A stretch of DNA of 53,117 nucleotides from positions 1-53,117 of IMG/VR virus record IMGVR_UViG_3300018074_000005. One strand, given 5' to 3'. The DNA is from a virus. Its lineage: Duplodnaviria > Caudoviricetes. The notes beneath the pieces were generated by a model. It ran no database searches, was not told the origin of the DNA, and was given only the letters and a program-made list of their open reading frames with translations. Positions within the stretch are counted from its first letter, which is position 1. Each line of letters begins with the position of its first letter. Shown here in pieces: positions 1 through 53,117 of the stretch. A program made the position numbers and the translations under genes.

Positions 1-718
1 CGCCGGCCACACCATGTGCGTGCGTGGCGACGGTTACACCACCATTCAAAACGCCTTCGGCTCAACGGACTCGATTCGCACGCTGAGCGACGCCGATGAA
101 TTGCTCGGCAACCCCGCCGCCAGCCAAACCGGCAACGAAGTTCGCTGCTTCCGCTATACAGGCGAAAGTCACATCTGGATCGAAGTCGGCGAGAAGAATC
201 CCGCGATCTGGGCGATCCCGTACAGTGCGTCGATGACGCCGGACCTGTCCAAGGGGACAATCCAGACCATCAATGTTACCAACAACAGCGCTTTCACGAT
301 TCACGCACCTGTGTCTACTACCCGGCCTTCGCAGGGCGGCGTCGAATGGCAGATCGTCATCACCAACTCATCGGGCGGAGTCGCCGGCGCCGTTACCTTC
401 GATGCGGGTGCAGGTAATTATGTAGTTCCCAAGGGCATCACTGCCCCAGCCAACGCTGAGACGGCAGTCTGGGCCTTCCTCTACGACGGAGTGCACGAAG
501 CCAACTTGCATCGGATGCTGTGGCCCAATGCGGTCAGCGTGCTCAAGGCAGCCAAGTACGCGGTCGGGGCCTTGCCTGCGTGCGCCGCCCCTGCCGATGA
601 AGGCTGGGCGATCATCACCGATCACAACGCAGGCTGCGCCTATGGAGCGGCACCCGCTGCCGGTGCTGCAAACGTCTGTCCGGTGTTCTGTAACGGCGCC
701 GCTTGGACGATTCACTAA
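1..718 (+). CDS. C-terminal part of tailspike/tail fibre protein (5'-partial; probably continues the ORF starting at 50981)
   Basis: Frame is open from base 2 (AGHT-MCVRGDGYTTIQN). Gly/Thr/Ala-rich beta-type sequence ending in a Cys-containing CPVFCNGAAW terminus. Style matches the ORF running off the right end of the window. Confidence 0.65.
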   Translation, partial: AGHTMCVRGDGYTTIQNAFGSTDSIRTLSDADELLGNPAASQTGNEVRCFRYTGESHIWIEVGEKNPAIWAIPYSASMTPDLSKGTIQTINVTNNSAFTIHAPVSTTRPSQGGVEWQIVITNSSGGVAGAVTFDAGAGNYVVPKGITAPANAETAVWAFLYDGVHEANLHRMLWPNAVSVLKAAKYAVGALPACAAPADEGWAIITDHNAGCAYGAAPAAGAANVCPVFCNGAAWTIH

Positions 719-909
719 GCGGCTTCGGGCGGAATAGGCGCTTGGGGCTTCTCACGTGCTCGGCGCGTGCGCCGCACGCCTCGTCGCGGGATCCTCCAAT
801 AAGGACTGCGGCACTGCGGATTGGGACAGCTCTTGGGCGGCACCCCGAAACGCGCTATCCAAACATAGCCGCAGCGCAGACAGGTGAGAACGTCGCGGGC
901 CAGACTCAT
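715..909 (-). CDS. Small zinc-ribbon protein with basic tail (possible regulator)
   Basis: CLRCGYVW...CPNPQCRSPYW followed by an Arg-rich tail. A minus-strand promoter TTGAAT-17nt-TAAGGT (946..918) lies just upstream. Confidence 0.65.
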   Translation of the reverse strand: MSLARDVLTCLRCGYVWIARFGVPPKSCPNPQCRSPYWRIPRRGVRRTRRAREKPQAPIPPEAA

Positions 910-939
910 ACGTTCTGACCTTACCGCAGGTTCTGTATA

Positions 940-982
940 GATTCAAGCCCTTGACAAAAGCTATACGGTGAGCGTATTGTTG
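940..982 (+). promoter_or_regulatory. Sigma70-type early promoter, copy 1 of a 43-bp inverted repeat
   Basis: TTGACA (951-956), 18 nt, TATTGT (975-980). The exact reverse complement is at 15075..15117. Confidence 0.8.
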
Positions 983-987
983 CGTTC

Positions 988-1266
988 GTGCGAATCCGAG
1001 AACGCAACGCGAAGTTGACGGTGACGCGCGCGAGTTTGGGGAAGATGGCCGACGCGCTCGACAGGACGCTTAGATCGCTCACCGCGGCGATGGAGTGCGC
1101 AGAGGATCGGCGCACGCTTCAAGAACTGGAGAGCAAGTTGCGTCAGGCGCGCGTGCTAAGCGAGCAGGTCAGGTCTGAGCTTGATTACAGCCGCTTCAAG
1201 CAGACGCATAGGGTGAAAGCGGCGTCAGCGCCGCCCGATAAAGAAGACCCGGACATTTCATTTTAG
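988..1266 (+). CDS. Hypothetical coiled-coil protein
   Basis: First ORF after the promoter; helical composition; fills the space before the next RBS-bearing gene. Confidence 0.55.
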   Translation: MRIRERNAKLTVTRASLGKMADALDRTLRSLTAAMECAEDRRTLQELESKLRQARVLSEQVRSELDYSRFKQTHRVKAASAPPDKEDPDISF

Positions 1267-1276
1267 GGGAGAAACA

Positions 1277-2413
1277 ATGAGTGACGACGGCGGCTACAAA
1301 GAAGACGCGCACATTAATCAGCTCGAAGATGAACAGCGTGAGGAACGCGAGCTAATCCGGCACGCCGGCGCGGTTCCCGCCGTTCAGCTTTCGCTGCCCC
1401 AGGAGATGTCGGTCCAGCAGATGGTCGAGCGCGTCGCGAAGATCAAAGCCATTGCCGAAGCCGTCATGGTTGAGAACGTGGACTACGGGACGATCCCCGG
1501 CACACCCAAACCGACGCTCTACAAAGCCGGTGCTGAAAAACTCTGCATGGCCTTCATGTTGGCACCGATGTGCGAGACTGTGGTCACGGCGCTGCCCGAG
1601 CCGGGACATCGCGAATACACCTCGACTTGTACGCTGGTGCATTATCCGAGCGGGCGCAAGATCGTGCGAGTGTCGGCATCGTGTTCGACGATGGAGGTCA
1701 AGTACCGCTGGCGACAAGCGGCGCGGAAATGTCCGAAGTGCGGCAAGCCGGCAATCATCAAGGGCTCTGAGCAATACGGCGGCGGCTGGGTGTGCTGGAG
1801 GAAGAGGGAAGGTTGTGGCGCGAAGTTTCCCGATGGCGATGTCACGATCGAAAAGCAGGTTGTCGGACGGGTTGCCAACGAGGACTTGGCCGACACTTAC
1901 AACACGGTGCGCAAGATGAACGAGAAGCGCGCGCTCGTAGCGGCATCGCTGATCGGTACTTGCGCGTCAATGGTTTACACCCAAGACCTCGAAGACGGGG
2001 GCAACCCCGATGAGGAAACCGGCGGCTCGGATGGTTCAGGCGCCCGCGCAGACAGTACCGACGGAACCAACTCCTCCGGGACATCCGCCGCCGCTACTGG
2101 AGAACCACCGGGCCGGCGTCGCGTCAGGGCAGCGGCTGCGCCTGCGGCAGCGAGTGCTCCGCCACCGGCTCAGCCGGTTGGGGAGCATATCGACCGCAGC
2201 ACATCACAGGAGCGGCCGGAGTCGGCGTCAGCGCCGCAAGGGGCGCGGCCGGGGGCGCTGTCGGTAGCGCAGGTGGAGGAGGCGAAGGGACTGGTGGCGA
2301 AGTCGGGGCAGAATGAAAAGTTCGTGCTCAAGATGTTTGGAGTGAAGGACTACAGCGAGCTGACGGCGGCGCAGGTCAAGGTGATGCGAAATAAGTGGGG
2401 AGATGCGCGATAA
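1277..2413 (+). CDS. Phage recombination/single-strand annealing-type protein with Zn ribbon (putative)
   Basis: RBS GGGGAG; DYGTIPGTPKPTLYKAGAEKL motif common in phage early genes; CPKCG...C...C; located upstream of a YqaJ exonuclease. Confidence 0.55.
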   Translation: MSDDGGYKEDAHINQLEDEQREERELIRHAGAVPAVQLSLPQEMSVQQMVERVAKIKAIAEAVMVENVDYGTIPGTPKPTLYKAGAEKLCMAFMLAPMCETVVTALPEPGHREYTSTCTLVHYPSGRKIVRVSASCSTMEVKYRWRQAARKCPKCGKPAIIKGSEQYGGGWVCWRKREGCGAKFPDGDVTIEKQVVGRVANEDLADTYNTVRKMNEKRALVAASLIGTCASMVYTQDLEDGGNPDEETGGSDGSGARADSTDGTNSSGTSAAATGEPPGRRRVRAAAAPAAASAPPPAQPVGEHIDRSTSQERPESASAPQGARPGALSVAQVEEAKGLVAKSGQNEKFVLKMFGVKDYSELTAAQVKVMRNKWGDAR

Positions 2414-2745
2414 TGGACTTCGACGAGCTGACGGCAATCGCGCGTAGCGAGCTGAAATGCGATCCGGCTGACCGCTGCGCAGAGGATCATACCTGCAACA
2501 ATCATCAACTGTTGGCCGCTGCGCTGATGTGCGTGAACAGCGCCGATAGACTGCAGGATTATGTCGCAAGCCAAGGCTCAGCGAGTGGGCGAGCAATGGC
2601 CTACGTTGCGATGCGCGCAGAGCTGGCCGTGATCGCGAAACAGCAACATGAGCACACCTACCATCAGGTATTCGATGCGCGCTGCCGAACCTACCGGCGC
2701 TGCGAGAAATGCGGCTACATGCCCGATGATCTGGCCTTAAGATGA
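2413..2745 (+). CDS. Hypothetical protein with Cys/His clusters
   Basis: ATG overlaps the upstream TAA; CxxxxxC...HxC and RCEKCG motifs. Confidence 0.55.
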   Translation: MDFDELTAIARSELKCDPADRCAEDHTCNNHQLLAAALMCVNSADRLQDYVASQGSASGRAMAYVAMRAELAVIAKQQHEHTYHQVFDARCRTYRRCEKCGYMPDDLALR

Positions 2746-2944
2746 TCAGCGACGAGCGAGTCTTGGATATCGCACTAAAGTTACAGCCCAAGATGAGCGT
2801 TCGACCGTTTCATGCTGTTTGACCATGACCCATTCGGACTCGTACTGTAGCGCTCTTTTATCCCGGCTTCCTTGAAAGGAACGAGGGCTTTGCACCGTAT
2901 ATGGTGCTTTACAAACGCTACTGTCTAGGGCGCACGGAGGATGC

Positions 2945-3775
2945 ATGATTCTCGACCTCGACCAAGGTTCCAAAGACTGGCATCTGTGGCGCGCCAAGGG
3001 GATCGGCGGATCAGATGCCCCCGCGATCCTAGGCGAGTCTCCCTACCAGACGCCCTATGGCCTCTGGCGCGAGAAGACCGGCCGCTCCAAGCCCAAGGCC
3101 AAGAATGCCGCAATGGCGCATGGGCTCAAAACCGAGCAGGCTGCGCGTGAGAAGTTCTTCGAGGTCACGGGGATCGTGACGGCGCCGGCGTGCGTAATGA
3201 GCGATAAGATCGAGTGGATGCGTACCTCGCTCGACGGGCTTTCTAGTGACGGTAAACTTGGGCTGGAACTTAAGTGTCCGGTCGCGCCGCGGACCTATGT
3301 GATGGCTAAGGAAGGCTCCGTGCCGATGGAGTACACGGCCCAGTGCTACCACAACATCGCGGCGGCCGGGTTGGAAAAGATCTACTTCGCAGTCTACTAC
3401 GAGGGCGAGATCGCGATCGTTGAGGTCGAGCCGGATTACAAGTTTCTTCAGGACGTGTTGCTGCCGGCCGAGACCGAGTTCTGGGGCTGGGTAGTCAAGG
3501 ACGAGTTCCCGATGCCGACTGGGATGGCTGAGCGCAAAGATCGGGAATGGGTTGATGCGGCGACGGCTTGGCTGGACTACAAGCGGATGAGCGAAGAGAC
3601 GGATGAACAGTTGGCCCGGGCGGAATTGATGCTTCAGCGGTTGGGTGGGCGTTTGGAAAAGGTCAGCGGGGGCGGTGTGCGGGCGTACTGGCAGTTCAAT
3701 TCGGAGTGGACGCCACCGGCTGGGTGGAAACGGGCGAGTTCGTTATCGTTCCAAGTGCGCCGAGGGGAAAAATAG
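2945..3775 (+). CDS. YqaJ/lambda-exonuclease family protein
   Basis: QGSKDWHLWRAKGIGGSDAPAILG, SLDG, LELKCP and Q-x-Y motifs; RBS GGAGG. Confidence 0.92.
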   Translation: MILDLDQGSKDWHLWRAKGIGGSDAPAILGESPYQTPYGLWREKTGRSKPKAKNAAMAHGLKTEQAAREKFFEVTGIVTAPACVMSDKIEWMRTSLDGLSSDGKLGLELKCPVAPRTYVMAKEGSVPMEYTAQCYHNIAAAGLEKIYFAVYYEGEIAIVEVEPDYKFLQDVLLPAETEFWGWVVKDEFPMPTGMAERKDREWVDAATAWLDYKRMSEETDEQLARAELMLQRLGGRLEKVSGGGVRAYWQFNSEWTPPAGWKRASSLSFQVRRGEK

Positions 3776-3792
3776 CGCGCGGAGCTAGAGAA

Positions 3793-4425
3793 ATGAGCAT
3801 GAAAGTGATGGCTCGGGTATGGGAATACTCAAATGCGGCTGCGGGGACATTATTAGTCCTCTTGGCGATTGCAGACCGGGCCAATGACGAAGGCGAAGCG
3901 TCGCCTGTGGTTCATTCACTTGCGCTCAAATCGCGACTAAGCGAGCGACAAGTCCAGCGGGCACTAAGCGCCCTTCAAAAGATGGGTGAACTAATCATCC
4001 TTCGCGCGGGAGGCCGGGGTCCGAAAGACACGAATAACTACATCGTTAAGGTGGATGACAAATTGACGTCCATCAGGGATCCGTCAGTATATCGACCATA
4101 TGTACCACCTTCGGTGGATAATCTCCCTAGGACCCAAACCAACAGGGAGAAGATACCACCCATAGGGATATTCTCCCTAAGTGCCGATCGTAAGACATAC
4201 GCGATGCAGGTAGGGGTAGTTGATCCTGGGGTACAATTCGAGAAGTTCCGATTGCACCACGAAGCGCGCGGCAACCGGATGGCAAGTTGGGACAAGGCTT
4301 GGCAGTTGTGGTGCCGTAATGCGGTTGAGTTCGCTAAAAGCCGGGGAAATGCGGCGGCAGCGCCGGACCCGTTGGGCCGCTACCCTAAAGGCGAGGAATT
4401 GTGGCAGAGGACGCGCAGGACTTAG
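3793..4425 (+). CDS. Replication initiator (N-terminal HTH, C-terminal DnaT-like domain)
   Basis: LLVLLAIADRANDEG...LSERQVQRALSAL HTH; FEKFRLHH...WDKAWQLWCRNA C-terminus; lies directly upstream of DnaB. Confidence 0.8.
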   Translation: MSMKVMARVWEYSNAAAGTLLVLLAIADRANDEGEASPVVHSLALKSRLSERQVQRALSALQKMGELIILRAGGRGPKDTNNYIVKVDDKLTSIRDPSVYRPYVPPSVDNLPRTQTNREKIPPIGIFSLSADRKTYAMQVGVVDPGVQFEKFRLHHEARGNRMASWDKAWQLWCRNAVEFAKSRGNAAAAPDPLGRYPKGEELWQRTRRT

Positions 4426-4535
4426 GTGAATAGAGATAAGCGGCTGGGCAGGGCGAGCCTTCGGGCCTTACCCCTTGGGTACATGGCGGGTCAGCGCGTA
4501 AAGGGACCTTAAATCGGCTCTAATGCGAAATCGGG

Positions 4536-5879
4536 ATGGCGAAAAAAAGCGGGATACTGCAGCGTCAGCCGCCTCACAATGTGCAGGCCGAGGAATCGGT
4601 ACTCGGTGCAATCCTGCTTGACAACCAGTGCATGGACACTCTGGCCCCTAATCTGGCCGTCGAGGACTTCTACCGCGAAGCTCACCGCAGCATTTACACG
4701 GCGATGCTGAAACTCTGGCAGGGCAAAACCGGCGTCGACGCCATCACGCTGACCGACACCCTTAAGAACATGGGCAAGCTCGAAGAGAGCGGCGGTCCCG
4801 GCTACATCGCGCAGCTTGTAATGCGTGTCCCGACTGCCGCCAACGTCGGCTACTACACACGCATCGTCAAAGACAAGAGCACGTTGCGAGCCTTCGTGAG
4901 CAAGGCAACTGAGCTGGCCAGCGACGCCTACGACTCCCCGCACGATGTGCGTGAATTCATGGCCTACGCGGCCGCCACGCTCGAACCAATCTTTAGCGCC
5001 GGCGCGCCGCGTATTGATCGCACCCGCGAAGACCTGCTGGCGGCCGGTGCCTTCCGCTTCGAGTCGGGCTTTGTCGGTGGAGAAGTCAAAACGGGGTTCC
5101 CAGCGCTGGATGCAATCATCGGCGGTTTCTATCCCGGCGACCTGATCATTCTTGCCGCCGAGACCAGCCGCGGCAAGACCTCGCTGGCCTTAAGTACGAT
5201 GCGGGCGGTTCTGGCGCAGGGCCGCTCGGTAGTCTTCCTGTCGCTGGAGATGACGGCCGAGGCCTTGGCTGGTCGACTGCTCGCTGCAGAAGCATCGGTT
5301 GATTTCGCACGAGCGCGTAGCAAGGGGCTGGAAGCAACCGAACGTGATCGGCTCCGGGTCGCGCGCGAGAAGTTGGCGACGCTACCGATGCATATCAGTT
5401 GGCGGCCAGGGGCCAAGGTATCGACACTGCGCGCTGAAGCACGCGCACGCGCGCGGCAACTTGACAGTCAAGCGCCCATCGGGCTGATCGTGGTTGACTA
5501 CCTTCAGCTCGTGCAACCGGATCAACCGAGTCGGCGGGAGCGGTCGCGGACAGCCGAGATCGGAGAAACCTGCCAAGTGCTCAAGGCATTGGCCGGTGAG
5601 CTCGCCTGCCCGGTGTTGGCGATGTCGCAGCTCAATCGCGGGGTAGGTAAGCGCGACGACCGCGTGCCGATGTTGGCGGACTTACGTGATTCCGGTTCGA
5701 TTGAACAGGATGCAGACGCCGTGCTGTTCTTATGGCAAGACCCCAAGCGACCACCTGCGCGTGGGCCGGATGGTAGTGTTGAGGAGATGATGCTGATAAT
5801 TGCTAAGCAGCGCAATGGACCGACAGCACGGGTTGCAATTCAATACATACCATGTTACACGAGGTTTGAACCACTGTAG
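4536..5879 (+). CDS. dnaB: Replicative DNA helicase DnaB
   Basis: PPHNVQAEESVLGAILL N-terminus, Walker A AAETSRGKTS, FLSLEM, IVVDYLQL, SQLNR, DLRDSGSIEQDADAVLFL, KQRNGPT. Confidence 0.97.
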   Translation: MAKKSGILQRQPPHNVQAEESVLGAILLDNQCMDTLAPNLAVEDFYREAHRSIYTAMLKLWQGKTGVDAITLTDTLKNMGKLEESGGPGYIAQLVMRVPTAANVGYYTRIVKDKSTLRAFVSKATELASDAYDSPHDVREFMAYAAATLEPIFSAGAPRIDRTREDLLAAGAFRFESGFVGGEVKTGFPALDAIIGGFYPGDLIILAAETSRGKTSLALSTMRAVLAQGRSVVFLSLEMTAEALAGRLLAAEASVDFARARSKGLEATERDRLRVAREKLATLPMHISWRPGAKVSTLRAEARARARQLDSQAPIGLIVVDYLQLVQPDQPSRRERSRTAEIGETCQVLKALAGELACPVLAMSQLNRGVGKRDDRVPMLADLRDSGSIEQDADAVLFLWQDPKRPPARGPDGSVEEMMLIIAKQRNGPTARVAIQYIPCYTRFEPL

Positions 5880-5889
5880 AGAGACGCAC

Positions 5890-6162
5890 ATGAAGCAGAT
5901 TTTGACCGTCAAGGAACTCGCGGCGCATCTGCGCGTGCATCCCACGACGATTTACAATATGCTTCGCGCCAAGCAGCTCCCAGCCTTCCGTGTCGGAACC
6001 GATTGGCGATTTGAATTGAGCGCGATCGAGGAATGGCAGCGCAAACAAGCCGCGCAGTGGATGAGCGGGGCCAATGAAACAAAGCGATATGGAAATGGAG
6101 TTGTCGATGCAGCTCCTGGCGCACGGCCTCAGCGGCGCCTTCCGGTGCAACGCCCGCTTTGA
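5890..6162 (+). CDS. Excisionase-like HTH (HTH_17) DNA-binding protein
   Basis: LTVKELAAHLRVHPTTIYNML...LPAFRVGTDWRF. Confidence 0.85.
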   Translation: MKQILTVKELAAHLRVHPTTIYNMLRAKQLPAFRVGTDWRFELSAIEEWQRKQAAQWMSGANETKRYGNGVVDAAPGARPQRRLPVQRPL

Positions 6163-6460
6163 TCCGGTGCGGCGCTGGAGCGTGGATTTCCTGTTCGAGC
6201 GGGTCAAGCTCGCAGTCGAGCTGGAAGGCGGGAATTTCGTACAAGGCCGACACGTCCGTGGTCGGGGCTTCGAGAAGGACTGCGAGAAGTACAACGCGCT
6301 GGTCTTAGCCGGCTACCGTCTGCTTCGATTCACGGGCGACATGGTGCGCGAGGGTAAAGCGTGGCCGACAATCTGCGCATACTTACAGCAGCGAGGACTG
6401 TTGTGGAAAGACCCGATTGCCGAGAGACGCCGTGCGACACTCAGGGAGAAAGAACTATGA
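6074..6460 (+). CDS. PD-(D/E)XK Vsr/DUF559-like endonuclease
   Basis: RRWSVDF...LAVELEGG...GRHVRGRGFEKDCEKYN...GYRLLRFT. Confidence 0.85.
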   Translation: MKQSDMEMELSMQLLAHGLSGAFRCNARFDPVRRWSVDFLFERVKLAVELEGGNFVQGRHVRGRGFEKDCEKYNALVLAGYRLLRFTGDMVREGKAWPTICAYLQQRGLLWKDPIAERRRATLREKEL

Positions 6461-6831
6461 CGAGACTGGGCGAAATGAAATCCTGCGTACTCGCGCTGCT
6501 GCTATGCGGCTGCTCAGCGACAGGCGCGATGGGCGGACTCGGCGGAGCCGGTTCCTACGGCGCGCGCAGCTTGGCGGCGAATCAGGCGTCAGCGCCGACA
6601 AGGCTGGCGCAGTGGCAAGCGGGTGGTGGAGCGGGTTCCTACGAGGAGCGGTCGCTACGATTGCAAGAGCAGGATATGCTTGAGCGCCATCGGCAGGCGG
6701 TTATGCATGACTTCGAGCTGCAACAGCTGCGCCAGGAGCTGCGCCGGCAGGAATCAGAGCGGCGTTTCCTGCCGCCGCCACCCAATTTGAGTTTGCCCTC
6801 ATACCCGCGCGGCTATCGGATGGACGACTGA
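6457..6831 (+). CDS. Putative lipoprotein
   Basis: MK-SCVLALLLCGC lipobox-like leader; ATGA overlap with the upstream gene. Confidence 0.55.
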   Translation: MTRLGEMKSCVLALLLCGCSATGAMGGLGGAGSYGARSLAANQASAPTRLAQWQAGGGAGSYEERSLRLQEQDMLERHRQAVMHDFELQQLRQELRRQESERRFLPPPPNLSLPSYPRGYRMDD

Positions 6832-6959
6832 TGAAGCGGAGACACTGACCAATGGATTCACCAGTAAAGCCCGATCCGGAAGCTAATCTTCGACGAATAC
6901 GAAGGCTCGTTTCTGATCACCGCAAAGGGGCGATTCCATCTGGCCGAGCAGAGGCATCG

Positions 6960-7211
6960 ATGACCGCTCCTAGTCCGACGAATCTAGCTCTCATGCTCCG
7001 GCGCTGGCGTATCAATGAGCAACGTCAGCTGCGGGATGTCGCGGCGGAAATTGGCTTCAGTGCCGCCACGCTCTGTCGCCTTGAACAGGGCTATATGCCG
7101 GACGCGGACACCTTCATGAAACTACTCAATTGGGTGTTGAAGAAGGCCAAGGATTCTCGCAGGCCCACGGAGTACCGATTCGTCCGCAGATGCAGACGAA
7201 GAACAGCTTGA
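6960..7211 (+). CDS. XRE-family HTH protein
   Basis: LRRWR...LRDVAAEIGFSAATLCRLEQG...PDADTFMKLLNW; RBS GAGG. Confidence 0.75.
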   Translation: MTAPSPTNLALMLRRWRINEQRQLRDVAAEIGFSAATLCRLEQGYMPDADTFMKLLNWVLKKAKDSRRPTEYRFVRRCRRRTA

Positions 7212-7227
7212 TGGCGAGGGCCTTCAA

Positions 7228-7428
7228 TTGAAAGAGCATGAGGAAGTGTCCGCCGCCGGGCAACCCGAAACTCCGGCGAGGGCTATGAAATCCAAGGTAT
7301 TCAAGGTATTCAATGTGGCGCTAGATTCGATAACGAGCGAGTCTCCACAATTCGCGCAGGTGCTAATTCCAATCCCGCTTAGCGCTGATCAGAAAAAGCG
7401 GTTGATAGACTTCCTGCAAAGCCTCTAA
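7228..7428 (+). CDS. Hypothetical protein, possibly a gene fragment
   Basis: ORF track only; ends LSADQKKRLIDFLQSL. Confidence 0.3.
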   Translation: MKEHEEVSAAGQPETPARAMKSKVFKVFNVALDSITSESPQFAQVLIPIPLSADQKKRLIDFLQSL

Positions 7429-7538
7429 GGTCTCGCCATGATGATCTTAAGGTTCGAACCGATCTTTCCGTAACGCTCACTCAAATCAGGACACTCGCGG
7501 GCGACTTAGGACAGTACCCGCACCCGGGAATATCCGCA

Positions 7539-7724
7539 ATGAGCGATCGCCAACGCTTTAACGAATTGCTGGCAGTGCAGCGCGCGCGCCGACGCAAGCA
7601 GGCCGATTACTGCGCCCATATCTGCTCGCGCTGCAACCAGACCATCCTGATCCACCCCACTGGCAGTTCGTGCTCACAGCACAAGCGGCGCTGTGCGCGT
7701 TGCACTAGGTATGGCGATGGCTAA
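7539..7724 (+). CDS. Small Cys-rich hypothetical protein
   Basis: CSRC...C...CARC motifs. Confidence 0.45.
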   Translation: MSDRQRFNELLAVQRARRRKQADYCAHICSRCNQTILIHPTGSSCSQHKRRCARCTRYGDG

Positions 7725-8030
7725 CCGCAAGACGACGAGCGCCTGGACTCAGCGGATTTGGAACCCAACCGTTGCGCAACAAGGCTTCTTGCGAGCAATC
7801 GGACGCAATCCCAATCCGCAAGCCGGAACTGGCGCTGGGGGTATGGTCGAGCGATTGCCTTCATTTCTCGCTTCGGAGAGCTTAAAACCCTTTATTTCTG
7901 AGGATTTACGACGGTCGAGCACTCCAATAATTTTTAAGCCACCCAAAAGCGGGGTGATGCTCTGATTCTGTGTTGCTAACCAAACAGACTGCCTTGCTTC
8001 ACGGGCAGGGAATAGAAGACGCCAACGATG

Positions 8031-8101
8031 ATCCAAGCCCACACGAGGGCAAGCCTCACCGATCCCCAGAATCGGTCCGTCTACCATTCCGGCACGCCGC
8101 G
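8031..8101 (-). pseudogene. Truncated tRNA-Leu-like remnant
   Basis: D-arm CCG-GAATGGTAGA-CGG, anticodon arm CCGAT-TCTGGGG-ATCGG, long variable arm, then GTGGG, after which the T-loop and 3' end are lost. Confidence 0.55.
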
Positions 8102-8114
8102 ACCTACAGTGAGG

Positions 8115-8200
8115 AGGCGCAGGTGGGATTCGAACCCACGAAGCCCTTACGGGCGGACCCTTTGCGAGGAGACTGGGTTTGGCCTCTTCCCTACTGCGCC
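8115..8200 (-). tRNA. Atypical tRNA-like gene (Cys-like identity, long variable arm); possibly a pseudo-tRNA
   Basis: Perfect acceptor GGCGCAG/CTGCGCC, U73, T-arm GTGGG-TTCGAAT-CCCAC, variable arm GCCC-GTAA-GGGC. The anticodon stem is poorly paired; loop TCGCAAA gives GCA (alternative register gives CGC). Confidence 0.6.
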
Positions 8201-8323
8201 AAGGCGGGGAAGGGGCACCGGCCCCTTCCCTCATCCCGATTTTCATCGGATGAATGCTTGACTTATTTGGCGGGCGAGGTAGTATTAGGAACAGACCTCG
8301 GGGCTGCGGGGCTCCTGAAACAG

Positions 8324-8365
8324 TTTTTGAAGCCGATCGGCTCCAACCGATCGGCTTCAGCTTTT
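8324..8365. terminator. Strong hairpin, putative intrinsic terminator
   Basis: TGAAGCCGATCGG-CTCCAA-CCGATCGGCTTCA, a 13-bp stem followed by GCTTTT. Confidence 0.55.
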
Positions 8366-8561
8366 AGAGTGCTTTCTAATTCATTCGTTTATGTGTGCGG
8401 ACAAACGGCGGAAGGCCTAACTAAGGAAACCAACGCCAGCCGCGGCCATCCCCGCCTCACCTCTTTGCGTTAGCTATCCGAAGTGCTGAAGGCAAACGGT
8501 TACGTTACCGAGAACCAGTCGCCAAGGTGGCCGAAGGCCCCACACAGTTGAGGCCATTCTG

Positions 8562-9437
8562 ATGAGAACATCGCCTTCCCCCGTGTTCTTAACGGAACCG
8601 GAGCTGTTCCGTCTTAAAGCCCCGAACGGTAAGCCACGAAAGCGGCGAAAGATAGTATTCGGTTGGTATGGGGGGAAATTCAGTCACCTTGATTGGCTCC
8701 TACCACTTCTGCCTTCATGCCACCATTATTGTGAACCATTTGCCGGATCGGCTGCCGTCCTGCTAAATCGCGAGCCGTCACCGGTTGAAACATATAACGA
8801 TATTGATGGAGAAGTGGTGAATTTCTTCAGAGTGCTTCGGGAGCAAAAGGACCGACTTGTCGAGGCCATCGGGCTGACGCCATTTGCTCGCGAAGAATTT
8901 TATCGCGCCCTCAACGGTCATGGGCAGGCCCTTTCGCCGGTAGAGCGTGCCCGGCGATTTTTCATCCGAGCTCGGCAAGTTCGAACGGGACTCGCGCAAA
9001 CGGCTTCTTTAGGCCGCTGGGCAAACTGTAAGAACACAACGCGGGCGGGAATGTCCGGCGTTGTATCGCGATGGCTGGGAAGTATCGAGGCACTTCCCGA
9101 AGTCGCGATACGGCTGCTCCGTATCCAGATCGAGAATCGGCCCGCCTGTGAAGTCATCCGCCTGTACGACGCCAAGGCCACGCTTTTCTATTGCGATCCC
9201 CCTTATCCACATGAGACGCGCGGCGACTCCAAAGCCTACGGCTTTGAGATGACCGATGACGATCACCGAGACCTGGCGGCGCTCTTATCAAGGGTCAAGG
9301 GCAAGGCGGCGGTATCAGGTTATCGCGGCCCGCTCATGGACAAACTCTACAAGGGCTGGCGGCGCCACGATGCTCCATTAAAGCAATGCCACTCGATCAA
9401 AAAACTGCGGCAAGAGTGTCTCTGGATGAACTACTGA
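8562..9437 (+). CDS. D12-class (Dam-like) DNA adenine methyltransferase
   Basis: WYGGK, EPFAGSAAV, YNDID and YCDPPY motifs. Confidence 0.93.
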   Translation: MRTSPSPVFLTEPELFRLKAPNGKPRKRRKIVFGWYGGKFSHLDWLLPLLPSCHHYCEPFAGSAAVLLNREPSPVETYNDIDGEVVNFFRVLREQKDRLVEAIGLTPFAREEFYRALNGHGQALSPVERARRFFIRARQVRTGLAQTASLGRWANCKNTTRAGMSGVVSRWLGSIEALPEVAIRLLRIQIENRPACEVIRLYDAKATLFYCDPPYPHETRGDSKAYGFEMTDDDHRDLAALLSRVKGKAAVSGYRGPLMDKLYKGWRRHDAPLKQCHSIKKLRQECLWMNY

Positions 9438-9586
9438 CCGAGAGTTTTCGCTCATGCCTCATCGGATTAAGCCGAGCGATGCGACCGCCATCTTGGCGGA
9501 GATGTTCCCGCTGGCCGAAGATGATTACCGCGACGGCGTGGCGATCGATATTCCAGCCGGTTGGACGAAGCTATCGGAGTCAAACC

Positions 9587-9739
9587 GTGACAAAACCCAA
9601 ACCCAAGTCTAAACGGCCCCCCGGCCCAGCGCCTGAAGTCCTGAACATTGAGGGCAATTGGAAAGACGCCATGCGCGAGATGATTTCCAAGAAGCGCCCG
9701 GTCGGCGGCTGGCCTAAGGTCGAAAAGAAGCGCGGCTGA
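9587..9739 (+). CDS. Small basic protein
   Basis: RBS GGAG then GTG; KRPPGPAPEVLNIEGNWKDAM...KKRPVGGWPK. Confidence 0.5.
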   Translation: MTKPKPKSKRPPGPAPEVLNIEGNWKDAMREMISKKRPVGGWPKVEKKRG

Positions 9740-9782
9740 TCCCACGATGTCCCGCCAAATCCCGCCCGATCCCGCAATTGCG

Positions 9783-10020
9783 TTAAGTACATGCTCCCGG
9801 AATCTTCTCAAGTTCCTCTTTGGGGGCAGCATCAAACATGTCGGACTGGCGCAGAACCTCTTTCTGCTGTGGCGTCCAGGCCGGCTCGTCTTTCTCGATT
9901 TTGAGCCGCTTGATTTCGGCAGGCTTGAAGAAGCCTAGAGTCGGTTCGCTGTTAGCGTCCCGCAGCCTTTTTAACTCGCACAACGAGTCAGATTTCAGCG
10001 GAAAGACGTACCGCTTGCGC
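9783..10020 (-). pseudogene. Fragment of a hypothetical gene
   Basis: Protein-like internal segment (TLGFFKP...EELEKIP) that ends abruptly, with no good start. Confidence 0.4.
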
Positions 10021-10411
10021 TCGCGCGGATCGGCTCGGCAGCTTTAGGGGTCGTCGCATTGGGTGCCTCGCTTAACTGCCAGTGAATTACCCCGTGAGCG
10101 TCGCGCTGTCTATTCAGGTCCGCATCTTTTTCCAATCTGTGAACCCACTGATTGTTGGGAAATAGTTGAGGAAGTCCTGCTGTCGTCCGAATCTCCGTCC
10201 ACGTGAGAGGACGATCCGAGCTTTTGAGCGTCGCCACGATTTTCGTTCTGAAATCTTCGTAGCTCATCTTGCTTTTTCTCGCCTTGTTCCAGTAGGCGCT
10301 TTTGCATTTTGGACAGACTCTAGGCTCGCTCTCGAAATCGCGCGGCACCCATTCATGACCGCAACGTTCGCAGCGATATCCCATGACCGTGATCGGGACT
10401 CTTAAAGCCAT
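9995..10411 (-). CDS. Zinc-ribbon plus winged-helix-like protein
   Basis: YRCERCGHEW...CPKCKSAYWN, similar to 715..909, then LTWTEIR helix; minus-strand TTGACA-17-TAGCTT promoter upstream. Confidence 0.7.
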   Translation of the reverse strand: MALRVPITVMGYRCERCGHEWVPRDFESEPRVCPKCKSAYWNKARKSKMSYEDFRTKIVATLKSSDRPLTWTEIRTTAGLPQLFPNNQWVHRLEKDADLNRQRDAHGVIHWQLSEAPNATTPKAAEPIRASASGTSFR

Positions 10412-10430
10412 CACCTTCCACCTTGCCTGT

Positions 10431-10495
10431 AAGCTACATGCGGCTATGTTACTTGTCAAGTGCCCCTTGACGAGTATGCGAGTGTAGAGTATATT
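10431..10495. promoter_or_regulatory. Back-to-back sigma70 promoters
   Basis: Plus strand: TTGACG (10467)-17-TATATT (10490). Minus strand: TTGACA (10459..10454)-17-TAGCTT. Confidence 0.6.
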
Positions 10496-10719
10496 ACTCG
10501 CAAGGTAAAGGAGCGATGATGGACAGACAAACGCGCGTCGTGGGTCCATTCGCGCTTATCGAGCATACCTTGCAGCATCCTGCCGGGATGAGACGGGGAA
10601 TCATCGAGTAATTTCCGATCTTGCGCCACAACCCGAAGGATACTATGCCATTGTTCGGTCGTTAACACCTCTTTACGCGGTGCTTGACAAATGACTGCCC
10701 GAGCAAGCATAGCAGGCCG

Positions 10720-10860
10720 CATCTAGACGCGGCGGTCGCGCTTTTCGTGGCGTGGTATAACTTCTGCCGGATTCATAAGAGCCTAAGGGTAACGCCCGCG
10801 ATGGAGTCAGGCCTCTCAGATCATATTTGGACCGTGGCCGAGTTGATTTCAGCAACATGA
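10720..10860 (+). pseudogene. IS1-family transposase C-terminal remnant
   Basis: Translates to HLDAAVALFVAWYNFCRIHKSLRVTPAMESGLSDHIWTVAELISAT*, ending within the right IR. Confidence 0.8.
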
Positions 10861-10870
10861 AATCAGAGCA

Positions 10871-11047
10871 TTACCCGATTCCTGACTTGCTTTGCCCCGC
10901 GAACTGGTACAAGAGACATTTCTCCCGACTGTTCTTGTAACCTAACGTATGCGGGCACATTTCGCGGTGATAGCCTTGATAGTCGCCTACCACGATCAGT
11001 TTGTCCTTGATCGCGCGCTCAAGAAGCGCAAAGGTTGCTGACGGCAT
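10871..11047 (-). pseudogene. WYL-like gene truncated by the IS end
   Basis: MPSATFALLERAIKDKLIVVGDYQGYHREMCPHTLGYKNSREKCLLYQFAGQSKSGIG*; the stop codon is supplied by the IS terminal repeat. Confidence 0.5.
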
Positions 11048-11325
11048 TTTCCCCTCCCTATCGGGGAAAAGCGTATCAACCGCAAGTGCTCACGCCTAGA
11101 TAGATGGCGTGGCGAAATATAGCGAATCTCGCTACCTGTATCCTGACTGTCCTAATTTCCCGTCCTCAGTGTCCTAAATCGGACAGCACCCGATGCTGAG
11201 CGCTATTGGGTCGAGAATCAGCCGGTTGAACAGCATCACCACAATTACGAAAAGCGCAGTTCCGAGCACAAACGCTACGATAAACGCGACCGCGATCATG
11301 CACGCCCACAGCGTCCGAAGTATAC

Positions 11326-12690
11326 TCATATTATTGCCTCGATCAGCTCGTCGAATACGTCGCCCTGAGTGATAGTCGAGATGGTCCCGTATTTCCGAAT
11401 GAGCAACCGCATAATCCGGTAATCGATCGTCCCCTCAGCCAGCGCATAGTAAGCCGTGACGGCGTTGCGCTGACCAATCCGATGCAACCGATCCGTCGCC
11501 TGCTGATGCGCTGCCGGCGTCCAACCGAGTTCAGCGAATAGCACATTGCTCGCCGCGGTCAGGTTAATCGACGTACCGGCCGCTTCAAGCGACCCAATGA
11601 AGAGGCGGCAGGCTGGGTTCTCCTGAAACAGGTCGATGTTCGCTTGGCGGGCCGCCGCAGATGATTCCATCCCGACCAAGCGCGCGGCGTTGGGGTAGCG
11701 AGCGCACAAAGCGCGCTGGATGGCCTGATGATAAGCGAAGACGACCAGCTTCTGATCCGACTCCAGGAAATCATCGATCCATGCGAACAGATGCGGGAGC
11801 TTGGCTTGTGCGGCAAGCTGTTTCAGATAGTTCACTCGGACCATGCGCTCGGCCCGGCCGGCACGCTTGGCGGCTGCCGTCCCACGGGTCTGGGCCAGCC
11901 ATTGAAGGAGGTTGCGCTCGGCCTCGCGATACTCCGTTAAGTCCGCACATTCAAGCGGCAGCTCGACATTGCGCCGCTCGGGGAGTTCGGGCATGACCTC
12001 AGCCTTGGTGCGGCCGAGCATGACGCGCGCGACCAGTAGGTCGTGCAATTCTTCGATGTTCGTGCAGCCGGTGGTGTCCCAATAGAAGCGAGTGACGCCA
12101 CGGCGCTGACGCGGATCCCAGCCGAAGAAGCGGTGCTGGGTCGGATTGCAGTAGCGGCGCAGAAACGGCCAATAACCGCCGAAGACGGATCCGAGCAAGC
12201 CCAGAATCTCAAGGGGCGCGACTAGCTCGGCTGGCCGGTTCAGGACTGGCGTGCCGGTCAGCATCCACACCCGAGGGAAGAAAGCGGCCATCCGGGCAGC
12301 ACCCCGCGTGCGCTTCGCCGCGCGGTTCTTGAGCGCTTGAGCCTCATCGAAGACGACTGCTTGCCAGTGTGCGCGCCGTATTGCGATGCCGGGGAAGTGG
12401 CGCATCAAAATGTCGTAGTTGAGGACCGTGATGTCGGCGCCGCCAATCGGATCGCTGGACGAAATGATCTGTACGGAGCGCCCAGGAACCCAGAGCCGAC
12501 ACTCGCGACGCCAATTCAGTTTGGCGGCGGCGCGGCAGACTATCAGCGCCGGATAGGCGTTAAGCGATTCAAGCGAGCGCAGCGCCTGGGCAGTCTTGCC
12601 CAAGCCCATCTCATCGGTGAGATAGGCGCGCGGATGATTGGTGAGGAATGCAACGCCGGTGTGCTGATAGCCGTAGAGTTCGGGCATCAA
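11326..12690 (-). CDS. SNF2-family helicase (HARP/SMARCAL1-like)
   Basis: LYGYQ, DEMGLGKT, VFDEAQ, LTGTPVLNRP, TSINLTAA, QATDRLHRIGQ. Confidence 0.95.
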   Translation of the reverse strand: MMPELYGYQHTGVAFLTNHPRAYLTDEMGLGKTAQALRSLESLNAYPALIVCRAAAKLNWRRECRLWVPGRSVQIISSSDPIGGADITVLNYDILMRHFPGIAIRRAHWQAVVFDEAQALKNRAAKRTRGAARMAAFFPRVWMLTGTPVLNRPAELVAPLEILGLLGSVFGGYWPFLRRYCNPTQHRFFGWDPRQRRGVTRFYWDTTGCTNIEELHDLLVARVMLGRTKAEVMPELPERRNVELPLECADLTEYREAERNLLQWLAQTRGTAAAKRAGRAERMVRVNYLKQLAAQAKLPHLFAWIDDFLESDQKLVVFAYHQAIQRALCARYPNAARLVGMESSAAARQANIDLFQENPACRLFIGSLEAAGTSINLTAASNVLFAELGWTPAAHQQATDRLHRIGQRNAVTAYYALAEGTIDYRIMRLLIRKYGTISTITQGDVFDELIEAII

Positions 12691-12753
12691 AACCAGAGCG
12701 CGAATGCGACGATCAATGCAAGCAGAATCAGTGCACCCAACCAGCCGTCGCGA

Positions 12754-12981
12754 TCATCGTTGGGCCGTCGCGGATAGTCGCTCACATTCATCGTCCGCCC
12801 AGAGCAGGGCGCTTGAAGTGCCGAATGCTCGAATCAAAAGCACGATTGCCTGGTTGATGTCGCCGGTCCTTTCGTCAGGCTTGCCGGAGTGCCTGCCCAC
12901 TGCATCGCTGATCCGAGCTATCGCCCCATGGAGTTGGCCACGCATTTGCGTGTTGAGCAGCTTTCGTTGAACAGGCGTCAT
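12754..12981 (-). CDS. Hypothetical protein
   Basis: RBS GAGGTG before MTPVQRKLL; co-oriented in the minus-strand operon. Confidence 0.5.
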   Translation of the reverse strand: MTPVQRKLLNTQMRGQLHGAIARISDAVGRHSGKPDERTGDINQAIVLLIRAFGTSSALLWADDECERLSATAQR

Positions 12982-13037
12982 GGTAGCACCTCGATAGTCA
13001 TAGTGAAGGCGCAGGGCTAAAGGCGTCAGCGCCGGAA

Positions 13038-13244
13038 TCAAAGCAACTCGCCAATCCAACCACCAAGCAAATAGGCCCCGACTATCAGGACGCCCAGCTC
13101 GCGGGCAATCTCGCCCAGTATCCAGACAGTGACCGCGAGATACACAAAGCCGATGACGACGTAACCCATTGCGCGTGCCAGCCAATCGAGGTCGCTTCGC
13201 CGCATCGTAAGGTGTTCCGTAACTGAGTCACTTTGTGTCTTCAT
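13038..13244 (-). CDS. Small two-TM membrane protein
   Basis: Two hydrophobic stretches. Confidence 0.55.
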   Translation of the reverse strand: MKTQSDSVTEHLTMRRSDLDWLARAMGYVVIGFVYLAVTVWILGEIARELGVLIVGAYLLGGWIGELL

Positions 13245-13470
13245 AGTCGCCAGGGCGGCAACAACCTGTGAATGTGAAGGTCCCTGCGCCGGCTGCGCGC
13301 CTCAGCCCGGCACAGATGGCAGCACTTGTTTGAACGCCCGACGAGATGTCTTCCACGCCAGCAGCGTTTCATCGTGTCGAGCACGATCAGCGCAATGCGT
13401 TGGTTTGTCATAGCACTAGTTCCCTCTCCAGCTCCAGCTGCGCATCATATCCATCACAGTCGGTGGCGGG

Positions 13471-14160
13471 TCATGCCGCTAGCATCCGCTCGATCAGTTC
13501 CAGTGCGGATTGCTGGAGGAGCTTAACTGTCGGTTGTAGTCTCTTCTGTGCTGCGGCGGCCCCTGCGGCGGCCCATGCGACGGCCCATGCGGCGTCCCCT
13601 GCGGCCCCTGCGGCGGCCCCTGCGGCGTCCCATGCGGCGTCCCGTGCGGCGTCCCCTGCGGCGTCCCATGCGGCGTCCCGTGCGGCGTCCCCTGCGGCCC
13701 CTGCGGCGGCCCCTGCGGCATCCCGCGCGGCGTTGATGGCGCGCCCAGTGTGGTGTGGGATTGATGACGCCACCATAAGTTCCGGTAAGCGAGTTAACGC
13801 ATCAGCGTGCGAATCGAGTCCCACCAGTCGCAGCCAAGCTGGCGCATACGTGCGGATCAACCAGTCCAGCGCAAGCATCCTCCGTCGTTCCTCCTGACCC
13901 CGTGAACTCGCGCGAGACCCCACCAGCTTGAGCACCAGCGGTAGGAGCAGGCGCGTTCGATCGGCGTCCGGCAGCGCGTCATTCCAGGCGCGCAGAAAGG
14001 CGCTGATCACTGGGCACGCGCATACGGGCTGAGCCGACCATCGCTCATGTGCGACGTAGGCGACCGCTTCCATGACGCACATGTGCGAGTCGGGCTTGTG
14101 GGCGCCACGGTAAAGCGCCGTGATAGTCTTGAACCGCTCAAGATCAACTGTTGCGTTCAT
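13471..14160 (-). CDS. Phage protein with Ala-rich AA(R/G/W)D tetrapeptide repeats
   Basis: MCVMEAVAYVA...P.CACPVISAFLRAWNDALPD N-terminal domain; RBS GGAG. Confidence 0.8.
   Translation of the reverse strand: MNATVDLERFKTITALYRGAHKPDSHMCVMEAVAYVAHERWSAQPVCACPVISAFLRAWNDALPDADRTRLLLPLVLKLVGSRASSRGQEERRRMLALDWLIRTYAPAWLRLVGLDSHADALTRLPELMVASSIPHHTGRAINAARDAAGAAAGAAGDAARDAAWDAAGDAARDAAWDAAGAAAGAAGDAAWAVAWAAAGAAAAQKRLQPTVKLLQQSALELIERMLAA
13551..13730. repeat. 12-bp tandem repeat array (GCGGCGTCCCNT-like)
   Basis: About 15 degenerate in-frame units. Confidence 0.85.
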
Positions 14161-14342
14161 GCTCCTGCCTCCGGCTCCGGCGCAGCGGGCTCCCGTCGGG
14201 GCACGTTGCGAGGTTTGCGCAGATACTCGGTCAGCGCGGCTTCGATCACATCACAGACATGAGCATCCATATCCAGCGCCCGCTGCTTGGCGCGCTTGAG
14301 TAAAGCCGCGTTAATGGCGAAACTTCTCTTTGGCTCTTTCAT
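14157..14342 (-). CDS. Ribbon-helix-helix DNA-binding protein
   Basis: KRSFAINAALLKRAKQRALD...DVIEAALTEYL. Confidence 0.75.
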   Translation of the reverse strand: MKEPKRSFAINAALLKRAKQRALDMDAHVCDVIEAALTEYLRKPRNVPRREPAAPEPEAGA

Positions 14343-14377
14343 AGAATCATGGTCCCAGTCTCCCTGTTCAACTCAAC

Positions 14378-14620
14378 TTACGGCCGGCCCTCGGTTTTGA
14401 CGATCTCGATTTCGGTTGCCGCCATTTCGAGCGCCCGCAAACAGCTCGCGCAATACGCCTCAGCGGTATTAGCGGACGTGCTCGCGCTCGCCAGTTGCCC
14501 GATGAGCGCATGATCCCCCGTGCGGTAGTGGCCCCACCGTCCGCAATAGGCCGGACCTTGCAGCCCGTCGCTGTAGCCGGGGCGTGGTACATGTTGCTTG
14601 ATTGGTCTTTTCGTCTCCAT
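14378..14620 (-). CDS. Hypothetical protein
   Basis: RBS GAGGAGG; H...YCG...YCASC motifs. Confidence 0.55.
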   Translation of the reverse strand: METKRPIKQHVPRPGYSDGLQGPAYCGRWGHYRTGDHALIGQLASASTSANTAEAYCASCLRALEMAATEIEIVKTEGRP

Positions 14621-14623
14621 GTC

Positions 14624-14944
14624 TCAGTCCTCCTCATCGCGGTCAAATTTAGAAATCCAAGCAAGTTCGGCGCCCACTTGATCGTAAATTTCGTCCGAAA
14701 CGCACAGTTCGCGGACCCGGTCGATCGCCTCGTCATCATCCCGCAGCCCGGGGGAGCAACGCCCCATCTCGGCGCAGTTGTATGGGACGAGCACGAAGCG
14801 ACGTGCGGCGCGGCCATCGATCAGCGCATCCACATCCGTATCGCCGGTGATCATGCCGGGTCCATATATCCAGCCGCCACCGTGGCGCACTACAACTGCT
14901 TGGTCACGCTCGACGACAATCGGACCGCAGCGCATTTGTCGCAC
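14624..14944 (-). CDS. Hypothetical protein
   Basis: Co-oriented ORF near the start of the minus-strand operon. Confidence 0.5.
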   Translation of the reverse strand: MRQMRCGPIVVERDQAVVVRHGGGWIYGPGMITGDTDVDALIDGRAARRFVLVPYNCAEMGRCSPGLRDDDEAIDRVRELCVSDEIYDQVGAELAWISKFDRDEED

Positions 14945-15074
14945 AGCGACCAGTCATGATCCCGGTCGAGCTCGCAATCGAAATTCCCTTCCTCGATTAC
15001 CGCGTCGCAGTTAAGACAAGTGTGTTTGTGTGCCATCGGCCTTTTCTCCCTACGCGCACTCGCGATAGATGCAT

Positions 15075-15117
15075 CAACAATACGCTCACCGTATAGCTTT
15101 TGTCAAGGGCTTGAATC
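15075..15117 (-). promoter_or_regulatory. Sigma70-type early promoter, copy 2 of the 43-bp inverted repeat
   Basis: Exact reverse complement of 940..982; points into the minus-strand operon. Confidence 0.8.
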
Positions 15118-15281
15118 ACGCTGTCAAGCGATAATGCGATGCTAGCGCAAAGATTCCTGAAGAGAAAGCGAAGGCCCCTCCCCCACTTGACAGCACCCGG
15201 CCAGGGCGCGCTATACCATTGGCGGCGTCAACGCCGCCTAATTATAAATCGCGCCACCCTAACCTCCGCGCCCCCTCAACC

Positions 15282-15542
15282 ATGACCAAACGTAAACCTC
15301 TCCCCCCAGTCCATCTCCAATCCTCCGATGGCCATCGCCGCGCCCGCTGCATCCGCGCTGGTAAAGTCCGTGCTGCGTTCTGGCGGGCCCTGGGCTTCCC
15401 CAACCTGGTCCGCGCCCGCATTGCGCGGGCAGCTAAACGTGCACTCTTATCCCCAGCGCTTAATGTGCATCAAACCCTGCAAACACACACACCAACACGA
15501 GCTCGGCAGCTCATCGGCCCCGATACCAGCAGTCGGATATAA
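15282..15542 (+). CDS. Basic hypothetical protein
   Basis: Arg-rich ORF downstream of a TTGACA at 15187. Confidence 0.4.
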   Translation: MTKRKPLPPVHLQSSDGHRRARCIRAGKVRAAFWRALGFPNLVRARIARAAKRALLSPALNVHQTLQTHTPTRARQLIGPDTSSRI

Positions 15543-16068
15543 GCCCCGTCCGGCGGGCCTTATTCGCATATCGACCTACGGCGCTTGACAACTGGTAGGT
15601 GACTACCCCTTAGCTATCCCCAGCAACCCGGAGCATCCAGCTCACACCCGTAACCGTCTCTCCCCCATTACCATTCCCATCTCATCCTCTGTCCTAAGAA
15701 CCGAGCCTCCGGCTTGGCTCCGTGTTCGGGTCCCATAGGAGGGTGGATCGGCGTGTAGAGTTAAGAGATCCGGAAAATAGAATCCGGATACTATTGTATA
15801 GAACAGGGATAAAGTGATATTCGAATAGAAGTGATATGGGGATACATCGAGGCTGTCCGACGTGCGGGTGTAAGGAGCCGATGGGGACGGTGGAGAGGGC
15901 GCGGAGGGCGGCGGGGGCACGGTGGGGGCGGGAGGGGGGAGGGGGAGTAGAAGATAAAGGCCGGCGCAAAAGAGAGCGGGTGTTGGGGGCGAGGAGAAGC
16001 GGGGAGATAGTGGGATGTCCGCTGGCGCGGGCGGAATGCGGTGGGGTGAAGTTCTGTAGGTTGGGAGT

Positions 16069-16266
16069 TTGTCATGCAGGAGAGTGAGCGATGAAGCTAT
16101 GCTCGACCTAAAAGATCTCTGGCAAGCGGTGCTCGATTGCGACTGCGGAGCGTGGTGCAGTAACTGCTGTGAAGCGTTCGGTGCAATTGGCGATGCGCTG
16201 GATAGGAAGTGTCCGGCCTGCGGTGGTCGCTGCGAAGTGAAAGTAGCGTGTCCGATACATGAATAA
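16069..16266 (+). CDS. Small Cys-rich (Zn finger) protein
   Basis: CDCGAWCSNC...CPACGG...CPIH. Confidence 0.55.
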   Translation: MSCRRVSDEAMLDLKDLWQAVLDCDCGAWCSNCCEAFGAIGDALDRKCPACGGRCEVKVACPIHE

Positions 16267-16299
16267 GGAGCGCAAGAACTGTCACCCAAACAGGGCGCG

Positions 16300-17955
16300 A
16301 TGAACAGCGGACAAATACGCGCGCCCGGCGGCGCTGACGCCGCAAGCAAGCAAGCGCAAGGCGTCGGCGTGATCCTGCGTGCTGATGCCCGCCGGATACC
16401 GCTCGCTGATCGGAGCGTGCAGATGTGTGTGACGAGCCCGCCCTATTGGGGACTGCGCGATTATCAGGTGGCGGGCCAGATCGGCTTGGAGGCCGGCCCC
16501 GAGGAGTACGTTGCGACGATGGTGGCGGTGATGCACGAGGTGCGGCGGGTGCTCAGAGATGACGGCACACTGTGGCTGAATCTGGGCGACTTATATAATG
16601 GCGCCGGGCATGGACCCGACCAGCAAGCCGGGGTGAAAGGATGGGATGGTAAAGGACGCCCGACGAAGGTTGAGGGCCTCAAGCCGAAAGACCTGCTGGG
16701 GATGCCTTGGCGGGTCGCCTTCGCGTTGCAGGCTAATGACTGGTATCTGCGTAGCGATATCATTTGGGCCAAGCCCAATCCGATGCCGGAGAGCGTCACG
16801 GACCGGCCTACGCGGAGTCACGAATATCTGTTCCTACTGTCGAAGTCTGAGCGTTATTTCTACGATCACGCGGCCATCTTCGAGCCGTTAGCGGAGGCGA
16901 GTGTTGCGCGGATCCAGCAGGCGAACTTCGATGCTCAGCGAGGCGGTCCCAAAGACTATGGCCCACTGAGCAATCGTAGCGCGCGCCAAGCTTTGGTCAA
17001 TCTCAAGGCACGCACGATTCCGCCACAGATCGAAGAGAACCCTGAGCGATACGCGCATCTCGTACCAGCAAGCTATCATGGCTCTCTGTTCGCAAAGGGC
17101 AAGACAGCCGCGACGAAGCCCACGGTAGGTCAAGGTCCGCGCTACGACCACACCGGTCGTAACAAGCGCGACGTGTGGTTCATCAATAGCGAGCCGTTTA
17201 GCGACTGGCAGAAAACTTCCCGTCGTCTCCGTGTGGCAGCGGATGAGCGCGCCGATGGCAAGACGCGCATAATGTCTCCAGATTGTCCGTTGCATGGGGA
17301 TCGGTCTGTCGAGGTTGCCAGTGTTGTTTATGATGCACATGCAGCCGATTCTGTGAGCCACAGTGAACGCAACGACGATGATCTCGCTCAAGAACAATTA
17401 GACGGTTACGCTGCCACTGGCCAGCTCCCCTCGCCGGACTGCGCTCCCGATATGCCGGATTTGCAGGACCAATCGTCTGCTCAGCTTGCCATTGGCCGTA
17501 ACACTCGAAGCCGCAAAACGGACCTCGCTCTTGAGACCAATCCGCCATATAGCGTTTCCGTTGAAACGGTCACGAACACTGACGACAGGTCAGGGTTACT
17601 CTTTTCGGCTGATTCGGCTGGCCACAAGCCCGCGAACAATAGCGTTGCGGGCGATTCGGCCGATGTTCCTTCGGTTCAAATCCGCGACCGCAGCGAAGGC
17701 ATTTGCTCATGTGAGTATTATATCACAATCGCCGAGAATACGAGCCATTTCGCAACCTATCCGCAGGCGCTCATCGAGCCATGTATCTTGGCGGGTTCGC
17801 GTCCAGGCGACTTGGTGCTTGACCCGTTTCTCGGCTCCGGCACTACCGGCGAGGTCTGCGAACGGCTCGGCCGCCGCTGGATCGGGTTGGAGCTGAGCGA
17901 AAGCTACTGCCGGCTGGCGAGCCGCCGGACCGCGCAAATGGGGCTGGGTCTGTGA
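16300..17955 (+). CDS. N4-C/N6-A DNA methyltransferase (beta class) with an in-frame insertion of about 180 aa
   Basis: VTSPPYWGLRDY, LWLNLGD, IIWAKPNPMPESV.DRPT, RNKRDVW, HFATYP, DPFLGSGTT. The insertion lies between EPF (17199) and SHFATYP (17743). Confidence 0.93.
   Translation: MNSGQIRAPGGADAASKQAQGVGVILRADARRIPLADRSVQMCVTSPPYWGLRDYQVAGQIGLEAGPEEYVATMVAVMHEVRRVLRDDGTLWLNLGDLYNGAGHGPDQQAGVKGWDGKGRPTKVEGLKPKDLLGMPWRVAFALQANDWYLRSDIIWAKPNPMPESVTDRPTRSHEYLFLLSKSERYFYDHAAIFEPLAEASVARIQQANFDAQRGGPKDYGPLSNRSARQALVNLKARTIPPQIEENPERYAHLVPASYHGSLFAKGKTAATKPTVGQGPRYDHTGRNKRDVWFINSEPFSDWQKTSRRLRVAADERADGKTRIMSPDCPLHGDRSVEVASVVYDAHAADSVSHSERNDDDLAQEQLDGYAATGQLPSPDCAPDMPDLQDQSSAQLAIGRNTRSRKTDLALETNPPYSVSVETVTNTDDRSGLLFSADSAGHKPANNSVAGDSADVPSVQIRDRSEGICSCEYYITIAENTSHFATYPQALIEPCILAGSRPGDLVLDPFLGSGTTGEVCERLGRRWIGLELSESYCRLASRRTAQMGLGL
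17198..17710 (-). CDS. HNH endonuclease with N-terminal Zn-finger repeats, nested antisense in the methyltransferase; one in-frame TGA at 17572..17570
   Basis: MSKCLRCGRGF...RYCSRAC...CRQCS*PF...FCGFECY...VLERDHRRCVHCG...LHVHHK...NLETLCASCHRRAH. Confidence 0.85.
17717..17725 (-). promoter_or_regulatory. Extended -10 promoter for a leaderless HNH transcript
   Basis: Minus strand reads TG-A-TATAAT-ACTCAC-ATG. Confidence 0.7.
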
Positions 17956-17984
17956 ATGAGCGGCGGCGCTGACGCCGCATCCGC

Positions 17985-18014
17985 TTGACAAAGATCGCGC
18001 AGTGGGATTAAAAA
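17985..18014 (+). promoter_or_regulatory. Putative promoter of the late/packaging operon
   Basis: TTGACA (17985), then TTAAAAA 17-18 nt downstream; immediately preceded by a copy of the 14-bp motif. Confidence 0.5.
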
Positions 18015-18052
18015 TATCTCGTACCCCACTTTCAACAATCGAGGTAGAGAAA

Positions 18053-18886
18053 ATGGCCAAACGAGGACGTCCCAAGAAAGCAGTCGCTGCACAAGCCCCC
18101 GTCGAAGTTGCTCCGCCGCAGCCCGAGCACGACGAGACTGCGCTCATCAAAGTATCGCGAGCTGACTTGCAGATGGACCTGCCTTATGCGGGCCGCGTCG
18201 GTTTGCAACTGCCCTCCAGTACGACCTTTGCGGAATGGCTTAAATTCGCCCAGCCGCTGAATTTCGTCCAGCAAGGCGTACTGTGGTGGGTAGGTGACTA
18301 TCTGAACTTCGGCGAGAAGAAATTCGGCGATACCTACTCGCAGGCATTAGGTGACTTGCCCTACGCCTACGACACGCTGGTGCGCTGCCGCTCGATCGCG
18401 AACAAAATCCCGATCAATGAGCGTCGCCAAGACCTGAGCTTCGCCCATCATGTGACGGTCGCCAAGCTGTCATCCAAGGAGCGCGCCAAGTGGCTGGAAT
18501 ACGCCGCCAACAACGGACTCAACATTAAAGAGCTGCGGGTTGCGATCAAAGCGGCGACCCGAGTCGCCGCACCCGATGGCAAGGTGGCGCCGCTGGACGT
18601 ATTGCTGGCGGAACTCGGCAAAGTAGCGGCGAGGACTGCTGAGCAGCTGGCGCCGGCCGCCTCGGCAATTGTCAAACTCGGTCGGGAACTTGTCGATGAA
18701 GGCATCGACCAGCCCGACATCGTGCGGGTGCTCAAGCAGGTGTTCGCCGGCCAGAAGGCGCTGGAGAAGTTCATCGAAGCCGCTGAGCCCGCACGCGATC
18801 ATCCCACGGGTTGGGATGAAGCTGATGCCGCTGATCCCAATGCCGCCGAAGTGAAAAAGGGCGAGGAAGCTGCGGCTGCTGAGTAG
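18053..18886 (+). CDS. LmbU-like DNA-binding regulator
   Basis: FAEW...WWVGDYLNFGEKKFGDTYSQA...RRQDLSFAHHVTVA...WLEYA...LNIKELR; N-terminal AT-hook-like KRGRPKK; RBS GAGGT. Confidence 0.7.
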   Translation: MAKRGRPKKAVAAQAPVEVAPPQPEHDETALIKVSRADLQMDLPYAGRVGLQLPSSTTFAEWLKFAQPLNFVQQGVLWWVGDYLNFGEKKFGDTYSQALGDLPYAYDTLVRCRSIANKIPINERRQDLSFAHHVTVAKLSSKERAKWLEYAANNGLNIKELRVAIKAATRVAAPDGKVAPLDVLLAELGKVAARTAEQLAPAASAIVKLGRELVDEGIDQPDIVRVLKQVFAGQKALEKFIEAAEPARDHPTGWDEADAADPNAAEVKKGEEAAAAE

Positions 18887-18891
18887 GGCCG

Positions 18892-19776
18892 ATGCCGGGG
18901 GCGTTTGAGTCTGCGCCGGGACTGGGTGGAGTGGGCGACAGCTCCGGTGTGCTGTTCCGCAGCAACCCGCTTGAGCGGATGCCCACCGGCGCACGCGCAG
19001 TCGGCAATCCGGGCCGCGCGATTCCGATGAGCGAAACGGAGCTGGGTAGCTACCCGGTTGATAATCCGTATGCATCGGAAGGCGATATTGAGGCGTTTCG
19101 GATGGCGGCACGTGGGCGGGAGTTATTGGCGGAACGAGCAGCGCGCGAACCAACGTATGAGGAGTTTTCGGAGATCGACATGGCCAAAGTCAGAGCACTA
19201 AGAGTACCGGAGCAAGGCGATGGAGCCACCGTATTGTCCAAACCCAAAGTGCAAAAGCAATCTCGTCCAGCGCCACAACCGGCGCCGGATGCAAGTGCTG
19301 CCCAACGACCGCGCCCACGTGTTCGTCTGTCCGCAGTGCCGTCATCTGGAAGTGGAGACATTTCGGAGCCATCAGCGGGCGGGTCAACAGGAGGCGCAGC
19401 GGCGAAGAATGGAGCAGGCGCGGCAGGAGACCACCTAGTCGCCAACCAGCCCAACGGCGAAGTCGCCTACTTCATCGACGCGGGTTATTTCAAGACCGGC
19501 GACTACGATCAGGTAGTCAAGGTGTTTAACCGGCTCAACGACCAACTGATGGAGCTGGCCAAGCAGATCGAAGCGCGTCGGCTAGGGGATCAGGAGAAGC
19601 GTTGCGACTTCTGCAAGAAACCGTTCGGTTTGGACAACCCGCTCTACGGCCGGCAGCCGTATGAAGTCTTGCCGGGGGTATGGAAGGTGATCGTGACCTG
19701 CCGGAATACGAATTGTGAGGCGAAGTTCAACGATGCGATCGGGACGATCAAGCAGCGGCGCGGGCAGTTGGGATAG
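18892..19776 (+). CDS. Hypothetical protein with C-terminal Zn finger
   Basis: CDFCKKPF...CRNTNC; in operon. Confidence 0.65.
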   Translation: MPGAFESAPGLGGVGDSSGVLFRSNPLERMPTGARAVGNPGRAIPMSETELGSYPVDNPYASEGDIEAFRMAARGRELLAERAAREPTYEEFSEIDMAKVRALRVPEQGDGATVLSKPKVQKQSRPAPQPAPDASAAQRPRPRVRLSAVPSSGSGDISEPSAGGSTGGAAAKNGAGAAGDHLVANQPNGEVAYFIDAGYFKTGDYDQVVKVFNRLNDQLMELAKQIEARRLGDQEKRCDFCKKPFGLDNPLYGRQPYEVLPGVWKVIVTCRNTNCEAKFNDAIGTIKQRRGQLG

Positions 19777-19788
19777 CAAAGAACAGGT

Positions 19789-19864
19789 GGCGAGGTAGGG
19801 GAGCATGGAAACCCGCGACGTTCATACCGTCGGGATTGCAGGTTCAAATCCTGCCCCCGCAACC
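19789..19864 (+). tRNA. tRNA with CAT anticodon (fMet-like 3' end, atypical)
   Basis: Anticodon arm CGACG-TTCATAC-CGTCG; T-arm GCAGG-TTCAAAT-CCTGC; 3' end CCCCGCAACC; mismatches at 1:72 and 5:68. Confidence 0.75.
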
Positions 19865-19891
19865 CCACCTCTCAAACGCTTTCGCCTCAAA

Positions 19892-20086
19892 ATGAATGAA
19901 ATGTCAGCGGCACGATTCGATGGCAGTGCCGAATGCGCCCGACAACTTGGCCTGCGCAAAGATCGTGGAAACTGGCGGCTGGGCGCTGAGAGTGTCGATA
20001 TCGGTGATTGGATCGTAATTGATATCCAGAACAAACATAGTTGTGTACGACCAGGGGTATTTGCGCGATTGTACGAGCGGCTGTGA
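19892..20086 (+). CDS. Hypothetical protein
   Basis: VDIGDWIV...VRPGVFARLYE, a motif style common in small phage proteins. Confidence 0.5.
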   Translation: MNEMSAARFDGSAECARQLGLRKDRGNWRLGAESVDIGDWIVIDIQNKHSCVRPGVFARLYERL

Positions 20087-20089
20087 CCC

Positions 20090-21910
20090 ATGGGGACGGT
20101 AGCCGAAAGGCATGATCGCCAGATCGACTACCGGCGTATGGGTCAATTTATCCGCTCTCTTCCCGTTAAAGACCCTGAAAAACGCATTGTGCCGTTCAAG
20201 CCGCGCCCCGGTCAGCAACGCTTCCTCCAGCATCTGGAAACGTTGCAGGATGACCATCGGTTGCCGCGCACATTGATCGTCAAGTCCCGGCGCGTCGGTA
20301 TCTCCAAAATCTGCACCGCGATTCTGGTCGCGCACTGCCTCGCGATCAAAAACGCCGATGCCCGTATCACGGCCCACCTTCAAGAGACCGCCCGCGACCT
20401 GTTCAATGCCGCCGCCTTGATGTGGCGCAAGTTGCGACTGAACACGGAAGTCCCGACTCGCTCGATTGTGAAGTTCCAATCAGGGGAATCCGGCGCCAGT
20501 CTGACTTGCGGTACGGCACGCACGGTGGCCGGTGGTCGTGGCTTGGGGTTCTCCAGCTTGCTCGCCACGGAAGCCGCCTACTACGACAAAGAAGAGTCGT
20601 TTGAGGCGCTGGTTCCGACTATTCCGCTCAAGCCCGACTTCTTTGTCTTCATCGAGTCAACCGCCAACGGTCGTGAAGGCAAGGGTGGCCCGTTTTATGA
20701 GCAATATAATCTCGCAGTTGAGGGCCAGTCAGACTTCTCGGTGTTCTTCCTTGGCCCGCAGGAAGACCCCGATTGCATTATCACGGACGCCAGACTCGCC
20801 AAGGAGATCATGGCGCGACCGACCGATCAGGAAAACCGCGACGAAGAGACCGACCTTGTAAAGCGGTTCAAACTCAATCAGGGACAGCTCGCATGGCGGC
20901 GCGTGCAGCTCTCATCGCCGACTTGCCGCGGTTCGCTCAAGAAACTTCATACCGAGTATCCGTATGACGCTGACTCTGCCTTTGTCGCTTCGGGCGATGC
21001 GGTATTCGAGAAAGAAGAACTGCGCTTCGCGGAGGAATGCGTCAAGGCATCGCCGCGACCAACCAAATGCGATATCCGCGTGCATGGTGAGCCGGGTGAT
21101 CGCACAGTCAGCCGCGAGCTTGGCGGCGGGCCGATTCTCATGTGGAGGATGCCCGAACGCGGCCACAGCTACTATATCGGCGCTGATGCCGCCAAGGGCA
21201 CCGCCACCGGCGACTTCGCCGCGGCGGTGGTCTGGGATGGGAACAGTGGCGAGCAGGTAGCGCAATTCGCCGAGCGCGCATCAGTGCTTCAATTCGCAGA
21301 CTACCTGGACCGGCTGGGTCGTTATTTCGGGCAGGGTATGCCGACCAAGCAGGCGATGGTCAACATCGAAATCAGTTGCGGCCACGGCTCGGCGGTCCAG
21401 CAAATCCTGCGCGATCAATACCGCTACAGCAACTTCTATCGCTGGCGGAGCAAGGATGATCGCTTGGTCAAGGAGACTACACGACGCACGGCGCTGGGCT
21501 GGGAGACGACGACGCGGACGCGGCCGATGCTGGTTGATCACTTCCGCACCAACTTGGAGAAGAAGGAACTAATCGTTCGCTCCGAGATTTTATATAGCCA
21601 GATGGCGCGGGCGGAGCAGGAGTTCGGGATGCGCTGGGACGTGGTGCAGGGCCACGACGATGTGCTGATGGCCGCGATGATCGGCTGGATGGCGGTGGTG
21701 CAGTGGCCGCCGATGGACTTGAGTTATTCGCGGGTCGGCGCACGCAAACAGGAGGCCGATGTGATTGCGCAGCCGGGCAGTGCAGTCTTTTTTGAGACCG
21801 TCAAACAGATGGGCAAGGTGGCAAGCGCGCATCGGCTGGGGTTGGATCGGCCCAAGACCATCGCCGAGATGTGGTACCAGGCGCATGAAGGCAAGCCGGT
21901 GAGCCCATAA
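20090..21910 (+). CDS. terL: Terminase large subunit
   Basis: Walker A IVKSRRVGIS, GRG, Walker B LLATEAAYY, ESTANG, nuclease motifs YYIGAD and GHDDVLMA. Confidence 0.93.
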   Translation: MGTVAERHDRQIDYRRMGQFIRSLPVKDPEKRIVPFKPRPGQQRFLQHLETLQDDHRLPRTLIVKSRRVGISKICTAILVAHCLAIKNADARITAHLQETARDLFNAAALMWRKLRLNTEVPTRSIVKFQSGESGASLTCGTARTVAGGRGLGFSSLLATEAAYYDKEESFEALVPTIPLKPDFFVFIESTANGREGKGGPFYEQYNLAVEGQSDFSVFFLGPQEDPDCIITDARLAKEIMARPTDQENRDEETDLVKRFKLNQGQLAWRRVQLSSPTCRGSLKKLHTEYPYDADSAFVASGDAVFEKEELRFAEECVKASPRPTKCDIRVHGEPGDRTVSRELGGGPILMWRMPERGHSYYIGADAAKGTATGDFAAAVVWDGNSGEQVAQFAERASVLQFADYLDRLGRYFGQGMPTKQAMVNIEISCGHGSAVQQILRDQYRYSNFYRWRSKDDRLVKETTRRTALGWETTTRTRPMLVDHFRTNLEKKELIVRSEILYSQMARAEQEFGMRWDVVQGHDDVLMAAMIGWMAVVQWPPMDLSYSRVGARKQEADVIAQPGSAVFFETVKQMGKVASAHRLGLDRPKTIAEMWYQAHEGKPVSP

Positions 21911-22167
21911 TGATCGGCAAGGGTAATCGCTGGACTTGGATCCTCTCGTTTTTCGAGCCCGATGCGGAGACCGGACAGGAATACGACTATGTGTTCAACC
22001 AGCTCATCGGACCTGACGAGATCAACTATGCACCGTGGGTGAAGGCGCTCGTTGGTGGAAGTTGCCCACATGAATTGGTGGATATGCCGCTTCCTGAAGC
22101 CCGCCGGTTTCGGTTGGTAGCAATCGATCCGCCTTTTTTGCTGTACGCCGAGCTGCGGGAGCACTGA
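21910..22167 (+). CDS. Hypothetical protein
   Basis: Translationally coupled to terL. Confidence 0.55.
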   Translation: MIGKGNRWTWILSFFEPDAETGQEYDYVFNQLIGPDEINYAPWVKALVGGSCPHELVDMPLPEARRFRLVAIDPPFLLYAELREH

Positions 22168-22371
22168 TGGGCAAGACGCACAATAAGTTCATCAACATGG
22201 AATGTCGTGGCCGTTGCGGCAAAAAAGCGCCCATGACATGGGGTCGGAGTTGGATTTGCCCAGACTGTCTTGCAATCTCTTGGAAGGTGCTGTATCTCCG
22301 CGAAGAGGGGATCGGGTCCATCCCTGCTAACTTATTGCAGCAGTAGCCGTATCTGATGGAAGAGGCGGATA

Positions 22372-22962
22372 ATGGAGCCAGCGGAACTCAAGGCGGTCAA
22401 TCTGAAGATCGGGGGCGGTCCGCGTAGTGAAGGCGAACTTGCCAAGGCCGAAGCTGAACTCCAAGCTCGTATCAGTGCCCGCCGCCTCGATCGCACTATC
22501 GCAGAGCGCGAAGCGCGTCTGCCCCCCGGTGCCGGTAGCCGCCGACGCGGCTTTCTAGCCGGCTCACCCGGCCAGCATACTCCGCTAGCCGCACAACCGG
22601 CGTCAGCGCCGCCGGCCTCAGCCGAAGAGGCCGAGCTTGCCCGTATTGCTGACCCGCATGTCAAGCAGCTCAAGGCCAACAAAGATGCCGCACGGATCAT
22701 GTCGATCATTGGTAAGTATTGGGTCCTGGTCGCGCAGGAAGAGGGCAACCCGAAAGCATGGCGCGCCATCCAACGCGCACTGATGAACAATCTTGGTATA
22801 CTAGTCAATCGCGTCGGCACATTGCCCCAGCTCATATCGCTGGTGCGCTCGCTGGATGAGCCCGATGAACAGCCCAAAGTGCCCGCCAGCAGCAAGCCCA
22901 AGGATCGTGCGGGTCAGTACGAGGGTTTCCTGCTGGGGGATGATGTAGAATTGGAGTTGTAG
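22372..22962 (+). CDS. Hypothetical protein
   Basis: RBS GAGG; between terL and portal. Confidence 0.65.
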   Translation: MEPAELKAVNLKIGGGPRSEGELAKAEAELQARISARRLDRTIAEREARLPPGAGSRRRGFLAGSPGQHTPLAAQPASAPPASAEEAELARIADPHVKQLKANKDAARIMSIIGKYWVLVAQEEGNPKAWRAIQRALMNNLGILVNRVGTLPQLISLVRSLDEPDEQPKVPASSKPKDRAGQYEGFLLGDDVELEL

Positions 22963-22984
22963 AGAACTGCGTGGCCGTTGACCT

Positions 22985-24745
22985 ATGGCACAATTGCTCC
23001 GGCGCGAAGAGAACGACGCTGAAAATCGGATTTGTTCAACGCTGGATGACCTCCAGCGCATAGCCGAAGGCGGCCGCGCCGCCGTTTTGGGCCAAGGTTT
23101 CTTCGACAAGGCGCGCAAATGGTATTCCTTCGACCCGCCCGCGATGAATCGCGTGATCTACCACCCGCTGGTCAGGGTGGCCGATCTTCAGATGCTCAAT
23201 CTGCGTGAGGCTAACGAACTCACCACACCCGTCCCGAAGTTCTTTATCCAGCGGCTGTTCGGCCAGCCTATCGGTGCGCGCGACCGTGATCGCGAAGCCT
23301 GCTTTCGCGCCAACTGGGACTTGGCCGAGTTTCAGATGGAACTGCTATACGCGGAGACTTACGCGGGCATCGTAGGCTCAACGCCGCTTCAGGTCTTCTT
23401 TGACCCCGACTTCCAGCGTGGATTGGGTGCCGTGCGGCTGCGCGCCCGCGACCCCGAGAGCTACTACCCGGACCCATCCGCCTACGATGACGAGGAACGC
23501 AGTTACATCATCCTCGAAGACAACCTGAGCATCGAAGAGATCGCCCGGCTTTACGGACGCGAATCAGCCGACCTGATTCAAAAAGAGTTCCGTGTCGGTT
23601 CGCGGGTCCGCATCCCGCGTACGCAAAGCGACTATCCGGCAACGGGGCTGGCCTTGCCGCCGGGGCCGCTGCAGAGCATGGGACCGCTGGGACACGGTGC
23701 CTTCTCCACGCCGAGCAACCGCGAAGGACGGCTGCGCGTGCGCACCCTGTTCATCAAGGACTCCACCAGGATGCCGTTTACGGATCAGCTCCGACTGACG
23801 CTGCTGCGCAACGAAGACTTGATCTTGCCCGAGCCCGCCGACGTGCCGATGTTCCCCAATGGGCGAGTGATCGTAGAATGCCAACGGCGCATCCTGCATG
23901 ATGGTCCCAACCCCTACCGTGGTTTTCCGGTCTTCAGGCTATGCGCCCTGCCGCCGCTTTACGGCTATTGGGCGCCGCCGCTCATCCGCTACACGCAAGA
24001 CCTGCAATCACTGGCGGAGGAAATGTTCTCGCAGACCTTCGAGAATGCCTACCGGATGAACAACGCAATGATGTTCATCAAGCAGCAGTCGGGGCTGACC
24101 AGCAATGACGTGGACGGGCTCCCCGGCCGACTTTACTTTGTGGATCCGCAGGCGGGGGAGAACGCCGCACAGATCGTTGTCACGCCGCCGTTCCCGCAGC
24201 ACTTCCTGGACTATCCGAAGTACCTGCTTGAGATGCAGCGCGAGCAATTGGGCATGACGGCCGCGCGCAGCGGTAACGCCGGTGCGGGTAATGTCGGCAT
24301 GGGACTGTTCGATTCCGAAGTCTTTCAGGCGCAGGCTATCACGCGATTGCGCTCGCGGCTGTTGGCCTCGACGATGAAGAAAATTGCCGCCTTCGTGTTC
24401 GAGACCATGACCGACACGATCGGGAGTCGCATCTATCCCATGATGGAAGGAACCGGCGCCGATCCTGAGGCAGTGCTATGGGAAGGCGGTCCGCAACTTG
24501 CGCAGATGGAGTGGAATGTACTGCTGGACGGCAATTCGCTCAGACTCGATTCCGCTGCGTCGTTGCGCCAGCTTGCGCTGACGCTGGCGCGTTTCGGCAA
24601 GATCGACGACGAGACGTTGTATGAGTGGCTTGAGGCGCCGGATCAGCAGGGAATCATGGAGCGGCGCCGGACGCAGGCGCTATGGACCGCGATTCAGGCG
24701 GTTGGCCAGCTACAACCGGCGCGTGGAGGGCACAAGGCAGGATGA
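22985..24745 (+). CDS. Portal protein
   Basis: 586 aa downstream of terL; YYPDPSA, DGPNPY..FP, YW...LI...QDLQ features typical of podovirus portals. Confidence 0.85.
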   Translation: MAQLLRREENDAENRICSTLDDLQRIAEGGRAAVLGQGFFDKARKWYSFDPPAMNRVIYHPLVRVADLQMLNLREANELTTPVPKFFIQRLFGQPIGARDRDREACFRANWDLAEFQMELLYAETYAGIVGSTPLQVFFDPDFQRGLGAVRLRARDPESYYPDPSAYDDEERSYIILEDNLSIEEIARLYGRESADLIQKEFRVGSRVRIPRTQSDYPATGLALPPGPLQSMGPLGHGAFSTPSNREGRLRVRTLFIKDSTRMPFTDQLRLTLLRNEDLILPEPADVPMFPNGRVIVECQRRILHDGPNPYRGFPVFRLCALPPLYGYWAPPLIRYTQDLQSLAEEMFSQTFENAYRMNNAMMFIKQQSGLTSNDVDGLPGRLYFVDPQAGENAAQIVVTPPFPQHFLDYPKYLLEMQREQLGMTAARSGNAGAGNVGMGLFDSEVFQAQAITRLRSRLLASTMKKIAAFVFETMTDTIGSRIYPMMEGTGADPEAVLWEGGPQLAQMEWNVLLDGNSLRLDSAASLRQLALTLARFGKIDDETLYEWLEAPDQQGIMERRRTQALWTAIQAVGQLQPARGGHKAG

Positions 24746-25011
24746 ACAGCCACAAGCAACGTCGCGATCTGGGGCAAGTGCCGCCTTGGAACTACGATCC
24801 GCAGCCGGAATTATGGGTACGAGTCGGCGTAGCTTGCAAATGGTTCCGCCTGGGTCGTAAACGCATCAATCAACTCTGCAACAACGGCGATTTTGAGGGT
24901 GTCTACCGTACCTATTTCGATGGCTTCCGCTGGTATATCCGCCTACCGCGACTGCCCGATGTCTCCGAGCCTGAATCTAATAAGGCTAATCCCGCCCCAT
25001 TGGTGAAGTAA
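24742..25011 (+). CDS. Hypothetical protein, possible HTH
   Basis: ATGA overlap with the portal stop; VGVACKWFRLGRKRINQLC...WYI. Confidence 0.5.
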   Translation: MNSHKQRRDLGQVPPWNYDPQPELWVRVGVACKWFRLGRKRINQLCNNGDFEGVYRTYFDGFRWYIRLPRLPDVSEPESNKANPAPLVK

Positions 25012-25071
25012 TCAGCGCGGCGCTGCTTGCGCGAGCCAAAACCGTAACGTTAAGGTCGCGGCAAGGGACCT

Positions 25072-25329
25072 ATGCCAGCGATCGAGCGAATCGGCAGCTT
25101 TGAGCGCCACGGTGAGTATTACCGGGTACAGGTTGCCGTCAACGGGCGGCCGCTGACTCCGGTTTGGCTGTGTGCGCCGGAGTTTGAGCAATACGAACGC
25201 TCCGGGCGGTTGTTCGAGGAGCTGGCGCGGGTATCGATCATGATGGACGAACATGCGCAGGGCGCGATGCGTGCTGCGCTGGCCGAAATTAGCAATTCGC
25301 GAATCTCACAAGGAGGTATGCCCCGATGA
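25072..25329 (+). CDS. Hypothetical protein
   Basis: RBS AAGGGA; in operon. Confidence 0.55.
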   Translation: MPAIERIGSFERHGEYYRVQVAVNGRPLTPVWLCAPEFEQYERSGRLFEELARVSIMMDEHAQGAMRAALAEISNSRISQGGMPR

Positions 25330-25376
25330 TCGATCGGTATCGACGCGGCCGCAAGCGCAGCAGCAAGCGGCGCTAG
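25326..25376 (+). CDS. 16-aa Arg/Lys-rich peptide
   Basis: Strong RBS AAGGAGGT 8 nt upstream; MIDRYRRGRKRSSKRR*. Confidence 0.6.
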   Translation: MIDRYRRGRKRSSKRR

Positions 25377-25506
25377 GGAGCGTACCGGGGCAAGCCTGAC
25401 CTGCTCGGCCTTGAGCGGGTAAGACTGTTTCGGCGCTTCAAGTTACAACCCCAGTGGGAGTTCCGGCGTCAGCGCCGGTTCTCCCGCTCAAACAAGGTGA
25501 AGACCG

Positions 25507-25692
25507 ATGGCGAAGAGAAAGAACGCCACGCAGGGTTATCCGGCCGGCTTCAAGTCGCCGCTGAACTACGGCGGCTCCCGCAAGAAGGGCGAGACTTGGG
25601 ACCCGCCGCAGAATGTGATGCCCAAGAGCCCACCTGATCCGCTGGGTATTGTGCCCAACGTGAACAAGGCGATCCGGTTGAACGATAAGTAA
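25507..25692 (+). CDS. Hypothetical protein
   Basis: RBS AAGGTGA; in operon. Confidence 0.55.
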   Translation: MAKRKNATQGYPAGFKSPLNYGGSRKKGETWDPPQNVMPKSPPDPLGIVPNVNKAIRLNDK

Positions 25693-25694
25693 CA

Positions 25695-26117
25695 ATGGGC
25701 GCGTTTCAAATGCCCCCCGCTGGTGGCGGTATGCCGCCCGGCGGTGCTCCCGGAGGTGGCGGGCCTCCCGGCGCAGGGGGGGGAGCACCCGGTGGGGGTG
25801 GCGCACCCGGTGGTGGGGGCAGTTCCAGTCTGGCGGCATTGGCGCCGCTTATCAGCCGTTTCACGCAGCAACATAACGATACGCAGGAAAAGGCCAAGAT
25901 GGTCCAACAGGCCAACTTGCTCATTTCCCGTGTGATGCAGCGCGAAATGACAGCCAACCCCAAAGCGTACCAGATGGCACTCAAGGTGTTGATGGATTTG
26001 GCTAAGCTGGAAACTGAAGTCAGCCAGCCCAGCAAAAAGCATCCGCCGATTATGAGCGGCATTACGCAGCTATTTCAAACTGGGGGGAATCTCGGGTTGA
26101 AGTCACCGAATCAATAG
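25695..26117 (+). CDS. Gly/Pro-rich head-module protein
   Basis: Low-complexity N-terminus and helical C-terminus; located before the scaffold. Confidence 0.65.
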   Translation: MGAFQMPPAGGGMPPGGAPGGGGPPGAGGGAPGGGGAPGGGGSSSLAALAPLISRFTQQHNDTQEKAKMVQQANLLISRVMQREMTANPKAYQMALKVLMDLAKLETEVSQPSKKHPPIMSGITQLFQTGGNLGLKSPNQ

Positions 26118-26126
26118 GAGCAGGCC

Positions 26127-26936
26127 ATGGCGACCCTGGACGAAATTCTGAAAGAACCGGCTAAATTCGCCGCCGATACGATGGTGCCGCTCTCCGAAGT
26201 GCGTCCGGCACTGGAAGCGCGCGAAAGCGCGTGGGGGCAGGAGCGGGCTGGTCGCGAAGCGTTGGAACGCAGCATCCGGCTGCTCAATGAGCCGCGCCAA
26301 ATCGAGCAACCGCCAGCCACGGTAGCGCCGGCCGAGCCGCAGGAAGACCCGTTTGAGCACGACCCCTATTCGCGGGCAATACTCAAACGTATCGACCGCA
26401 CGATTAGTGAGCGGCTGGAGAACTTCGGCAAGGAATATCAGGCGCGCAACGAAAACACCATCCGGCCGCTGGTCGATGGCGGCGGCGCATTGGCGCGGCT
26501 GGCGCTGCAACTCAAAAGCACGCAGGATTTCAGCGCATTCAACGATTGGCCGGAGGGCTACACACCCGAGCGCGCATTCACCGAGGCGGTCCAGCGGGGC
26601 CTTTTGGAACGGGAGTCGAGACTGCCGGACATCAAGGGCCTGCATCATGTCATCACGGAGCCGACGCGGCTTAAGGGCATGGAAGACATCGCGTACAAGA
26701 AGGGCCTCGAAGAGGGCATCAAGCAGACCGAGGCGAAGTTCACGGCGCAGACCCGTTCGCGCTTCCAGGCGGTGCCGCGCAGCAACGCCAGCCGCGCAGT
26801 CGGCGCTGATGGCAAGCCTGCTGAGGACGAGTTCAAGGGCATCCCACGCAAGGATCGTCTACAGGCTTGGTTTGATCGGGTGCAGATCACGCCCGAAGAA
26901 GCTCAACAGGCCGGAATACGGATGGGCGGATTCTAG
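26127..26936 (+). CDS. Capsid scaffolding protein (putative)
   Basis: Charged helical protein immediately upstream of the major capsid gene; RBS AGGAG. Confidence 0.7.
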   Translation: MATLDEILKEPAKFAADTMVPLSEVRPALEARESAWGQERAGREALERSIRLLNEPRQIEQPPATVAPAEPQEDPFEHDPYSRAILKRIDRTISERLENFGKEYQARNENTIRPLVDGGGALARLALQLKSTQDFSAFNDWPEGYTPERAFTEAVQRGLLERESRLPDIKGLHHVITEPTRLKGMEDIAYKKGLEEGIKQTEAKFTAQTRSRFQAVPRSNASRAVGADGKPAEDEFKGIPRKDRLQAWFDRVQITPEEAQQAGIRMGGF

Positions 26937-26971
26937 GAAAAAGACACTTCGGGTAGGTAGGAGAAGGAATC

Positions 26972-27967
26972 ATGGCAAGCGCAGTAGGTACCGGAGTTTT
27001 CCAGCCGCCGGTCCAGGAACTCGCGACGGCATCGGCAATTCTGGCCAAGGTCCCCTTGGACCTGCTCGGCGACACGGTAACGCTGCCCTCGCCCATGCTA
27101 TGGGCGATGACTCGGCGGGGTCGGATGGGTGGTGCCGGGGCGGCAATCAACTATGCGGCACTGGCCTCGCTCAACCAAAACCGTGGTGCCTACTTCGGCG
27201 ACATGCTGCTGAATAACCAGATTCAGGACACGCGCCAGCCCGTCGAACTTCAATGGAAGTTCAACTACCAAGGATTGACCGTCGCGACGACTGACGCCAT
27301 TTTGCAATACGGCTCGGGCATGACCGGCATCCGCGACCTGCTCAGCTCAGAGGTGATGATCGCAGCGGCATCGTTCACCGATTATCTATCACGTGCACAG
27401 TGGCACACGGCGCCGGCCAATTCGACACTGGATGTCGATGATTACGAATCCTGGCTTGGCCAGCAGGCCAATACGATCGGCGGCATCAACCGCGCGACCG
27501 CAGCTAATGCCTTTTGGCGGCCGCTGGCCTCGCAGAACACGGCTTCGGGTACGTCGCTGACGCCGACTGATGCGGAAGTCGCTTACCAGACGGCTGGCTT
27601 CGGCTACGACTATCCCGACATTCTGGCGCTCAATCCGAGTCCCTACGCGACCTTCAAGCTCAACTTCACCCAAAACATCCGTTATCTCGATCCGACGGAG
27701 ATGGCTCCGGATGGCTCCTTTCCTGAGCATTTCGTATTCAACAAGGCGATCGTACTCGCGGATCGCTTTGTGACCTCGACCAAGGCGTTCTTTTTCAACA
27801 GCCGGTACATCTACCCGAAGTTCCACGAGGCGGATTACTTCACCATCGATCCGTGGTTGAAACCCAGCCGCCAGCGCGTGCTGAGCACGATGATGTACCT
27901 GACTTGGAACATCCTTTGCCTCTCGCCTTCGCGCGCGGGGATCATGATCAACAACGTCGGGCTGTAA
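26972..27967 (+). CDS. Major capsid protein
   Basis: 331 aa; strong RBS; TIGGINRATAANAFWR motif; position after scaffold. Confidence 0.85.
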   Translation: MASAVGTGVFQPPVQELATASAILAKVPLDLLGDTVTLPSPMLWAMTRRGRMGGAGAAINYAALASLNQNRGAYFGDMLLNNQIQDTRQPVELQWKFNYQGLTVATTDAILQYGSGMTGIRDLLSSEVMIAAASFTDYLSRAQWHTAPANSTLDVDDYESWLGQQANTIGGINRATAANAFWRPLASQNTASGTSLTPTDAEVAYQTAGFGYDYPDILALNPSPYATFKLNFTQNIRYLDPTEMAPDGSFPEHFVFNKAIVLADRFVTSTKAFFFNSRYIYPKFHEADYFTIDPWLKPSRQRVLSTMMYLTWNILCLSPSRAGIMINNVGL

Positions 27968-28007
27968 GCCCGCACCAAGCGGCTGAGGCGTAGGGAGAGC
28001 AACCAAA

Positions 28008-28454
28008 ATGGCATCGCTAACACAACCCACTGATGTCCTCTCGATGTACGGCGACACCGGGATTTTGGCCTACTCGGCCGATTCCGCTGCTACCGCCGCA
28101 GGTGGCACCGGCACTGATACCTTCACCGCCACCTTCGCAACCGTTGCGGGCCAACAGCCGATCATCAACCGTGGGATGATCTCTTTGATGCTGTTCGGGC
28201 TCAACATCGTAACCGTCATCACCACCATCGACTTTACGGCCAGCGACGGAACTATCATCGGCTTTCTGCGCTCGCTGCCGGCATCGGTGCTGGCCACTGC
28301 CGGGCAGGGACTCTCGTATGGCCCCTTCAAGTTCTTCAACGATGGAACCATCTGGACGGCATCGACCGGAATCCTGTCGGTCTCGGCCAAGGTTACGACT
28401 ACGGGCGTGACCAAGACTTACACTGCGCGGCTGATCGTCGGCGGGAACCCGTAA
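28008..28454 (+). CDS. Capsid decoration/minor structural protein
   Basis: Thr/Gly-rich beta protein directly after the capsid gene. Confidence 0.6.
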   Translation: MASLTQPTDVLSMYGDTGILAYSADSAATAAGGTGTDTFTATFATVAGQQPIINRGMISLMLFGLNIVTVITTIDFTASDGTIIGFLRSLPASVLATAGQGLSYGPFKFFNDGTIWTASTGILSVSAKVTTTGVTKTYTARLIVGGNP

Positions 28455-28477
28455 TTCGGAGCGCGAGGCTATGACTC

Positions 28478-29725
28478 GTGCCGATCCTCGTAGGCGATTG
28501 CATTGTTCAAACCCGAGCCGAAGCACCGGACCCGTGCCAGACGCTCGGCGTTCCCACCACTTTAGCCGGAGCTGATGTCGGCGGCGGGAATCTGCCCGCC
28601 ACGACTTACCAACTCGTCGCGACTGCGACCAATCCGTGGGGCGAAACGACCGCCGGCGGCGAAGTCGCCGTGGTGGTCGCTGCCAGCGGCAAGATTACCG
28701 GCACGGTCATCCTCCCCCCCAGTTCAACGGGCGGGCGCGTCTATCTGGGAACCGGCGTTGGCGCCGAAGATCGCTACTACCCGCTGACGCTCAGCACGCT
28801 GGCTAATGGACGCATCCAAGGCGCGCTCACCATCTCGGACCTTGGCGGGACGCCTGCGACACCAACGCAAAAAAACACCGCATACCTACCTGACACGGAC
28901 GGCGCCGAAATCGGCGCATTTCAGATGTACAAGTGGCTCAGAGATGCGCTGACACTGCTGGGCGAACAGGCAGGGGGGATCGAGGATGTAGTTGGCGTGC
29001 CGGGAACCGCCCAGCAGCAATACGCTACGATCCCGGGGCGCTGGATCAGGTTCAACTCGTGTCTGTGGGATGCGTGGCCGGTCGCGATGGGGCGGCGCAA
29101 CGACATATTCTACCGCTACAACGTCTCCGGCGTGGTCTACGTCATCGCCACCGAAGTGCGATCGACCAAGATCATCATCTCATCGACGCCGCAACCTAAT
29201 GCAACCGGCGGAACGGCGGTGCTTACGGCACCGATGGCCGCAACCGACGTATCCATCTTGGGACCGGACTTCTCAGCCTTTACGGCCAATGGCCTTGCGC
29301 TGATCGATAGTGAATACATGCTGTTCGGCCAGCCCAATAAAGTCGGCGCATCAGGGTCGCTGATCGGTATCCAGCGCGGCGTGTCGGGGTCCAAGGCGGT
29401 GACGCATCTGATGGGGGCAACGGTCTTCGAGCTCAAGCTGCGGCTAGGCGGTTTCCGCTATCCCAACTTGGTCGATGTGGGACAGGCCAGCGAGGAGCTG
29501 GATGCAGTGCCGGCCTGGGAAGTGCCGCTGCGGCTATTCCTGCTCTCTGAGTTTCGCGCGCATGAGCAGGACATAGAGGAGGCGCAGAAGCTACGTGCGG
29601 AGTTCAATGCGCTGTGCGCAGAACTGAAAAAGAAGCAGGCGGATCCGATCCGGTCGATGCAGCTGGGGAGTTTCCCTGACATGTACGGCGGGCGATTCGG
29701 GCGCCACGGTGTGATCGTTCCATGA
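28478..29725 (+). CDS. Head-tail adaptor-like structural protein
   Basis: Position; helical N/C elements with beta insertions (ALIDSEYM...IQRGVSGSKAVTH). Confidence 0.55.
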   Translation: MPILVGDCIVQTRAEAPDPCQTLGVPTTLAGADVGGGNLPATTYQLVATATNPWGETTAGGEVAVVVAASGKITGTVILPPSSTGGRVYLGTGVGAEDRYYPLTLSTLANGRIQGALTISDLGGTPATPTQKNTAYLPDTDGAEIGAFQMYKWLRDALTLLGEQAGGIEDVVGVPGTAQQQYATIPGRWIRFNSCLWDAWPVAMGRRNDIFYRYNVSGVVYVIATEVRSTKIIISSTPQPNATGGTAVLTAPMAATDVSILGPDFSAFTANGLALIDSEYMLFGQPNKVGASGSLIGIQRGVSGSKAVTHLMGATVFELKLRLGGFRYPNLVDVGQASEELDAVPAWEVPLRLFLLSEFRAHEQDIEEAQKLRAEFNALCAELKKKQADPIRSMQLGSFPDMYGGRFGRHGVIVP

Positions 29726-30132
29726 CGCAACTCATGGGCATCGAAAGTCCGCTGCGAGTGATGCCGCTGGAAGGTCCGCTATCAAAGGAGCTTTGCACCG
29801 ATACGGTTTTCGATGCGGCCGCCGAACAGGGCTTTTCCTTGGTCGCCATGCGCAACGAGCGTCAAGTCGGCGTACTGATGGGGCTAATCGGATTCGGCGG
29901 TCTTATCGTAATGAAGCTGAAAGTATTGGAGAGCGAGCCCTATGGCGCCGTGATGTTATTGGCGGCGGCGCGCGGGATCGCGCGTGAACTCGGCCTCAAA
30001 TGGATCGTTACACAAGTCAACTTGAACCGGACAGATGAGGTGCGCTTGCTTAATACAGCCTTGGAAGCCGGGGGCCGCATCAGTGACGCCAGCCAAGGCG
30101 CGTGGATCACCGTTCCATTGGAGGTACGATAA
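29722..30132 (+). CDS. GNAT-like protein preceding the ejection proteins
   Basis: Size, position and AARGIARELGLKWI helix-strand pattern. Confidence 0.45.
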   Translation: MTQLMGIESPLRVMPLEGPLSKELCTDTVFDAAAEQGFSLVAMRNERQVGVLMGLIGFGGLIVMKLKVLESEPYGAVMLLAAARGIARELGLKWIVTQVNLNRTDEVRLLNTALEAGGRISDASQGAWITVPLEVR

Positions 30133-30953
30133 TGGCAGGCAGTGCTGGAGCGGGTAGTAGCGGTAATTGGTTCAGCCCACTGACCAAAGGTGGTGGCTCT
30201 GGCGGAAAAGGCGCAGGTGGCACTTCGGGCAGCGGCAGTGGCGGTATGGCTGGCGACTTGGAAGCCGCCGAGGGGGCAGCTAATGCCGCCGCTATGGCTG
30301 CCATGATGGCCGCTGGCGGTGGTGCAGCGGGTGCACGCGCAGGAGCGGGTGCTTTTGATGCTGCCATGTCAGCAGCAATGGCAACTAGCGGTTCCGGTGC
30401 CGGTGCCTATACAGCCTCTCAAGGAGGTCCAGGGGCGCTCGCTGCTAGCGGCATCCTTGGTAACGTGGGACTGGGGGGAAGTGGCTTCGGCGGTGATACG
30501 GGAATCAGCATACCCGGCGGCGATCTGAGCGCCATCTTGTCGCTGCTGGCTGCGCAGCCCAGCAACGCGTCGAACCCGTTGGCACCGATTATCGCTCAGC
30601 TCAGCGATACCACGCCGCAGGCACCGCCGCCGGTTATTCCGACACAACCGAATGACGTGCCTCAGCAGCCGCCGCCGCCGGTCATCCCGACACAGCCCAG
30701 TAACAAAATCACGGCGGATACGCTGACCGAACGCAGCATCAGCAGCGACTTGCTCAAGCTGATTCCGGAGAGCTGGTTGGTCAATCTCTTGACCCGCTCC
30801 CTCAACCGCAATCCGTCGCAACAGAAGCAGCAACAGAACCGGCCCGGCCAGTACGCCTACCCCGGCAGCGGCTCAGCATGGGGCGTTAGCTACGGTGCCA
30901 GCCCCACGGTCGGCAGATTTGATTACATGGCTCCACGCCAAGGATGGCTATGA
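30132..30953 (+). CDS. Gly/Ala-rich internal virion (ejection) protein
   Basis: RBS GGAGGT; composition and position. Confidence 0.6.
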   Translation: MAGSAGAGSSGNWFSPLTKGGGSGGKGAGGTSGSGSGGMAGDLEAAEGAANAAAMAAMMAAGGGAAGARAGAGAFDAAMSAAMATSGSGAGAYTASQGGPGALAASGILGNVGLGGSGFGGDTGISIPGGDLSAILSLLAAQPSNASNPLAPIIAQLSDTTPQAPPPVIPTQPNDVPQQPPPPVIPTQPSNKITADTLTERSISSDLLKLIPESWLVNLLTRSLNRNPSQQKQQQNRPGQYAYPGSGSAWGVSYGASPTVGRFDYMAPRQGWL

Positions 30954-31183
30954 GGCCGATCGGTTCAGGCGATAGCGTGAGCATCCGGTCGGCGACCGGC
31001 GACCCGTACAGCCGCTACATGAGCCAGATGGGCAAGGGCGACGGCAGCCGCTCGGGGGCGCAGGGTGGGAATGCTCCGCAGATCGACCGAAAGCAAGTGC
31101 GTGAGCTTTATCGTTGGCTGCGCAGGAATCCCGGTGCGCTGGCGCAGGTGGCCCAAATGCTCGGGGAGATGGAGGCAACATGA
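30944..31183 (+). CDS. Hypothetical protein
   Basis: Overlap-coupled at both ends. Confidence 0.55.
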   Translation: MAMRPIGSGDSVSIRSATGDPYSRYMSQMGKGDGSRSGAQGGNAPQIDRKQVRELYRWLRRNPGALAQVAQMLGEMEAT

Positions 31184-31791
31184 CGCTCAATGATATTGTA
31201 GCCGCTATTCAGAGCGGTATGAGCGATCCGATGGGTACGGATATTTTTGCTCTGGGAGGTTTACTGAACCCGGATAACCCGCTGGCCGGAATGTTCCAGA
31301 TCGCCGGTATGACGGGTCAGGGCATCACGGACGCGCAGATGATGGAGTGGGCTAACGCAGTTCAACAGCGCCAAACGGCGGGCACTGATGTGGCGGCCGA
31401 TCCGGCGCAGATGATGGCAAAGGTTCAGGGCTTTCAACAGCCTTTAAATCGGAACCTCACTGCGAATGTGGCGAATTTCGTCAATGCGCAACTCGCCGCA
31501 CGCGGCATGGCGACCTCGCCCGGTCAGACGGACTACGCGATGGCGCAGGCCATCTCGCCGTTCATCTTTCAGAATCAGCAAGAGGCCGAGAAATTGGCCA
31601 TGTACGGCACGTCGCTCCCCATGCAGATGCAGCCGTTCGCATACCCGACGTTTCAGACTTCGGGGGTGGCGTCAACGCCGGGTGGCAGCGGCACGACACC
31701 GAGCAGCGTCTTTGATCCGAACATGCCCAATCCGTGGGCGAATCCGAGTAGCACCGGATTCGATCCACTTAGTTGGCTTGCCAACCTTTAG
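31180..31791 (+). CDS. Putative DNA-transfer/ejection protein
   Basis: RBS GGAGG; Gln/Met-rich; NAQLAARGMATSPG motif. Confidence 0.6.
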   Translation: MTLNDIVAAIQSGMSDPMGTDIFALGGLLNPDNPLAGMFQIAGMTGQGITDAQMMEWANAVQQRQTAGTDVAADPAQMMAKVQGFQQPLNRNLTANVANFVNAQLAARGMATSPGQTDYAMAQAISPFIFQNQQEAEKLAMYGTSLPMQMQPFAYPTFQTSGVASTPGGSGTTPSSVFDPNMPNPWANPSSTGFDPLSWLANL

Positions 31792-31800
31792 GAGACGAAC

Positions 31801-32367
31801 ATGCCGGCAGTAGGACTAGAAGGTATGGGACCGTCGGATATTCCCGGGATGATGCCGCAGCCCAATCCGATGGCTTCTTCGGGCGCGGGGTGGGGCGCTG
31901 GCGGTGGTGCTGGCGGCAGTTTCAATCTGGGCAACTTCATGCAGCAGATTATGCCGCTGCTGATGCAGGCGGCACAGAGCAGCCCGCAGGTTGCCCAACT
32001 GTTGCAGCAGCTGGGTATCCAGATGCCGCAGAATCCCGCAAGGAGTAATCCCCCGTGGTTCGACGACATAGTGCCGCCCTTTCCGCAGCAGCCGTTTCAG
32101 AAAAGGAGTGCTCCCCCGTTCGAGGACAGGCCGGTGCCGCCCTTTCCGCAGCAGCCGTTTCAGAAAAGGAGTGCTCCCCCGTGGTTCGACAGGGCGACGA
32201 CCAACTTTCCGCAGCCAAACCCAGTTGCACAGCCGATCGGCCCTGCAATGAGGGACCCCTTCGGTCCGGTAAGTTTCAGGGGGCCACAGCGCGATCCGGC
32301 CATGAACGATCCCTACGCGGATTTTCTTAAGAATCCCCCTGCCATCAGCGGCTCGATGACTCCATGA
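31801..32367 (+). CDS. Pro/Gln/Met-rich protein with an internal 21-aa repeat
   Basis: RBS AGGAG; VPPFPQQPFQKRSAPP occurs twice. Confidence 0.6.
   Translation: MPAVGLEGMGPSDIPGMMPQPNPMASSGAGWGAGGGAGGSFNLGNFMQQIMPLLMQAAQSSPQVAQLLQQLGIQMPQNPARSNPPWFDDIVPPFPQQPFQKRSAPPFEDRPVPPFPQQPFQKRSAPPWFDRATTNFPQPNPVAQPIGPAMRDPFGPVSFRGPQRDPAMNDPYADFLKNPPAISGSMTP
32071..32182 (+). repeat. 49-bp direct repeat, period 63 bp
   Basis: Identical copies at 32071 and 32134, in frame. Confidence 0.9.
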
Positions 32368-32407
32368 TTACTCAGCGTTGGGAATCGCGTAGGCAGGTTC
32401 ACTGATC

Positions 32408-33310
32408 ATGGGTGCAGGCGGCTTCTTTGCCGGGTTGGGTGGTGCTGGTGCCTACGGCGCCGAAACCATGGCCAAGAATCAGCAAGCGCAGCGCGAGGCG
32501 CAGGACGCGGCCGATCGCCATCGCGCAGCGGTCATGCGGGAGCAAGCAGGCGAGTTTGAGATAGGGCAGCTGCGCCGAGAGGCACAAGAGAAGATGCTGC
32601 CATCGCAAGAGACGCAGATGATGAAGACGAGCATCCAGCAGATGCTCACCGATCCAGCGATGGCGCCACTGGTGGAGAACCCGAATATCGCAGGTGGACT
32701 CCATTTCCTGCTAACCAAACCCAGAATCACCCAAGCGGACGTAGATGCAGCGTTGGCGCCCCTGCCGCAACTGCAACAGCAGCAGCTTAAGGGCCAGATT
32801 AGGACGCTGGTCAACGAGCTCAACATGGAGAAAGAACGCCGTGGCTTGGAGACGACGCGCGCGCAGCAACAGCGACTGGTCGACAAGCTACAGAATGCAC
32901 GGCAGCGGCTGACCGGGGCGGCTAAGACCGCATTGCCCAAAGCCGAGAAGGTGTTTGCCGATACCTATAAACAGAGTTTCGAAGCCCATTTCGGCGAGCC
33001 GGATGCCCAGAAGACCGCCTTGGCTGAGGCGGAAAAGGCGCAGGATGTGTATCTCGCGCCGTACCTTCAACAGTTCCGAGAGATGGAAAAAGAGCTGGGT
33101 GCGGCGGGTGAAGAGACAAAGACGCCGATTCCCGAAGGCAGCACTTCGGTTGTTGACGAAGGAATGATCGCAGGACTGAGCGAAATTGAGCGAATGCGAA
33201 TCACGGCGCAGCTCAAAGCGGCTGGTGCCGGTGCGCGGCTGAGCGATCCGGATGACCCCAACCATTACATCACATTGGGTTCGGGCGGCGAGCTGCAAGA
33301 GGTCCGCTGA
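32408..33310 (+). CDS. Coiled-coil internal virion protein
   Basis: GFFAGLGGAG N-terminus followed by long helices; position. Confidence 0.65.
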   Translation: MGAGGFFAGLGGAGAYGAETMAKNQQAQREAQDAADRHRAAVMREQAGEFEIGQLRREAQEKMLPSQETQMMKTSIQQMLTDPAMAPLVENPNIAGGLHFLLTKPRITQADVDAALAPLPQLQQQQLKGQIRTLVNELNMEKERRGLETTRAQQQRLVDKLQNARQRLTGAAKTALPKAEKVFADTYKQSFEAHFGEPDAQKTALAEAEKAQDVYLAPYLQQFREMEKELGAAGEETKTPIPEGSTSVVDEGMIAGLSEIERMRITAQLKAAGAGARLSDPDDPNHYITLGSGGELQEVR

Positions 33311-36300
33311 TGGCCAAGAATATCAGCGGCTGGCGGATCGAGGCGGGGCCGCGTGCGGCCGCTCCCTACCGTGTGCGGTCAAGTGAACGCGCGCGACCGC
33401 GACTGGATCAGTGGAAGATTGAAGCCGCACCCGCGACACCGATCGGGCCACCAACATGGCGCGAGCAGGTTGAGCAACGCGCCCGGGCCTCCGGCGTCGC
33501 GATTGGCTCCGAACAAGAGGCCCTTGGCCGGCGCGCCTTGCTTGGCGGAGCTGTATTCGGTTTGGGTGGCGAATCCATCGGTGAAGAAATCGGACTCACT
33601 GCGGAGGAAAAACTTGCGGGTGAAAAACCGGGGCCGCTACGGCGTGAGGCGGCTAGAATCGCCGGTGCTGGAATTGCCGGTGCGCTCACGCCGCTACCCG
33701 GCGTCGGGACACTGGCGCGAGCAGGCTGGACTGCCGCCGGTGCAGGGGCGGCCGATGTTGCCGGTCTGGTCACTGATAATCCGATAATTAAACTCGCAGC
33801 TGCCTTGGGGTTGCCACTATTAGGCTTGCGTGCTCTCAATCGTGTCGCTGATCTCAAAGCTCCCAAGGTAGCTGAAGCGCCACCGGCGCCTACCGTGGGC
33901 GCACGGGGCGTTTTCAGGGTGCCACCCAAGGAACCTATCGAGTTGAGCGAAGAAGTGTCGCCGCCACAGTTTGAGCCGCGCGCGATTCCGCCCGAGGCAG
34001 TGGCGATGGCGGCCAAGCCACTGGACTTGTCGGCGAAGTCAATGGCCTACCGCGATGGTTACATGCACGGACGCGGCCATCCGGCGTTGACGCCGACAAG
34101 TGAAGCTGCATGGCGGGAGTCTTTAGCTGATGCTGGGCACGAACCCAAAGATATCGCGCAATGGGTGGTCGGCCACAAAGAGGGCAACAAGTTATTCAAG
34201 GGGATGGCTATCCCGCGCACGGCGGAAACCGCGCCCAAACCGCCAGCGCCAATTGAACTGACCGAAGAGATGGTCGCGCCGGTTGAGGCCAAGTCGCCGC
34301 CCATCAAGCCAACACTGGAAGGTCAAGCCATCCGCAAAGAACAGGCCGACCGCGCCAGCCAGTGGATGAAGGTCGAATCGGGTGCCGACCTCATCCCCGA
34401 CCCCGACAGCGTGCCCAATGTGCCCGGAATGGTCTATTACGCCAAACCGGAAGCACTCAAAATCGACCCCGAACGCTTCCAGTACAAACTCGGCACCGAC
34501 CTGCGCACTGGCGCCGGTCGCGTAATGCGCAAAGCCAAGGTCTGGAATGAGGAAGCCGCAGGTGTCATCACCGCATGGCGGGACAAGATCGGCGACCTAT
34601 ATGTTGTCAACGGGCATCACCGGCTTGCGCTCTACAAGCAGCTTGCTAAAGAGGGCAAGGAGATACCGCCACGGTTGCGCGTGCAGGTACTCAATGAAGG
34701 CGAGAGCTTCCCCGGCGCGCTCGCCAATGGCATCGACGAATCCGAAGCCAAGGTTCGCGGTGCCCTCCAGAGTATCTTCGAGCAGCACGGCACGCCAGTT
34801 GATGCCGCTACCATCATCCGTGAGAAGGGTATCACGCCTGCGCAGCTTGAAGAGATCGGCATGGACCTCGGCGACAAGACGGCTGAGCAGGCCGTCGCGA
34901 TCGCCCGCTTGGATGATTTTCTGTTCCGGGAACTCCAGTTAGGTCGCCTTGATGAAGGTCGTGCGGCCATGATCGGTCGTGAAGTGCCTGAGCGTGCCGG
35001 CCAGATTGCAGCGTACAAGCTGATGAAAAAACTGGAGGATGAGGAAGGCCGCGTCGATCCCAGGCGGTTTGAGAAGGTCATCCGCTTTACCAAGGGTGCC
35101 GAGACGGTTGGCGAACAAGGTGGACTGTTCACGCCCGCGCAGATGCAGAGTTCGTTGGCAATCGAGAAGGCCGAAATCGCCGAATACTTGGAGCGCAAAT
35201 TGCGCACCGAGAAGCGCGTATTTGGAGGCGCAGTCCGCCAGCAGGGTCTGCTCGAAGCGGGCGGAACGGCAGTTGATGTCGCGCGCGGCAAGCAGATCAG
35301 TGCTGATGCGGGCACATTGATGAGCGCGCTGGAGACCTTTGGTTACAACCCGGAAACGAAAACCAGCGAAGTTCTCAACGGCTTGGCGCGCGAGCTGCAC
35401 GGCGCATCCAAGGCGAAGCGCGCACAGATTCTGAGCGGCGCATACGAAGGGGCGATCGTGGCGCTGCAAGAAGACCTAGCGGCGCAAAACATTCAAGTCG
35501 GAAAACTCGCAGAGACGGGGGTGGCTAGGCCGCCCGAGGGTGGGCTGTTTGGCCGCGGCGGGGGTGAGGGTACAAACCTTTCGGGCGGCCTACTCCCTGG
35601 AATTGAACGAATACCAGCGGCAATCGAGGCAATCGGCAAATCGCCGCAGTTGCAGCGCGCGCGCTATGAACTGATGGCGAAGTTCGCGCCAGATAAAATC
35701 AGTGAAGCCGCGCGTGCGTTTCACGGCAATATGCGCACAACGCTGGCGGAAGGTGCCGCCAGCGCCTATGTCTCGCGGGAGTGGATCGCGCCGCTGCACA
35801 GCTACTTTCAGGAGCTGGCCAAGAGCGTTCCCACAAAGCAGATTCTTAAGGACTTCTACGGCAGCATCCAGCGTGGCGACGCCTTCCCCGACTACCTGAA
35901 AGACTTGGAGTCGTGGCGCGAGCCGATCCGAGATGCCTTCGATCATCGGTTCAATCTCATCAACAGCCTGCGCGATGGCTGGCTGCGCTACCGGCAGAAC
36001 TACCTGCCTAACCTGTTCAAAGACCCCAAAGCAGTCGAAGCGTACATTGAGTCGGTGCAGCCGCGCACTATCCGTGGCACGTCGGGCTTCTTTAAGCGCC
36101 AAGAGTTCAGCTTCGAGGAGCTGATCGATAAATTTGAGTCCGCCTTCGAGAATCCGGCCGATACGATCTTTGCTCGCTTGCTCGACGAAGACCGCTTTTA
36201 CATGGGCCAAAAGCTGTTCCAGCAGGGCACCGACAATGGGACGATTAAACTCACCCAAGGCGACGCTCCGCGCCATTGGGATCGGATCAACGATCGCATT

Positions 36301-38088
36301 GCGGAAGTAGTCCAGACGGACCCTGAGACCGGCACGCGCAAACTTACAGGCGTGTACTACGCGCAAAAAGATATGGCGCGACTGATGAACAACTTCTTCG
36401 CACCAAGTCCGGACCAGTCGATTCTCTACCGCTGGGTGCATACGCCGATGGCACAGGCCAACGCACTGCGTGTCGCCGTGGGCGGCTTCCACTACTTGTT
36501 CGAGACCGCATCGGCGATGGCGATGGAACCCGGCATTGACTTCGCCGATGCATTTGGCGCGCTGTTCGAGGGGCGACTGCGTGATGCTGCGATTGCCACA
36601 GGACGGCTCACAAAAGATGTGCTGACGGCACCGGCCAAACCCTACCAATATTACAAGATCGGCAAAGCGGCGCAGAAGTCGTTGCTGAGCGGCGAGCCGG
36701 GCGACGTTGCGCGCGCGGTCATCGAAGCCGGCGGTCGCTTCACCAGCGAGCGTGGGCTGGACTCGCTCGCCCATTCGTCGGAAGCCATCATTCGCCAGAT
36801 GCTGCCGCCCAGCGTACCAGAGCGCATGATCACGGCCATCTCGAAGCCGCTGATGAAATACTATGTGCCGCGGATCAAGATCGGCGCGTTTTATAAAGTG
36901 GCGGAGCGGCAACTTCAAGAAGCGGCTAACAAGGGCGTCGAGGTAGACGCAGGGCAGTACCGGCGTATTTTGCAGGATAGCTGGGAGCACGTCGACAACA
37001 CATTGGGCCAGATGGTCCGGGACAATCTGGCGTTTTCACCCGGCATGAAAGGCACGTTGGGTCTGGGGATCAACTTTCCAGGCTGGAACATCGGCTCCTA
37101 CCGGCTACTGTACAACGCGCACAAAGCGGCCGCGAAGCTGCTGACTGGACAAGCGGGGAAAGTGGGCACGCTGGAAAAGCTCTCGCTGGGACAGGTTGCC
37201 GGCACATTCATGATGGGAGCAGTCGTGAACATACTGACGCAGTACGCGCTGACGGGCAAAGGCCCGCAAGGACCGCTCGATCTATTGGCTCCGCAGGACG
37301 GCGGAACGCTCCCAAGTGGCAAGCCGAGCCGGGTCATCTGGCCGAGCTATATCTGGGGCTGGATCAAGGCGCACACGTCGCCGGTGGCCACCATCGGCAA
37401 CAAGCTGTCGATCGTGATGGACGTGCTACGCGACTTCGTGAGCAACAAAAACTTTCGCGGTATTGAGATTTACGACCCCACGCGCGCATGGCCGGTTAAG
37501 GCGGGGCAATTTGTGGGTTACGAAGCAAAGCAGGCGCTGACGCCGTTTGCGGTGGGCGCGTATCAACGTGCGACGGAGAAAGGTCCGGCTGGCATCGCAA
37601 TGTCGGCGCTAGGCATCAATCCGGCCTCGGCGCAGATCGGCCAGAGCGCCGATGAAAGCCTGATGCAGACTTACTTGGCGCGACGCTATTCGAACGTCCG
37701 CACGGCGGAACAAGCCGAGCGTGGTGACATCAAGCGCAAGTTCTTGCAGAGCTGGCGCGGAGGAAAGCGCCCCGAAGCCGTGGCGCTCATGAAGGATGCG
37801 CTCACGGGGCGGCAGGTCACCTTCAGGCAGGCTGAACAATGGCGCCGCGAAGCAGTCGAACATCCCGATGCAGTGCAGTTCAAGCGCCTGACACCGGAGG
37901 AGGCCATCGAAGTCTACACGGTCGCGGGGCCGGAGAATCGCCGGCGCTATCGCTCACTGCTGGTGGGCAAGGTGTTCGGTGCCGGCGGAGAGAAGTTGCG
38001 CAAGCTGCGCGATAGCGGCCAACTCCAGCGGCTCAAGGACATGCTGCGGCAGGCGCCGACAGTTCCGGCGTCAGCGCCGGTTAGCTGA
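33310..38088 (+). CDS. Large internal virion/polyvalent protein with a ParB-like domain
   Basis: 1592 aa; LKIDPERFQYK...YVVNGHHRLAL ParB/Srx motif; C-terminal NKNFRGIEIYD segment resembling large-polyvalent-protein domains. Confidence 0.75.
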   Translation: MAKNISGWRIEAGPRAAAPYRVRSSERARPRLDQWKIEAAPATPIGPPTWREQVEQRARASGVAIGSEQEALGRRALLGGAVFGLGGESIGEEIGLTAEEKLAGEKPGPLRREAARIAGAGIAGALTPLPGVGTLARAGWTAAGAGAADVAGLVTDNPIIKLAAALGLPLLGLRALNRVADLKAPKVAEAPPAPTVGARGVFRVPPKEPIELSEEVSPPQFEPRAIPPEAVAMAAKPLDLSAKSMAYRDGYMHGRGHPALTPTSEAAWRESLADAGHEPKDIAQWVVGHKEGNKLFKGMAIPRTAETAPKPPAPIELTEEMVAPVEAKSPPIKPTLEGQAIRKEQADRASQWMKVESGADLIPDPDSVPNVPGMVYYAKPEALKIDPERFQYKLGTDLRTGAGRVMRKAKVWNEEAAGVITAWRDKIGDLYVVNGHHRLALYKQLAKEGKEIPPRLRVQVLNEGESFPGALANGIDESEAKVRGALQSIFEQHGTPVDAATIIREKGITPAQLEEIGMDLGDKTAEQAVAIARLDDFLFRELQLGRLDEGRAAMIGREVPERAGQIAAYKLMKKLEDEEGRVDPRRFEKVIRFTKGAETVGEQGGLFTPAQMQSSLAIEKAEIAEYLERKLRTEKRVFGGAVRQQGLLEAGGTAVDVARGKQISADAGTLMSALETFGYNPETKTSEVLNGLARELHGASKAKRAQILSGAYEGAIVALQEDLAAQNIQVGKLAETGVARPPEGGLFGRGGGEGTNLSGGLLPGIERIPAAIEAIGKSPQLQRARYELMAKFAPDKISEAARAFHGNMRTTLAEGAASAYVSREWIAPLHSYFQELAKSVPTKQILKDFYGSIQRGDAFPDYLKDLESWREPIRDAFDHRFNLINSLRDGWLRYRQNYLPNLFKDPKAVEAYIESVQPRTIRGTSGFFKRQEFSFEELIDKFESAFENPADTIFARLLDEDRFYMGQKLFQQGTDNGTIKLTQGDAPRHWDRINDRIAEVVQTDPETGTRKLTGVYYAQKDMARLMNNFFAPSPDQSILYRWVHTPMAQANALRVAVGGFHYLFETASAMAMEPGIDFADAFGALFEGRLRDAAIATGRLTKDVLTAPAKPYQYYKIGKAAQKSLLSGEPGDVARAVIEAGGRFTSERGLDSLAHSSEAIIRQMLPPSVPERMITAISKPLMKYYVPRIKIGAFYKVAERQLQEAANKGVEVDAGQYRRILQDSWEHVDNTLGQMVRDNLAFSPGMKGTLGLGINFPGWNIGSYRLLYNAHKAAAKLLTGQAGKVGTLEKLSLGQVAGTFMMGAVVNILTQYALTGKGPQGPLDLLAPQDGGTLPSGKPSRVIWPSYIWGWIKAHTSPVATIGNKLSIVMDVLRDFVSNKNFRGIEIYDPTRAWPVKAGQFVGYEAKQALTPFAVGAYQRATEKGPAGIAMSALGINPASAQIGQSADESLMQTYLARRYSNVRTAEQAERGDIKRKFLQSWRGGKRPEAVALMKDALTGRQVTFRQAEQWRREAVEHPDAVQFKRLTPEEAIEVYTVAGPENRRRYRSLLVGKVFGAGGEKLRKLRDSGQLQRLKDMLRQAPTVPASAPVS

Positions 38089-38099
38089 GGTAAGGGCCA

Positions 38100-38258
38100 A
38101 TGCCTAAAATAATGACGCCCAGACAGCATCGGTTCCTCGAAAGCTCAGGCTCGCCGCTTACGTCAGAGCAGCGCGAACGGATGCATGCTCGGCTGCGTTC
38201 CGGTGAAGATAAAATCCGAAAGCGCCCGCGCAGCAGCAAACGCAGGAGAAAACGGTGA
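38100..38258 (+). CDS. 52-aa basic protein
   Basis: RBS GAGGT; ends RKRPRSSKRRRKR*; stop overlaps the next ATG. Confidence 0.6.
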   Translation: MPKIMTPRQHRFLESSGSPLTSEQRERMHARLRSGEDKIRKRPRSSKRRRKR

Positions 38259-38779
38259 TGAGAAGTGTGCGAGAATTAGCGGGCAAACTGGCGCTGCTCA
38301 TTGGGCTGGTGCTGGTGACGATGGCACCCTCACCGCCGTATCTGGGCCAGCAAGTCGATGGTAATCGAAACAGTCTGGGTAGTGCAGCAAACCCACCGGC
38401 GGCTACCTTGTTTGACAAGACGGGAACGGCGATCGATGCGGGCAACCCCTTGCCGGTAAGCGCCGCCATTATAGCGGCGTGCAAAAAGGTCGTGGTGAAC
38501 GGGAGTGGTGTAGCAGGCGCTGACATCACGATCGATTCCACCGCTGGAGGCATCGTGGTGCTGGCGGCGAATGCGACTCAGTGCGCGTTCGACATCCGCA
38601 ACAGCGGCACCGCCCCGATGCGCTGCTGTCCTTCGACGCTGACTTGTTCTTCGACCGCTGGCTTTCTGCTCAATCAGGGCGAAGACCTCAAAGCCGGACT
38701 CGAAGGACAGGAAGCCTGGAAATGTATTCGCACCACGGGCACCTCGACGACGGCCAACGTGGCGCAGGCCACACCATGA
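38258..38779 (+). CDS. Small beta-rich structural-like protein with hydrophobic leader (paralog family A)
   Basis: KLALLIGLVLVTMA leader; VLAANA...IRNSG...GFLLN. Confidence 0.65.
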   Translation: MRSVRELAGKLALLIGLVLVTMAPSPPYLGQQVDGNRNSLGSAANPPAATLFDKTGTAIDAGNPLPVSAAIIAACKKVVVNGSGVAGADITIDSTAGGIVVLAANATQCAFDIRNSGTAPMRCCPSTLTCSSTAGFLLNQGEDLKAGLEGQEAWKCIRTTGTSTTANVAQATP

Positions 38780-39894
38780 TTAGAAGACTATTTCTAGCGA
38801 TTGCATTATTCGCTTGTCTTGGGTTAGGAGTGGATGGGAATAGACCCCCCTCACCACTAGCAGATAATCGCATCGTTAATCCTGGCATGCAGATTGACCA
38901 ACGTCATGAAGGTACGTCGGTCGCAATAGCAACGGGTAACTTTGCGCTTATTTCTGATCAGTGGTTTGTTACCTTTCAAGGGTCAGCTACAGGTATAACT
39001 GCACAACGAGTGGCAGACGCACCAGCGGGCTTCGCATACAGTGAGAAAGTAACGGTCGGTGTTGGTAGTGCAGTAATAGCGGCCACTGATGAACTCTACT
39101 ATACACAGGATTTAGAGACCGACAATGTTAAGGATTTTAAACTTGGCACTGCGAGTGCAGCGACAGTTTCCTGTTCATTTTGGGTCAAATCAAATATTAC
39201 AGGTACCTTTGGGTTTCAATTTACTAACAGTGCGCTCGATCGTTCATATGTAGCTATCTTTACTATTACTGATGCCAATACGTGGCAACAGGTCAAACTC
39301 AATGGAGTCGTGTTAGATACAACGGGTAGTTGGAGTGGTTCGATCGGATTGGTAATTAATATTGTATTAATGGCAGGGTCGGATTTACGAGGTGCATTAG
39401 GTTGGCAGGCCGGTGATATTGGGACTACCAGCGCGCAGACCAATCTCGCTGCGACCAGTGGCAATACATTTCAGCTTACGGGTGTAAAGCTGGCAGTTGA
39501 GCCGGTCGCGACGGTGCTGGTGCCGCGTTCATATACAGAAGAGTTGCTGCTATGTGAACGTTACTATTGGAAGACCTTTCTCGAAGGAACTGTCCCGGCA
39601 CAAAGCGCCGGTGTTGCAGGCTCCCTACAAACCAAGAATCCGATTGCGCTGGGGGATCCTTCGATTCTCGTGATGTTTCCGGTCAAGATGGCTTACGCGC
39701 CCGTTATCACGACGTACAATCCTAGTGCTGGGAATGCGAATTGGCGCAACATTACGGCGGCCGCTGACGCTACAGTGAGCGTTGATCCTGGAAGCGCAGT
39801 CAGCACCACAAGTGCGCTCATCGCGACGAGTGGAACGGTGACGACGTTAGGCAATATTCTCGCTATTCATTTGACTGCGGATGCAGGGCTATGA
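38776..39894 (+). CDS. Tail fibre/carbohydrate-binding-like protein with signal-peptide-like leader
   Basis: MIRRLFLAIALFACLGLG; NRIVNPGMQIDQR...SFWVKS...TGVKL...EELLLCERYYWK, a phage tail-fibre motif set. Confidence 0.75.
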   Translation: MIRRLFLAIALFACLGLGVDGNRPPSPLADNRIVNPGMQIDQRHEGTSVAIATGNFALISDQWFVTFQGSATGITAQRVADAPAGFAYSEKVTVGVGSAVIAATDELYYTQDLETDNVKDFKLGTASAATVSCSFWVKSNITGTFGFQFTNSALDRSYVAIFTITDANTWQQVKLNGVVLDTTGSWSGSIGLVINIVLMAGSDLRGALGWQAGDIGTTSAQTNLAATSGNTFQLTGVKLAVEPVATVLVPRSYTEELLLCERYYWKTFLEGTVPAQSAGVAGSLQTKNPIALGDPSILVMFPVKMAYAPVITTYNPSAGNANWRNITAAADATVSVDPGSAVSTTSALIATSGTVTTLGNILAIHLTADAGL

Positions 39895-40466
39895 AGCGTC
39901 TGATCGCATTGATCCTCGCGAGCGTGCTGTTTGCGCTCGGTGATGTTGGGCGTGCAGATTCCGTCACCGTATATCCAACAGGTCGCACCGAGAGTTACAG
40001 CTCGTGTGCGACGGATGTGCCCGCTCCGGTCAATGACCAGCCCTGTTTTCAGACGTCTGATCATACTTGGTATTACTATGTCGCTGTTTCAACCAGTTGG
40101 ACAGCGATGGGTAGCAGCGTTCTGACCGCGACGAGGATCATCCAACCGCCCAATATCCAGATAATTTCGACGGGGACGGGGACAGTTTCCTTTGCGACCG
40201 GCGATTTTCAGAAGGTGACACTGGCGAGTTCTTCGACGATTACGCTGTCGGGCGCGACCACGGGGCAGAGTCTGATCGTGAAGCTGGTGCAGGATGCGAC
40301 CGGCGGGCGCCTGGTCACATGGACGGCGGGGACGGACACGATCGCGTGGCTCAACGGGATCGCGCCGACGCTGACCGCGACGCCGAGCAAGGCGGACATC
40401 ATCGGGTTCATCTACGACAATGGTACGTACTCGCAGACCGGATTCGCCCCGAACGAGACTCCATAG
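39891..40466 (+). CDS. Tail-fibre-like protein with signal-peptide-like leader
   Basis: MKRLIALILASVLFALGDVGRA; LVQDATGGRLVTW...PTLTATPSKADIIGF. Confidence 0.75.
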   Translation: MKRLIALILASVLFALGDVGRADSVTVYPTGRTESYSSCATDVPAPVNDQPCFQTSDHTWYYYVAVSTSWTAMGSSVLTATRIIQPPNIQIISTGTGTVSFATGDFQKVTLASSSTITLSGATTGQSLIVKLVQDATGGRLVTWTAGTDTIAWLNGIAPTLTATPSKADIIGFIYDNGTYSQTGFAPNETP

Positions 40467-41327
40467 ATGAAGTCTGCGATAGGCAGGAACAAGCTGGCGC
40501 TGCTGGTGACACTGGTGGCGGTGAGCTGCGCCCTCAACGAAATAGCGGAGGCGCGGCCGTTCCCGGTTTTCGTGCCGGGGGCCGCAATCCCCACTCCTAC
40601 GCCGACCGCGACCCCGACTGCAACCGTGACTCCAACTGCAACTCCTACGGCCACCGCAACCGCCACGCCGACGGCAACCGCTACCCCTTCCGCGATTACC
40701 CTGGTCAGTCCTTGCCAGACGGGCAGCGCCGGCGCAGTCGGAGCACTTACGATCTCCAAACCGGCCGGAGTGGTAGCCGGCGACGTGCTGGTAGCCTTTA
40801 CTTGGGTCCGCAAGAGTCCGATCCCCACCATTACCGATCCAACTGGCTGGATTCAGGACGACACTATTGACGGAGGGACAAGTTCGACGCTGGGACGAGG
40901 CCGCACGCTTCACCATGTAGTGGATGGAACCGAAGGGGTCAGTTTCAGTTGGGGCTACAGCGCCAATTCCACCGTTACCGGCGGGGCGATCTGTGCCTAC
41001 CGCAACGTCAACCCAACTACGCCAATTGATGTTCACTCGATCAACACCGCCGCGGTCAGTCCGCCGACCGCACTTGGTGTTACAACTACCGTCAGCAATG
41101 ATCAACTAGTGATCAGTTTCGCCGACGAGATCGCGCTGGTGACGCCGGTCACTCCGGCTGGCTTCACCTTGCAGTGGGACAACAGCGATACGGTCAATAC
41201 TCAGGAAACCTGGGGTTACGACAAGGCGCTTGGCGCGGCGCCTGTCACAACCGGCAACCAAACCTCGGGGTCCAGCAGCACCAACAGGTGGTTCGCCGCT
41301 CAAGTGGCTCTCAGGCCGATAATATGA
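40467..41327 (+). CDS. Secreted-type protein with TP linker and beta domain
   Basis: Leader ending AEA; (TPTA)n linker; ISKPAGVVAGDVLVA...PTGW. Confidence 0.75.
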   Translation: MKSAIGRNKLALLVTLVAVSCALNEIAEARPFPVFVPGAAIPTPTPTATPTATVTPTATPTATATATPTATATPSAITLVSPCQTGSAGAVGALTISKPAGVVAGDVLVAFTWVRKSPIPTITDPTGWIQDDTIDGGTSSTLGRGRTLHHVVDGTEGVSFSWGYSANSTVTGGAICAYRNVNPTTPIDVHSINTAAVSPPTALGVTTTVSNDQLVISFADEIALVTPVTPAGFTLQWDNSDTVNTQETWGYDKALGAAPVTTGNQTSGSSSTNRWFAAQVALRPII

Positions 41328-41410
41328 ATTCCAGTAGCGACGCCGATTGGAACACCAACTCCGTTGGCCGCCAGCCTGACGGCTCTGCGCGAACTGAAGG
41401 ATGAGGTGCA

Positions 41411-43000
41411 GTGATGAAACGAGGATGGATGCTGTTGACAGTGCTGGCGCTATGGGCAGGCTGCGCGTTGGGCGCGGTAACTCAACTGCTGCCAGGCCAG
41501 AAAGCGTATGTGAAGTGCGCGCCGCCGGGGAGGGACCTTGGGACGATTATTCTGAATCCTGGTGATACGCTCATCTGCGGCACGCCGGCGGCAGGCGGAC
41601 CTACGCCGACTCGTACTGCCAGCCCGACTAGAACCGCGACACCGACGCGCACGGCAACACCAACCGCTAGTGCCACGCCGGTCCCTACCATAGTCCCGAC
41701 TGGCAGCCCTGCGACCCAGAGCCGGACACCGACTGCCTCCCCGCTGCCGACGCCCGTGCCGACTCCGACCGTGATCGCCGGTACGGCTTACTTCGTCGAT
41801 AACTCGATTGCCTGCTCGGATACGAGCGCAGGAACCAGTCCGGCGGCGCCGTGGTGTAGCGTCGCCAAGGCGATGGCCAAGCAAGCATCGCTGGCGCCCG
41901 GCGACGGCATTCTGTTCAAGTGCGGCGATGTATGGAACGAGCAGTTCAACCTCGCCAACATCCACGGTTCGGTCGGGCGTCCGGTCATCATCGGCCACTA
42001 CGGCAGCAACTGCGTCCTGCCCAACCGGACCTACACGGCGACTCTGCCGACCCTCAATGGCGGCAGCACCCGCAAGCATGGCTTCTACGCTGATAACTCC
42101 GGCGTGAGCTATGTGACGATCGACGGCTTCAATATTCACGACACGACGCTGGGCGGGATCGTGATTAACGCCAGCGGCAGCAACATGCCCGGCATCACCA
42201 TCGAGAACAACCTCGTGCATCAGGTCGGGCCGGGCGCGTGCGCGGGTTGCGGGACTCCCAGTGACCCTGGAGGTGGCTCGCAGTATGGGGAGAATCCAGG
42301 CATCGGCTTCTCGGACTTTGGCACCAAGCCCGTCTCCAACGGCGTGCATATCCTCAACAACACGGTGTGGGACACCGGCGGACACAACACGCTCAGAATC
42401 CATTACGACAGCAGCCCCGATGTGCTCGTATCGGGGAACTTGGTCGGTCCCGGCTGCCTGCACAACTGCATGGACACCAAAGGGATCAACGGGACGGTCT
42501 CGAACAACATCGCCACCTGTCCTGAGAGTTCGGCACGTGGTGAGCAATGTGGTTCGGGGACCGCTGGTGTCTACAGCGAGAACACCTATGTCACAGCAGG
42601 TGTCAGCCCGCGCTGGATCAGCAACGTCATGCACGACATTGCGATCTGTTCGCAGGCCGAGGGCGATTCAGGTCACGCGATGAAGCCGAAGTTCTACAAC
42701 AACACCTGCATCAACCCGTCGAACTATGGGCTGTATTATAAGACCGCCAAGAACGCGGACGTGCAGAAGAATCTGCTCGCGGGGCAGATCGCCTCGACTT
42801 CGGGCAGCTTCGCGACTTGGGACTACAACGACAATTTTGGCGCCAGCGGGAATCCAACCGGAGCCCATGACGTGAGCGTCAATCCGTTGTACGTCAATCC
42901 GGCGGCGGGCGATTTCATGCCGCAGGCCGCATCGCTGCTGGCGGGATGGTCGGTCAGTACGGTGACGGCTTACGACTATCTCGGAGCGGTCGGACCCTGA
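41411..43000 (+). CDS. Right-handed beta-helix (pectin-lyase-like) protein with signal peptide and TP linker; possible depolymerase
   Basis: MMKRGWMLLTVLALWAGCALG; YFVD...GTSPAAPW...LAPGDGILFK; IENN/ILNN repeats; VNPLYVNPAAGDF. Confidence 0.8.
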   Translation: MMKRGWMLLTVLALWAGCALGAVTQLLPGQKAYVKCAPPGRDLGTIILNPGDTLICGTPAAGGPTPTRTASPTRTATPTRTATPTASATPVPTIVPTGSPATQSRTPTASPLPTPVPTPTVIAGTAYFVDNSIACSDTSAGTSPAAPWCSVAKAMAKQASLAPGDGILFKCGDVWNEQFNLANIHGSVGRPVIIGHYGSNCVLPNRTYTATLPTLNGGSTRKHGFYADNSGVSYVTIDGFNIHDTTLGGIVINASGSNMPGITIENNLVHQVGPGACAGCGTPSDPGGGSQYGENPGIGFSDFGTKPVSNGVHILNNTVWDTGGHNTLRIHYDSSPDVLVSGNLVGPGCLHNCMDTKGINGTVSNNIATCPESSARGEQCGSGTAGVYSENTYVTAGVSPRWISNVMHDIAICSQAEGDSGHAMKPKFYNNTCINPSNYGLYYKTAKNADVQKNLLAGQIASTSGSFATWDYNDNFGASGNPTGAHDVSVNPLYVNPAAGDFMPQAASLLAGWSVSTVTAYDYLGAVGP

Positions 43001-43020
43001 ACTGGCCGCATAGGGGAAAC

Positions 43021-43311
43021 ATGGATGATCGGTACGTCACGGAGAGCCTGTTTGAGTGGGTGGTCGGCAGTATTGTGTTGGTCTGGGTCGCCGTGACCGG
43101 CACCTTGTACGCCATGCTCAATTCACGCAGCCGGATTACGCGCAAAGAAGTGGTGGAGATGCTGGGCGCGACCGAACAACGACTCGATAAGCGACTAGAC
43201 GAACAGCGCGACACATTGGGGCAACTGCGCACCGAGTTACAGACAATGGATACCAAGTTGAGTGCGGGGCATGATCGCATCTTGTCGATTTTGCTGGAGC
43301 GGGGTGGCTGA
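43021..43311 (+). CDS. Holin-like protein (one TM plus coiled coil)
   Basis: Hydrophobic helix then coiled coil; directly before the endolysin. Confidence 0.55.
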   Translation: MDDRYVTESLFEWVVGSIVLVWVAVTGTLYAMLNSRSRITRKEVVEMLGATEQRLDKRLDEQRDTLGQLRTELQTMDTKLSAGHDRILSILLERGG

Positions 43312-43790
43312 TGGAGCGCATTCCCAACGGGTGGCAGGAAATCACTGCAACGTATTCGATGCCGGAGCGCGACTTATCCGGCATCATCACTTGGAAATGG
43401 CGGACCGAGAATCTGATGACCATCATCGCGCCGGTTCCGATGCATCTGGCTTGGGGCGGAATTGCGACACGAATCACCTGCCATAAGTTGATCGCGGACC
43501 GGCTGCTGGCGGCTCTGACGGAGTGCGTTCAGACCGGCATGGGCAATTATATCAGCGAAGGCTACGGCGGCTGTTTCGCGGATCGGGCGATACGGGGGGT
43601 ACCGACGAAGCTGTCGTTGCACGCCTTGGGCATCGCGATTGACCTGCGGGTGGCGACTAATCCGCTGGGGGGACCAGCCGAAATGAATCCTGAAGTTGTG
43701 CGCATGTTCGAGAATAATGGTGCCTCTTGGGGCGGCAATTTCACGACTCGAATGGATCCTATGCACTTCCAATTCGCAGCAGGGGCATAG
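43311..43790 (+). CDS. Endolysin, M15-family peptidase
   Basis: YGGCF..RAIRG...LSLHALGIAIDL...WGGNF...DPMHFQ. Confidence 0.92.
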   Translation: MERIPNGWQEITATYSMPERDLSGIITWKWRTENLMTIIAPVPMHLAWGGIATRITCHKLIADRLLAALTECVQTGMGNYISEGYGGCFADRAIRGVPTKLSLHALGIAIDLRVATNPLGGPAEMNPEVVRMFENNGASWGGNFTTRMDPMHFQFAAGA

Positions 43791-43795
43791 AAGCG

Positions 43796-43915
43796 ATGAC
43801 TATGGTTATCGCTCTTGTTGCGGGACTGATGACCGGCGTGGTAATAGGGTTGATGCTCTGGGTTGGAGTCGGCGTCAAGCGGCGTGCAGAGTATCGCGCG
43901 CGACACATGCTGTGA
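43796..43915 (+). CDS. Small membrane peptide (lysis accessory?)
   Basis: One TM followed by a basic tail. Confidence 0.45.
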   Translation: MTMVIALVAGLMTGVVIGLMLWVGVGVKRRAEYRARHML

Positions 43916-43916
43916 A

Positions 43917-45653
43917 ATGCTTGAGCCTTTCGTGCAAAGCGACTTTAGTCTTGGGCTCGTCGCGGTCGTAGGTCGCTACCAGCAACCGCCCAACTCAGTT
44001 TTTCGTCTCTCAAACTTCTTCTACCGCACGCCCGGCGACCTTGAAGTGGTCGATGGCAGCCTAATCGTTACTACCCGCGTCGCACCCGGCCCGACCAACT
44101 CCATCGTCATAATCGCGCCGTTTACGCCGGTCGGCTCAGCTGCGAAGATTCTGGCGCTCCAGTTCAGCGGTGCACAGTACGACCTGATCGACGTAAGCGG
44201 GGCGACTTACAACGCCTCGCTGGCTACGCTGGCGAGCACCTACGCAACGCCTGACCTCGTAATGTTCGCCGGCAAACTCGTGGTCGTGGCGGGTCTGTCA
44301 GTGGTGCCGCAGCTTTGGAACGGGGCGGCGCTGACGCCGATTACCAATAGCTGGACTGCGGCCGGCTACATCCCGCTGTGGCAAGCGGCCCTGCCTGTGC
44401 AGGTCGGCGATGTGATTCAGCCCACGCCTACCAATGGCTTCTTTTACATCTGCGAGCAGGCCGGACTGACGGGCGCTGCGCTACCGGCCTTTCCGGTGGT
44501 AGCAGGAACCGTGGTAGACAACAATGTGATCTGGCGCTTCACCGGCCCCACGACACCAGTGACAGTGCCCAAAGCCGCACACGCCTTCAACCATCTCGAT
44601 TCACTATGGTTATGGGGCACGGATGCCGCAGAGGGGCCGTTTGACGGCCCGAGCTCACTGCGTATGAGCGACACCGGCAACCCCAATTCGTACAACCCCA
44701 TCAACCAGGACTTCATCGGCGTCGGCGATGGGCAGACCGCACAAGGCGGTGCCAGCATGTCGATGGGCGAGTTGGGAATCGCCAGTACACCGACGTTAGT
44801 CCTGTTCAAGGATCGCTCGACCTATGAGATCGTGGGGTCTTTCCCGGTCGCGACTGCGAGCAAGGCCAAGACTGATAAGGGCTGCATCGCGGCGCGCTCG
44901 ATTCAGTTCATCGCCGAGCTCGGCGGCGTCATCCGACTGACGCATCAAGGCTTCGCGCTCTATACGGGGCCGGGCCAGACCGGCGACCAACTCCTAAGTG
45001 AGGTCATCCAGGACTACATTTTCCCCAACAGCTCAGACGTGGCCGCGATCGACTTCACCAACGCCAGTGTGGCGAAGTCAGGCCAGATGGACAACCCGCT
45101 GATGTACCTCTGCGCCGTGCCGATTATCGGGGGCAGCGGCAACCTGACGCGCGTGTTTATCTATTCCATCTTACAGAAGGTGTGGGCCATCGCGGATCTG
45201 CCCTTCAACATCACGGCGCTCAATTTCGTACAGATCCCGAATGTAGCGGCAAAGTTGCTGCTCGGGGACAAGACCGGCGGCAACGTGCGGCGGTGGATGG
45301 CTAACGATAGCGACTTTGATGGCGCGGCGATCTCATGGTCCGTTAGGGGACCGCTGATGCGGGACAAGCGGGGAGCGCCGGTCTACTTCCGGCGGGTGAC
45401 AGTGCAGACCTCCGGCGGTACGCCCACAATCACGAGCGCAACGCTCGACTACGACGACATCGCAACCGCACGTCCCAAAACGCAGGCCGTCACGACAGTG
45501 GCGCCCTATCCGGTGAGTCCGCCGGTCAGTCTATCCCTGGGCATCACGACGCGTGGCGCGCAGATCACCGTCAACGGCAAGGGCAAGACTAAACTTGAGG
45601 CGCTTGAGTGGCATGGTGTGCGCAAGCGGCCGCGTCAGATTGCCGGTGTCTAA
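43917..45653 (+). CDS. Tail nozzle/tubular protein B-like (beta-propeller)
   Basis: About 580 aa; LRMSDTGNPNSY, LVLFKDRSTY, KGCIAARSI motifs typical of podovirus stabilisation proteins. Confidence 0.75.
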   Translation: MLEPFVQSDFSLGLVAVVGRYQQPPNSVFRLSNFFYRTPGDLEVVDGSLIVTTRVAPGPTNSIVIIAPFTPVGSAAKILALQFSGAQYDLIDVSGATYNASLATLASTYATPDLVMFAGKLVVVAGLSVVPQLWNGAALTPITNSWTAAGYIPLWQAALPVQVGDVIQPTPTNGFFYICEQAGLTGAALPAFPVVAGTVVDNNVIWRFTGPTTPVTVPKAAHAFNHLDSLWLWGTDAAEGPFDGPSSLRMSDTGNPNSYNPINQDFIGVGDGQTAQGGASMSMGELGIASTPTLVLFKDRSTYEIVGSFPVATASKAKTDKGCIAARSIQFIAELGGVIRLTHQGFALYTGPGQTGDQLLSEVIQDYIFPNSSDVAAIDFTNASVAKSGQMDNPLMYLCAVPIIGGSGNLTRVFIYSILQKVWAIADLPFNITALNFVQIPNVAAKLLLGDKTGGNVRRWMANDSDFDGAAISWSVRGPLMRDKRGAPVYFRRVTVQTSGGTPTITSATLDYDDIATARPKTQAVTTVAPYPVSPPVSLSLGITTRGAQITVNGKGKTKLEALEWHGVRKRPRQIAGV

Positions 45654-45656
45654 GCG

Positions 45657-46271
45657 ATGCCTCTCCAGCGTGGCGGCAGCTCGACTCTCCCGCCCGATGT
45701 TCAACAGCAGCTCCGTGCATTTCTCGGCACACTAGCCTTCCGCGATAAGGTCGCCTTCGGCGACATCGTAGCCCGCTCGATCACGGCGAGCCACATTCGG
45801 GCCGCGACCATCACAGCCGACCTGATCGTTGCCAACGCAATCTCGCTGGGCGTGACGCTTGATTACGCGCCGGACGTGAATATCACGCCCTATGGGGCTT
45901 GGGTGGACATCGCGACGGGCATCACGCTGTCGATCGCAAAGACGACCGACTTCGTGGTGTTCGCAAACACGATCACGGCGGATGTTGCAAACCTCCAACC
46001 CGGCGGTGACGAGATCGACTTTCGAGTCCGCGAGACGGTGGGTGCGACCACGGTAATCGAGACGCACAACATCGCAACGGCGCAAGCTGGACTCGCTTCA
46101 ACCTACAGCGTCGGCGGCGTGCCGTTCATCTATCTGCTATCCGGTTTCGCGGTGGGGAATATCACGTTGCTGCCGCAGATTCAGCTTATCAACGGATCGG
46201 GATCGGGAACGTTGGCGATGACTACGACGGACACGAAGATTTGGGCATTTTGCCTACGCCAAACAGGCTAG
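45657..46271 (+). CDS. Tail-associated protein
   Basis: ARSITASHIRAATITADLI repeats typical of tail tips. Confidence 0.65.
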   Translation: MPLQRGGSSTLPPDVQQQLRAFLGTLAFRDKVAFGDIVARSITASHIRAATITADLIVANAISLGVTLDYAPDVNITPYGAWVDIATGITLSIAKTTDFVVFANTITADVANLQPGGDEIDFRVRETVGATTVIETHNIATAQAGLASTYSVGGVPFIYLLSGFAVGNITLLPQIQLINGSGSGTLAMTTTDTKIWAFCLRQTG

Positions 46272-46310
46272 CCTTGATTATATACGGAATCTGCGGTAAG
46301 TAATCGCGCC

Positions 46311-46823
46311 ATGGCAATTCTGGGCCTCGACGGTACGCCGATAAAGTATCCGGCTTTTCGCTGCGCGATCGATGTGCAGGGCGAAATTGCGGCTATTTTC
46401 ATGTCCACCGACGCGAACATCCCTGATCAGCGCGCGCCGACCGGATGCTTTTGGGTCGATATCGCGGTTGAGGACTTTCATCGTATCAAGGCGGATCCCC
46501 ATTCCTTCACGCTCGAAGCAGGCGCGCGCGTCGCGACCGTCAAGGCGAAGCAGACGTTGACGCTGAGCGTGAATCGCCACCGCTTCAAGGCGGATGGCGT
46601 TGACGCCGCCAAGCTGACTTGGGACACGACCGAGCCGGTGACCATTTGGGCCAACAACGCCTCTTTGGACGGCGCCTACACTTCGCCCGACACCTACCAG
46701 CCACCCAAAGACGAAAAGACCGGCCTGCCGCGTGTGGGGCCGGTTGTGCTGTGGATTCGGGATGTGCGGCATGTCTCGAATCGGGTAACGGTGGTGTTCG
46801 TAGACCCTGCGGAGGCCGTATGA
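46311..46823 (+). CDS. Hypothetical protein
   Basis: In operon; stop overlaps the next ATG. Confidence 0.6.
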   Translation: MAILGLDGTPIKYPAFRCAIDVQGEIAAIFMSTDANIPDQRAPTGCFWVDIAVEDFHRIKADPHSFTLEAGARVATVKAKQTLTLSVNRHRFKADGVDAAKLTWDTTEPVTIWANNASLDGAYTSPDTYQPPKDEKTGLPRVGPVVLWIRDVRHVSNRVTVVFVDPAEAV

Positions 46824-46932
46824 CCTGTCCAGACTGCGATGGCAGTGGCTCGCTGACGGGAAGGAAATCTTCGCTGGGTTGGTGGTCGGCATGACCTGTC
46901 CAGACTGCGATGGCAGTGGCTCACTGACGGGA
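46820..46932 (+). repeat. 42-bp direct repeat pair flanking a 29-bp insert that is antisense to the tailspike gene
   Basis: Copies at 46820..46861 and 46891..46932 (1 mismatch). 46860..46892 is the exact reverse complement of 52994..53026. Confidence 0.92.
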
Positions 46933-47148
46933 CTTGGATGCGGCCCTCGCGCATCGCGAGTGGTGACGCTGGCTTGCTTTACTTGCTACGGCAGCGGGGA
47001 GATTGACGAGGCTAAAGCCAAGGCGATTGAAGCCGGTGAACAGATGCGCAAGGAACGTGTAGCGCGCGGCTTGAGCCTGCGAGCTGAGGCGCGACGGCTG
47101 GGCATTAAGCCGGGCGTGCTGGCGGATCGTGAACAGGGCCGCAACTGA
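46891..47148 (+). CDS. DnaJ-type Zn finger plus XRE-like HTH protein
   Basis: CPDCDGSG...CFTCYGSG; RVARGLSLRAEARRLGI....LADREQG. Confidence 0.75.
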   Translation: MTCPDCDGSGSLTGLGCGPRASRVVTLACFTCYGSGEIDEAKAKAIEAGEQMRKERVARGLSLRAEARRLGIKPGVLADREQGRN

Positions 47149-47615
47149 TGCCCATTGACTCGACCAAGACTGGGCGGACCTTCCCCGCCACACCCGAGAG
47201 CGTACCGCCGTGGGCGCCGCTGATGGAGGCTGTGCGTGATCTCAAAAAAACACTTGAACAATTCGGCGTCAAAGTTGTAATCGCCTTGGGCGAGCATCAG
47301 CGTGAATTGTCCCGCGCACGCGCTGCCATCGACAACAGTGCTGGGGCCACTACCCGCGCCGCCAAGGCGATCGTGCAGGCGACCGCAATCCATTGTCGGA
47401 AGATCGAGGAACATGGGCGCAAACTTGAGCGGTTCAATATCGGAAGTGAAGCGCGTGTACGGAAGCTGGATTCAGCACGTGTTCAGCCACGTCAGACAGC
47501 TCTCGCAGCCCCAAGACCAGCGCCTGCGCGAAGCCGTCCATTGGCACCTTTACACGATGGACGACAGCAAGGGGGTGCGCCCCGCCCTAGTCGGCGCGTG
47601 CTACGTGGCAGATGA
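47148..47615 (+). CDS. Hypothetical coiled-coil protein (overlaps the next gene by about 200 nt)
   Basis: TGATG coupling; helical first 100 aa. Confidence 0.5.
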   Translation: MPIDSTKTGRTFPATPESVPPWAPLMEAVRDLKKTLEQFGVKVVIALGEHQRELSRARAAIDNSAGATTRAAKAIVQATAIHCRKIEEHGRKLERFNIGSEARVRKLDSARVQPRQTALAAPRPAPARSRPLAPLHDGRQQGGAPRPSRRVLRGR

Positions 47616-48330
47616 GCATTTGCTATCGAATCTCCACCGCGACCTTGACGCGTTGCGTGCGGCTGCGGCTGTCGAGCTGATACATCGCTCGACTCTCGCG
47701 GTCGATGACTTAATTGATGATTCGCCCAAGCGCGGCGCACGCGAGGCCCTGCATGTCCGCTACTCGCCGGTGATGGCGGGTGCTGTGGCGATGTGGCTCA
47801 ACTGCATGGCGCAAAAACTGCTCGATGACAATGCCCGCGCGCGCCAAGACCTGCGGATACTGGCTAACCGGCTGGCGCTGGGGGAAGTACTGCAGGAGCG
47901 CTGGAGCAAACAAGAGGGCAAGACGCCGCCGGCGACTTGGCAGGAGATCGCGGATTTGGATACCGGCGCGCTGTTCGATTTTACGCTGGCGATGGGCCGT
48001 AAGCCTAGTCCCGCGTTCGCCTATCCGTTGGCGCGACTGCGGCATGGACTCGATGATATCGAAGATCTGCTGGACCCCGAAGGCGATCAGCGCGACGTGG
48101 CGCAGGGGACACCGACACTCCCGACGGTGTTCACCGAAGCTAAGGAGCACGCGGGACTGGTTGCGGCGATTCCGCGGGCGCTGGCGTATCTTGAAACTGA
48201 GCTGGAACGTGTTAAGGTGTACGTCAAGCGCAAGGGAATGCTGAGGCCATTTGTCGATGACTTCGAGCGACAACTGCGAGGATACCAGAAAGTCGGCGTC
48301 AGCGCCGACCGGGACCGCAGCCGACCTTGA
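47413..48330 (+). CDS. Polyprenyl synthetase (trans-isoprenyl diphosphate synthase) family protein
   Basis: KGVRPALV, AAAVELIH.STLAVDDLIDDSPKRG (first DDxxD), LDDIED (second DDxxD), DVAQGTPTLP; RBS GAGGA. Confidence 0.85.
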   Translation: MGANLSGSISEVKRVYGSWIQHVFSHVRQLSQPQDQRLREAVHWHLYTMDDSKGVRPALVGACYVADEHLLSNLHRDLDALRAAAAVELIHRSTLAVDDLIDDSPKRGAREALHVRYSPVMAGAVAMWLNCMAQKLLDDNARARQDLRILANRLALGEVLQERWSKQEGKTPPATWQEIADLDTGALFDFTLAMGRKPSPAFAYPLARLRHGLDDIEDLLDPEGDQRDVAQGTPTLPTVFTEAKEHAGLVAAIPRALAYLETELERVKVYVKRKGMLRPFVDDFERQLRGYQKVGVSADRDRSRP

Positions 48331-48425
48331 AGACGTGCTACGCGCGTTGGGGTACATCGACCCGATAGTGCCGCCATTTGATTACGCGAAGACTCGGCTC
48401 ATTGAGCCGCGCGGAGGAGAGGCGA

Positions 48426-48677
48426 ATGAAAATTATCCTGCATCACGATGATGGCCGACGATACGCTATAGAGCAGTCCGCGGTCAGTCTGGTCGAGGAA
48501 ACCGGGGATAAGGGTTGCGACGTCTACGTGACGGGCGATCCCACTGCCGCACGGGTTCGCGAGAGTTTCGAGGAAGTCTGCGAGCTGGCATGGCCGGCCG
48601 AACCGGCAACCCTGGGGGAGCGCTTAGCCGCCGCCCGAGAAGTCGCACAGGCACCGCCGCCGCCCTTGACAAGCTAG
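48426..48677 (+). CDS. Small hypothetical protein (FlbD-like)
   Basis: RBS GGAGG; AVSLVEE...RVRESFEEV pattern. Confidence 0.55.
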   Translation: MKIILHHDDGRRYAIEQSAVSLVEETGDKGCDVYVTGDPTAARVRESFEEVCELAWPAEPATLGERLAAAREVAQAPPPPLTS

Positions 48678-48694
48678 CGGCGCGGGCGTAGATT
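48666..48694 (+). promoter_or_regulatory. Sigma70 promoter
   Basis: TTGACA-17nt-TAGATT. Confidence 0.65.
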
Positions 48695-48725
48695 TCAAGG
48701 CGTCCTCCACACCCATCCTCCCAAG

Positions 48726-48760
48726 GGCTGCCCCGGCCGTCACATCCGGCTGGGGCAGCC
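48726..48760. other. 14-bp GC-rich hairpin without a U-tract
   Basis: GGCTGCCCCGGCCG-TCACATC-CGGCTGGGGCAGCC. Confidence 0.6.
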
Positions 48761-48892
48761 GAGTGTTCCGTCTAACTTGGCCAGTTACGGTCAGTACGTC
48801 TAGCTACTTCCTACGCATAGATTGAGGCTCCGCTGGAGCCGGTGCTACGGTCGCGCCAAGGGATTGTTCTCTCTTACGCGGGAGGATCGTGT

Positions 48893-49258
48893 ATGCACGC
48901 ACGGAATCTGGCTGTGCTCGCGCTGCTATCGGCACTGGCACTGGTAAGTACGCAGGCTTGGGCGGCCGGCGGCGTCAGCGCCGGAACCTCGGTGGGGTCG
49001 GTCACGGCTGTAACGCTGCTCAGCGCCAATGCCGGTCGTCACGGGCTGATGTGTCAGAACAACGGCGCTAATCAGGTCAGTGCCGCCTTCGGCACCACAG
49101 CGACGGCTACCAACGGCTTTTTGCTCAATTCCGCAGGCGGACTGCTCAAGCTGCCCGATGCTGAAACGCCGGGCGTGATTGGCAATGCGATGCCGCTGAC
49201 GGCGCTTTCGGCGCTCTCGGTCTCCGGCACCAATGCCGTTGTGTGCTTGGAGTGGTAG
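48893..49258 (+). CDS. Small beta protein with signal peptide (paralog family A)
   Basis: MHARNLAVLALLSALALVSTQAWA-AGGVSAG...QNNGAN...NGF. Confidence 0.75.
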   Translation: MHARNLAVLALLSALALVSTQAWAAGGVSAGTSVGSVTAVTLLSANAGRHGLMCQNNGANQVSAAFGTTATATNGFLLNSAGGLLKLPDAETPGVIGNAMPLTALSALSVSGTNAVVCLEW

Positions 49259-49260
49259 CC

Positions 49261-50289
49261 ATGAAACGCCTACGCTTACTATTCATCGCCCTTGTTCTCG
49301 TTGCCATTCCTCTGTTGGTCGGTCTGGCCTACCCGCCGGCATTCGCATTCCTCAACGGTGGAAACCCGATCAGCCAAAGCGTTGTTCCGCTCAACACCGA
49401 TACCGGCGTGCCGACCAAAGTGGGGCATGTTTGGTATGTGGACCAGATTAACGGGAACGATACGAACAGCGGCTTTAGCCAGAGCGCCCCGTTCGCGACG
49501 ATTGGCAAGGGTCTGACCTCAGCGACCAATGGCGCGGGCGACATCATCATCGTCTACCCGGGCACCTATGCTGAGAATCTGAGCGTCACCAAGGATTACA
49601 TCACGATGATCGGGGCGATTTTGGGCGGGTACGCACGCCCCGATGTGGTACCGGCTGCGGGGATCGCGCTCACCGTCTCGACAGGAAGGGGATTCACCGC
49701 ACGGCATATGCGCTTTGCGTCGGTGGATAACTCCGACACGGTGCTCCAGAACACCAGTGGATTTCGCTATGAAGACGACGTGTTCGACGGCAACGCGCTT
49801 CAAGTGACCAAAGGAAATTTGCGCATCGTCGGCGGACCCGGCGGGACGGCTTCTGAGGGTAAGGTACTTAACTCGTACATCCGTGGTGGCGGAGCAGCGG
49901 GCATTCTCTTTCAGCATCGACTCGCCATAGATGGCGGCGAGGGCAGCACTGATAACGAGATCGCTCATTGTCGCTTCGTCGATAACGTGGCGAGCGATCT
50001 AAAGAGCGTCGTGAACACCAACGGCGGCGGCGCAGGTATCTACATAAACCTGAGCGTTCACGATAACCAGTTCATGACCAGCGGTGCCTCCTACAAGTAC
50101 ATTAACTTCGCAGCCGGCGCGGCGGGTGACTTGGCAGCCAACTCCTGCCTGATCGCAAATAATTACTTCGCTGACGAAGCGCTGACCGGCGGGACCGGCA
50201 ATCAGATCGATCTGGGCGCACAGCCCAAGGCGCACTTTGCGGGCAACTTCGACGACATCGCCGTCGTCAACGGGACGACCTTCAACTAG
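49261..50289 (+). CDS. Beta-helix (pectin-lyase-like) protein with signal peptide
   Basis: Leader ending AFA; VWYVD..NGNDTNSG....PFATI...GDIIIVYPGTYAE. Confidence 0.8.
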   Translation: MKRLRLLFIALVLVAIPLLVGLAYPPAFAFLNGGNPISQSVVPLNTDTGVPTKVGHVWYVDQINGNDTNSGFSQSAPFATIGKGLTSATNGAGDIIIVYPGTYAENLSVTKDYITMIGAILGGYARPDVVPAAGIALTVSTGRGFTARHMRFASVDNSDTVLQNTSGFRYEDDVFDGNALQVTKGNLRIVGGPGGTASEGKVLNSYIRGGGAAGILFQHRLAIDGGEGSTDNEIAHCRFVDNVASDLKSVVNTNGGGAGIYINLSVHDNQFMTSGASYKYINFAAGAAGDLAANSCLIANNYFADEALTGGTGNQIDLGAQPKAHFAGNFDDIAVVNGTTFN

Positions 50290-50304
50290 AACTAGGAGCG
50301 CGCC

Positions 50305-50589
50305 GTGCCCGATCCTGTACCGGCGACCCTAGCCCCGACACCACCGGCGATTGATACGGGTCGCAGCGTTGTGCGCGATGTTTTGGCGTTCTGCATCACG
50401 GCGGGCTTTTTCGGGTTCATCTTCATGATCGTCTACCTCAAGTGGGTGGACGATAAGATTTTCTCGATTCTGATGGCGCTGATTGCGATCGAGACCAACG
50501 TGCTTCAGTATTATTTCGGAAGTTCGATGGGTAGCGCCAGCAAGGATGCCTTGCTCGGACGCATGGCCAAAAACGGAGGGCAGTCATAA
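50305..50589 (+). CDS. Two-TM holin-like protein
   Basis: Two TM segments and a YYFGSSMGS.SKD motif. Confidence 0.7.
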   Translation: MPDPVPATLAPTPPAIDTGRSVVRDVLAFCITAGFFGFIFMIVYLKWVDDKIFSILMALIAIETNVLQYYFGSSMGSASKDALLGRMAKNGGQS

Positions 50590-50634
50590 TGACTTCCGTA
50601 CAGGCCCCCGCACCCGCAACTGCGAGTCCGTAAG

Positions 50635-50952
50635 ATGGCAGGCGGCGTCAGCGCCGGGTTCACGCTGAACACGGCGACCTCGACGGCGCTGTTGCCGGTC
50701 AACAACCGTCGCAAGTGGCTGTTCATCCAAAACAACGGCGCGAACGTTGTCATCATCGCATGCGGCACGAATAACGGCGCTTCCGCAGTCTCACCCGGCA
50801 ATGGCTTTCAGATCGCAGCCGGCGGTTCCTTGATTCTGCCGCCGGTAGTAGGGGCGCTGCCCGCCGGCGTTGGTCTGACGGGTGCCCCGACCACCGACAT
50901 CGCCGGGATTGCGATTGGGGGCGCCTCGGATGTGGTTGTGCTGGAAAACTGA
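50635..50952 (+). CDS. Small beta protein without signal peptide (paralog family A)
   Basis: MAGGVSAG...NNRRKWLFIQNNGAN...NGFQIAAGGSL. Confidence 0.7.
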   Translation: MAGGVSAGFTLNTATSTALLPVNNRRKWLFIQNNGANVVIIACGTNNGASAVSPGNGFQIAAGGSLILPPVVGALPAGVGLTGAPTTDIAGIAIGGASDVVVLEN

Positions 50953-50980
50953 GCTAAGCCACGCCGCGCGCCCACCCGCC

Positions 50981-53117
50981 ATGTACCCAAGGGGTAGAGC
51001 TGGAAAGCCCGCTCTGCGCAGCCGCTGCCTCAGCGCGGGGCATTATTTGGGTGTGCTCATGCTCCTACTGGCGTTGGGTGCTCAGGCTCGGGCGCAGCCA
51101 ATCAGCGGCCCAACCGCACCCGGCGGCGGTATCAGCGTGCCGGCGGGTACGTCTACCGGGCCGATTATCAACGTCAGCGTTAACAACGTCCTCAACCCCA
51201 AGGCGACGCCCTTCTATGCCAGCGGCTCCAATCAGACTGCGACTTGCAGCGGAACTATCGGGAGTACGGCACTCACCTGTCCCGCTGGGGTAGCCGACTT
51301 CATCGGCCACTACGGGATCACCGTTCCCAGCGGCGGTACGAGCAACACGCTGGCGACACCTGCCGCTCCCGCAGTCGTGAACACCAGCGTCATCACTGCG
51401 GAGGCGGGCAACATTGGCGCTTGCGGCGGCTGTTCGATCACGCCCGCCAATACGCCGACTACGGACTTTGGCGTTCAGTTCACTGCTACGGGCGGTAATT
51501 CGTCGCAGGGACAGCCGCTGACCGAACACGGCAGCGCCCCCGTCGCGCAGTGGCAGTACCACTTCACCGGCGGCGTCTACAACTTTTTCAGTTCCGACGC
51601 GAACAAGGCGGTGTCGCTGGCCTACGAATACACCGATGCAACGGGCGGGACTTCGCATACCTACAAATGCATCGCGCTGAAGCTGGACGGTTCATTCAGC
51701 GCCGCCTCGCCCGGGACAATCAACGCGACCGGCCCTGTAACCTTGAGCTGGCTCAAGCGCAACGACGTGACTTGCGGAGTGTCTGCCGGCGCAGATGCTT
51801 ATGGGTTTTACCGCGACAATGTATGGATCGGCTCGACAGGGACGACTCTCTTCCACGATAACGGAGCAATCAGCCAAAACCGGCCGTGGTGGATTCCATC
51901 CAGTCCGACTGGGGCAGGCGCCGCCCCGCTGGTGACTTCGGTTACTGCGGTTGGAACGACCTCATTGGCGCTGACCGCTGCGCTTGTCAACACCGTGAGC
52001 GCGGTTGCGGTGCGCCATAGCGATAGCGTTGCGATTCAGGCTGCGATTACCGCGTGCGTCGCGCTGGGCGCAGGCGGCTGTGCGGTCGAGTTTCCGCCGG
52101 GCACCTACCTCGCGAACATCATCAACAAGACTGGGGTAGCGTTGCGCGGCCCGCATATCCAGCGCGGTGCATCGGTAACCGGTGCTGCTGTTGTTCTACA
52201 AAGCGGCCTGCCGGGCGCAGTAATCGACAGCGACAACTCCGGCAACCCGCGCAGTTCAGTTGAGGGCTTGGCGCTGAACTGTCTCGGTGCGGGCGGTCTC
52301 GGTGATCGAGGTATTCTACTGCGGCGAGATAAGGGCACAGTGATCAAGAATGTCACTATTCTCGCCTGCGGCGATCAGGGAATCCAGACCCAGATCAACA
52401 CGGTCGCGAACACCATCTTCGATGTACAGGCTCCCGATAGTCTGCGCGATCACAACCGCATCGAGCATAACGGCGCCTTGGACGTAGACGGTAGCGATAA
52501 CTATATCGGTGGCCAGAGTGAATTTGGCGCTGCACTCCAATCTTATGAGAACTCACCGACCTCTTTGCGCCTATATGTCGATGGGATCGTGATTCGCGGC
52601 GGGACCACGCATATCGATGGCCTCGTGGTCGGCGAGCTGTCGGACGAGGGAGTTTACGCAGGCGAGACGGTAACCTCGGCGAGCTACCCGCTATTCATCG
52701 TGATTGATGCGCTGCGGGTTGACCATAATTTCGGGCATGGAATCGAGTTGGAGAAGGGCATCGGTCAGTTCCTCGGCTTATTGTCGCTCGACAACGGCAT
52801 CGGCTTGAATAATTATTTCGATGCAATTCACACCGATAACAATGCGATTGCACAATGGCAGGTAAGCGATTTCTCGAATGTCAGCAACACCGCCAACAGG
52901 GTTCGCTACGGCATCTGGGATGCAGGGTCAGGCTCGGAATATACGAATCCGCTGATAGGCCCGACGTCCTTCAGCACGGCGCGCTACTTCGCTATGCCGA
53001 CCACCAACCCAGCGAAGATTTCCTTCGCGGTGGGCACTGTTCTGCCGCTGACCGGCACGACGCCTGATGTCTCGGCGGGCGACGACTTCTTTTTCAACAA
53101 TGCCGCCACGCCGACCA
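50981..53117 (+). CDS. Tailspike with pectate-lyase-like beta-helix and signal-peptide-like leader (3'-partial; absent from the ORF track)
   Basis: Manual translation is open to the window end: YLGVLMLLLALGAQARA leader; DSVAIQAAI...VEFPPGTY motif; ends ...TPDVSAGDDFFFNNAATPT. Confidence 0.85.
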   Translation, partial: MYPRGRAGKPALRSRCLSAGHYLGVLMLLLALGAQARAQPISGPTAPGGGISVPAGTSTGPIINVSVNNVLNPKATPFYASGSNQTATCSGTIGSTALTCPAGVADFIGHYGITVPSGGTSNTLATPAAPAVVNTSVITAEAGNIGACGGCSITPANTPTTDFGVQFTATGGNSSQGQPLTEHGSAPVAQWQYHFTGGVYNFFSSDANKAVSLAYEYTDATGGTSHTYKCIALKLDGSFSAASPGTINATGPVTLSWLKRNDVTCGVSAGADAYGFYRDNVWIGSTGTTLFHDNGAISQNRPWWIPSSPTGAGAAPLVTSVTAVGTTSLALTAALVNTVSAVAVRHSDSVAIQAAITACVALGAGGCAVEFPPGTYLANIINKTGVALRGPHIQRGASVTGAAVVLQSGLPGAVIDSDNSGNPRSSVEGLALNCLGAGGLGDRGILLRRDKGTVIKNVTILACGDQGIQTQINTVANTIFDVQAPDSLRDHNRIEHNGALDVDGSDNYIGGQSEFGAALQSYENSPTSLRLYVDGIVIRGGTTHIDGLVVGELSDEGVYAGETVTSASYPLFIVIDALRVDHNFGHGIELEKGIGQFLGLLSLDNGIGLNNYFDAIHTDNNAIAQWQVSDFSNVSNTANRVRYGIWDAGSGSEYTNPLIGPTSFSTARYFAMPTTNPAKISFAVGTVLPLTGTTPDVSAGDDFFFNNAATPT

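What the first reader, a model, noticed from the sequence alone, without database searches (positions are those of the whole stretch)
38258..53117. Eight tail-fibre/spike-like proteins carry signal-peptide-like leaders
Seen: ORFs at 38258, 38776, 39891, 40467, 41411, 48893, 49261 and 50981 begin with basic residues and a hydrophobic core, most with an AxA-like cleavage site. Capsid, portal, adaptor and nozzle do not. Several contain recognisable phage fibre or tailspike motifs, spaced Cys residues and TP linkers. Established: tailed-phage virion proteins normally fold and assemble in the cytoplasm without Sec leaders. Inference: receptor-binding appendages are exported and oxidatively folded in the periplasm, then added at or after lysis; alternatively they act as secreted matrix depolymerases or surface modifiers.
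Basis: partly seen in the sequence, partly recalled or inferred. Interest (0 to 1): 0.8.

Follow-up and report, generated by a model that had tools for sequence, protein, structure and literature searches.

The report
Phage proteins built for export
A 53-kb phage genome carries eight late genes whose sugar-binding or sugar-cutting domains, some borrowed from tail fibres, sit behind secretion leaders, so they probably work in the infected cell's envelope rather than being built onto the virus inside the cell.

Summary
The window is the whole record, a podovirus-like phage. Only the eight named ORFs have a basic N-terminus followed by a strongly hydrophobic core: 8 of 20 ORFs in 38.2-53.1 kb against 0 of 39 elsewhere. 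Most starts are backed by a Shine-Dalgarno site or by coupling to the preceding gene.

Two independent signs point to real export. First, a leaderless paralogue (50635) begins where the leader of 48893 should be cut. Second, all eight mature parts have even cysteine counts and about ten times the cysteine density of the leaderless head and internal proteins encoded at 25.7-38.1 kb.

The "tail-fibre/spike" label fits only part of the set:
- 38776 and 39891 carry true fibre-tip domains, with the virion-anchoring N-terminal part replaced by a leader.
- The beta-helix protein 41414 belongs to a family of leader-bearing chromosomal bacterial proteins (Acidobacteria-labelled where named), some next to Wzy-like genes.
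- 41414, 49261 and 50981 match nothing in 50,697 phage records.

Leader-bearing versions recur on unrelated viral contigs.

Best reading (0.5): exported envelope-acting lectins and glycanases. Arming of virions through the periplasm is not excluded (0.2).

The parts
38258..38779 (+). P1, 173 aa. Basic N-terminus plus a 13-residue hydrophobic core with no good cut site, so possibly a signal anchor. The C-terminal half weakly resembles the 48893 small-domain family.
   Evidence: Core hydropathy 3.33. Shine-Dalgarno -7.4, but the alternative start at 38321 scores -7.8. hhalign to the family profile: E 0.0015, probability 17%. Six Cys in the mature part.
38776..39894 (+). P2, 372 aa. Leader followed directly by a CBM-like beta-sandwich and a conserved C-terminal block. 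This is the tip domain of T7-like tail fibres, here without the fibre's N-terminal part.
   Evidence: phrog_4492 tail fiber, E 5.8e-32, residues 27-370 against profile positions 789-1094 of 1096. 52 phage records match by tblastn, mostly annotated tail fiber. The model (mean pLDDT 56.8, residues 30-260 usable) matches CBM4-2 (1k42, E 5.8e-7) and CBA120 TSP4 (5w6h, E 1e-6). GC 0.49 and GC3 0.43 against 0.66-0.76 for the other 19 genes measured. The start overlaps P1's stop by 4 nt.
39891..40466 (+). P3, 191 aa. Leader (cut after GRA) plus a C-terminal domain of about 100 aa shared with fibre and 'tail assembly' proteins of cultured phages.
   Evidence: PHROG tail families: 19976 (2.5e-10), 9017, 22179, 3904. 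19 phage records match. The Sano and Epa19 homologues have no leader. Of two metagenomic homologues, one has a leader. Two Cys.
40467..41327 (+). P4, 286 aa. Leader with a lipobox-like AVSC and also an AEA site, then a TP-rich linker and a domain of unknown family.
   Evidence: No Pfam, PHROG, NCBIfam, PDB-sequence or phage-record match. Two Cys beyond the possible lipobox Cys.
41414..43000 (+). P5, 528 aa. Leader (lipobox-like WAGC, or cut after LGA), a small two-Cys segment, a TP-rich linker, then a beta-helix-type domain of a bacterial secreted family.
   Evidence: Residues 118-198 match the N-cap of lacto-N-biosidase LnbX (5gqc_A, E 7.3e-8; NF047897, E 1.7e-8, far below the cut-off). 67 homologues at up to 57% identity, 43 of them flagged as leader-bearing; the named ones are Acidobacteria bacterium and Ca. 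Angelobacter. No match in phage records. Homologue loci are chromosomal, and in 2 of the 4 examined lie next to Wzy_C genes.
48893..49258 (+). P16, 121 aa. Classic leader (AWA cut) plus a small eight-strand jelly-roll domain of a phage-specific family.
   Evidence: Shine-Dalgarno -10.3. Model pLDDT 81.1, with helix 3-24 followed by strands. BFVD: 22 matches at E<=1e-3, all uncharacterised or unnamed viral proteins. PDB best Z 7.9, not decisive. Family: 10 of 14 members carry leaders.
49261..50289 (+). P17, 342 aa. Leader (18-residue core, AFA cut) plus a beta-helix-type protein.
   Evidence: phrog_16653 'hydrolase', E 6.4e-8. NF047854 Leptospira surface-protein family, E 2.6e-9, below the cut-off. 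26% identity to P5 over 171 aa. No phage-record match. Two Cys.
50635..50952 (+). P19, 105 aa. Leaderless paralogue of P16, serving as an internal control for the leader.
   Evidence: Residues 2-104 align with P16 residues 25-120 at 39% identity, E 1.7e-8. It has one Cys. By eye, P16's two Cys (positions 54 and 118) align with non-Cys residues of P19.
50981..53116 (+). P20, at least 712 aa, running off the record's end. Long basic N-region, hydrophobic core, ARA cut, then beta-rich domains and a beta-helix-like part.
   Evidence: The start is uncertain. Weak matches only: Beta_helix 0.12 and rhamnogalacturonidase 0.0086. No phage-record match. Ten Cys in the part held.
42946..43915 (+). Context: a lysis cassette between the two leader clusters. 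It comprises a TM plus coiled-coil protein, an M15 endolysin (43311-43790) and a 62-aa TM protein.
   Evidence: Peptidase_M15_4, E 1.1e-13. Endolysin PHROGs and a weak Rz-like hit at 0.0029.
43863..45653 (+). Context: leaderless nozzle/tail-hub-like protein. The leaderless 45657-46271 and 46311-46823 follow it.
   Evidence: Atlas feature score 0.97 to a PF11134 Phage_stabilise cluster and 0.95 to a 'Tubular protein B' cluster. This is a lead, not an alignment.

Best explanation
The eight proteins are exported. Their leaders send them through the Sec pathway. Five or six are probably cut by signal peptidase I, 40467 and 41414 may instead be lipid-anchored, and 38258 may stay membrane-anchored. 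They fold in the oxidising periplasm with disulfide bonds.

The set is modular, combining glycan-binding and glycan-cutting parts:
- Fibre-tip domains detached from their virion anchors (38776, 39891).
- Small jelly-roll proteins (48893, probably 38258).
- Beta-helix proteins of a bacterial secreted type (41414, 49261, 50981).

They are made with the late genes and act on the infected cell's own surface polysaccharide (EPS, capsule or O-antigen) from the envelope side. By cutting or masking it, they would keep progeny and rival phages from sticking to the dying cell and its debris, and let progeny leave the matrix.

Basis of each step: the leaders, domain identities, cysteine pattern and recurrence are shown by computation. 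Export itself, the substrates and the benefit to the phage are inferred.
For: Leaders are confined to these ORFs: 8 of 20 against 0 of 39, p 5.7e-5. Starts are supported by Shine-Dalgarno pairing or coupling.

P19 is P16 without the leader and starts at the predicted cut.

Cysteines:
- Mature-part counts are 6, 2, 2, 2(+1), 14(+1), 2, 2 and 10. All are even once the possible lipobox Cys is set aside.
- Density is about 1.7%, against 7 Cys in about 4,000 residues of the leaderless head and internal proteins encoded at 25.7-38.1 kb. The 1592-aa protein has none.
- In the P16 family, 10 of 10 leader-bearing members have even counts (2, 4, 4, 4, 2, 6, 2, 0, 2, 0). The 4 leaderless members have 1, 1, 1 and 0.

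The P5 family is bacterial and secreted. 43 of 67 members were flagged as leader-bearing, and the contigs reach 779 kb. The four homologue loci examined are chromosomal, with a Wzy_C gene adjacent in 2 of 4. P5, P17, P20 and P4 have no match in 50,697 phage records.

In P2 the tip domain follows the leader directly, and in P3 about 60 residues after it. The corresponding domains in cultured phages sit behind leaderless N-terminal fibre parts.

The genes behave as movable cassettes:
- P2 has GC3 0.43 against 0.66-0.76 for the other 19 genes measured.
- Leader-bearing relatives sit at varied positions on unrelated viral contigs: between MCP and connector in L002, between TerL and portal in L091, and after the portal in L094.

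A polyprenyl-synthetase-like gene lies in the same region.
Against: No trained signal-peptide predictor was run and no experiment exists.

P1-P5 sit where T7-like phages keep the fibre gene, after the large internal protein and before lysis. This synteny is recalled, not tested.

No leaderless protein of this phage was shown to be a receptor binder. 45657, 46311 and 28478 have no matches, so the virion's own receptor binder is unidentified.

Some leader-bearing relatives keep long fibre-like N-terminal parts (P0098, L094, L125).

The small-plus-large gene pair also occurs wholly leaderless (L089). It may therefore be a virion module that exists in two topologies.

Catalytic residues and substrates were not examined. 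The beta-helix folds were not modelled. The host is unknown, and the Acidobacteriota link rests on P5 relatives only.
Confidence: 0.5

Rival explanations
1. Periplasmic arming. The exported proteins are the virion's receptor-binding appendages. They fold and form disulfides in the periplasm, and join tails only when the holin opens the inner membrane or after lysis.
For: P2 and P3 carry genuine fibre-tip domains. P1-P5 lie between the internal-protein gene and the lysis and nozzle genes. No other receptor binder was identified. The cysteine pattern fits oxidative folding. In L002, three consecutive leader genes lie inside the structural module. P0098 has a fibre-like N-terminal stretch right after its leader (the resemblance is recalled).
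Against: The eight mature N-termini share no anchor domain, and the sequence after the P1 and P2 leaders is not duplicated. In P2 and P16 the globular domain starts right at the cut. The beta-helix members resemble chromosomal bacterial proteins and not phage spikes. Gene positions vary among phages. No such pathway is known for tailed phages (recalled). Six literature searches found none.
Confidence: 0.2
2. Host-benefit cargo. The genes are morons or auxiliary genes expressed for the lysogen, either as secreted polysaccharide-degrading enzymes and lectins for nutrition or as surface conversion, rather than tools of the lytic cycle.
For: The P5 family is a host-type secreted family. 5% of soil-prophage CAZymes carry signal peptides (PMC13507307, passages read). 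A sigma-70-like site (10 of 12 matches) lies in the 216-nt gap before 48893. P2 is compositionally foreign.
Against: No integrase or repressor module was found in the record. Promoter-like sites are no more frequent than in shuffles, 5 against 5.4. P1-P4 are translationally coupled within the late gene string. The P2, P3 and P16 domains are phage-specific.
Confidence: 0.15
3. Not exported. The hydrophobic N-termini are artefacts of start-codon choice, or they serve another role such as membrane tethering in the cytoplasm or oligomerisation.
For: 38258 has an equally good start after the core, and the 50981 start is unsupported. No predictor or experiment was available.
Against: Six of the eight starts are supported. 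The domain boundaries in P2 and P16 exclude downstream starts. The leaders differ in sequence but share the n/h/c layout. The cysteine parity and the family-wide link between leader and cysteines would be unexplained.
Confidence: 0.05

Closest known systems
WceF of Pantoea stewartii (PMC7949094; abstract and passages read)
   Same: It is a tailspike-like trimeric beta-helix protein with an N-terminal export signal that is cut off. It acts on the cell's own exopolysaccharide and is encoded in the EPS cluster. P5 relatives likewise sit next to Wzy-like genes.
   Different: WceF is a host gene, uses a Tat signal and keeps a P22-like head-binding domain. Here the genes are phage-borne and the leaders are Sec-type, with only 38776 carrying an RR pair. 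No sequence relation to WceF was tested.
Bdellovibrio MAT fibre proteins (PMC10769870; passages read)
   Same: There are many paralogous phage-fibre-like proteins, each with a signal peptide. They are exported to the cell surface as glycan or surface binders with swappable tips.
   Different: MAT proteins are chromosomal and all share a conserved domain of about 130 aa after the signal peptide. The eight proteins here share no such domain and sit in a phage.
Virion-borne T7-like tail fibres and tailspike depolymerases
   Same: The P2 and P3 tip domains are homologous to those of annotated fibres. The CBM-like fold is also seen in solved structures of phage tailspike and tail-fibre proteins (CBA120 TSP4, K2-2 TSP, Kp7 gp52).
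   Different: Those proteins have leaderless N-terminal anchor or shaft parts and assemble in the cytoplasm. Here that part is replaced by a leader. The beta-helix members have no relatives among phage records.
Exported phage accessory proteins: lambda Lom and Bor, T5 Llp, Cor, Sec/SAR endolysins, spanins
   Same: They are phage-encoded, carry a signal peptide or lipobox, act in the envelope, and are often placed among tail or lysis genes. Some block receptors.
   Different: None is built from receptor-binding or depolymerase modules, and none comes as a set of eight.
Signal-peptide-bearing CAZymes of soil prophages (PMC13507307; passages read)
   Same: They are phage-borne carbohydrate-active proteins with predicted signal peptides (3,261 of 64,678).
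   Different: That survey removed tail-fibre-like and structural genes on purpose. It treats the enzymes as host-metabolism extensions and describes no clusters.

Membership tests
Sec-type signal peptide cut by signal peptidase I | Positively charged n-region, then an uncharged hydrophobic core of about 7-18 residues at the true N-terminus. | tested here: met
   All eight ORFs have net charge +1 to +5 and core hydropathy 2.33-3.52. Starts are supported for six. 38258 and 50981 are uncertain.
Sec-type signal peptide cut by signal peptidase I | Small residues at -3 and -1, with no Pro at +1. | tested here: inconclusive
   Read by eye. The feature is clear in 48893, 49261, 50981 and 39891, acceptable in 38776, 40467 and 41414, and absent in 38258. 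No trained predictor was run.
Sec-type signal peptide cut by signal peptidase I | Demonstrated export and cleavage. | not testable with these tools
   Only indirect signs are available: the paralogue boundary and cysteine parity.
Bacterial lipoprotein signal (lipobox) | [LVI..][ASTVI..][GAS]-C at the end of the core, with Cys within about residues 15-35 (pattern recalled). | tested here: inconclusive
   40467 (AVSC, Cys21) and 41414 (WAGC, Cys17) fit, but each also has a signal peptidase I site 4-8 residues later. 38776 (FAC, Cys14) fails on position.
Tat signal | Twin-arginine motif (S/T-R-R-x-F-L-K) with a long, mildly hydrophobic core. | tested here: not met
   Only 38776 has RR-x-F-L. Its n-region is 4 residues and its core is strongly hydrophobic (2.94). 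The other seven lack RR next to the core.
Virion tail fibre / receptor-binding protein | Homology to a known fibre tip domain. | tested here: met
   Met for 38776 (phrog_4492, E 5.8e-32; 52 phage records) and 39891 (four tail PHROGs; 19 records) only. Not met for the other six.
Virion tail fibre / receptor-binding protein | N-terminal domain that docks on the tail. | tested here: not met
   In 38776 and 48893 the domain starts at the cut. No family was detected in any post-leader segment. Cultured homologues have such parts. An unrecognised docking element cannot be excluded.
Virion tail fibre / receptor-binding protein | Presence in purified virions. | not testable with these tools
   The phage is uncultured and known only as a contig.
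Phage tailspike depolymerase | Right-handed beta-helix related to phage spikes. | tested here: not met
   41414, 49261 and 50981 give no match in 50,697 phage records. The N-cap matches are to bacterial proteins. The beta-helix fold itself was not modelled, so that part is inconclusive.
Exported EPS-modifying glycanase (WceF-like, by function) | Export signal plus beta-helix plus linkage to polysaccharide-synthesis genes. | tested here: inconclusive
   The leader is present. Relatives of 41414 lie beside Wzy_C genes in 2 of the 4 loci examined, out of 22 loci found. Activity and any relation to WceF were not tested.
Moron / lysogenic-conversion cassette | Own promoter and terminator, foreign composition, temperate phage. 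| tested here: inconclusive
   One good promoter-like site lies before 48893, but the scan shows no enrichment. Only 38776 is compositionally foreign. No integrase was found.

The most novel reading that the evidence does not exclude
Some tailed phages route their receptor-binding proteins through the Sec pathway. The fibres and spikes mature with disulfides (perhaps with glycosylated TP linkers) in the periplasm and are loaded onto cytoplasm-built particles only when the holin breaches the inner membrane. This would be a two-compartment assembly line not described for Caudoviricetes. The same gene pairs, a small jelly-roll protein plus a large binder, exist in leaderless and leader-bearing forms in different phages, which would then mark repeated switches between the two routes.
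Probability: 0.15. Interest if true: 0.9.

Novelty: new variant of a known kind. Interest (0 to 1): 0.6.

Why it matters
Tail fibres and spikes are taken to be cytoplasmic, virion-bound proteins, and annotation pipelines label any gene with such a domain "tail fiber". This record shows that fibre-tip and depolymerase-type modules also circulate among phages as exported proteins. It also holds eight of them in one genome.

Relatives show the same pattern:
- About 11 of 25 distinct viral-contig proteins with the 38776 domain carry leaders.
- So do 10 of 119 length-matched database relatives.

If the proteins strip or mask receptors from inside the envelope, this would be a phage counterpart of receptor-destroying enzymes or receptor interference. 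It would bear on host-range prediction, on burst efficiency in EPS-rich soils and sediments, and on the search for soluble, disulfide-stabilised depolymerases. If instead they are loaded onto virions, the textbook assembly pathway would need an added compartment.

Both readings can be tested directly with leader fusions and virion proteomics.

Tried and rejected
**Close relatives of the phage.** None was found.
- Viral-contig scans with 38776 and with the MCP gave nothing useful.
- A metagenome scan with the nozzle protein found none.
- TerL reaches at most 26% identity among the 15 listed of 127 matching phage records, and all 127 are below 60%.
- So orthologue-level conservation of the leaders could not be checked.

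**Circular join.** Joining the record's end to its start does not continue 50981 in frame, and there is no terminal repeat. The 5' open ORF 2-718 looked to me like the 39891 domain, but BLASTP shows nothing (E 3.1). I dropped that idea.

**"VDGNR" motif.** It follows both the P1 and P2 leaders, but there is no DNA-level duplication. I treat it as chance.

**Automated leader survey.** I ran one over 1,397 rough gene calls from fetched loci and got 75 hits, 5.4%. On the window itself the rule recovered only 4 of the 8 ORFs and gave 3 false hits. I use it only as a pointer to loci, not as a rate.

**Fold of P16.** Foldseek against the PDB gave no E<=1e-3 match. VIA wide gave a best Z of 7.9 (STIV A223, SH1 spike, Ena pilins, PM2 P1, cupins), which is within the usual background. 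The fold is a small jelly roll with no function implied.

**P2 model.** The C-terminal 110 residues were not modelled (pLDDT below 50).

**No-match searches.**
- PDB sequence searches gave nothing for 38776, 49261, 40467, 39891 or 43863.
- Pfam at relaxed thresholds added nothing.

**Sequencing runs.** Two coded DNA runs hold the stretch and may be its source. No RNA holder is listed.

**Complex prediction.** I did not use it. I make no claim that the small and large proteins bind beyond their conserved adjacency.

**Tools and papers that did not help.**
- Earlier findings were not open.
- One alignment was too diverse for a scan and was replaced by a smaller one.
- Three papers were opened for "signal peptide" and held nothing relevant (PMC12946066, PMC5587285, PMC9915841).
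- The Tunturi virus paper has no mention of signal peptides or tail fibres.
- Supplementary files were not consulted.

Full report
**What the record is.** The window is the whole deposited genome, one contig of 53,117 bp. It is a tailed phage with these features:
- RecE/YqaJ exonuclease, replication initiator, DnaB and two DNA methylases.
- TerL (20090-21910), portal (22985-24745) and MCP (26972-27967).
- A 1592-aa protein with a ParB-like segment (33310-38088).
- A lysis cassette with an M15 endolysin at 43311-43790.
- The 596-aa protein at 43863, which resembles P22 gp10 / tail tubular protein B by protein-atlas features (score 0.97).

The phage has no close cultured relatives. All 127 matching phage records are below 60% identity to TerL, and the best listed hits are about 25%.

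**The observation.** I scored the N-termini of 59 hand-picked ORFs. That is 8 of 20 ORFs in 38.2-53.1 kb against 0 of 39 elsewhere (Fisher p 5.7e-5).

Cut sites read by eye:
- A-x-A in 48893, 49261, 50981 and 40467.
- Small residues at -3/-1 in 39891, 41414 and 38776.
- 38258 has no usable site and may be a signal anchor.
- 40467 and 41414 also fit a lipobox.

Starts are credible for six of the eight:
- Shine-Dalgarno pairing is -9.5, -10.3 and -6.7 kcal/mol for 41414, 48893 and 49261.
- There is a 4-nt ATGA overlap for 38776 and 39891.
- 40467 starts on the base after a stop.
- 38258 has an equally good start just past the core.
- 50981 lacks a Shine-Dalgarno site. Of its five alternatives, three keep the core, one trims it, and one (51137) lies past it.

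No trained predictor was available, so the call is rule-based.

**Independent signs of export.**

First, 48893 and 50635 are paralogues (39% identity, E 1.7e-8). Residues 25-120 of the leader-bearing protein align with residues 2-104 of the leaderless one. The leaderless protein therefore starts exactly at the predicted AWA cut.

Second, cysteines:
- Mature-part counts are 6, 2, 2, 3, 15, 2, 2 and 10. In 40467 and 41414 one cysteine is the possible lipobox residue, which would be lipidated or removed. All eight counts are then even.
- The leaderless head and internal proteins encoded between 25.7 and 38.1 kb hold 7 cysteines in about 4,000 residues. The 1592-aa protein has none.

Third, the correlation holds across the 48893 family. 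An exhaustive HMMER search gave 16 proteins. I analysed 14 and left out two long repeat proteins.
- The 10 members with leaders have 2, 4, 4, 4, 2, 6, 2, 0, 2 and 0 mature cysteines.
- The 4 without leaders have 1, 1, 1 and 0.

This is what oxidative folding outside the cytoplasm predicts.

**What the proteins are.**

- **38776.** Leader plus the C-terminal tip domain of T7-like tail fibres.
  - phrog_4492, E 5.8e-32, matching only profile positions 789-1094 of 1096.
  - 52 phage records match, mostly cyanophage, pelagiphage and Methylophilales-phage "tail fiber" genes.
  - The usable part of its model (residues 30-260; overall pLDDT 56.8) is a CBM4/11/22-like sandwich. That fold is also seen in solved structures of phage tailspike and tail-fibre proteins (1k42 E 5.8e-7; 5w6h E 1e-6).
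- **39891.** Carries a domain of about 100 aa shared with fibre and "tail assembly" proteins of Xylella phage Sano, Pseudomonas Epa phages and Stenotrophomonas phages (19 records). The two I read, Sano and Epa19, have leaderless N-terminal parts.
- **41414.** Leader, TP linker, then a domain whose N-cap matches lacto-N-biosidase LnbX (E 7.3e-8).
  - It has 67 relatives at up to 57% identity, on contigs up to 779 kb. The named ones are Acidobacteria bacterium and Ca. Angelobacter.
  - 43 of the 67 were flagged as leader-bearing, and several of the rest are truncated records.
  - In the four relatives' loci I annotated (of 22 found), the neighbours are ordinary bacterial genes. In two loci a Wzy_C gene is adjacent.
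- **49261 and 50981.** Both look like beta-helix proteins from weak N-cap matches.
- **Phage-record check.** 41414, 49261, 50981 and 40467 match nothing in 50,697 phage records.
- **48893.** A small jelly roll (pLDDT 81.1). Its only clear structural relatives are uncharacterised or unnamed viral proteins: 22 BFVD matches at E<=1e-3, and a best PDB Z of 7.9, which is background level.
- **38258.** Weakly resembles the 48893 family (hhalign E 0.0015, probability 17%).
- **40467.** Unknown.

**Relatives elsewhere.** Leader-bearing forms recur.
- Among the best 119 non-self database relatives of 38776 (length-limited search), 10 have classic leaders. Most others start 5-15 residues before the domain or have long fibre N-termini.
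- Of 39 viral-contig loci with the domain, I read the full upstream frame in 35 and dropped 4 partial matches. Thirteen loci, about 11 of 25 distinct sequences, start with a leader. This includes every one I read in which a long, beta-helix-type (Pectate_lyase_3-like) N-terminal part precedes the domain (judged by eye for L085, L098, L112 and L124, not annotated). One locus is cut by a contig end.
- In named genomes, a Rhodoblastus prophage has two leader-bearing proteins (599 and 799 aa) between a J-like protein and an amidase. A Stellaceae contig has a leader-bearing pair. A Planctomycetota contig has a leaderless form.
- L002 is an unrelated podovirus-like contig that shares only this one gene with the window. 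It has three consecutive leader genes between MCP and connector genes.
- The cultured phage HMO-2011 has a short leaderless version after a run of small fibre genes.

**A recurring pair.** A small 48893-family gene sits immediately upstream of a large binder gene.
- In the window: 48893 before 49261, 50635 before 50981, and probably 38258 before 38776.
- Elsewhere: L124 (hhalign 95%, E 3e-8), L002 and L089.
- Both members carry leaders in L124, L002 and two of the window pairs. Both are leaderless in L089. The 50635/50981 pair is mixed.

The pair looks like one functional unit that exists in two topologies. Its role is unknown.

**Virion parts or not?**

Against virion attachment:
- The mature N-termini share no domain.
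- 38776 and 48893 begin with the globular domain itself.
- The beta-helix members are of a bacterial secreted type.
- Positions of leader genes differ among phages: after MCP, between TerL and portal, after the portal.
- 38776 is compositionally foreign, with GC3 0.43 against 0.66-0.76 for the other 19 genes measured.
- Leaderless tail genes exist (43863, 45657, 46311).

For virion attachment:
- The fibre-tip domains are genuine.
- The first cluster sits where T7-like phages keep the fibre gene (recalled).
- I could not identify any other receptor binder.
- Some leader-bearing relatives are long and fibre-like.

**Mechanism.** My best reading (0.5) is that these are exported lectins and glycanases. 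They act on the infected cell's own surface polysaccharide to destroy or mask receptors and to loosen the matrix for progeny. The closest functional model is WceF, a Tat-exported tailspike-like EPS glycanase (PMC7949094). Bdellovibrio MAT proteins show that fibre-like proteins do work as exported surface binders (PMC10769870).

Rivals:
- Periplasmic arming of virions (0.2).
- Host-benefit cargo expressed in lysogens (0.15).
- No export at all (0.05).

**Novelty.** Signal peptides on phage proteins are known for lysis proteins, exclusion proteins and morons (recalled). They are also reported for 5% of soil-prophage CAZymes, in a survey that excluded fibre-like genes (PMC13507307). Six full-text searches turned up no description of clusters of leader-bearing fibre or depolymerase modules in tailed phages, or of periplasmic fibre maturation. 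The library lacks most subscription journals, and I read no supplements. I therefore rate this a new variant of a known kind. It is interesting mainly because it recurs and can be tested directly.

**Limits.**
- No trained signal-peptide predictor was run.
- Gene calls are by hand.
- Leader calls in relatives are by eye or by a simple hydropathy rule.
- The beta-helix folds, catalytic residues and substrates were not examined.
- The host is inferred only from relatives of one gene.
- The record's last gene is incomplete.

Noticed in passing
window 47302-48330 (+): A polyprenyl-synthetase-like gene (PF00348, E 1.1e-13; weak matches to many isoprenyl diphosphate synthases, all below their cut-offs) lies in a phage, between the two leader-gene clusters. 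It may bear on lipid-carrier-dependent envelope glycan synthesis.
   Followed up: partly
window 38776-39894: This gene is a compositional outlier, with GC 0.49 and GC3 0.43 against GC3 0.66-0.76 for the other 19 genes measured. That suggests recent acquisition of the leader-bearing fibre-tip gene from a lower-GC source.
   Followed up: partly
window 48893/49261, 50635/50981, 38258/38776; L124 308-3153; L002 9486-11248; L089 5285-6947: There is a recurring two-gene cassette: a small jelly-roll protein of the 48893 family immediately upstream of a large binder or beta-helix gene. It occurs both with and without leaders in unrelated phages. Its role (partner, chaperone or inhibitor) is unknown.
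   Followed up: partly
window 50305-50589 (+): A 94-aa protein with two predicted membrane spans and a charged tail, holin-like by eye, sits between 49261 and the leaderless 50635. It lies apart from the main lysis cassette at 42946-43915.
   Followed up: no
window 33310-38088 (+): A 1592-aa protein has a ParB-like segment (phrog_21 'portal' C-terminal region, E 1.5e-27; phrog_1033, E 7.3e-6) and not a single cysteine. It is presumably an internal or ejection protein.
   Followed up: no
window 13540-13745: Eleven staggered copies of a 12-nt unit (GC-rich, TGCGGCG.CCC.) lie inside overlapping ORFs on both strands (13346-13897 + and 13471-14160 -).
   Followed up: no
window 46820-46861 and 46891-46932: A 42-nt direct repeat, 98% identical and spaced 71 nt apart, duplicates the start of a small Cys-rich (CxxC) HTH protein gene (46879-47148). 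The first copy lies at the end of 46311-46823 and in the spacer after it.
   Followed up: no
window 1-718 and 53117: Both ends of the record cut open reading frames. A direct end-to-start join does not keep 50981 in frame, and there is no terminal repeat. A database entry lists a 53,190-bp contig for the same proteins. The genome may therefore be circular with a few dozen bases missing.
   Followed up: partly
L094 3392-8065 (IMG/VR contig): A leader-bearing fibre-like protein of about 1,500 aa is inserted between portal/head-morphogenesis genes and the next head gene. That is an odd place for a tail gene.
   Followed up: no
L134 4310-10119 and L139 1029-7629 (metagenome contigs): Relatives of 41414 lie next to a Wzy_C-type membrane protein gene, and a second beta-helix protein gene lies further along. 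L139 also has a methyltransferase gene between them. The loci look like bacterial surface-polysaccharide loci.
   Followed up: partly

Follow-up and report, generated by a model that had tools for sequence, protein, structure and literature searches.

A repeat-spacer-repeat unit at the start of a regulator-like phage gene, probably a tolerated relic of template switching in two steps

The virus record IMGVR_UViG_3300018074_000005, classed as linear, was analysed over its whole length of 53,117 nt (hereafter, the window). Family searches identified genes for a terminase, a portal protein, a major head protein, a tail fibre, an endolysin, a DnaB helicase, a YqaJ exonuclease and two DNA methylases. 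CheckV gives a completeness of about 65%. The record is probably near a full genome. A protein of 959 AA, P0001, is encoded on a contig of 53,190 nt and is 100% identical to the open-ended ORF at 50882-53116. It runs past the end of the window via nine residues (TVTNFLGGI) into a further open-ended ORF at 2-718, the join reading ...NNAATPT + TVTNFLGGI + AGHTMCV... Since P0001 bridges both open ORFs, the two window ends are approximately 25 nt apart and lie inside one gene. Searches of 66 window ORFs and of full-length P0001 for Cas, reverse-transcriptase, recombinase, resolvase and integrase families gave no match at E ≤ 0.01.

The locus under study comprises the end of an upstream gene, a short repeat-spacer-repeat unit and a small regulator-like gene; the spacer has its counterpart 6.1 kb away in the gene for P0001 (Table 1). 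The upstream protein belongs to no Pfam or PHROG family, and the GC content of its gene by codon position (0.62/0.46/0.73) resembles that of the portal, capsid and terminase genes. A minus-strand ORF of 204 AA, which starts at the inserted ATG and extends from 46892 down to 46278, was rejected as spurious, its codon-position GC being of the antisense type. For the regulator-like protein, matches to the Pfam families HTH_31, HTH_3 and DnaJ_CXXCXGXG were obtained, which are weak and all below the Pfam cut-offs, in addition to a match to phrog_8027 (E = 1.2e-4), a PHROG of unknown function.

Table 1. Features of the duplicated unit, its flanking genes and its putative donor site, with read depth of the corresponding contig pieces in both sequencing runs.
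Feature	Position	Strand	Description	Depth (run 1 / run 2)
Upstream gene, 170 AA	46311..46823	+	no known family; TGA stop and start codon of repeat copy 1 overlap as ATGA	
Repeat copy 1	46820..46861	+	duplicated first 42 nt of the zinc-finger/HTH (regulator-like) gene; opens the mini-ORF	
Mini-ORF, 24 codons	46820..46894	+	MTCPDCDGSGSLTGRKSSLGWWSA*; first of the two CxxC knuckles only	
Templated insert	46860..46892	+	perfect 33-nt inverted copy of 52994-53026	
Repeat copy 2	46891..46932	+	authentic start of the zinc-finger/HTH gene	
Small regulator-like gene, 85 AA	46891..47148	+	two CxxC pairs (DnaJ-type CxxCxGxG knuckle), XRE-type HTH	
Tailspike-like gene (P0001, 959 AA)	50980..53117	+	truncated by the window end; remainder at window 1-718, beyond a gap of ~25 nt	
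Donor site	52994..53026	+	in frame (AMPTTNPAKISF), inside the 959-AA beta-helix, tailspike-like gene, about two thirds through	
Left flank piece	45500-46849			11.5 / 12.7
Shared repeat-core 32-mer	46820-46851			26 / 28.8
Piece spanning repeat 1 to spacer	46822-46892			14.4 / 13.8
Piece spanning spacer to repeat 2	46863-46920			11.4 / 16.1
Right flank	46893 onwards			10.1; 14.2 and 9.59

The two direct repeats have a length of 42 nt each and a spacing of 71 nt, and 41 of their 42 positions are identical. The sole difference, G at 46852 and A at 46923, turns up as TCG in one copy and TCA in the other, both of which encode serine. Each repeat carries the hairpin ACTGC-GATG-GCAGT (46833-46846 in the first copy, 46904-46917 in the second). 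The insert shares 2 nt with each repeat, GA on the left and AT on the right, so that the strict spacer measures 29 nt (46862-46890). Its inverted match to the tailspike-like gene widens to 36 nt at 97% identity when 46857-46892 is compared with 52994-53029. The TGA of the mini-ORF (46892-46894) overlaps the ATG of the regulator-like gene at 46891. A preliminary description of this DNA had reported the 42-bp repeats with one synonymous mismatch, the internal hairpin, the perfect 33-bp reverse complement overlapping each repeat by 2 nt and a mini-ORF of 24 AA which ends in a TGA over the second ATG and keeps the ATGA coupling; all of these were recovered at the same positions. Only the two sites named match the 33-mer in the window with three or fewer mismatches, compared to 0.00 expected from 100 shuffles. 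In first-order Markov simulations of the window (n = 30), exact repeats, whether direct or inverted, reached a maximum of 15-21 nt.

Homologues of the regulator-like protein were used to determine what the repeat encodes. In all relative searches, records of the window's own genome, or very near to it, may be left out. Of 28 stretches in viral contigs which the regulator protein matched, one was confirmed (L003); a protein search found two among 10 candidates, one being the window's own gene call of 62 AA. The homologue P0003 has 87 AA and 51% identity by BLASTP (52% in the alignment), starts with MTCPDCDGRGS and carries this start in a single copy. L003 has identities of 44% by tblastn and 46% in the alignment, starts with MICPKCKG, is likewise single-copy and lies in another gene context. 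Alignment with both homologues shows the repeat to be the conserved, coding N-terminus of a protein family, which contains the first CxxC knuckle. The earlier identification of the repeat as a gene start (MTCPDCDGSG) is thus borne out by homologues beginning at equivalent residues, and because these have one copy each, copy 2 is taken as the authentic gene start.

The label 'tailspike' for P0001, also taken from the preliminary description, is plausible. Sequence searches of Pfam, PHROGs and PDB gave no match for this protein. The neighbours of its Atlas structural model are clusters of right-handed beta-helix and pectate-lyase structures (TM 0.55-0.82 by row, at most 0.44 by query), which are what supports the label; a tailspike function is thus putative. 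The Atlas feature matches of P0001 were all below 0.9 and serve as leads only.

Read depth was used to examine both junctions of the unit. Public sequencing runs matching the region 45500-53117 were two DNA runs and no RNA run, with a fraction of 0.99 of the sampled words present. Both DNA runs are freshwater sediment metagenomes and were flagged as possible sources of the window. As they probably are the source samples, the comparison provides an independent assembler, not an independent sample. Depths were taken from the Logan contigs (k = 31), which are an independent assembly of the two runs. In both runs, the contig breaks fall exactly where the repeats predict them. The pieces spanning the junctions (depth 11-16) were covered about as deeply as the flanks (approximately 10-14), and the repeat core about twice as deeply. 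This fits two repeats in each genome, with next to no genomes lacking the duplication. The Logan contigs of the two runs showed neither variant letters nor joints.

The preliminary description had regarded a junction carried by one chimeric read as grounds for dismissing the unit; the junction depth equals that of the flanks in both runs, so this is not the case here. An artefact of assembly or library preparation, i.e., a chimeric read or a mis-join, might be suspected for a window which is a short-read metagenome contig with a depth of about 10-14x, and the more so with a donor site only 91 nt from the contig end. Furthermore, 53024-53117 is without a Logan contig in either run, although such a gap proves nothing. 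However, the second assembler recovered both junctions in two runs at flank-level depth and with a twofold core. The contig end is accounted for by the gap of ~25 nt within one gene, which is bridged in the 53,190-nt contig, and a chimera would be expected to be rare, whereas the unit is fixed. An artefact is scarcely credible on these grounds, and the duplicated unit is almost certainly a real feature.

The length of the unit determines its consequences for translation. Because 71 equals 3 × 24 − 1, the mini-ORF stops exactly on an ATGA overlap with the intact regulator-like gene. By recreating this overlap, the unit keeps a coupling chain which leads from the upstream gene via the mini-ORF to the regulator gene. 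Periods of 70 or 69 nt would give an out-of-frame read-through of 61 AA or an in-frame fusion of 108 AA. As only one of the three frames is this benign, the surviving product matches what purifying selection allows, and we infer that the unit was tolerated through retained translational coupling. ATGA stop/start overlaps are a mark of translationally coupled genes, and upstream leader ORFs are likewise established. The mini-ORF resembles such systems in that its final ATGA coincides with the regulator start, an arrangement which the upstream gene had at first; it differs from known leader ORFs in being an accidental by-product of the duplication of the gene's own first 14 codons.

The unit is best read as the fixed and tolerated scar of a microhomology-mediated template switch in two steps, which combined an inverted templated insertion with a tandem duplication; we consider this the probable origin. 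While the 5' end of the zinc-finger/HTH gene was copied, the growing strand would have left its template past gene position 42. Pairing over 2 nt (GA, or CGnGA if one mismatch is allowed) would then have placed it 6.1 kb off, on the opposite strand within the tailspike-like gene, and about 30 nt would have been copied there. If the strand next rejoined its first template at gene position 1 by means of 2 nt (AT), 42 nt short of where it had departed, the gene's opening 42 nt would be copied again, and together with 29 nt of inverted filler they would make up the unit of 71 nt. In a sub-variant, a staggered break which captured filler and was sealed by end-joining would lead to an identical product.

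Several features of the locus agree with this origin. All positions of the insert (33/33) recur, inverted, elsewhere in the phage genome, the junctions show microhomology and the return is accompanied by a tandem duplication of 42 nt. Microhomology is exactly 2 nt at both junctions, extending on the left to 4/5 nt with one mismatch; the chance of at least 2 nt at both junctions is approximately 0.0046. The recipient site is flanked by the duplication, whereas the donor site is unduplicated and in frame within a long ORF; we therefore infer that the tailspike-like gene was the source of the copy and the regulator gene its recipient. No independent sign of a function was obtained for the unit from promoter and terminator prediction, RNA folding or the Rfam scan, as detailed below. 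A template-switch duplication had been among the options of the preliminary description, and it fits the inverted insert of own sequence, the 2-nt microhomologies and the duplicated 5' end of a conserved gene.

In the sections of PMC8421209 on microhomology-mediated templated insertions, such insertions are described as inverted, templated and flanked by microhomology, with a signature derived from yeast in which the templates lie within 100 bp; remote templates in human events are indicated there by the title of a reference. Compared to these MMBIR/FoSTeS insertions ('MMB-TI'), the unit shows the signature except for the template distance, which is 6.1 kb instead of about 100 bp. It differs in that the return occurred 42 nt behind the exit, adding a tandem duplication of the gene start, and in that the product is fixed in a phage genome with translational coupling retained.

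Apart from the remote template, it counts against the interpretation as a scar that a microhomology of 2 nt is short and that fixation in both runs together with retained coupling is equally expected of a selected element. Judged from the number of differences, 1/42 between the repeats and 0/33 between insert and donor, the event looks fairly recent. Close relatives with an unduplicated junction or with variable spacers were not found by protein, exact-word or blastn searches. For the upstream 170-AA protein, none of four pattern stretches from viral contigs and of 125 from metagenome contigs was confirmed, and a search with the C-terminal part of the tailspike-like protein returned only itself among 7,998 candidates scored. 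Exact scans for the repeat 32-mer in viral and metagenome contigs and for the donor 33-mer in other viral contigs gave 0 hits each, and a 'distant' blastn search with 45657-48400 gave no match among 50,697 phage records. As an ancestral unduplicated relative was not found, polarity and age of the event are deduced from the anatomy of the unit only.

Two further places in the window were inspected for comparable events. The region 32040-32196, a candidate for a second duplicated gene start, was rejected, since it is an in-frame protein repeat of 21 residues. A perfect inverted match of 20 nt between 67-86 and 13802-13821, considered as a second snippet derived from the tailspike-like gene, is possibly due to chance: matches of at least 20 nt occurred in 1 of 30 simulations, the two sites are read in different frames and no duplication flanks them.

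The unit might instead be a functional antisense element, in which the mRNA upstream of the regulator gene and the tailspike-like mRNA would form a duplex of 33 nt and thereby link the expression of both genes; judged from the sequence, we regard this as unlikely. Since both copies lie in plus-strand genes, their RNAs would be complementary, and perfectly so over 33 nt. The predicted duplex has an energy of −91.2 kcal/mol, calculated for windows of 73 nt around the sites and including some weak flanking pairs. Pairing might either occlude the ribosome-binding region and the start codon of the regulator gene or form a substrate for RNase III, a mode of action which appears just as doubtful. The complement spans −31 to +2 relative to the ATG at 46891, the expected target of an antisense repressor, but this position follows automatically from how the duplication arose. 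Fixation of the unit in both runs would agree with a function. However, promoter-like or terminator-like sites of its own were not found for the unit in 46200-47400, and its local RNA fold is unremarkable (z = 0.02), i.e., there is no special local structure. The comparison of 0/33 with 1/42 differences gives no sign of selection for complementarity. In addition, the region is read as the mini-ORF, and translation would unwind the duplex.

Alternatively, the 33-bp inverted repeats may be inversion sites which let the 6.1-kb segment 46893-52993 flip and so switch off or alter the tailspike-like gene; this is highly improbable. The agent would be a site-specific invertase or the phage's own recombination system of the YqaJ type, an assumption we consider equally hard to uphold. 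YqaJ-type recombination systems can use short homologies, the phage does encode a YqaJ-like exonuclease, and the repeats bracketing the 6.1 kb are perfect. On the other hand, the family searches described above found no recombinase, resolvase or integrase. The preliminary description had stated that an inversion would break the tailspike gene. By inspection this is correct: the 959-AA gene would be cut after the donor site, about two thirds through, with no alternative ORF left, and the minus-strand frame shows codon-position GC of the antisense type. The window and the 53,190-nt contig share one orientation with the gene intact; the Logan contigs (k = 31) do not link across a repeat of 33 nt, and the orientation of the 6.1-kb segment is outside their reach. 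Invertible tail-fibre segments are known from the phages Mu (G/Gin) and P1 (C/Cin), where short inverted repeats likewise bracket a multi-kb segment touching a gene of the receptor-binding type. In contrast to those, neither an invertase gene nor alternative C-terminal exons are present here, and with the N-terminal two thirds of the gene lying on the segment, inversion would destroy the gene rather than switch it.

A third possibility is a scar of ectopic CRISPR adaptation, in which Cas1-Cas2 of the host put a prespacer of 29-33 bp from the phage's own tailspike-like gene into a non-CRISPR site; we judge this very improbable. In detail, a staggered integration would have duplicated 38-42 bp and produced a one-spacer 'neo-CRISPR' unit which was then packaged and fixed, a course of events for which our estimate is as low. 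Such an integration would explain a spacer-sized insert in either orientation and an exact flanking duplication of repeat-like length, and a palindrome of 5 bp is found near the centre of the duplicated segment. A precedent exists in E. coli, where off-target integration seeding new arrays has been reported (Nivala et al. 2018, as cited in PMC7054753, 10.1101/148544). As far as these loci are outlined there, the unit shares with them a spacer-sized insert and a target duplication at a non-CRISPR site, but it differs by microhomology at both junctions and by a phage being recipient and donor at once. Integration needs no microhomology, yet 2 nt are present at both junctions, with the low chance probability given above. 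No CRISPR-DR similarity was detected in Rfam. Neither a 28-mer of the repeat nor a 22-mer of the spacer had an exact match when one genome each of 185,579 species was searched, exact matching being a weak test. Moreover, it is a priori improbable that a phage genome should receive such an integration and subsequently be packaged and fixed.

A functional virus-borne mini-CRISPR array, processed by Cas proteins of the host, has next to no probability: the format fits (42-nt repeats with a small hairpin each and a 29-nt spacer, within the usual ~23-50 nt for repeats and ~26-72 nt for spacers, with two repeats only), but the repeat is a conserved coding N-terminus and the unit neither non-coding nor intergenic, no CRISPR-DR family emerged when 46300-47400 was compared with Rfam (E ≤ 10), the single match (E = 6) being meaningless, there is no leader or promoter in 46200-47400, and the spacer is identical to the phage's own gene (33/33), has no exact donor 33-mer match in other viral contigs and would be suicidal. 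The CRISPR-like guide suggested in the preliminary description is accordingly not supported, in view of the coding repeat, the lack of a Rfam CRISPR-DR match and of a cas gene in the scanned ORFs, and the self-targeting spacer. Viral mini-arrays, in the part of PMC6858448 dealing with them, have host-like CRISPR repeats, are intergenic and are aimed at rival viruses. With virus-borne mini-CRISPR arrays and solitary repeat units, the present unit shares the layout and the CRISPR-like lengths within a viral genome; it departs from mini-arrays by its coding repeats, the missing leader, its position outside intergenic DNA and the self-matching spacer. Thus, it fails several of their defining features.

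Nothing fundamental is changed by this locus. The unit probably represents a known kind of mutational event, and its resemblance to a mini-CRISPR is one of layout only. Wider interest is limited to the antisense link and the ectopic scar, both of which are without positive support. [quoted passage not shown] If the template-switch reading is right, the locus shows such a switch in two steps in a natural phage with unusual clarity, the filler template being 6 kb away and the filler joined to a duplicated gene start. It would then be a calibration case for screens for viral mini-CRISPR arrays, since a self-matching repeat-spacer-repeat unit can arise without CRISPR machinery.

At 7866-8004 of L003, the sole related contig, which carries a homologue of the zinc-finger/HTH regulator gene in a different gene context, lies a second case of junction duplication at the start of this gene family. 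A small membrane-like ORF of 41 codons is inserted there immediately 5' of the homologue, between copies of a 17-nt direct repeat, which consists of the end of the upstream gene and the ATGA overlap. In the window, the regulator gene itself (46891-47148) is represented in the database by P0002, a call of just 62 aa with the start VVTLACF. The first zinc knuckle is absent from this call, and the gene caller was probably misled here by the duplication of the start.

Inverted repeats were also found elsewhere in the window (Table). The 43-nt repeat contains TTGACA-N18-TATTGT and its copies point toward the plus-strand genes from 988 and the minus-strand genes below 14160; it is probably a single early promoter present in two divergent copies. 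The 60-nt repeat has a perfect 23-nt core with the near-palindrome TACCC-AAG-GGGTA and may represent either an operator common to both sites or a gene start that was copied in inverted orientation at an earlier time. The 20-nt match has sharp edges and its reading frame differs between the two genes. Since repeats of at least 20 nt were reached in one of 30 first-order Markov simulations of the window, scored for the longest exact direct or inverted repeat, this match may be due to chance.

The 12-mer GGCGTCAGCGCC, in which TCAG is enclosed by the arms GGCG and CGCC, occurs in 14 copies, compared to 0.04 expected. Ten of these are on the plus strand and four on the minus strand; they are spread over different genes and frames, with two spots being intergenic, and C...G flanks are frequent around them. 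GGCGTCAGCGCC is a motif at the DNA level and is possibly a protein-binding or uptake-like site.

Two ORFs contain tandem repeats. The 12-nt array, for which periods of 45 and 57 nt were seen as well, codes for repeats rich in Ala, Gly, Asp and Trp, and the in-frame 63-nt repeat gives proline-rich protein repeats of 21 residues each.

Table. Repeated sequences in the window.
Feature	Position	Location	Copies or identity
GGCGTCAGCGCC	1221, 2224, 6585, 13022, 16330, 17965, 22599, 25465, 37533, 38067, 44327, 48295, 48971, 50644		
12-nt tandem array	13540-13745	minus-strand ORF 13471-14160	about 16 copies
63-nt tandem repeat, in-frame	32040-32196	ORF 31801-32367	about 2.4 copies
43-nt inverted repeat	940-982 / 15075-15117		perfect
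60-nt inverted repeat	4439-4498 / 50967-51026	intergenic, ahead of dnaB / start of tailspike-like gene (ATG 50980)	83% identity
20-nt inverted match	67-86 / 13802-13821	C-terminal part of tailspike-like gene / minus-strand ORF	perfect

Both window ends (53117 and 1) lie inside one gene of 959 aa, separated by a gap of about 25 nt (nine codons). Therefore, the record is probably a nearly complete genome, circular or permuted, despite a completeness estimate of 65%.

Third-position GC is 0.53-0.63 in the tailspike-like gene, the regulator gene and ORF 47148-47615, below the 0.73-0.75 of the portal, capsid and terminase genes. Signal-peptide-like hydrophobic N-terminal stretches are present in the ORFs 41411, 48842 and 49243 and in P0001, the tailspike-like protein. 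The region 46891-53116 may be a mosaic module that was acquired.
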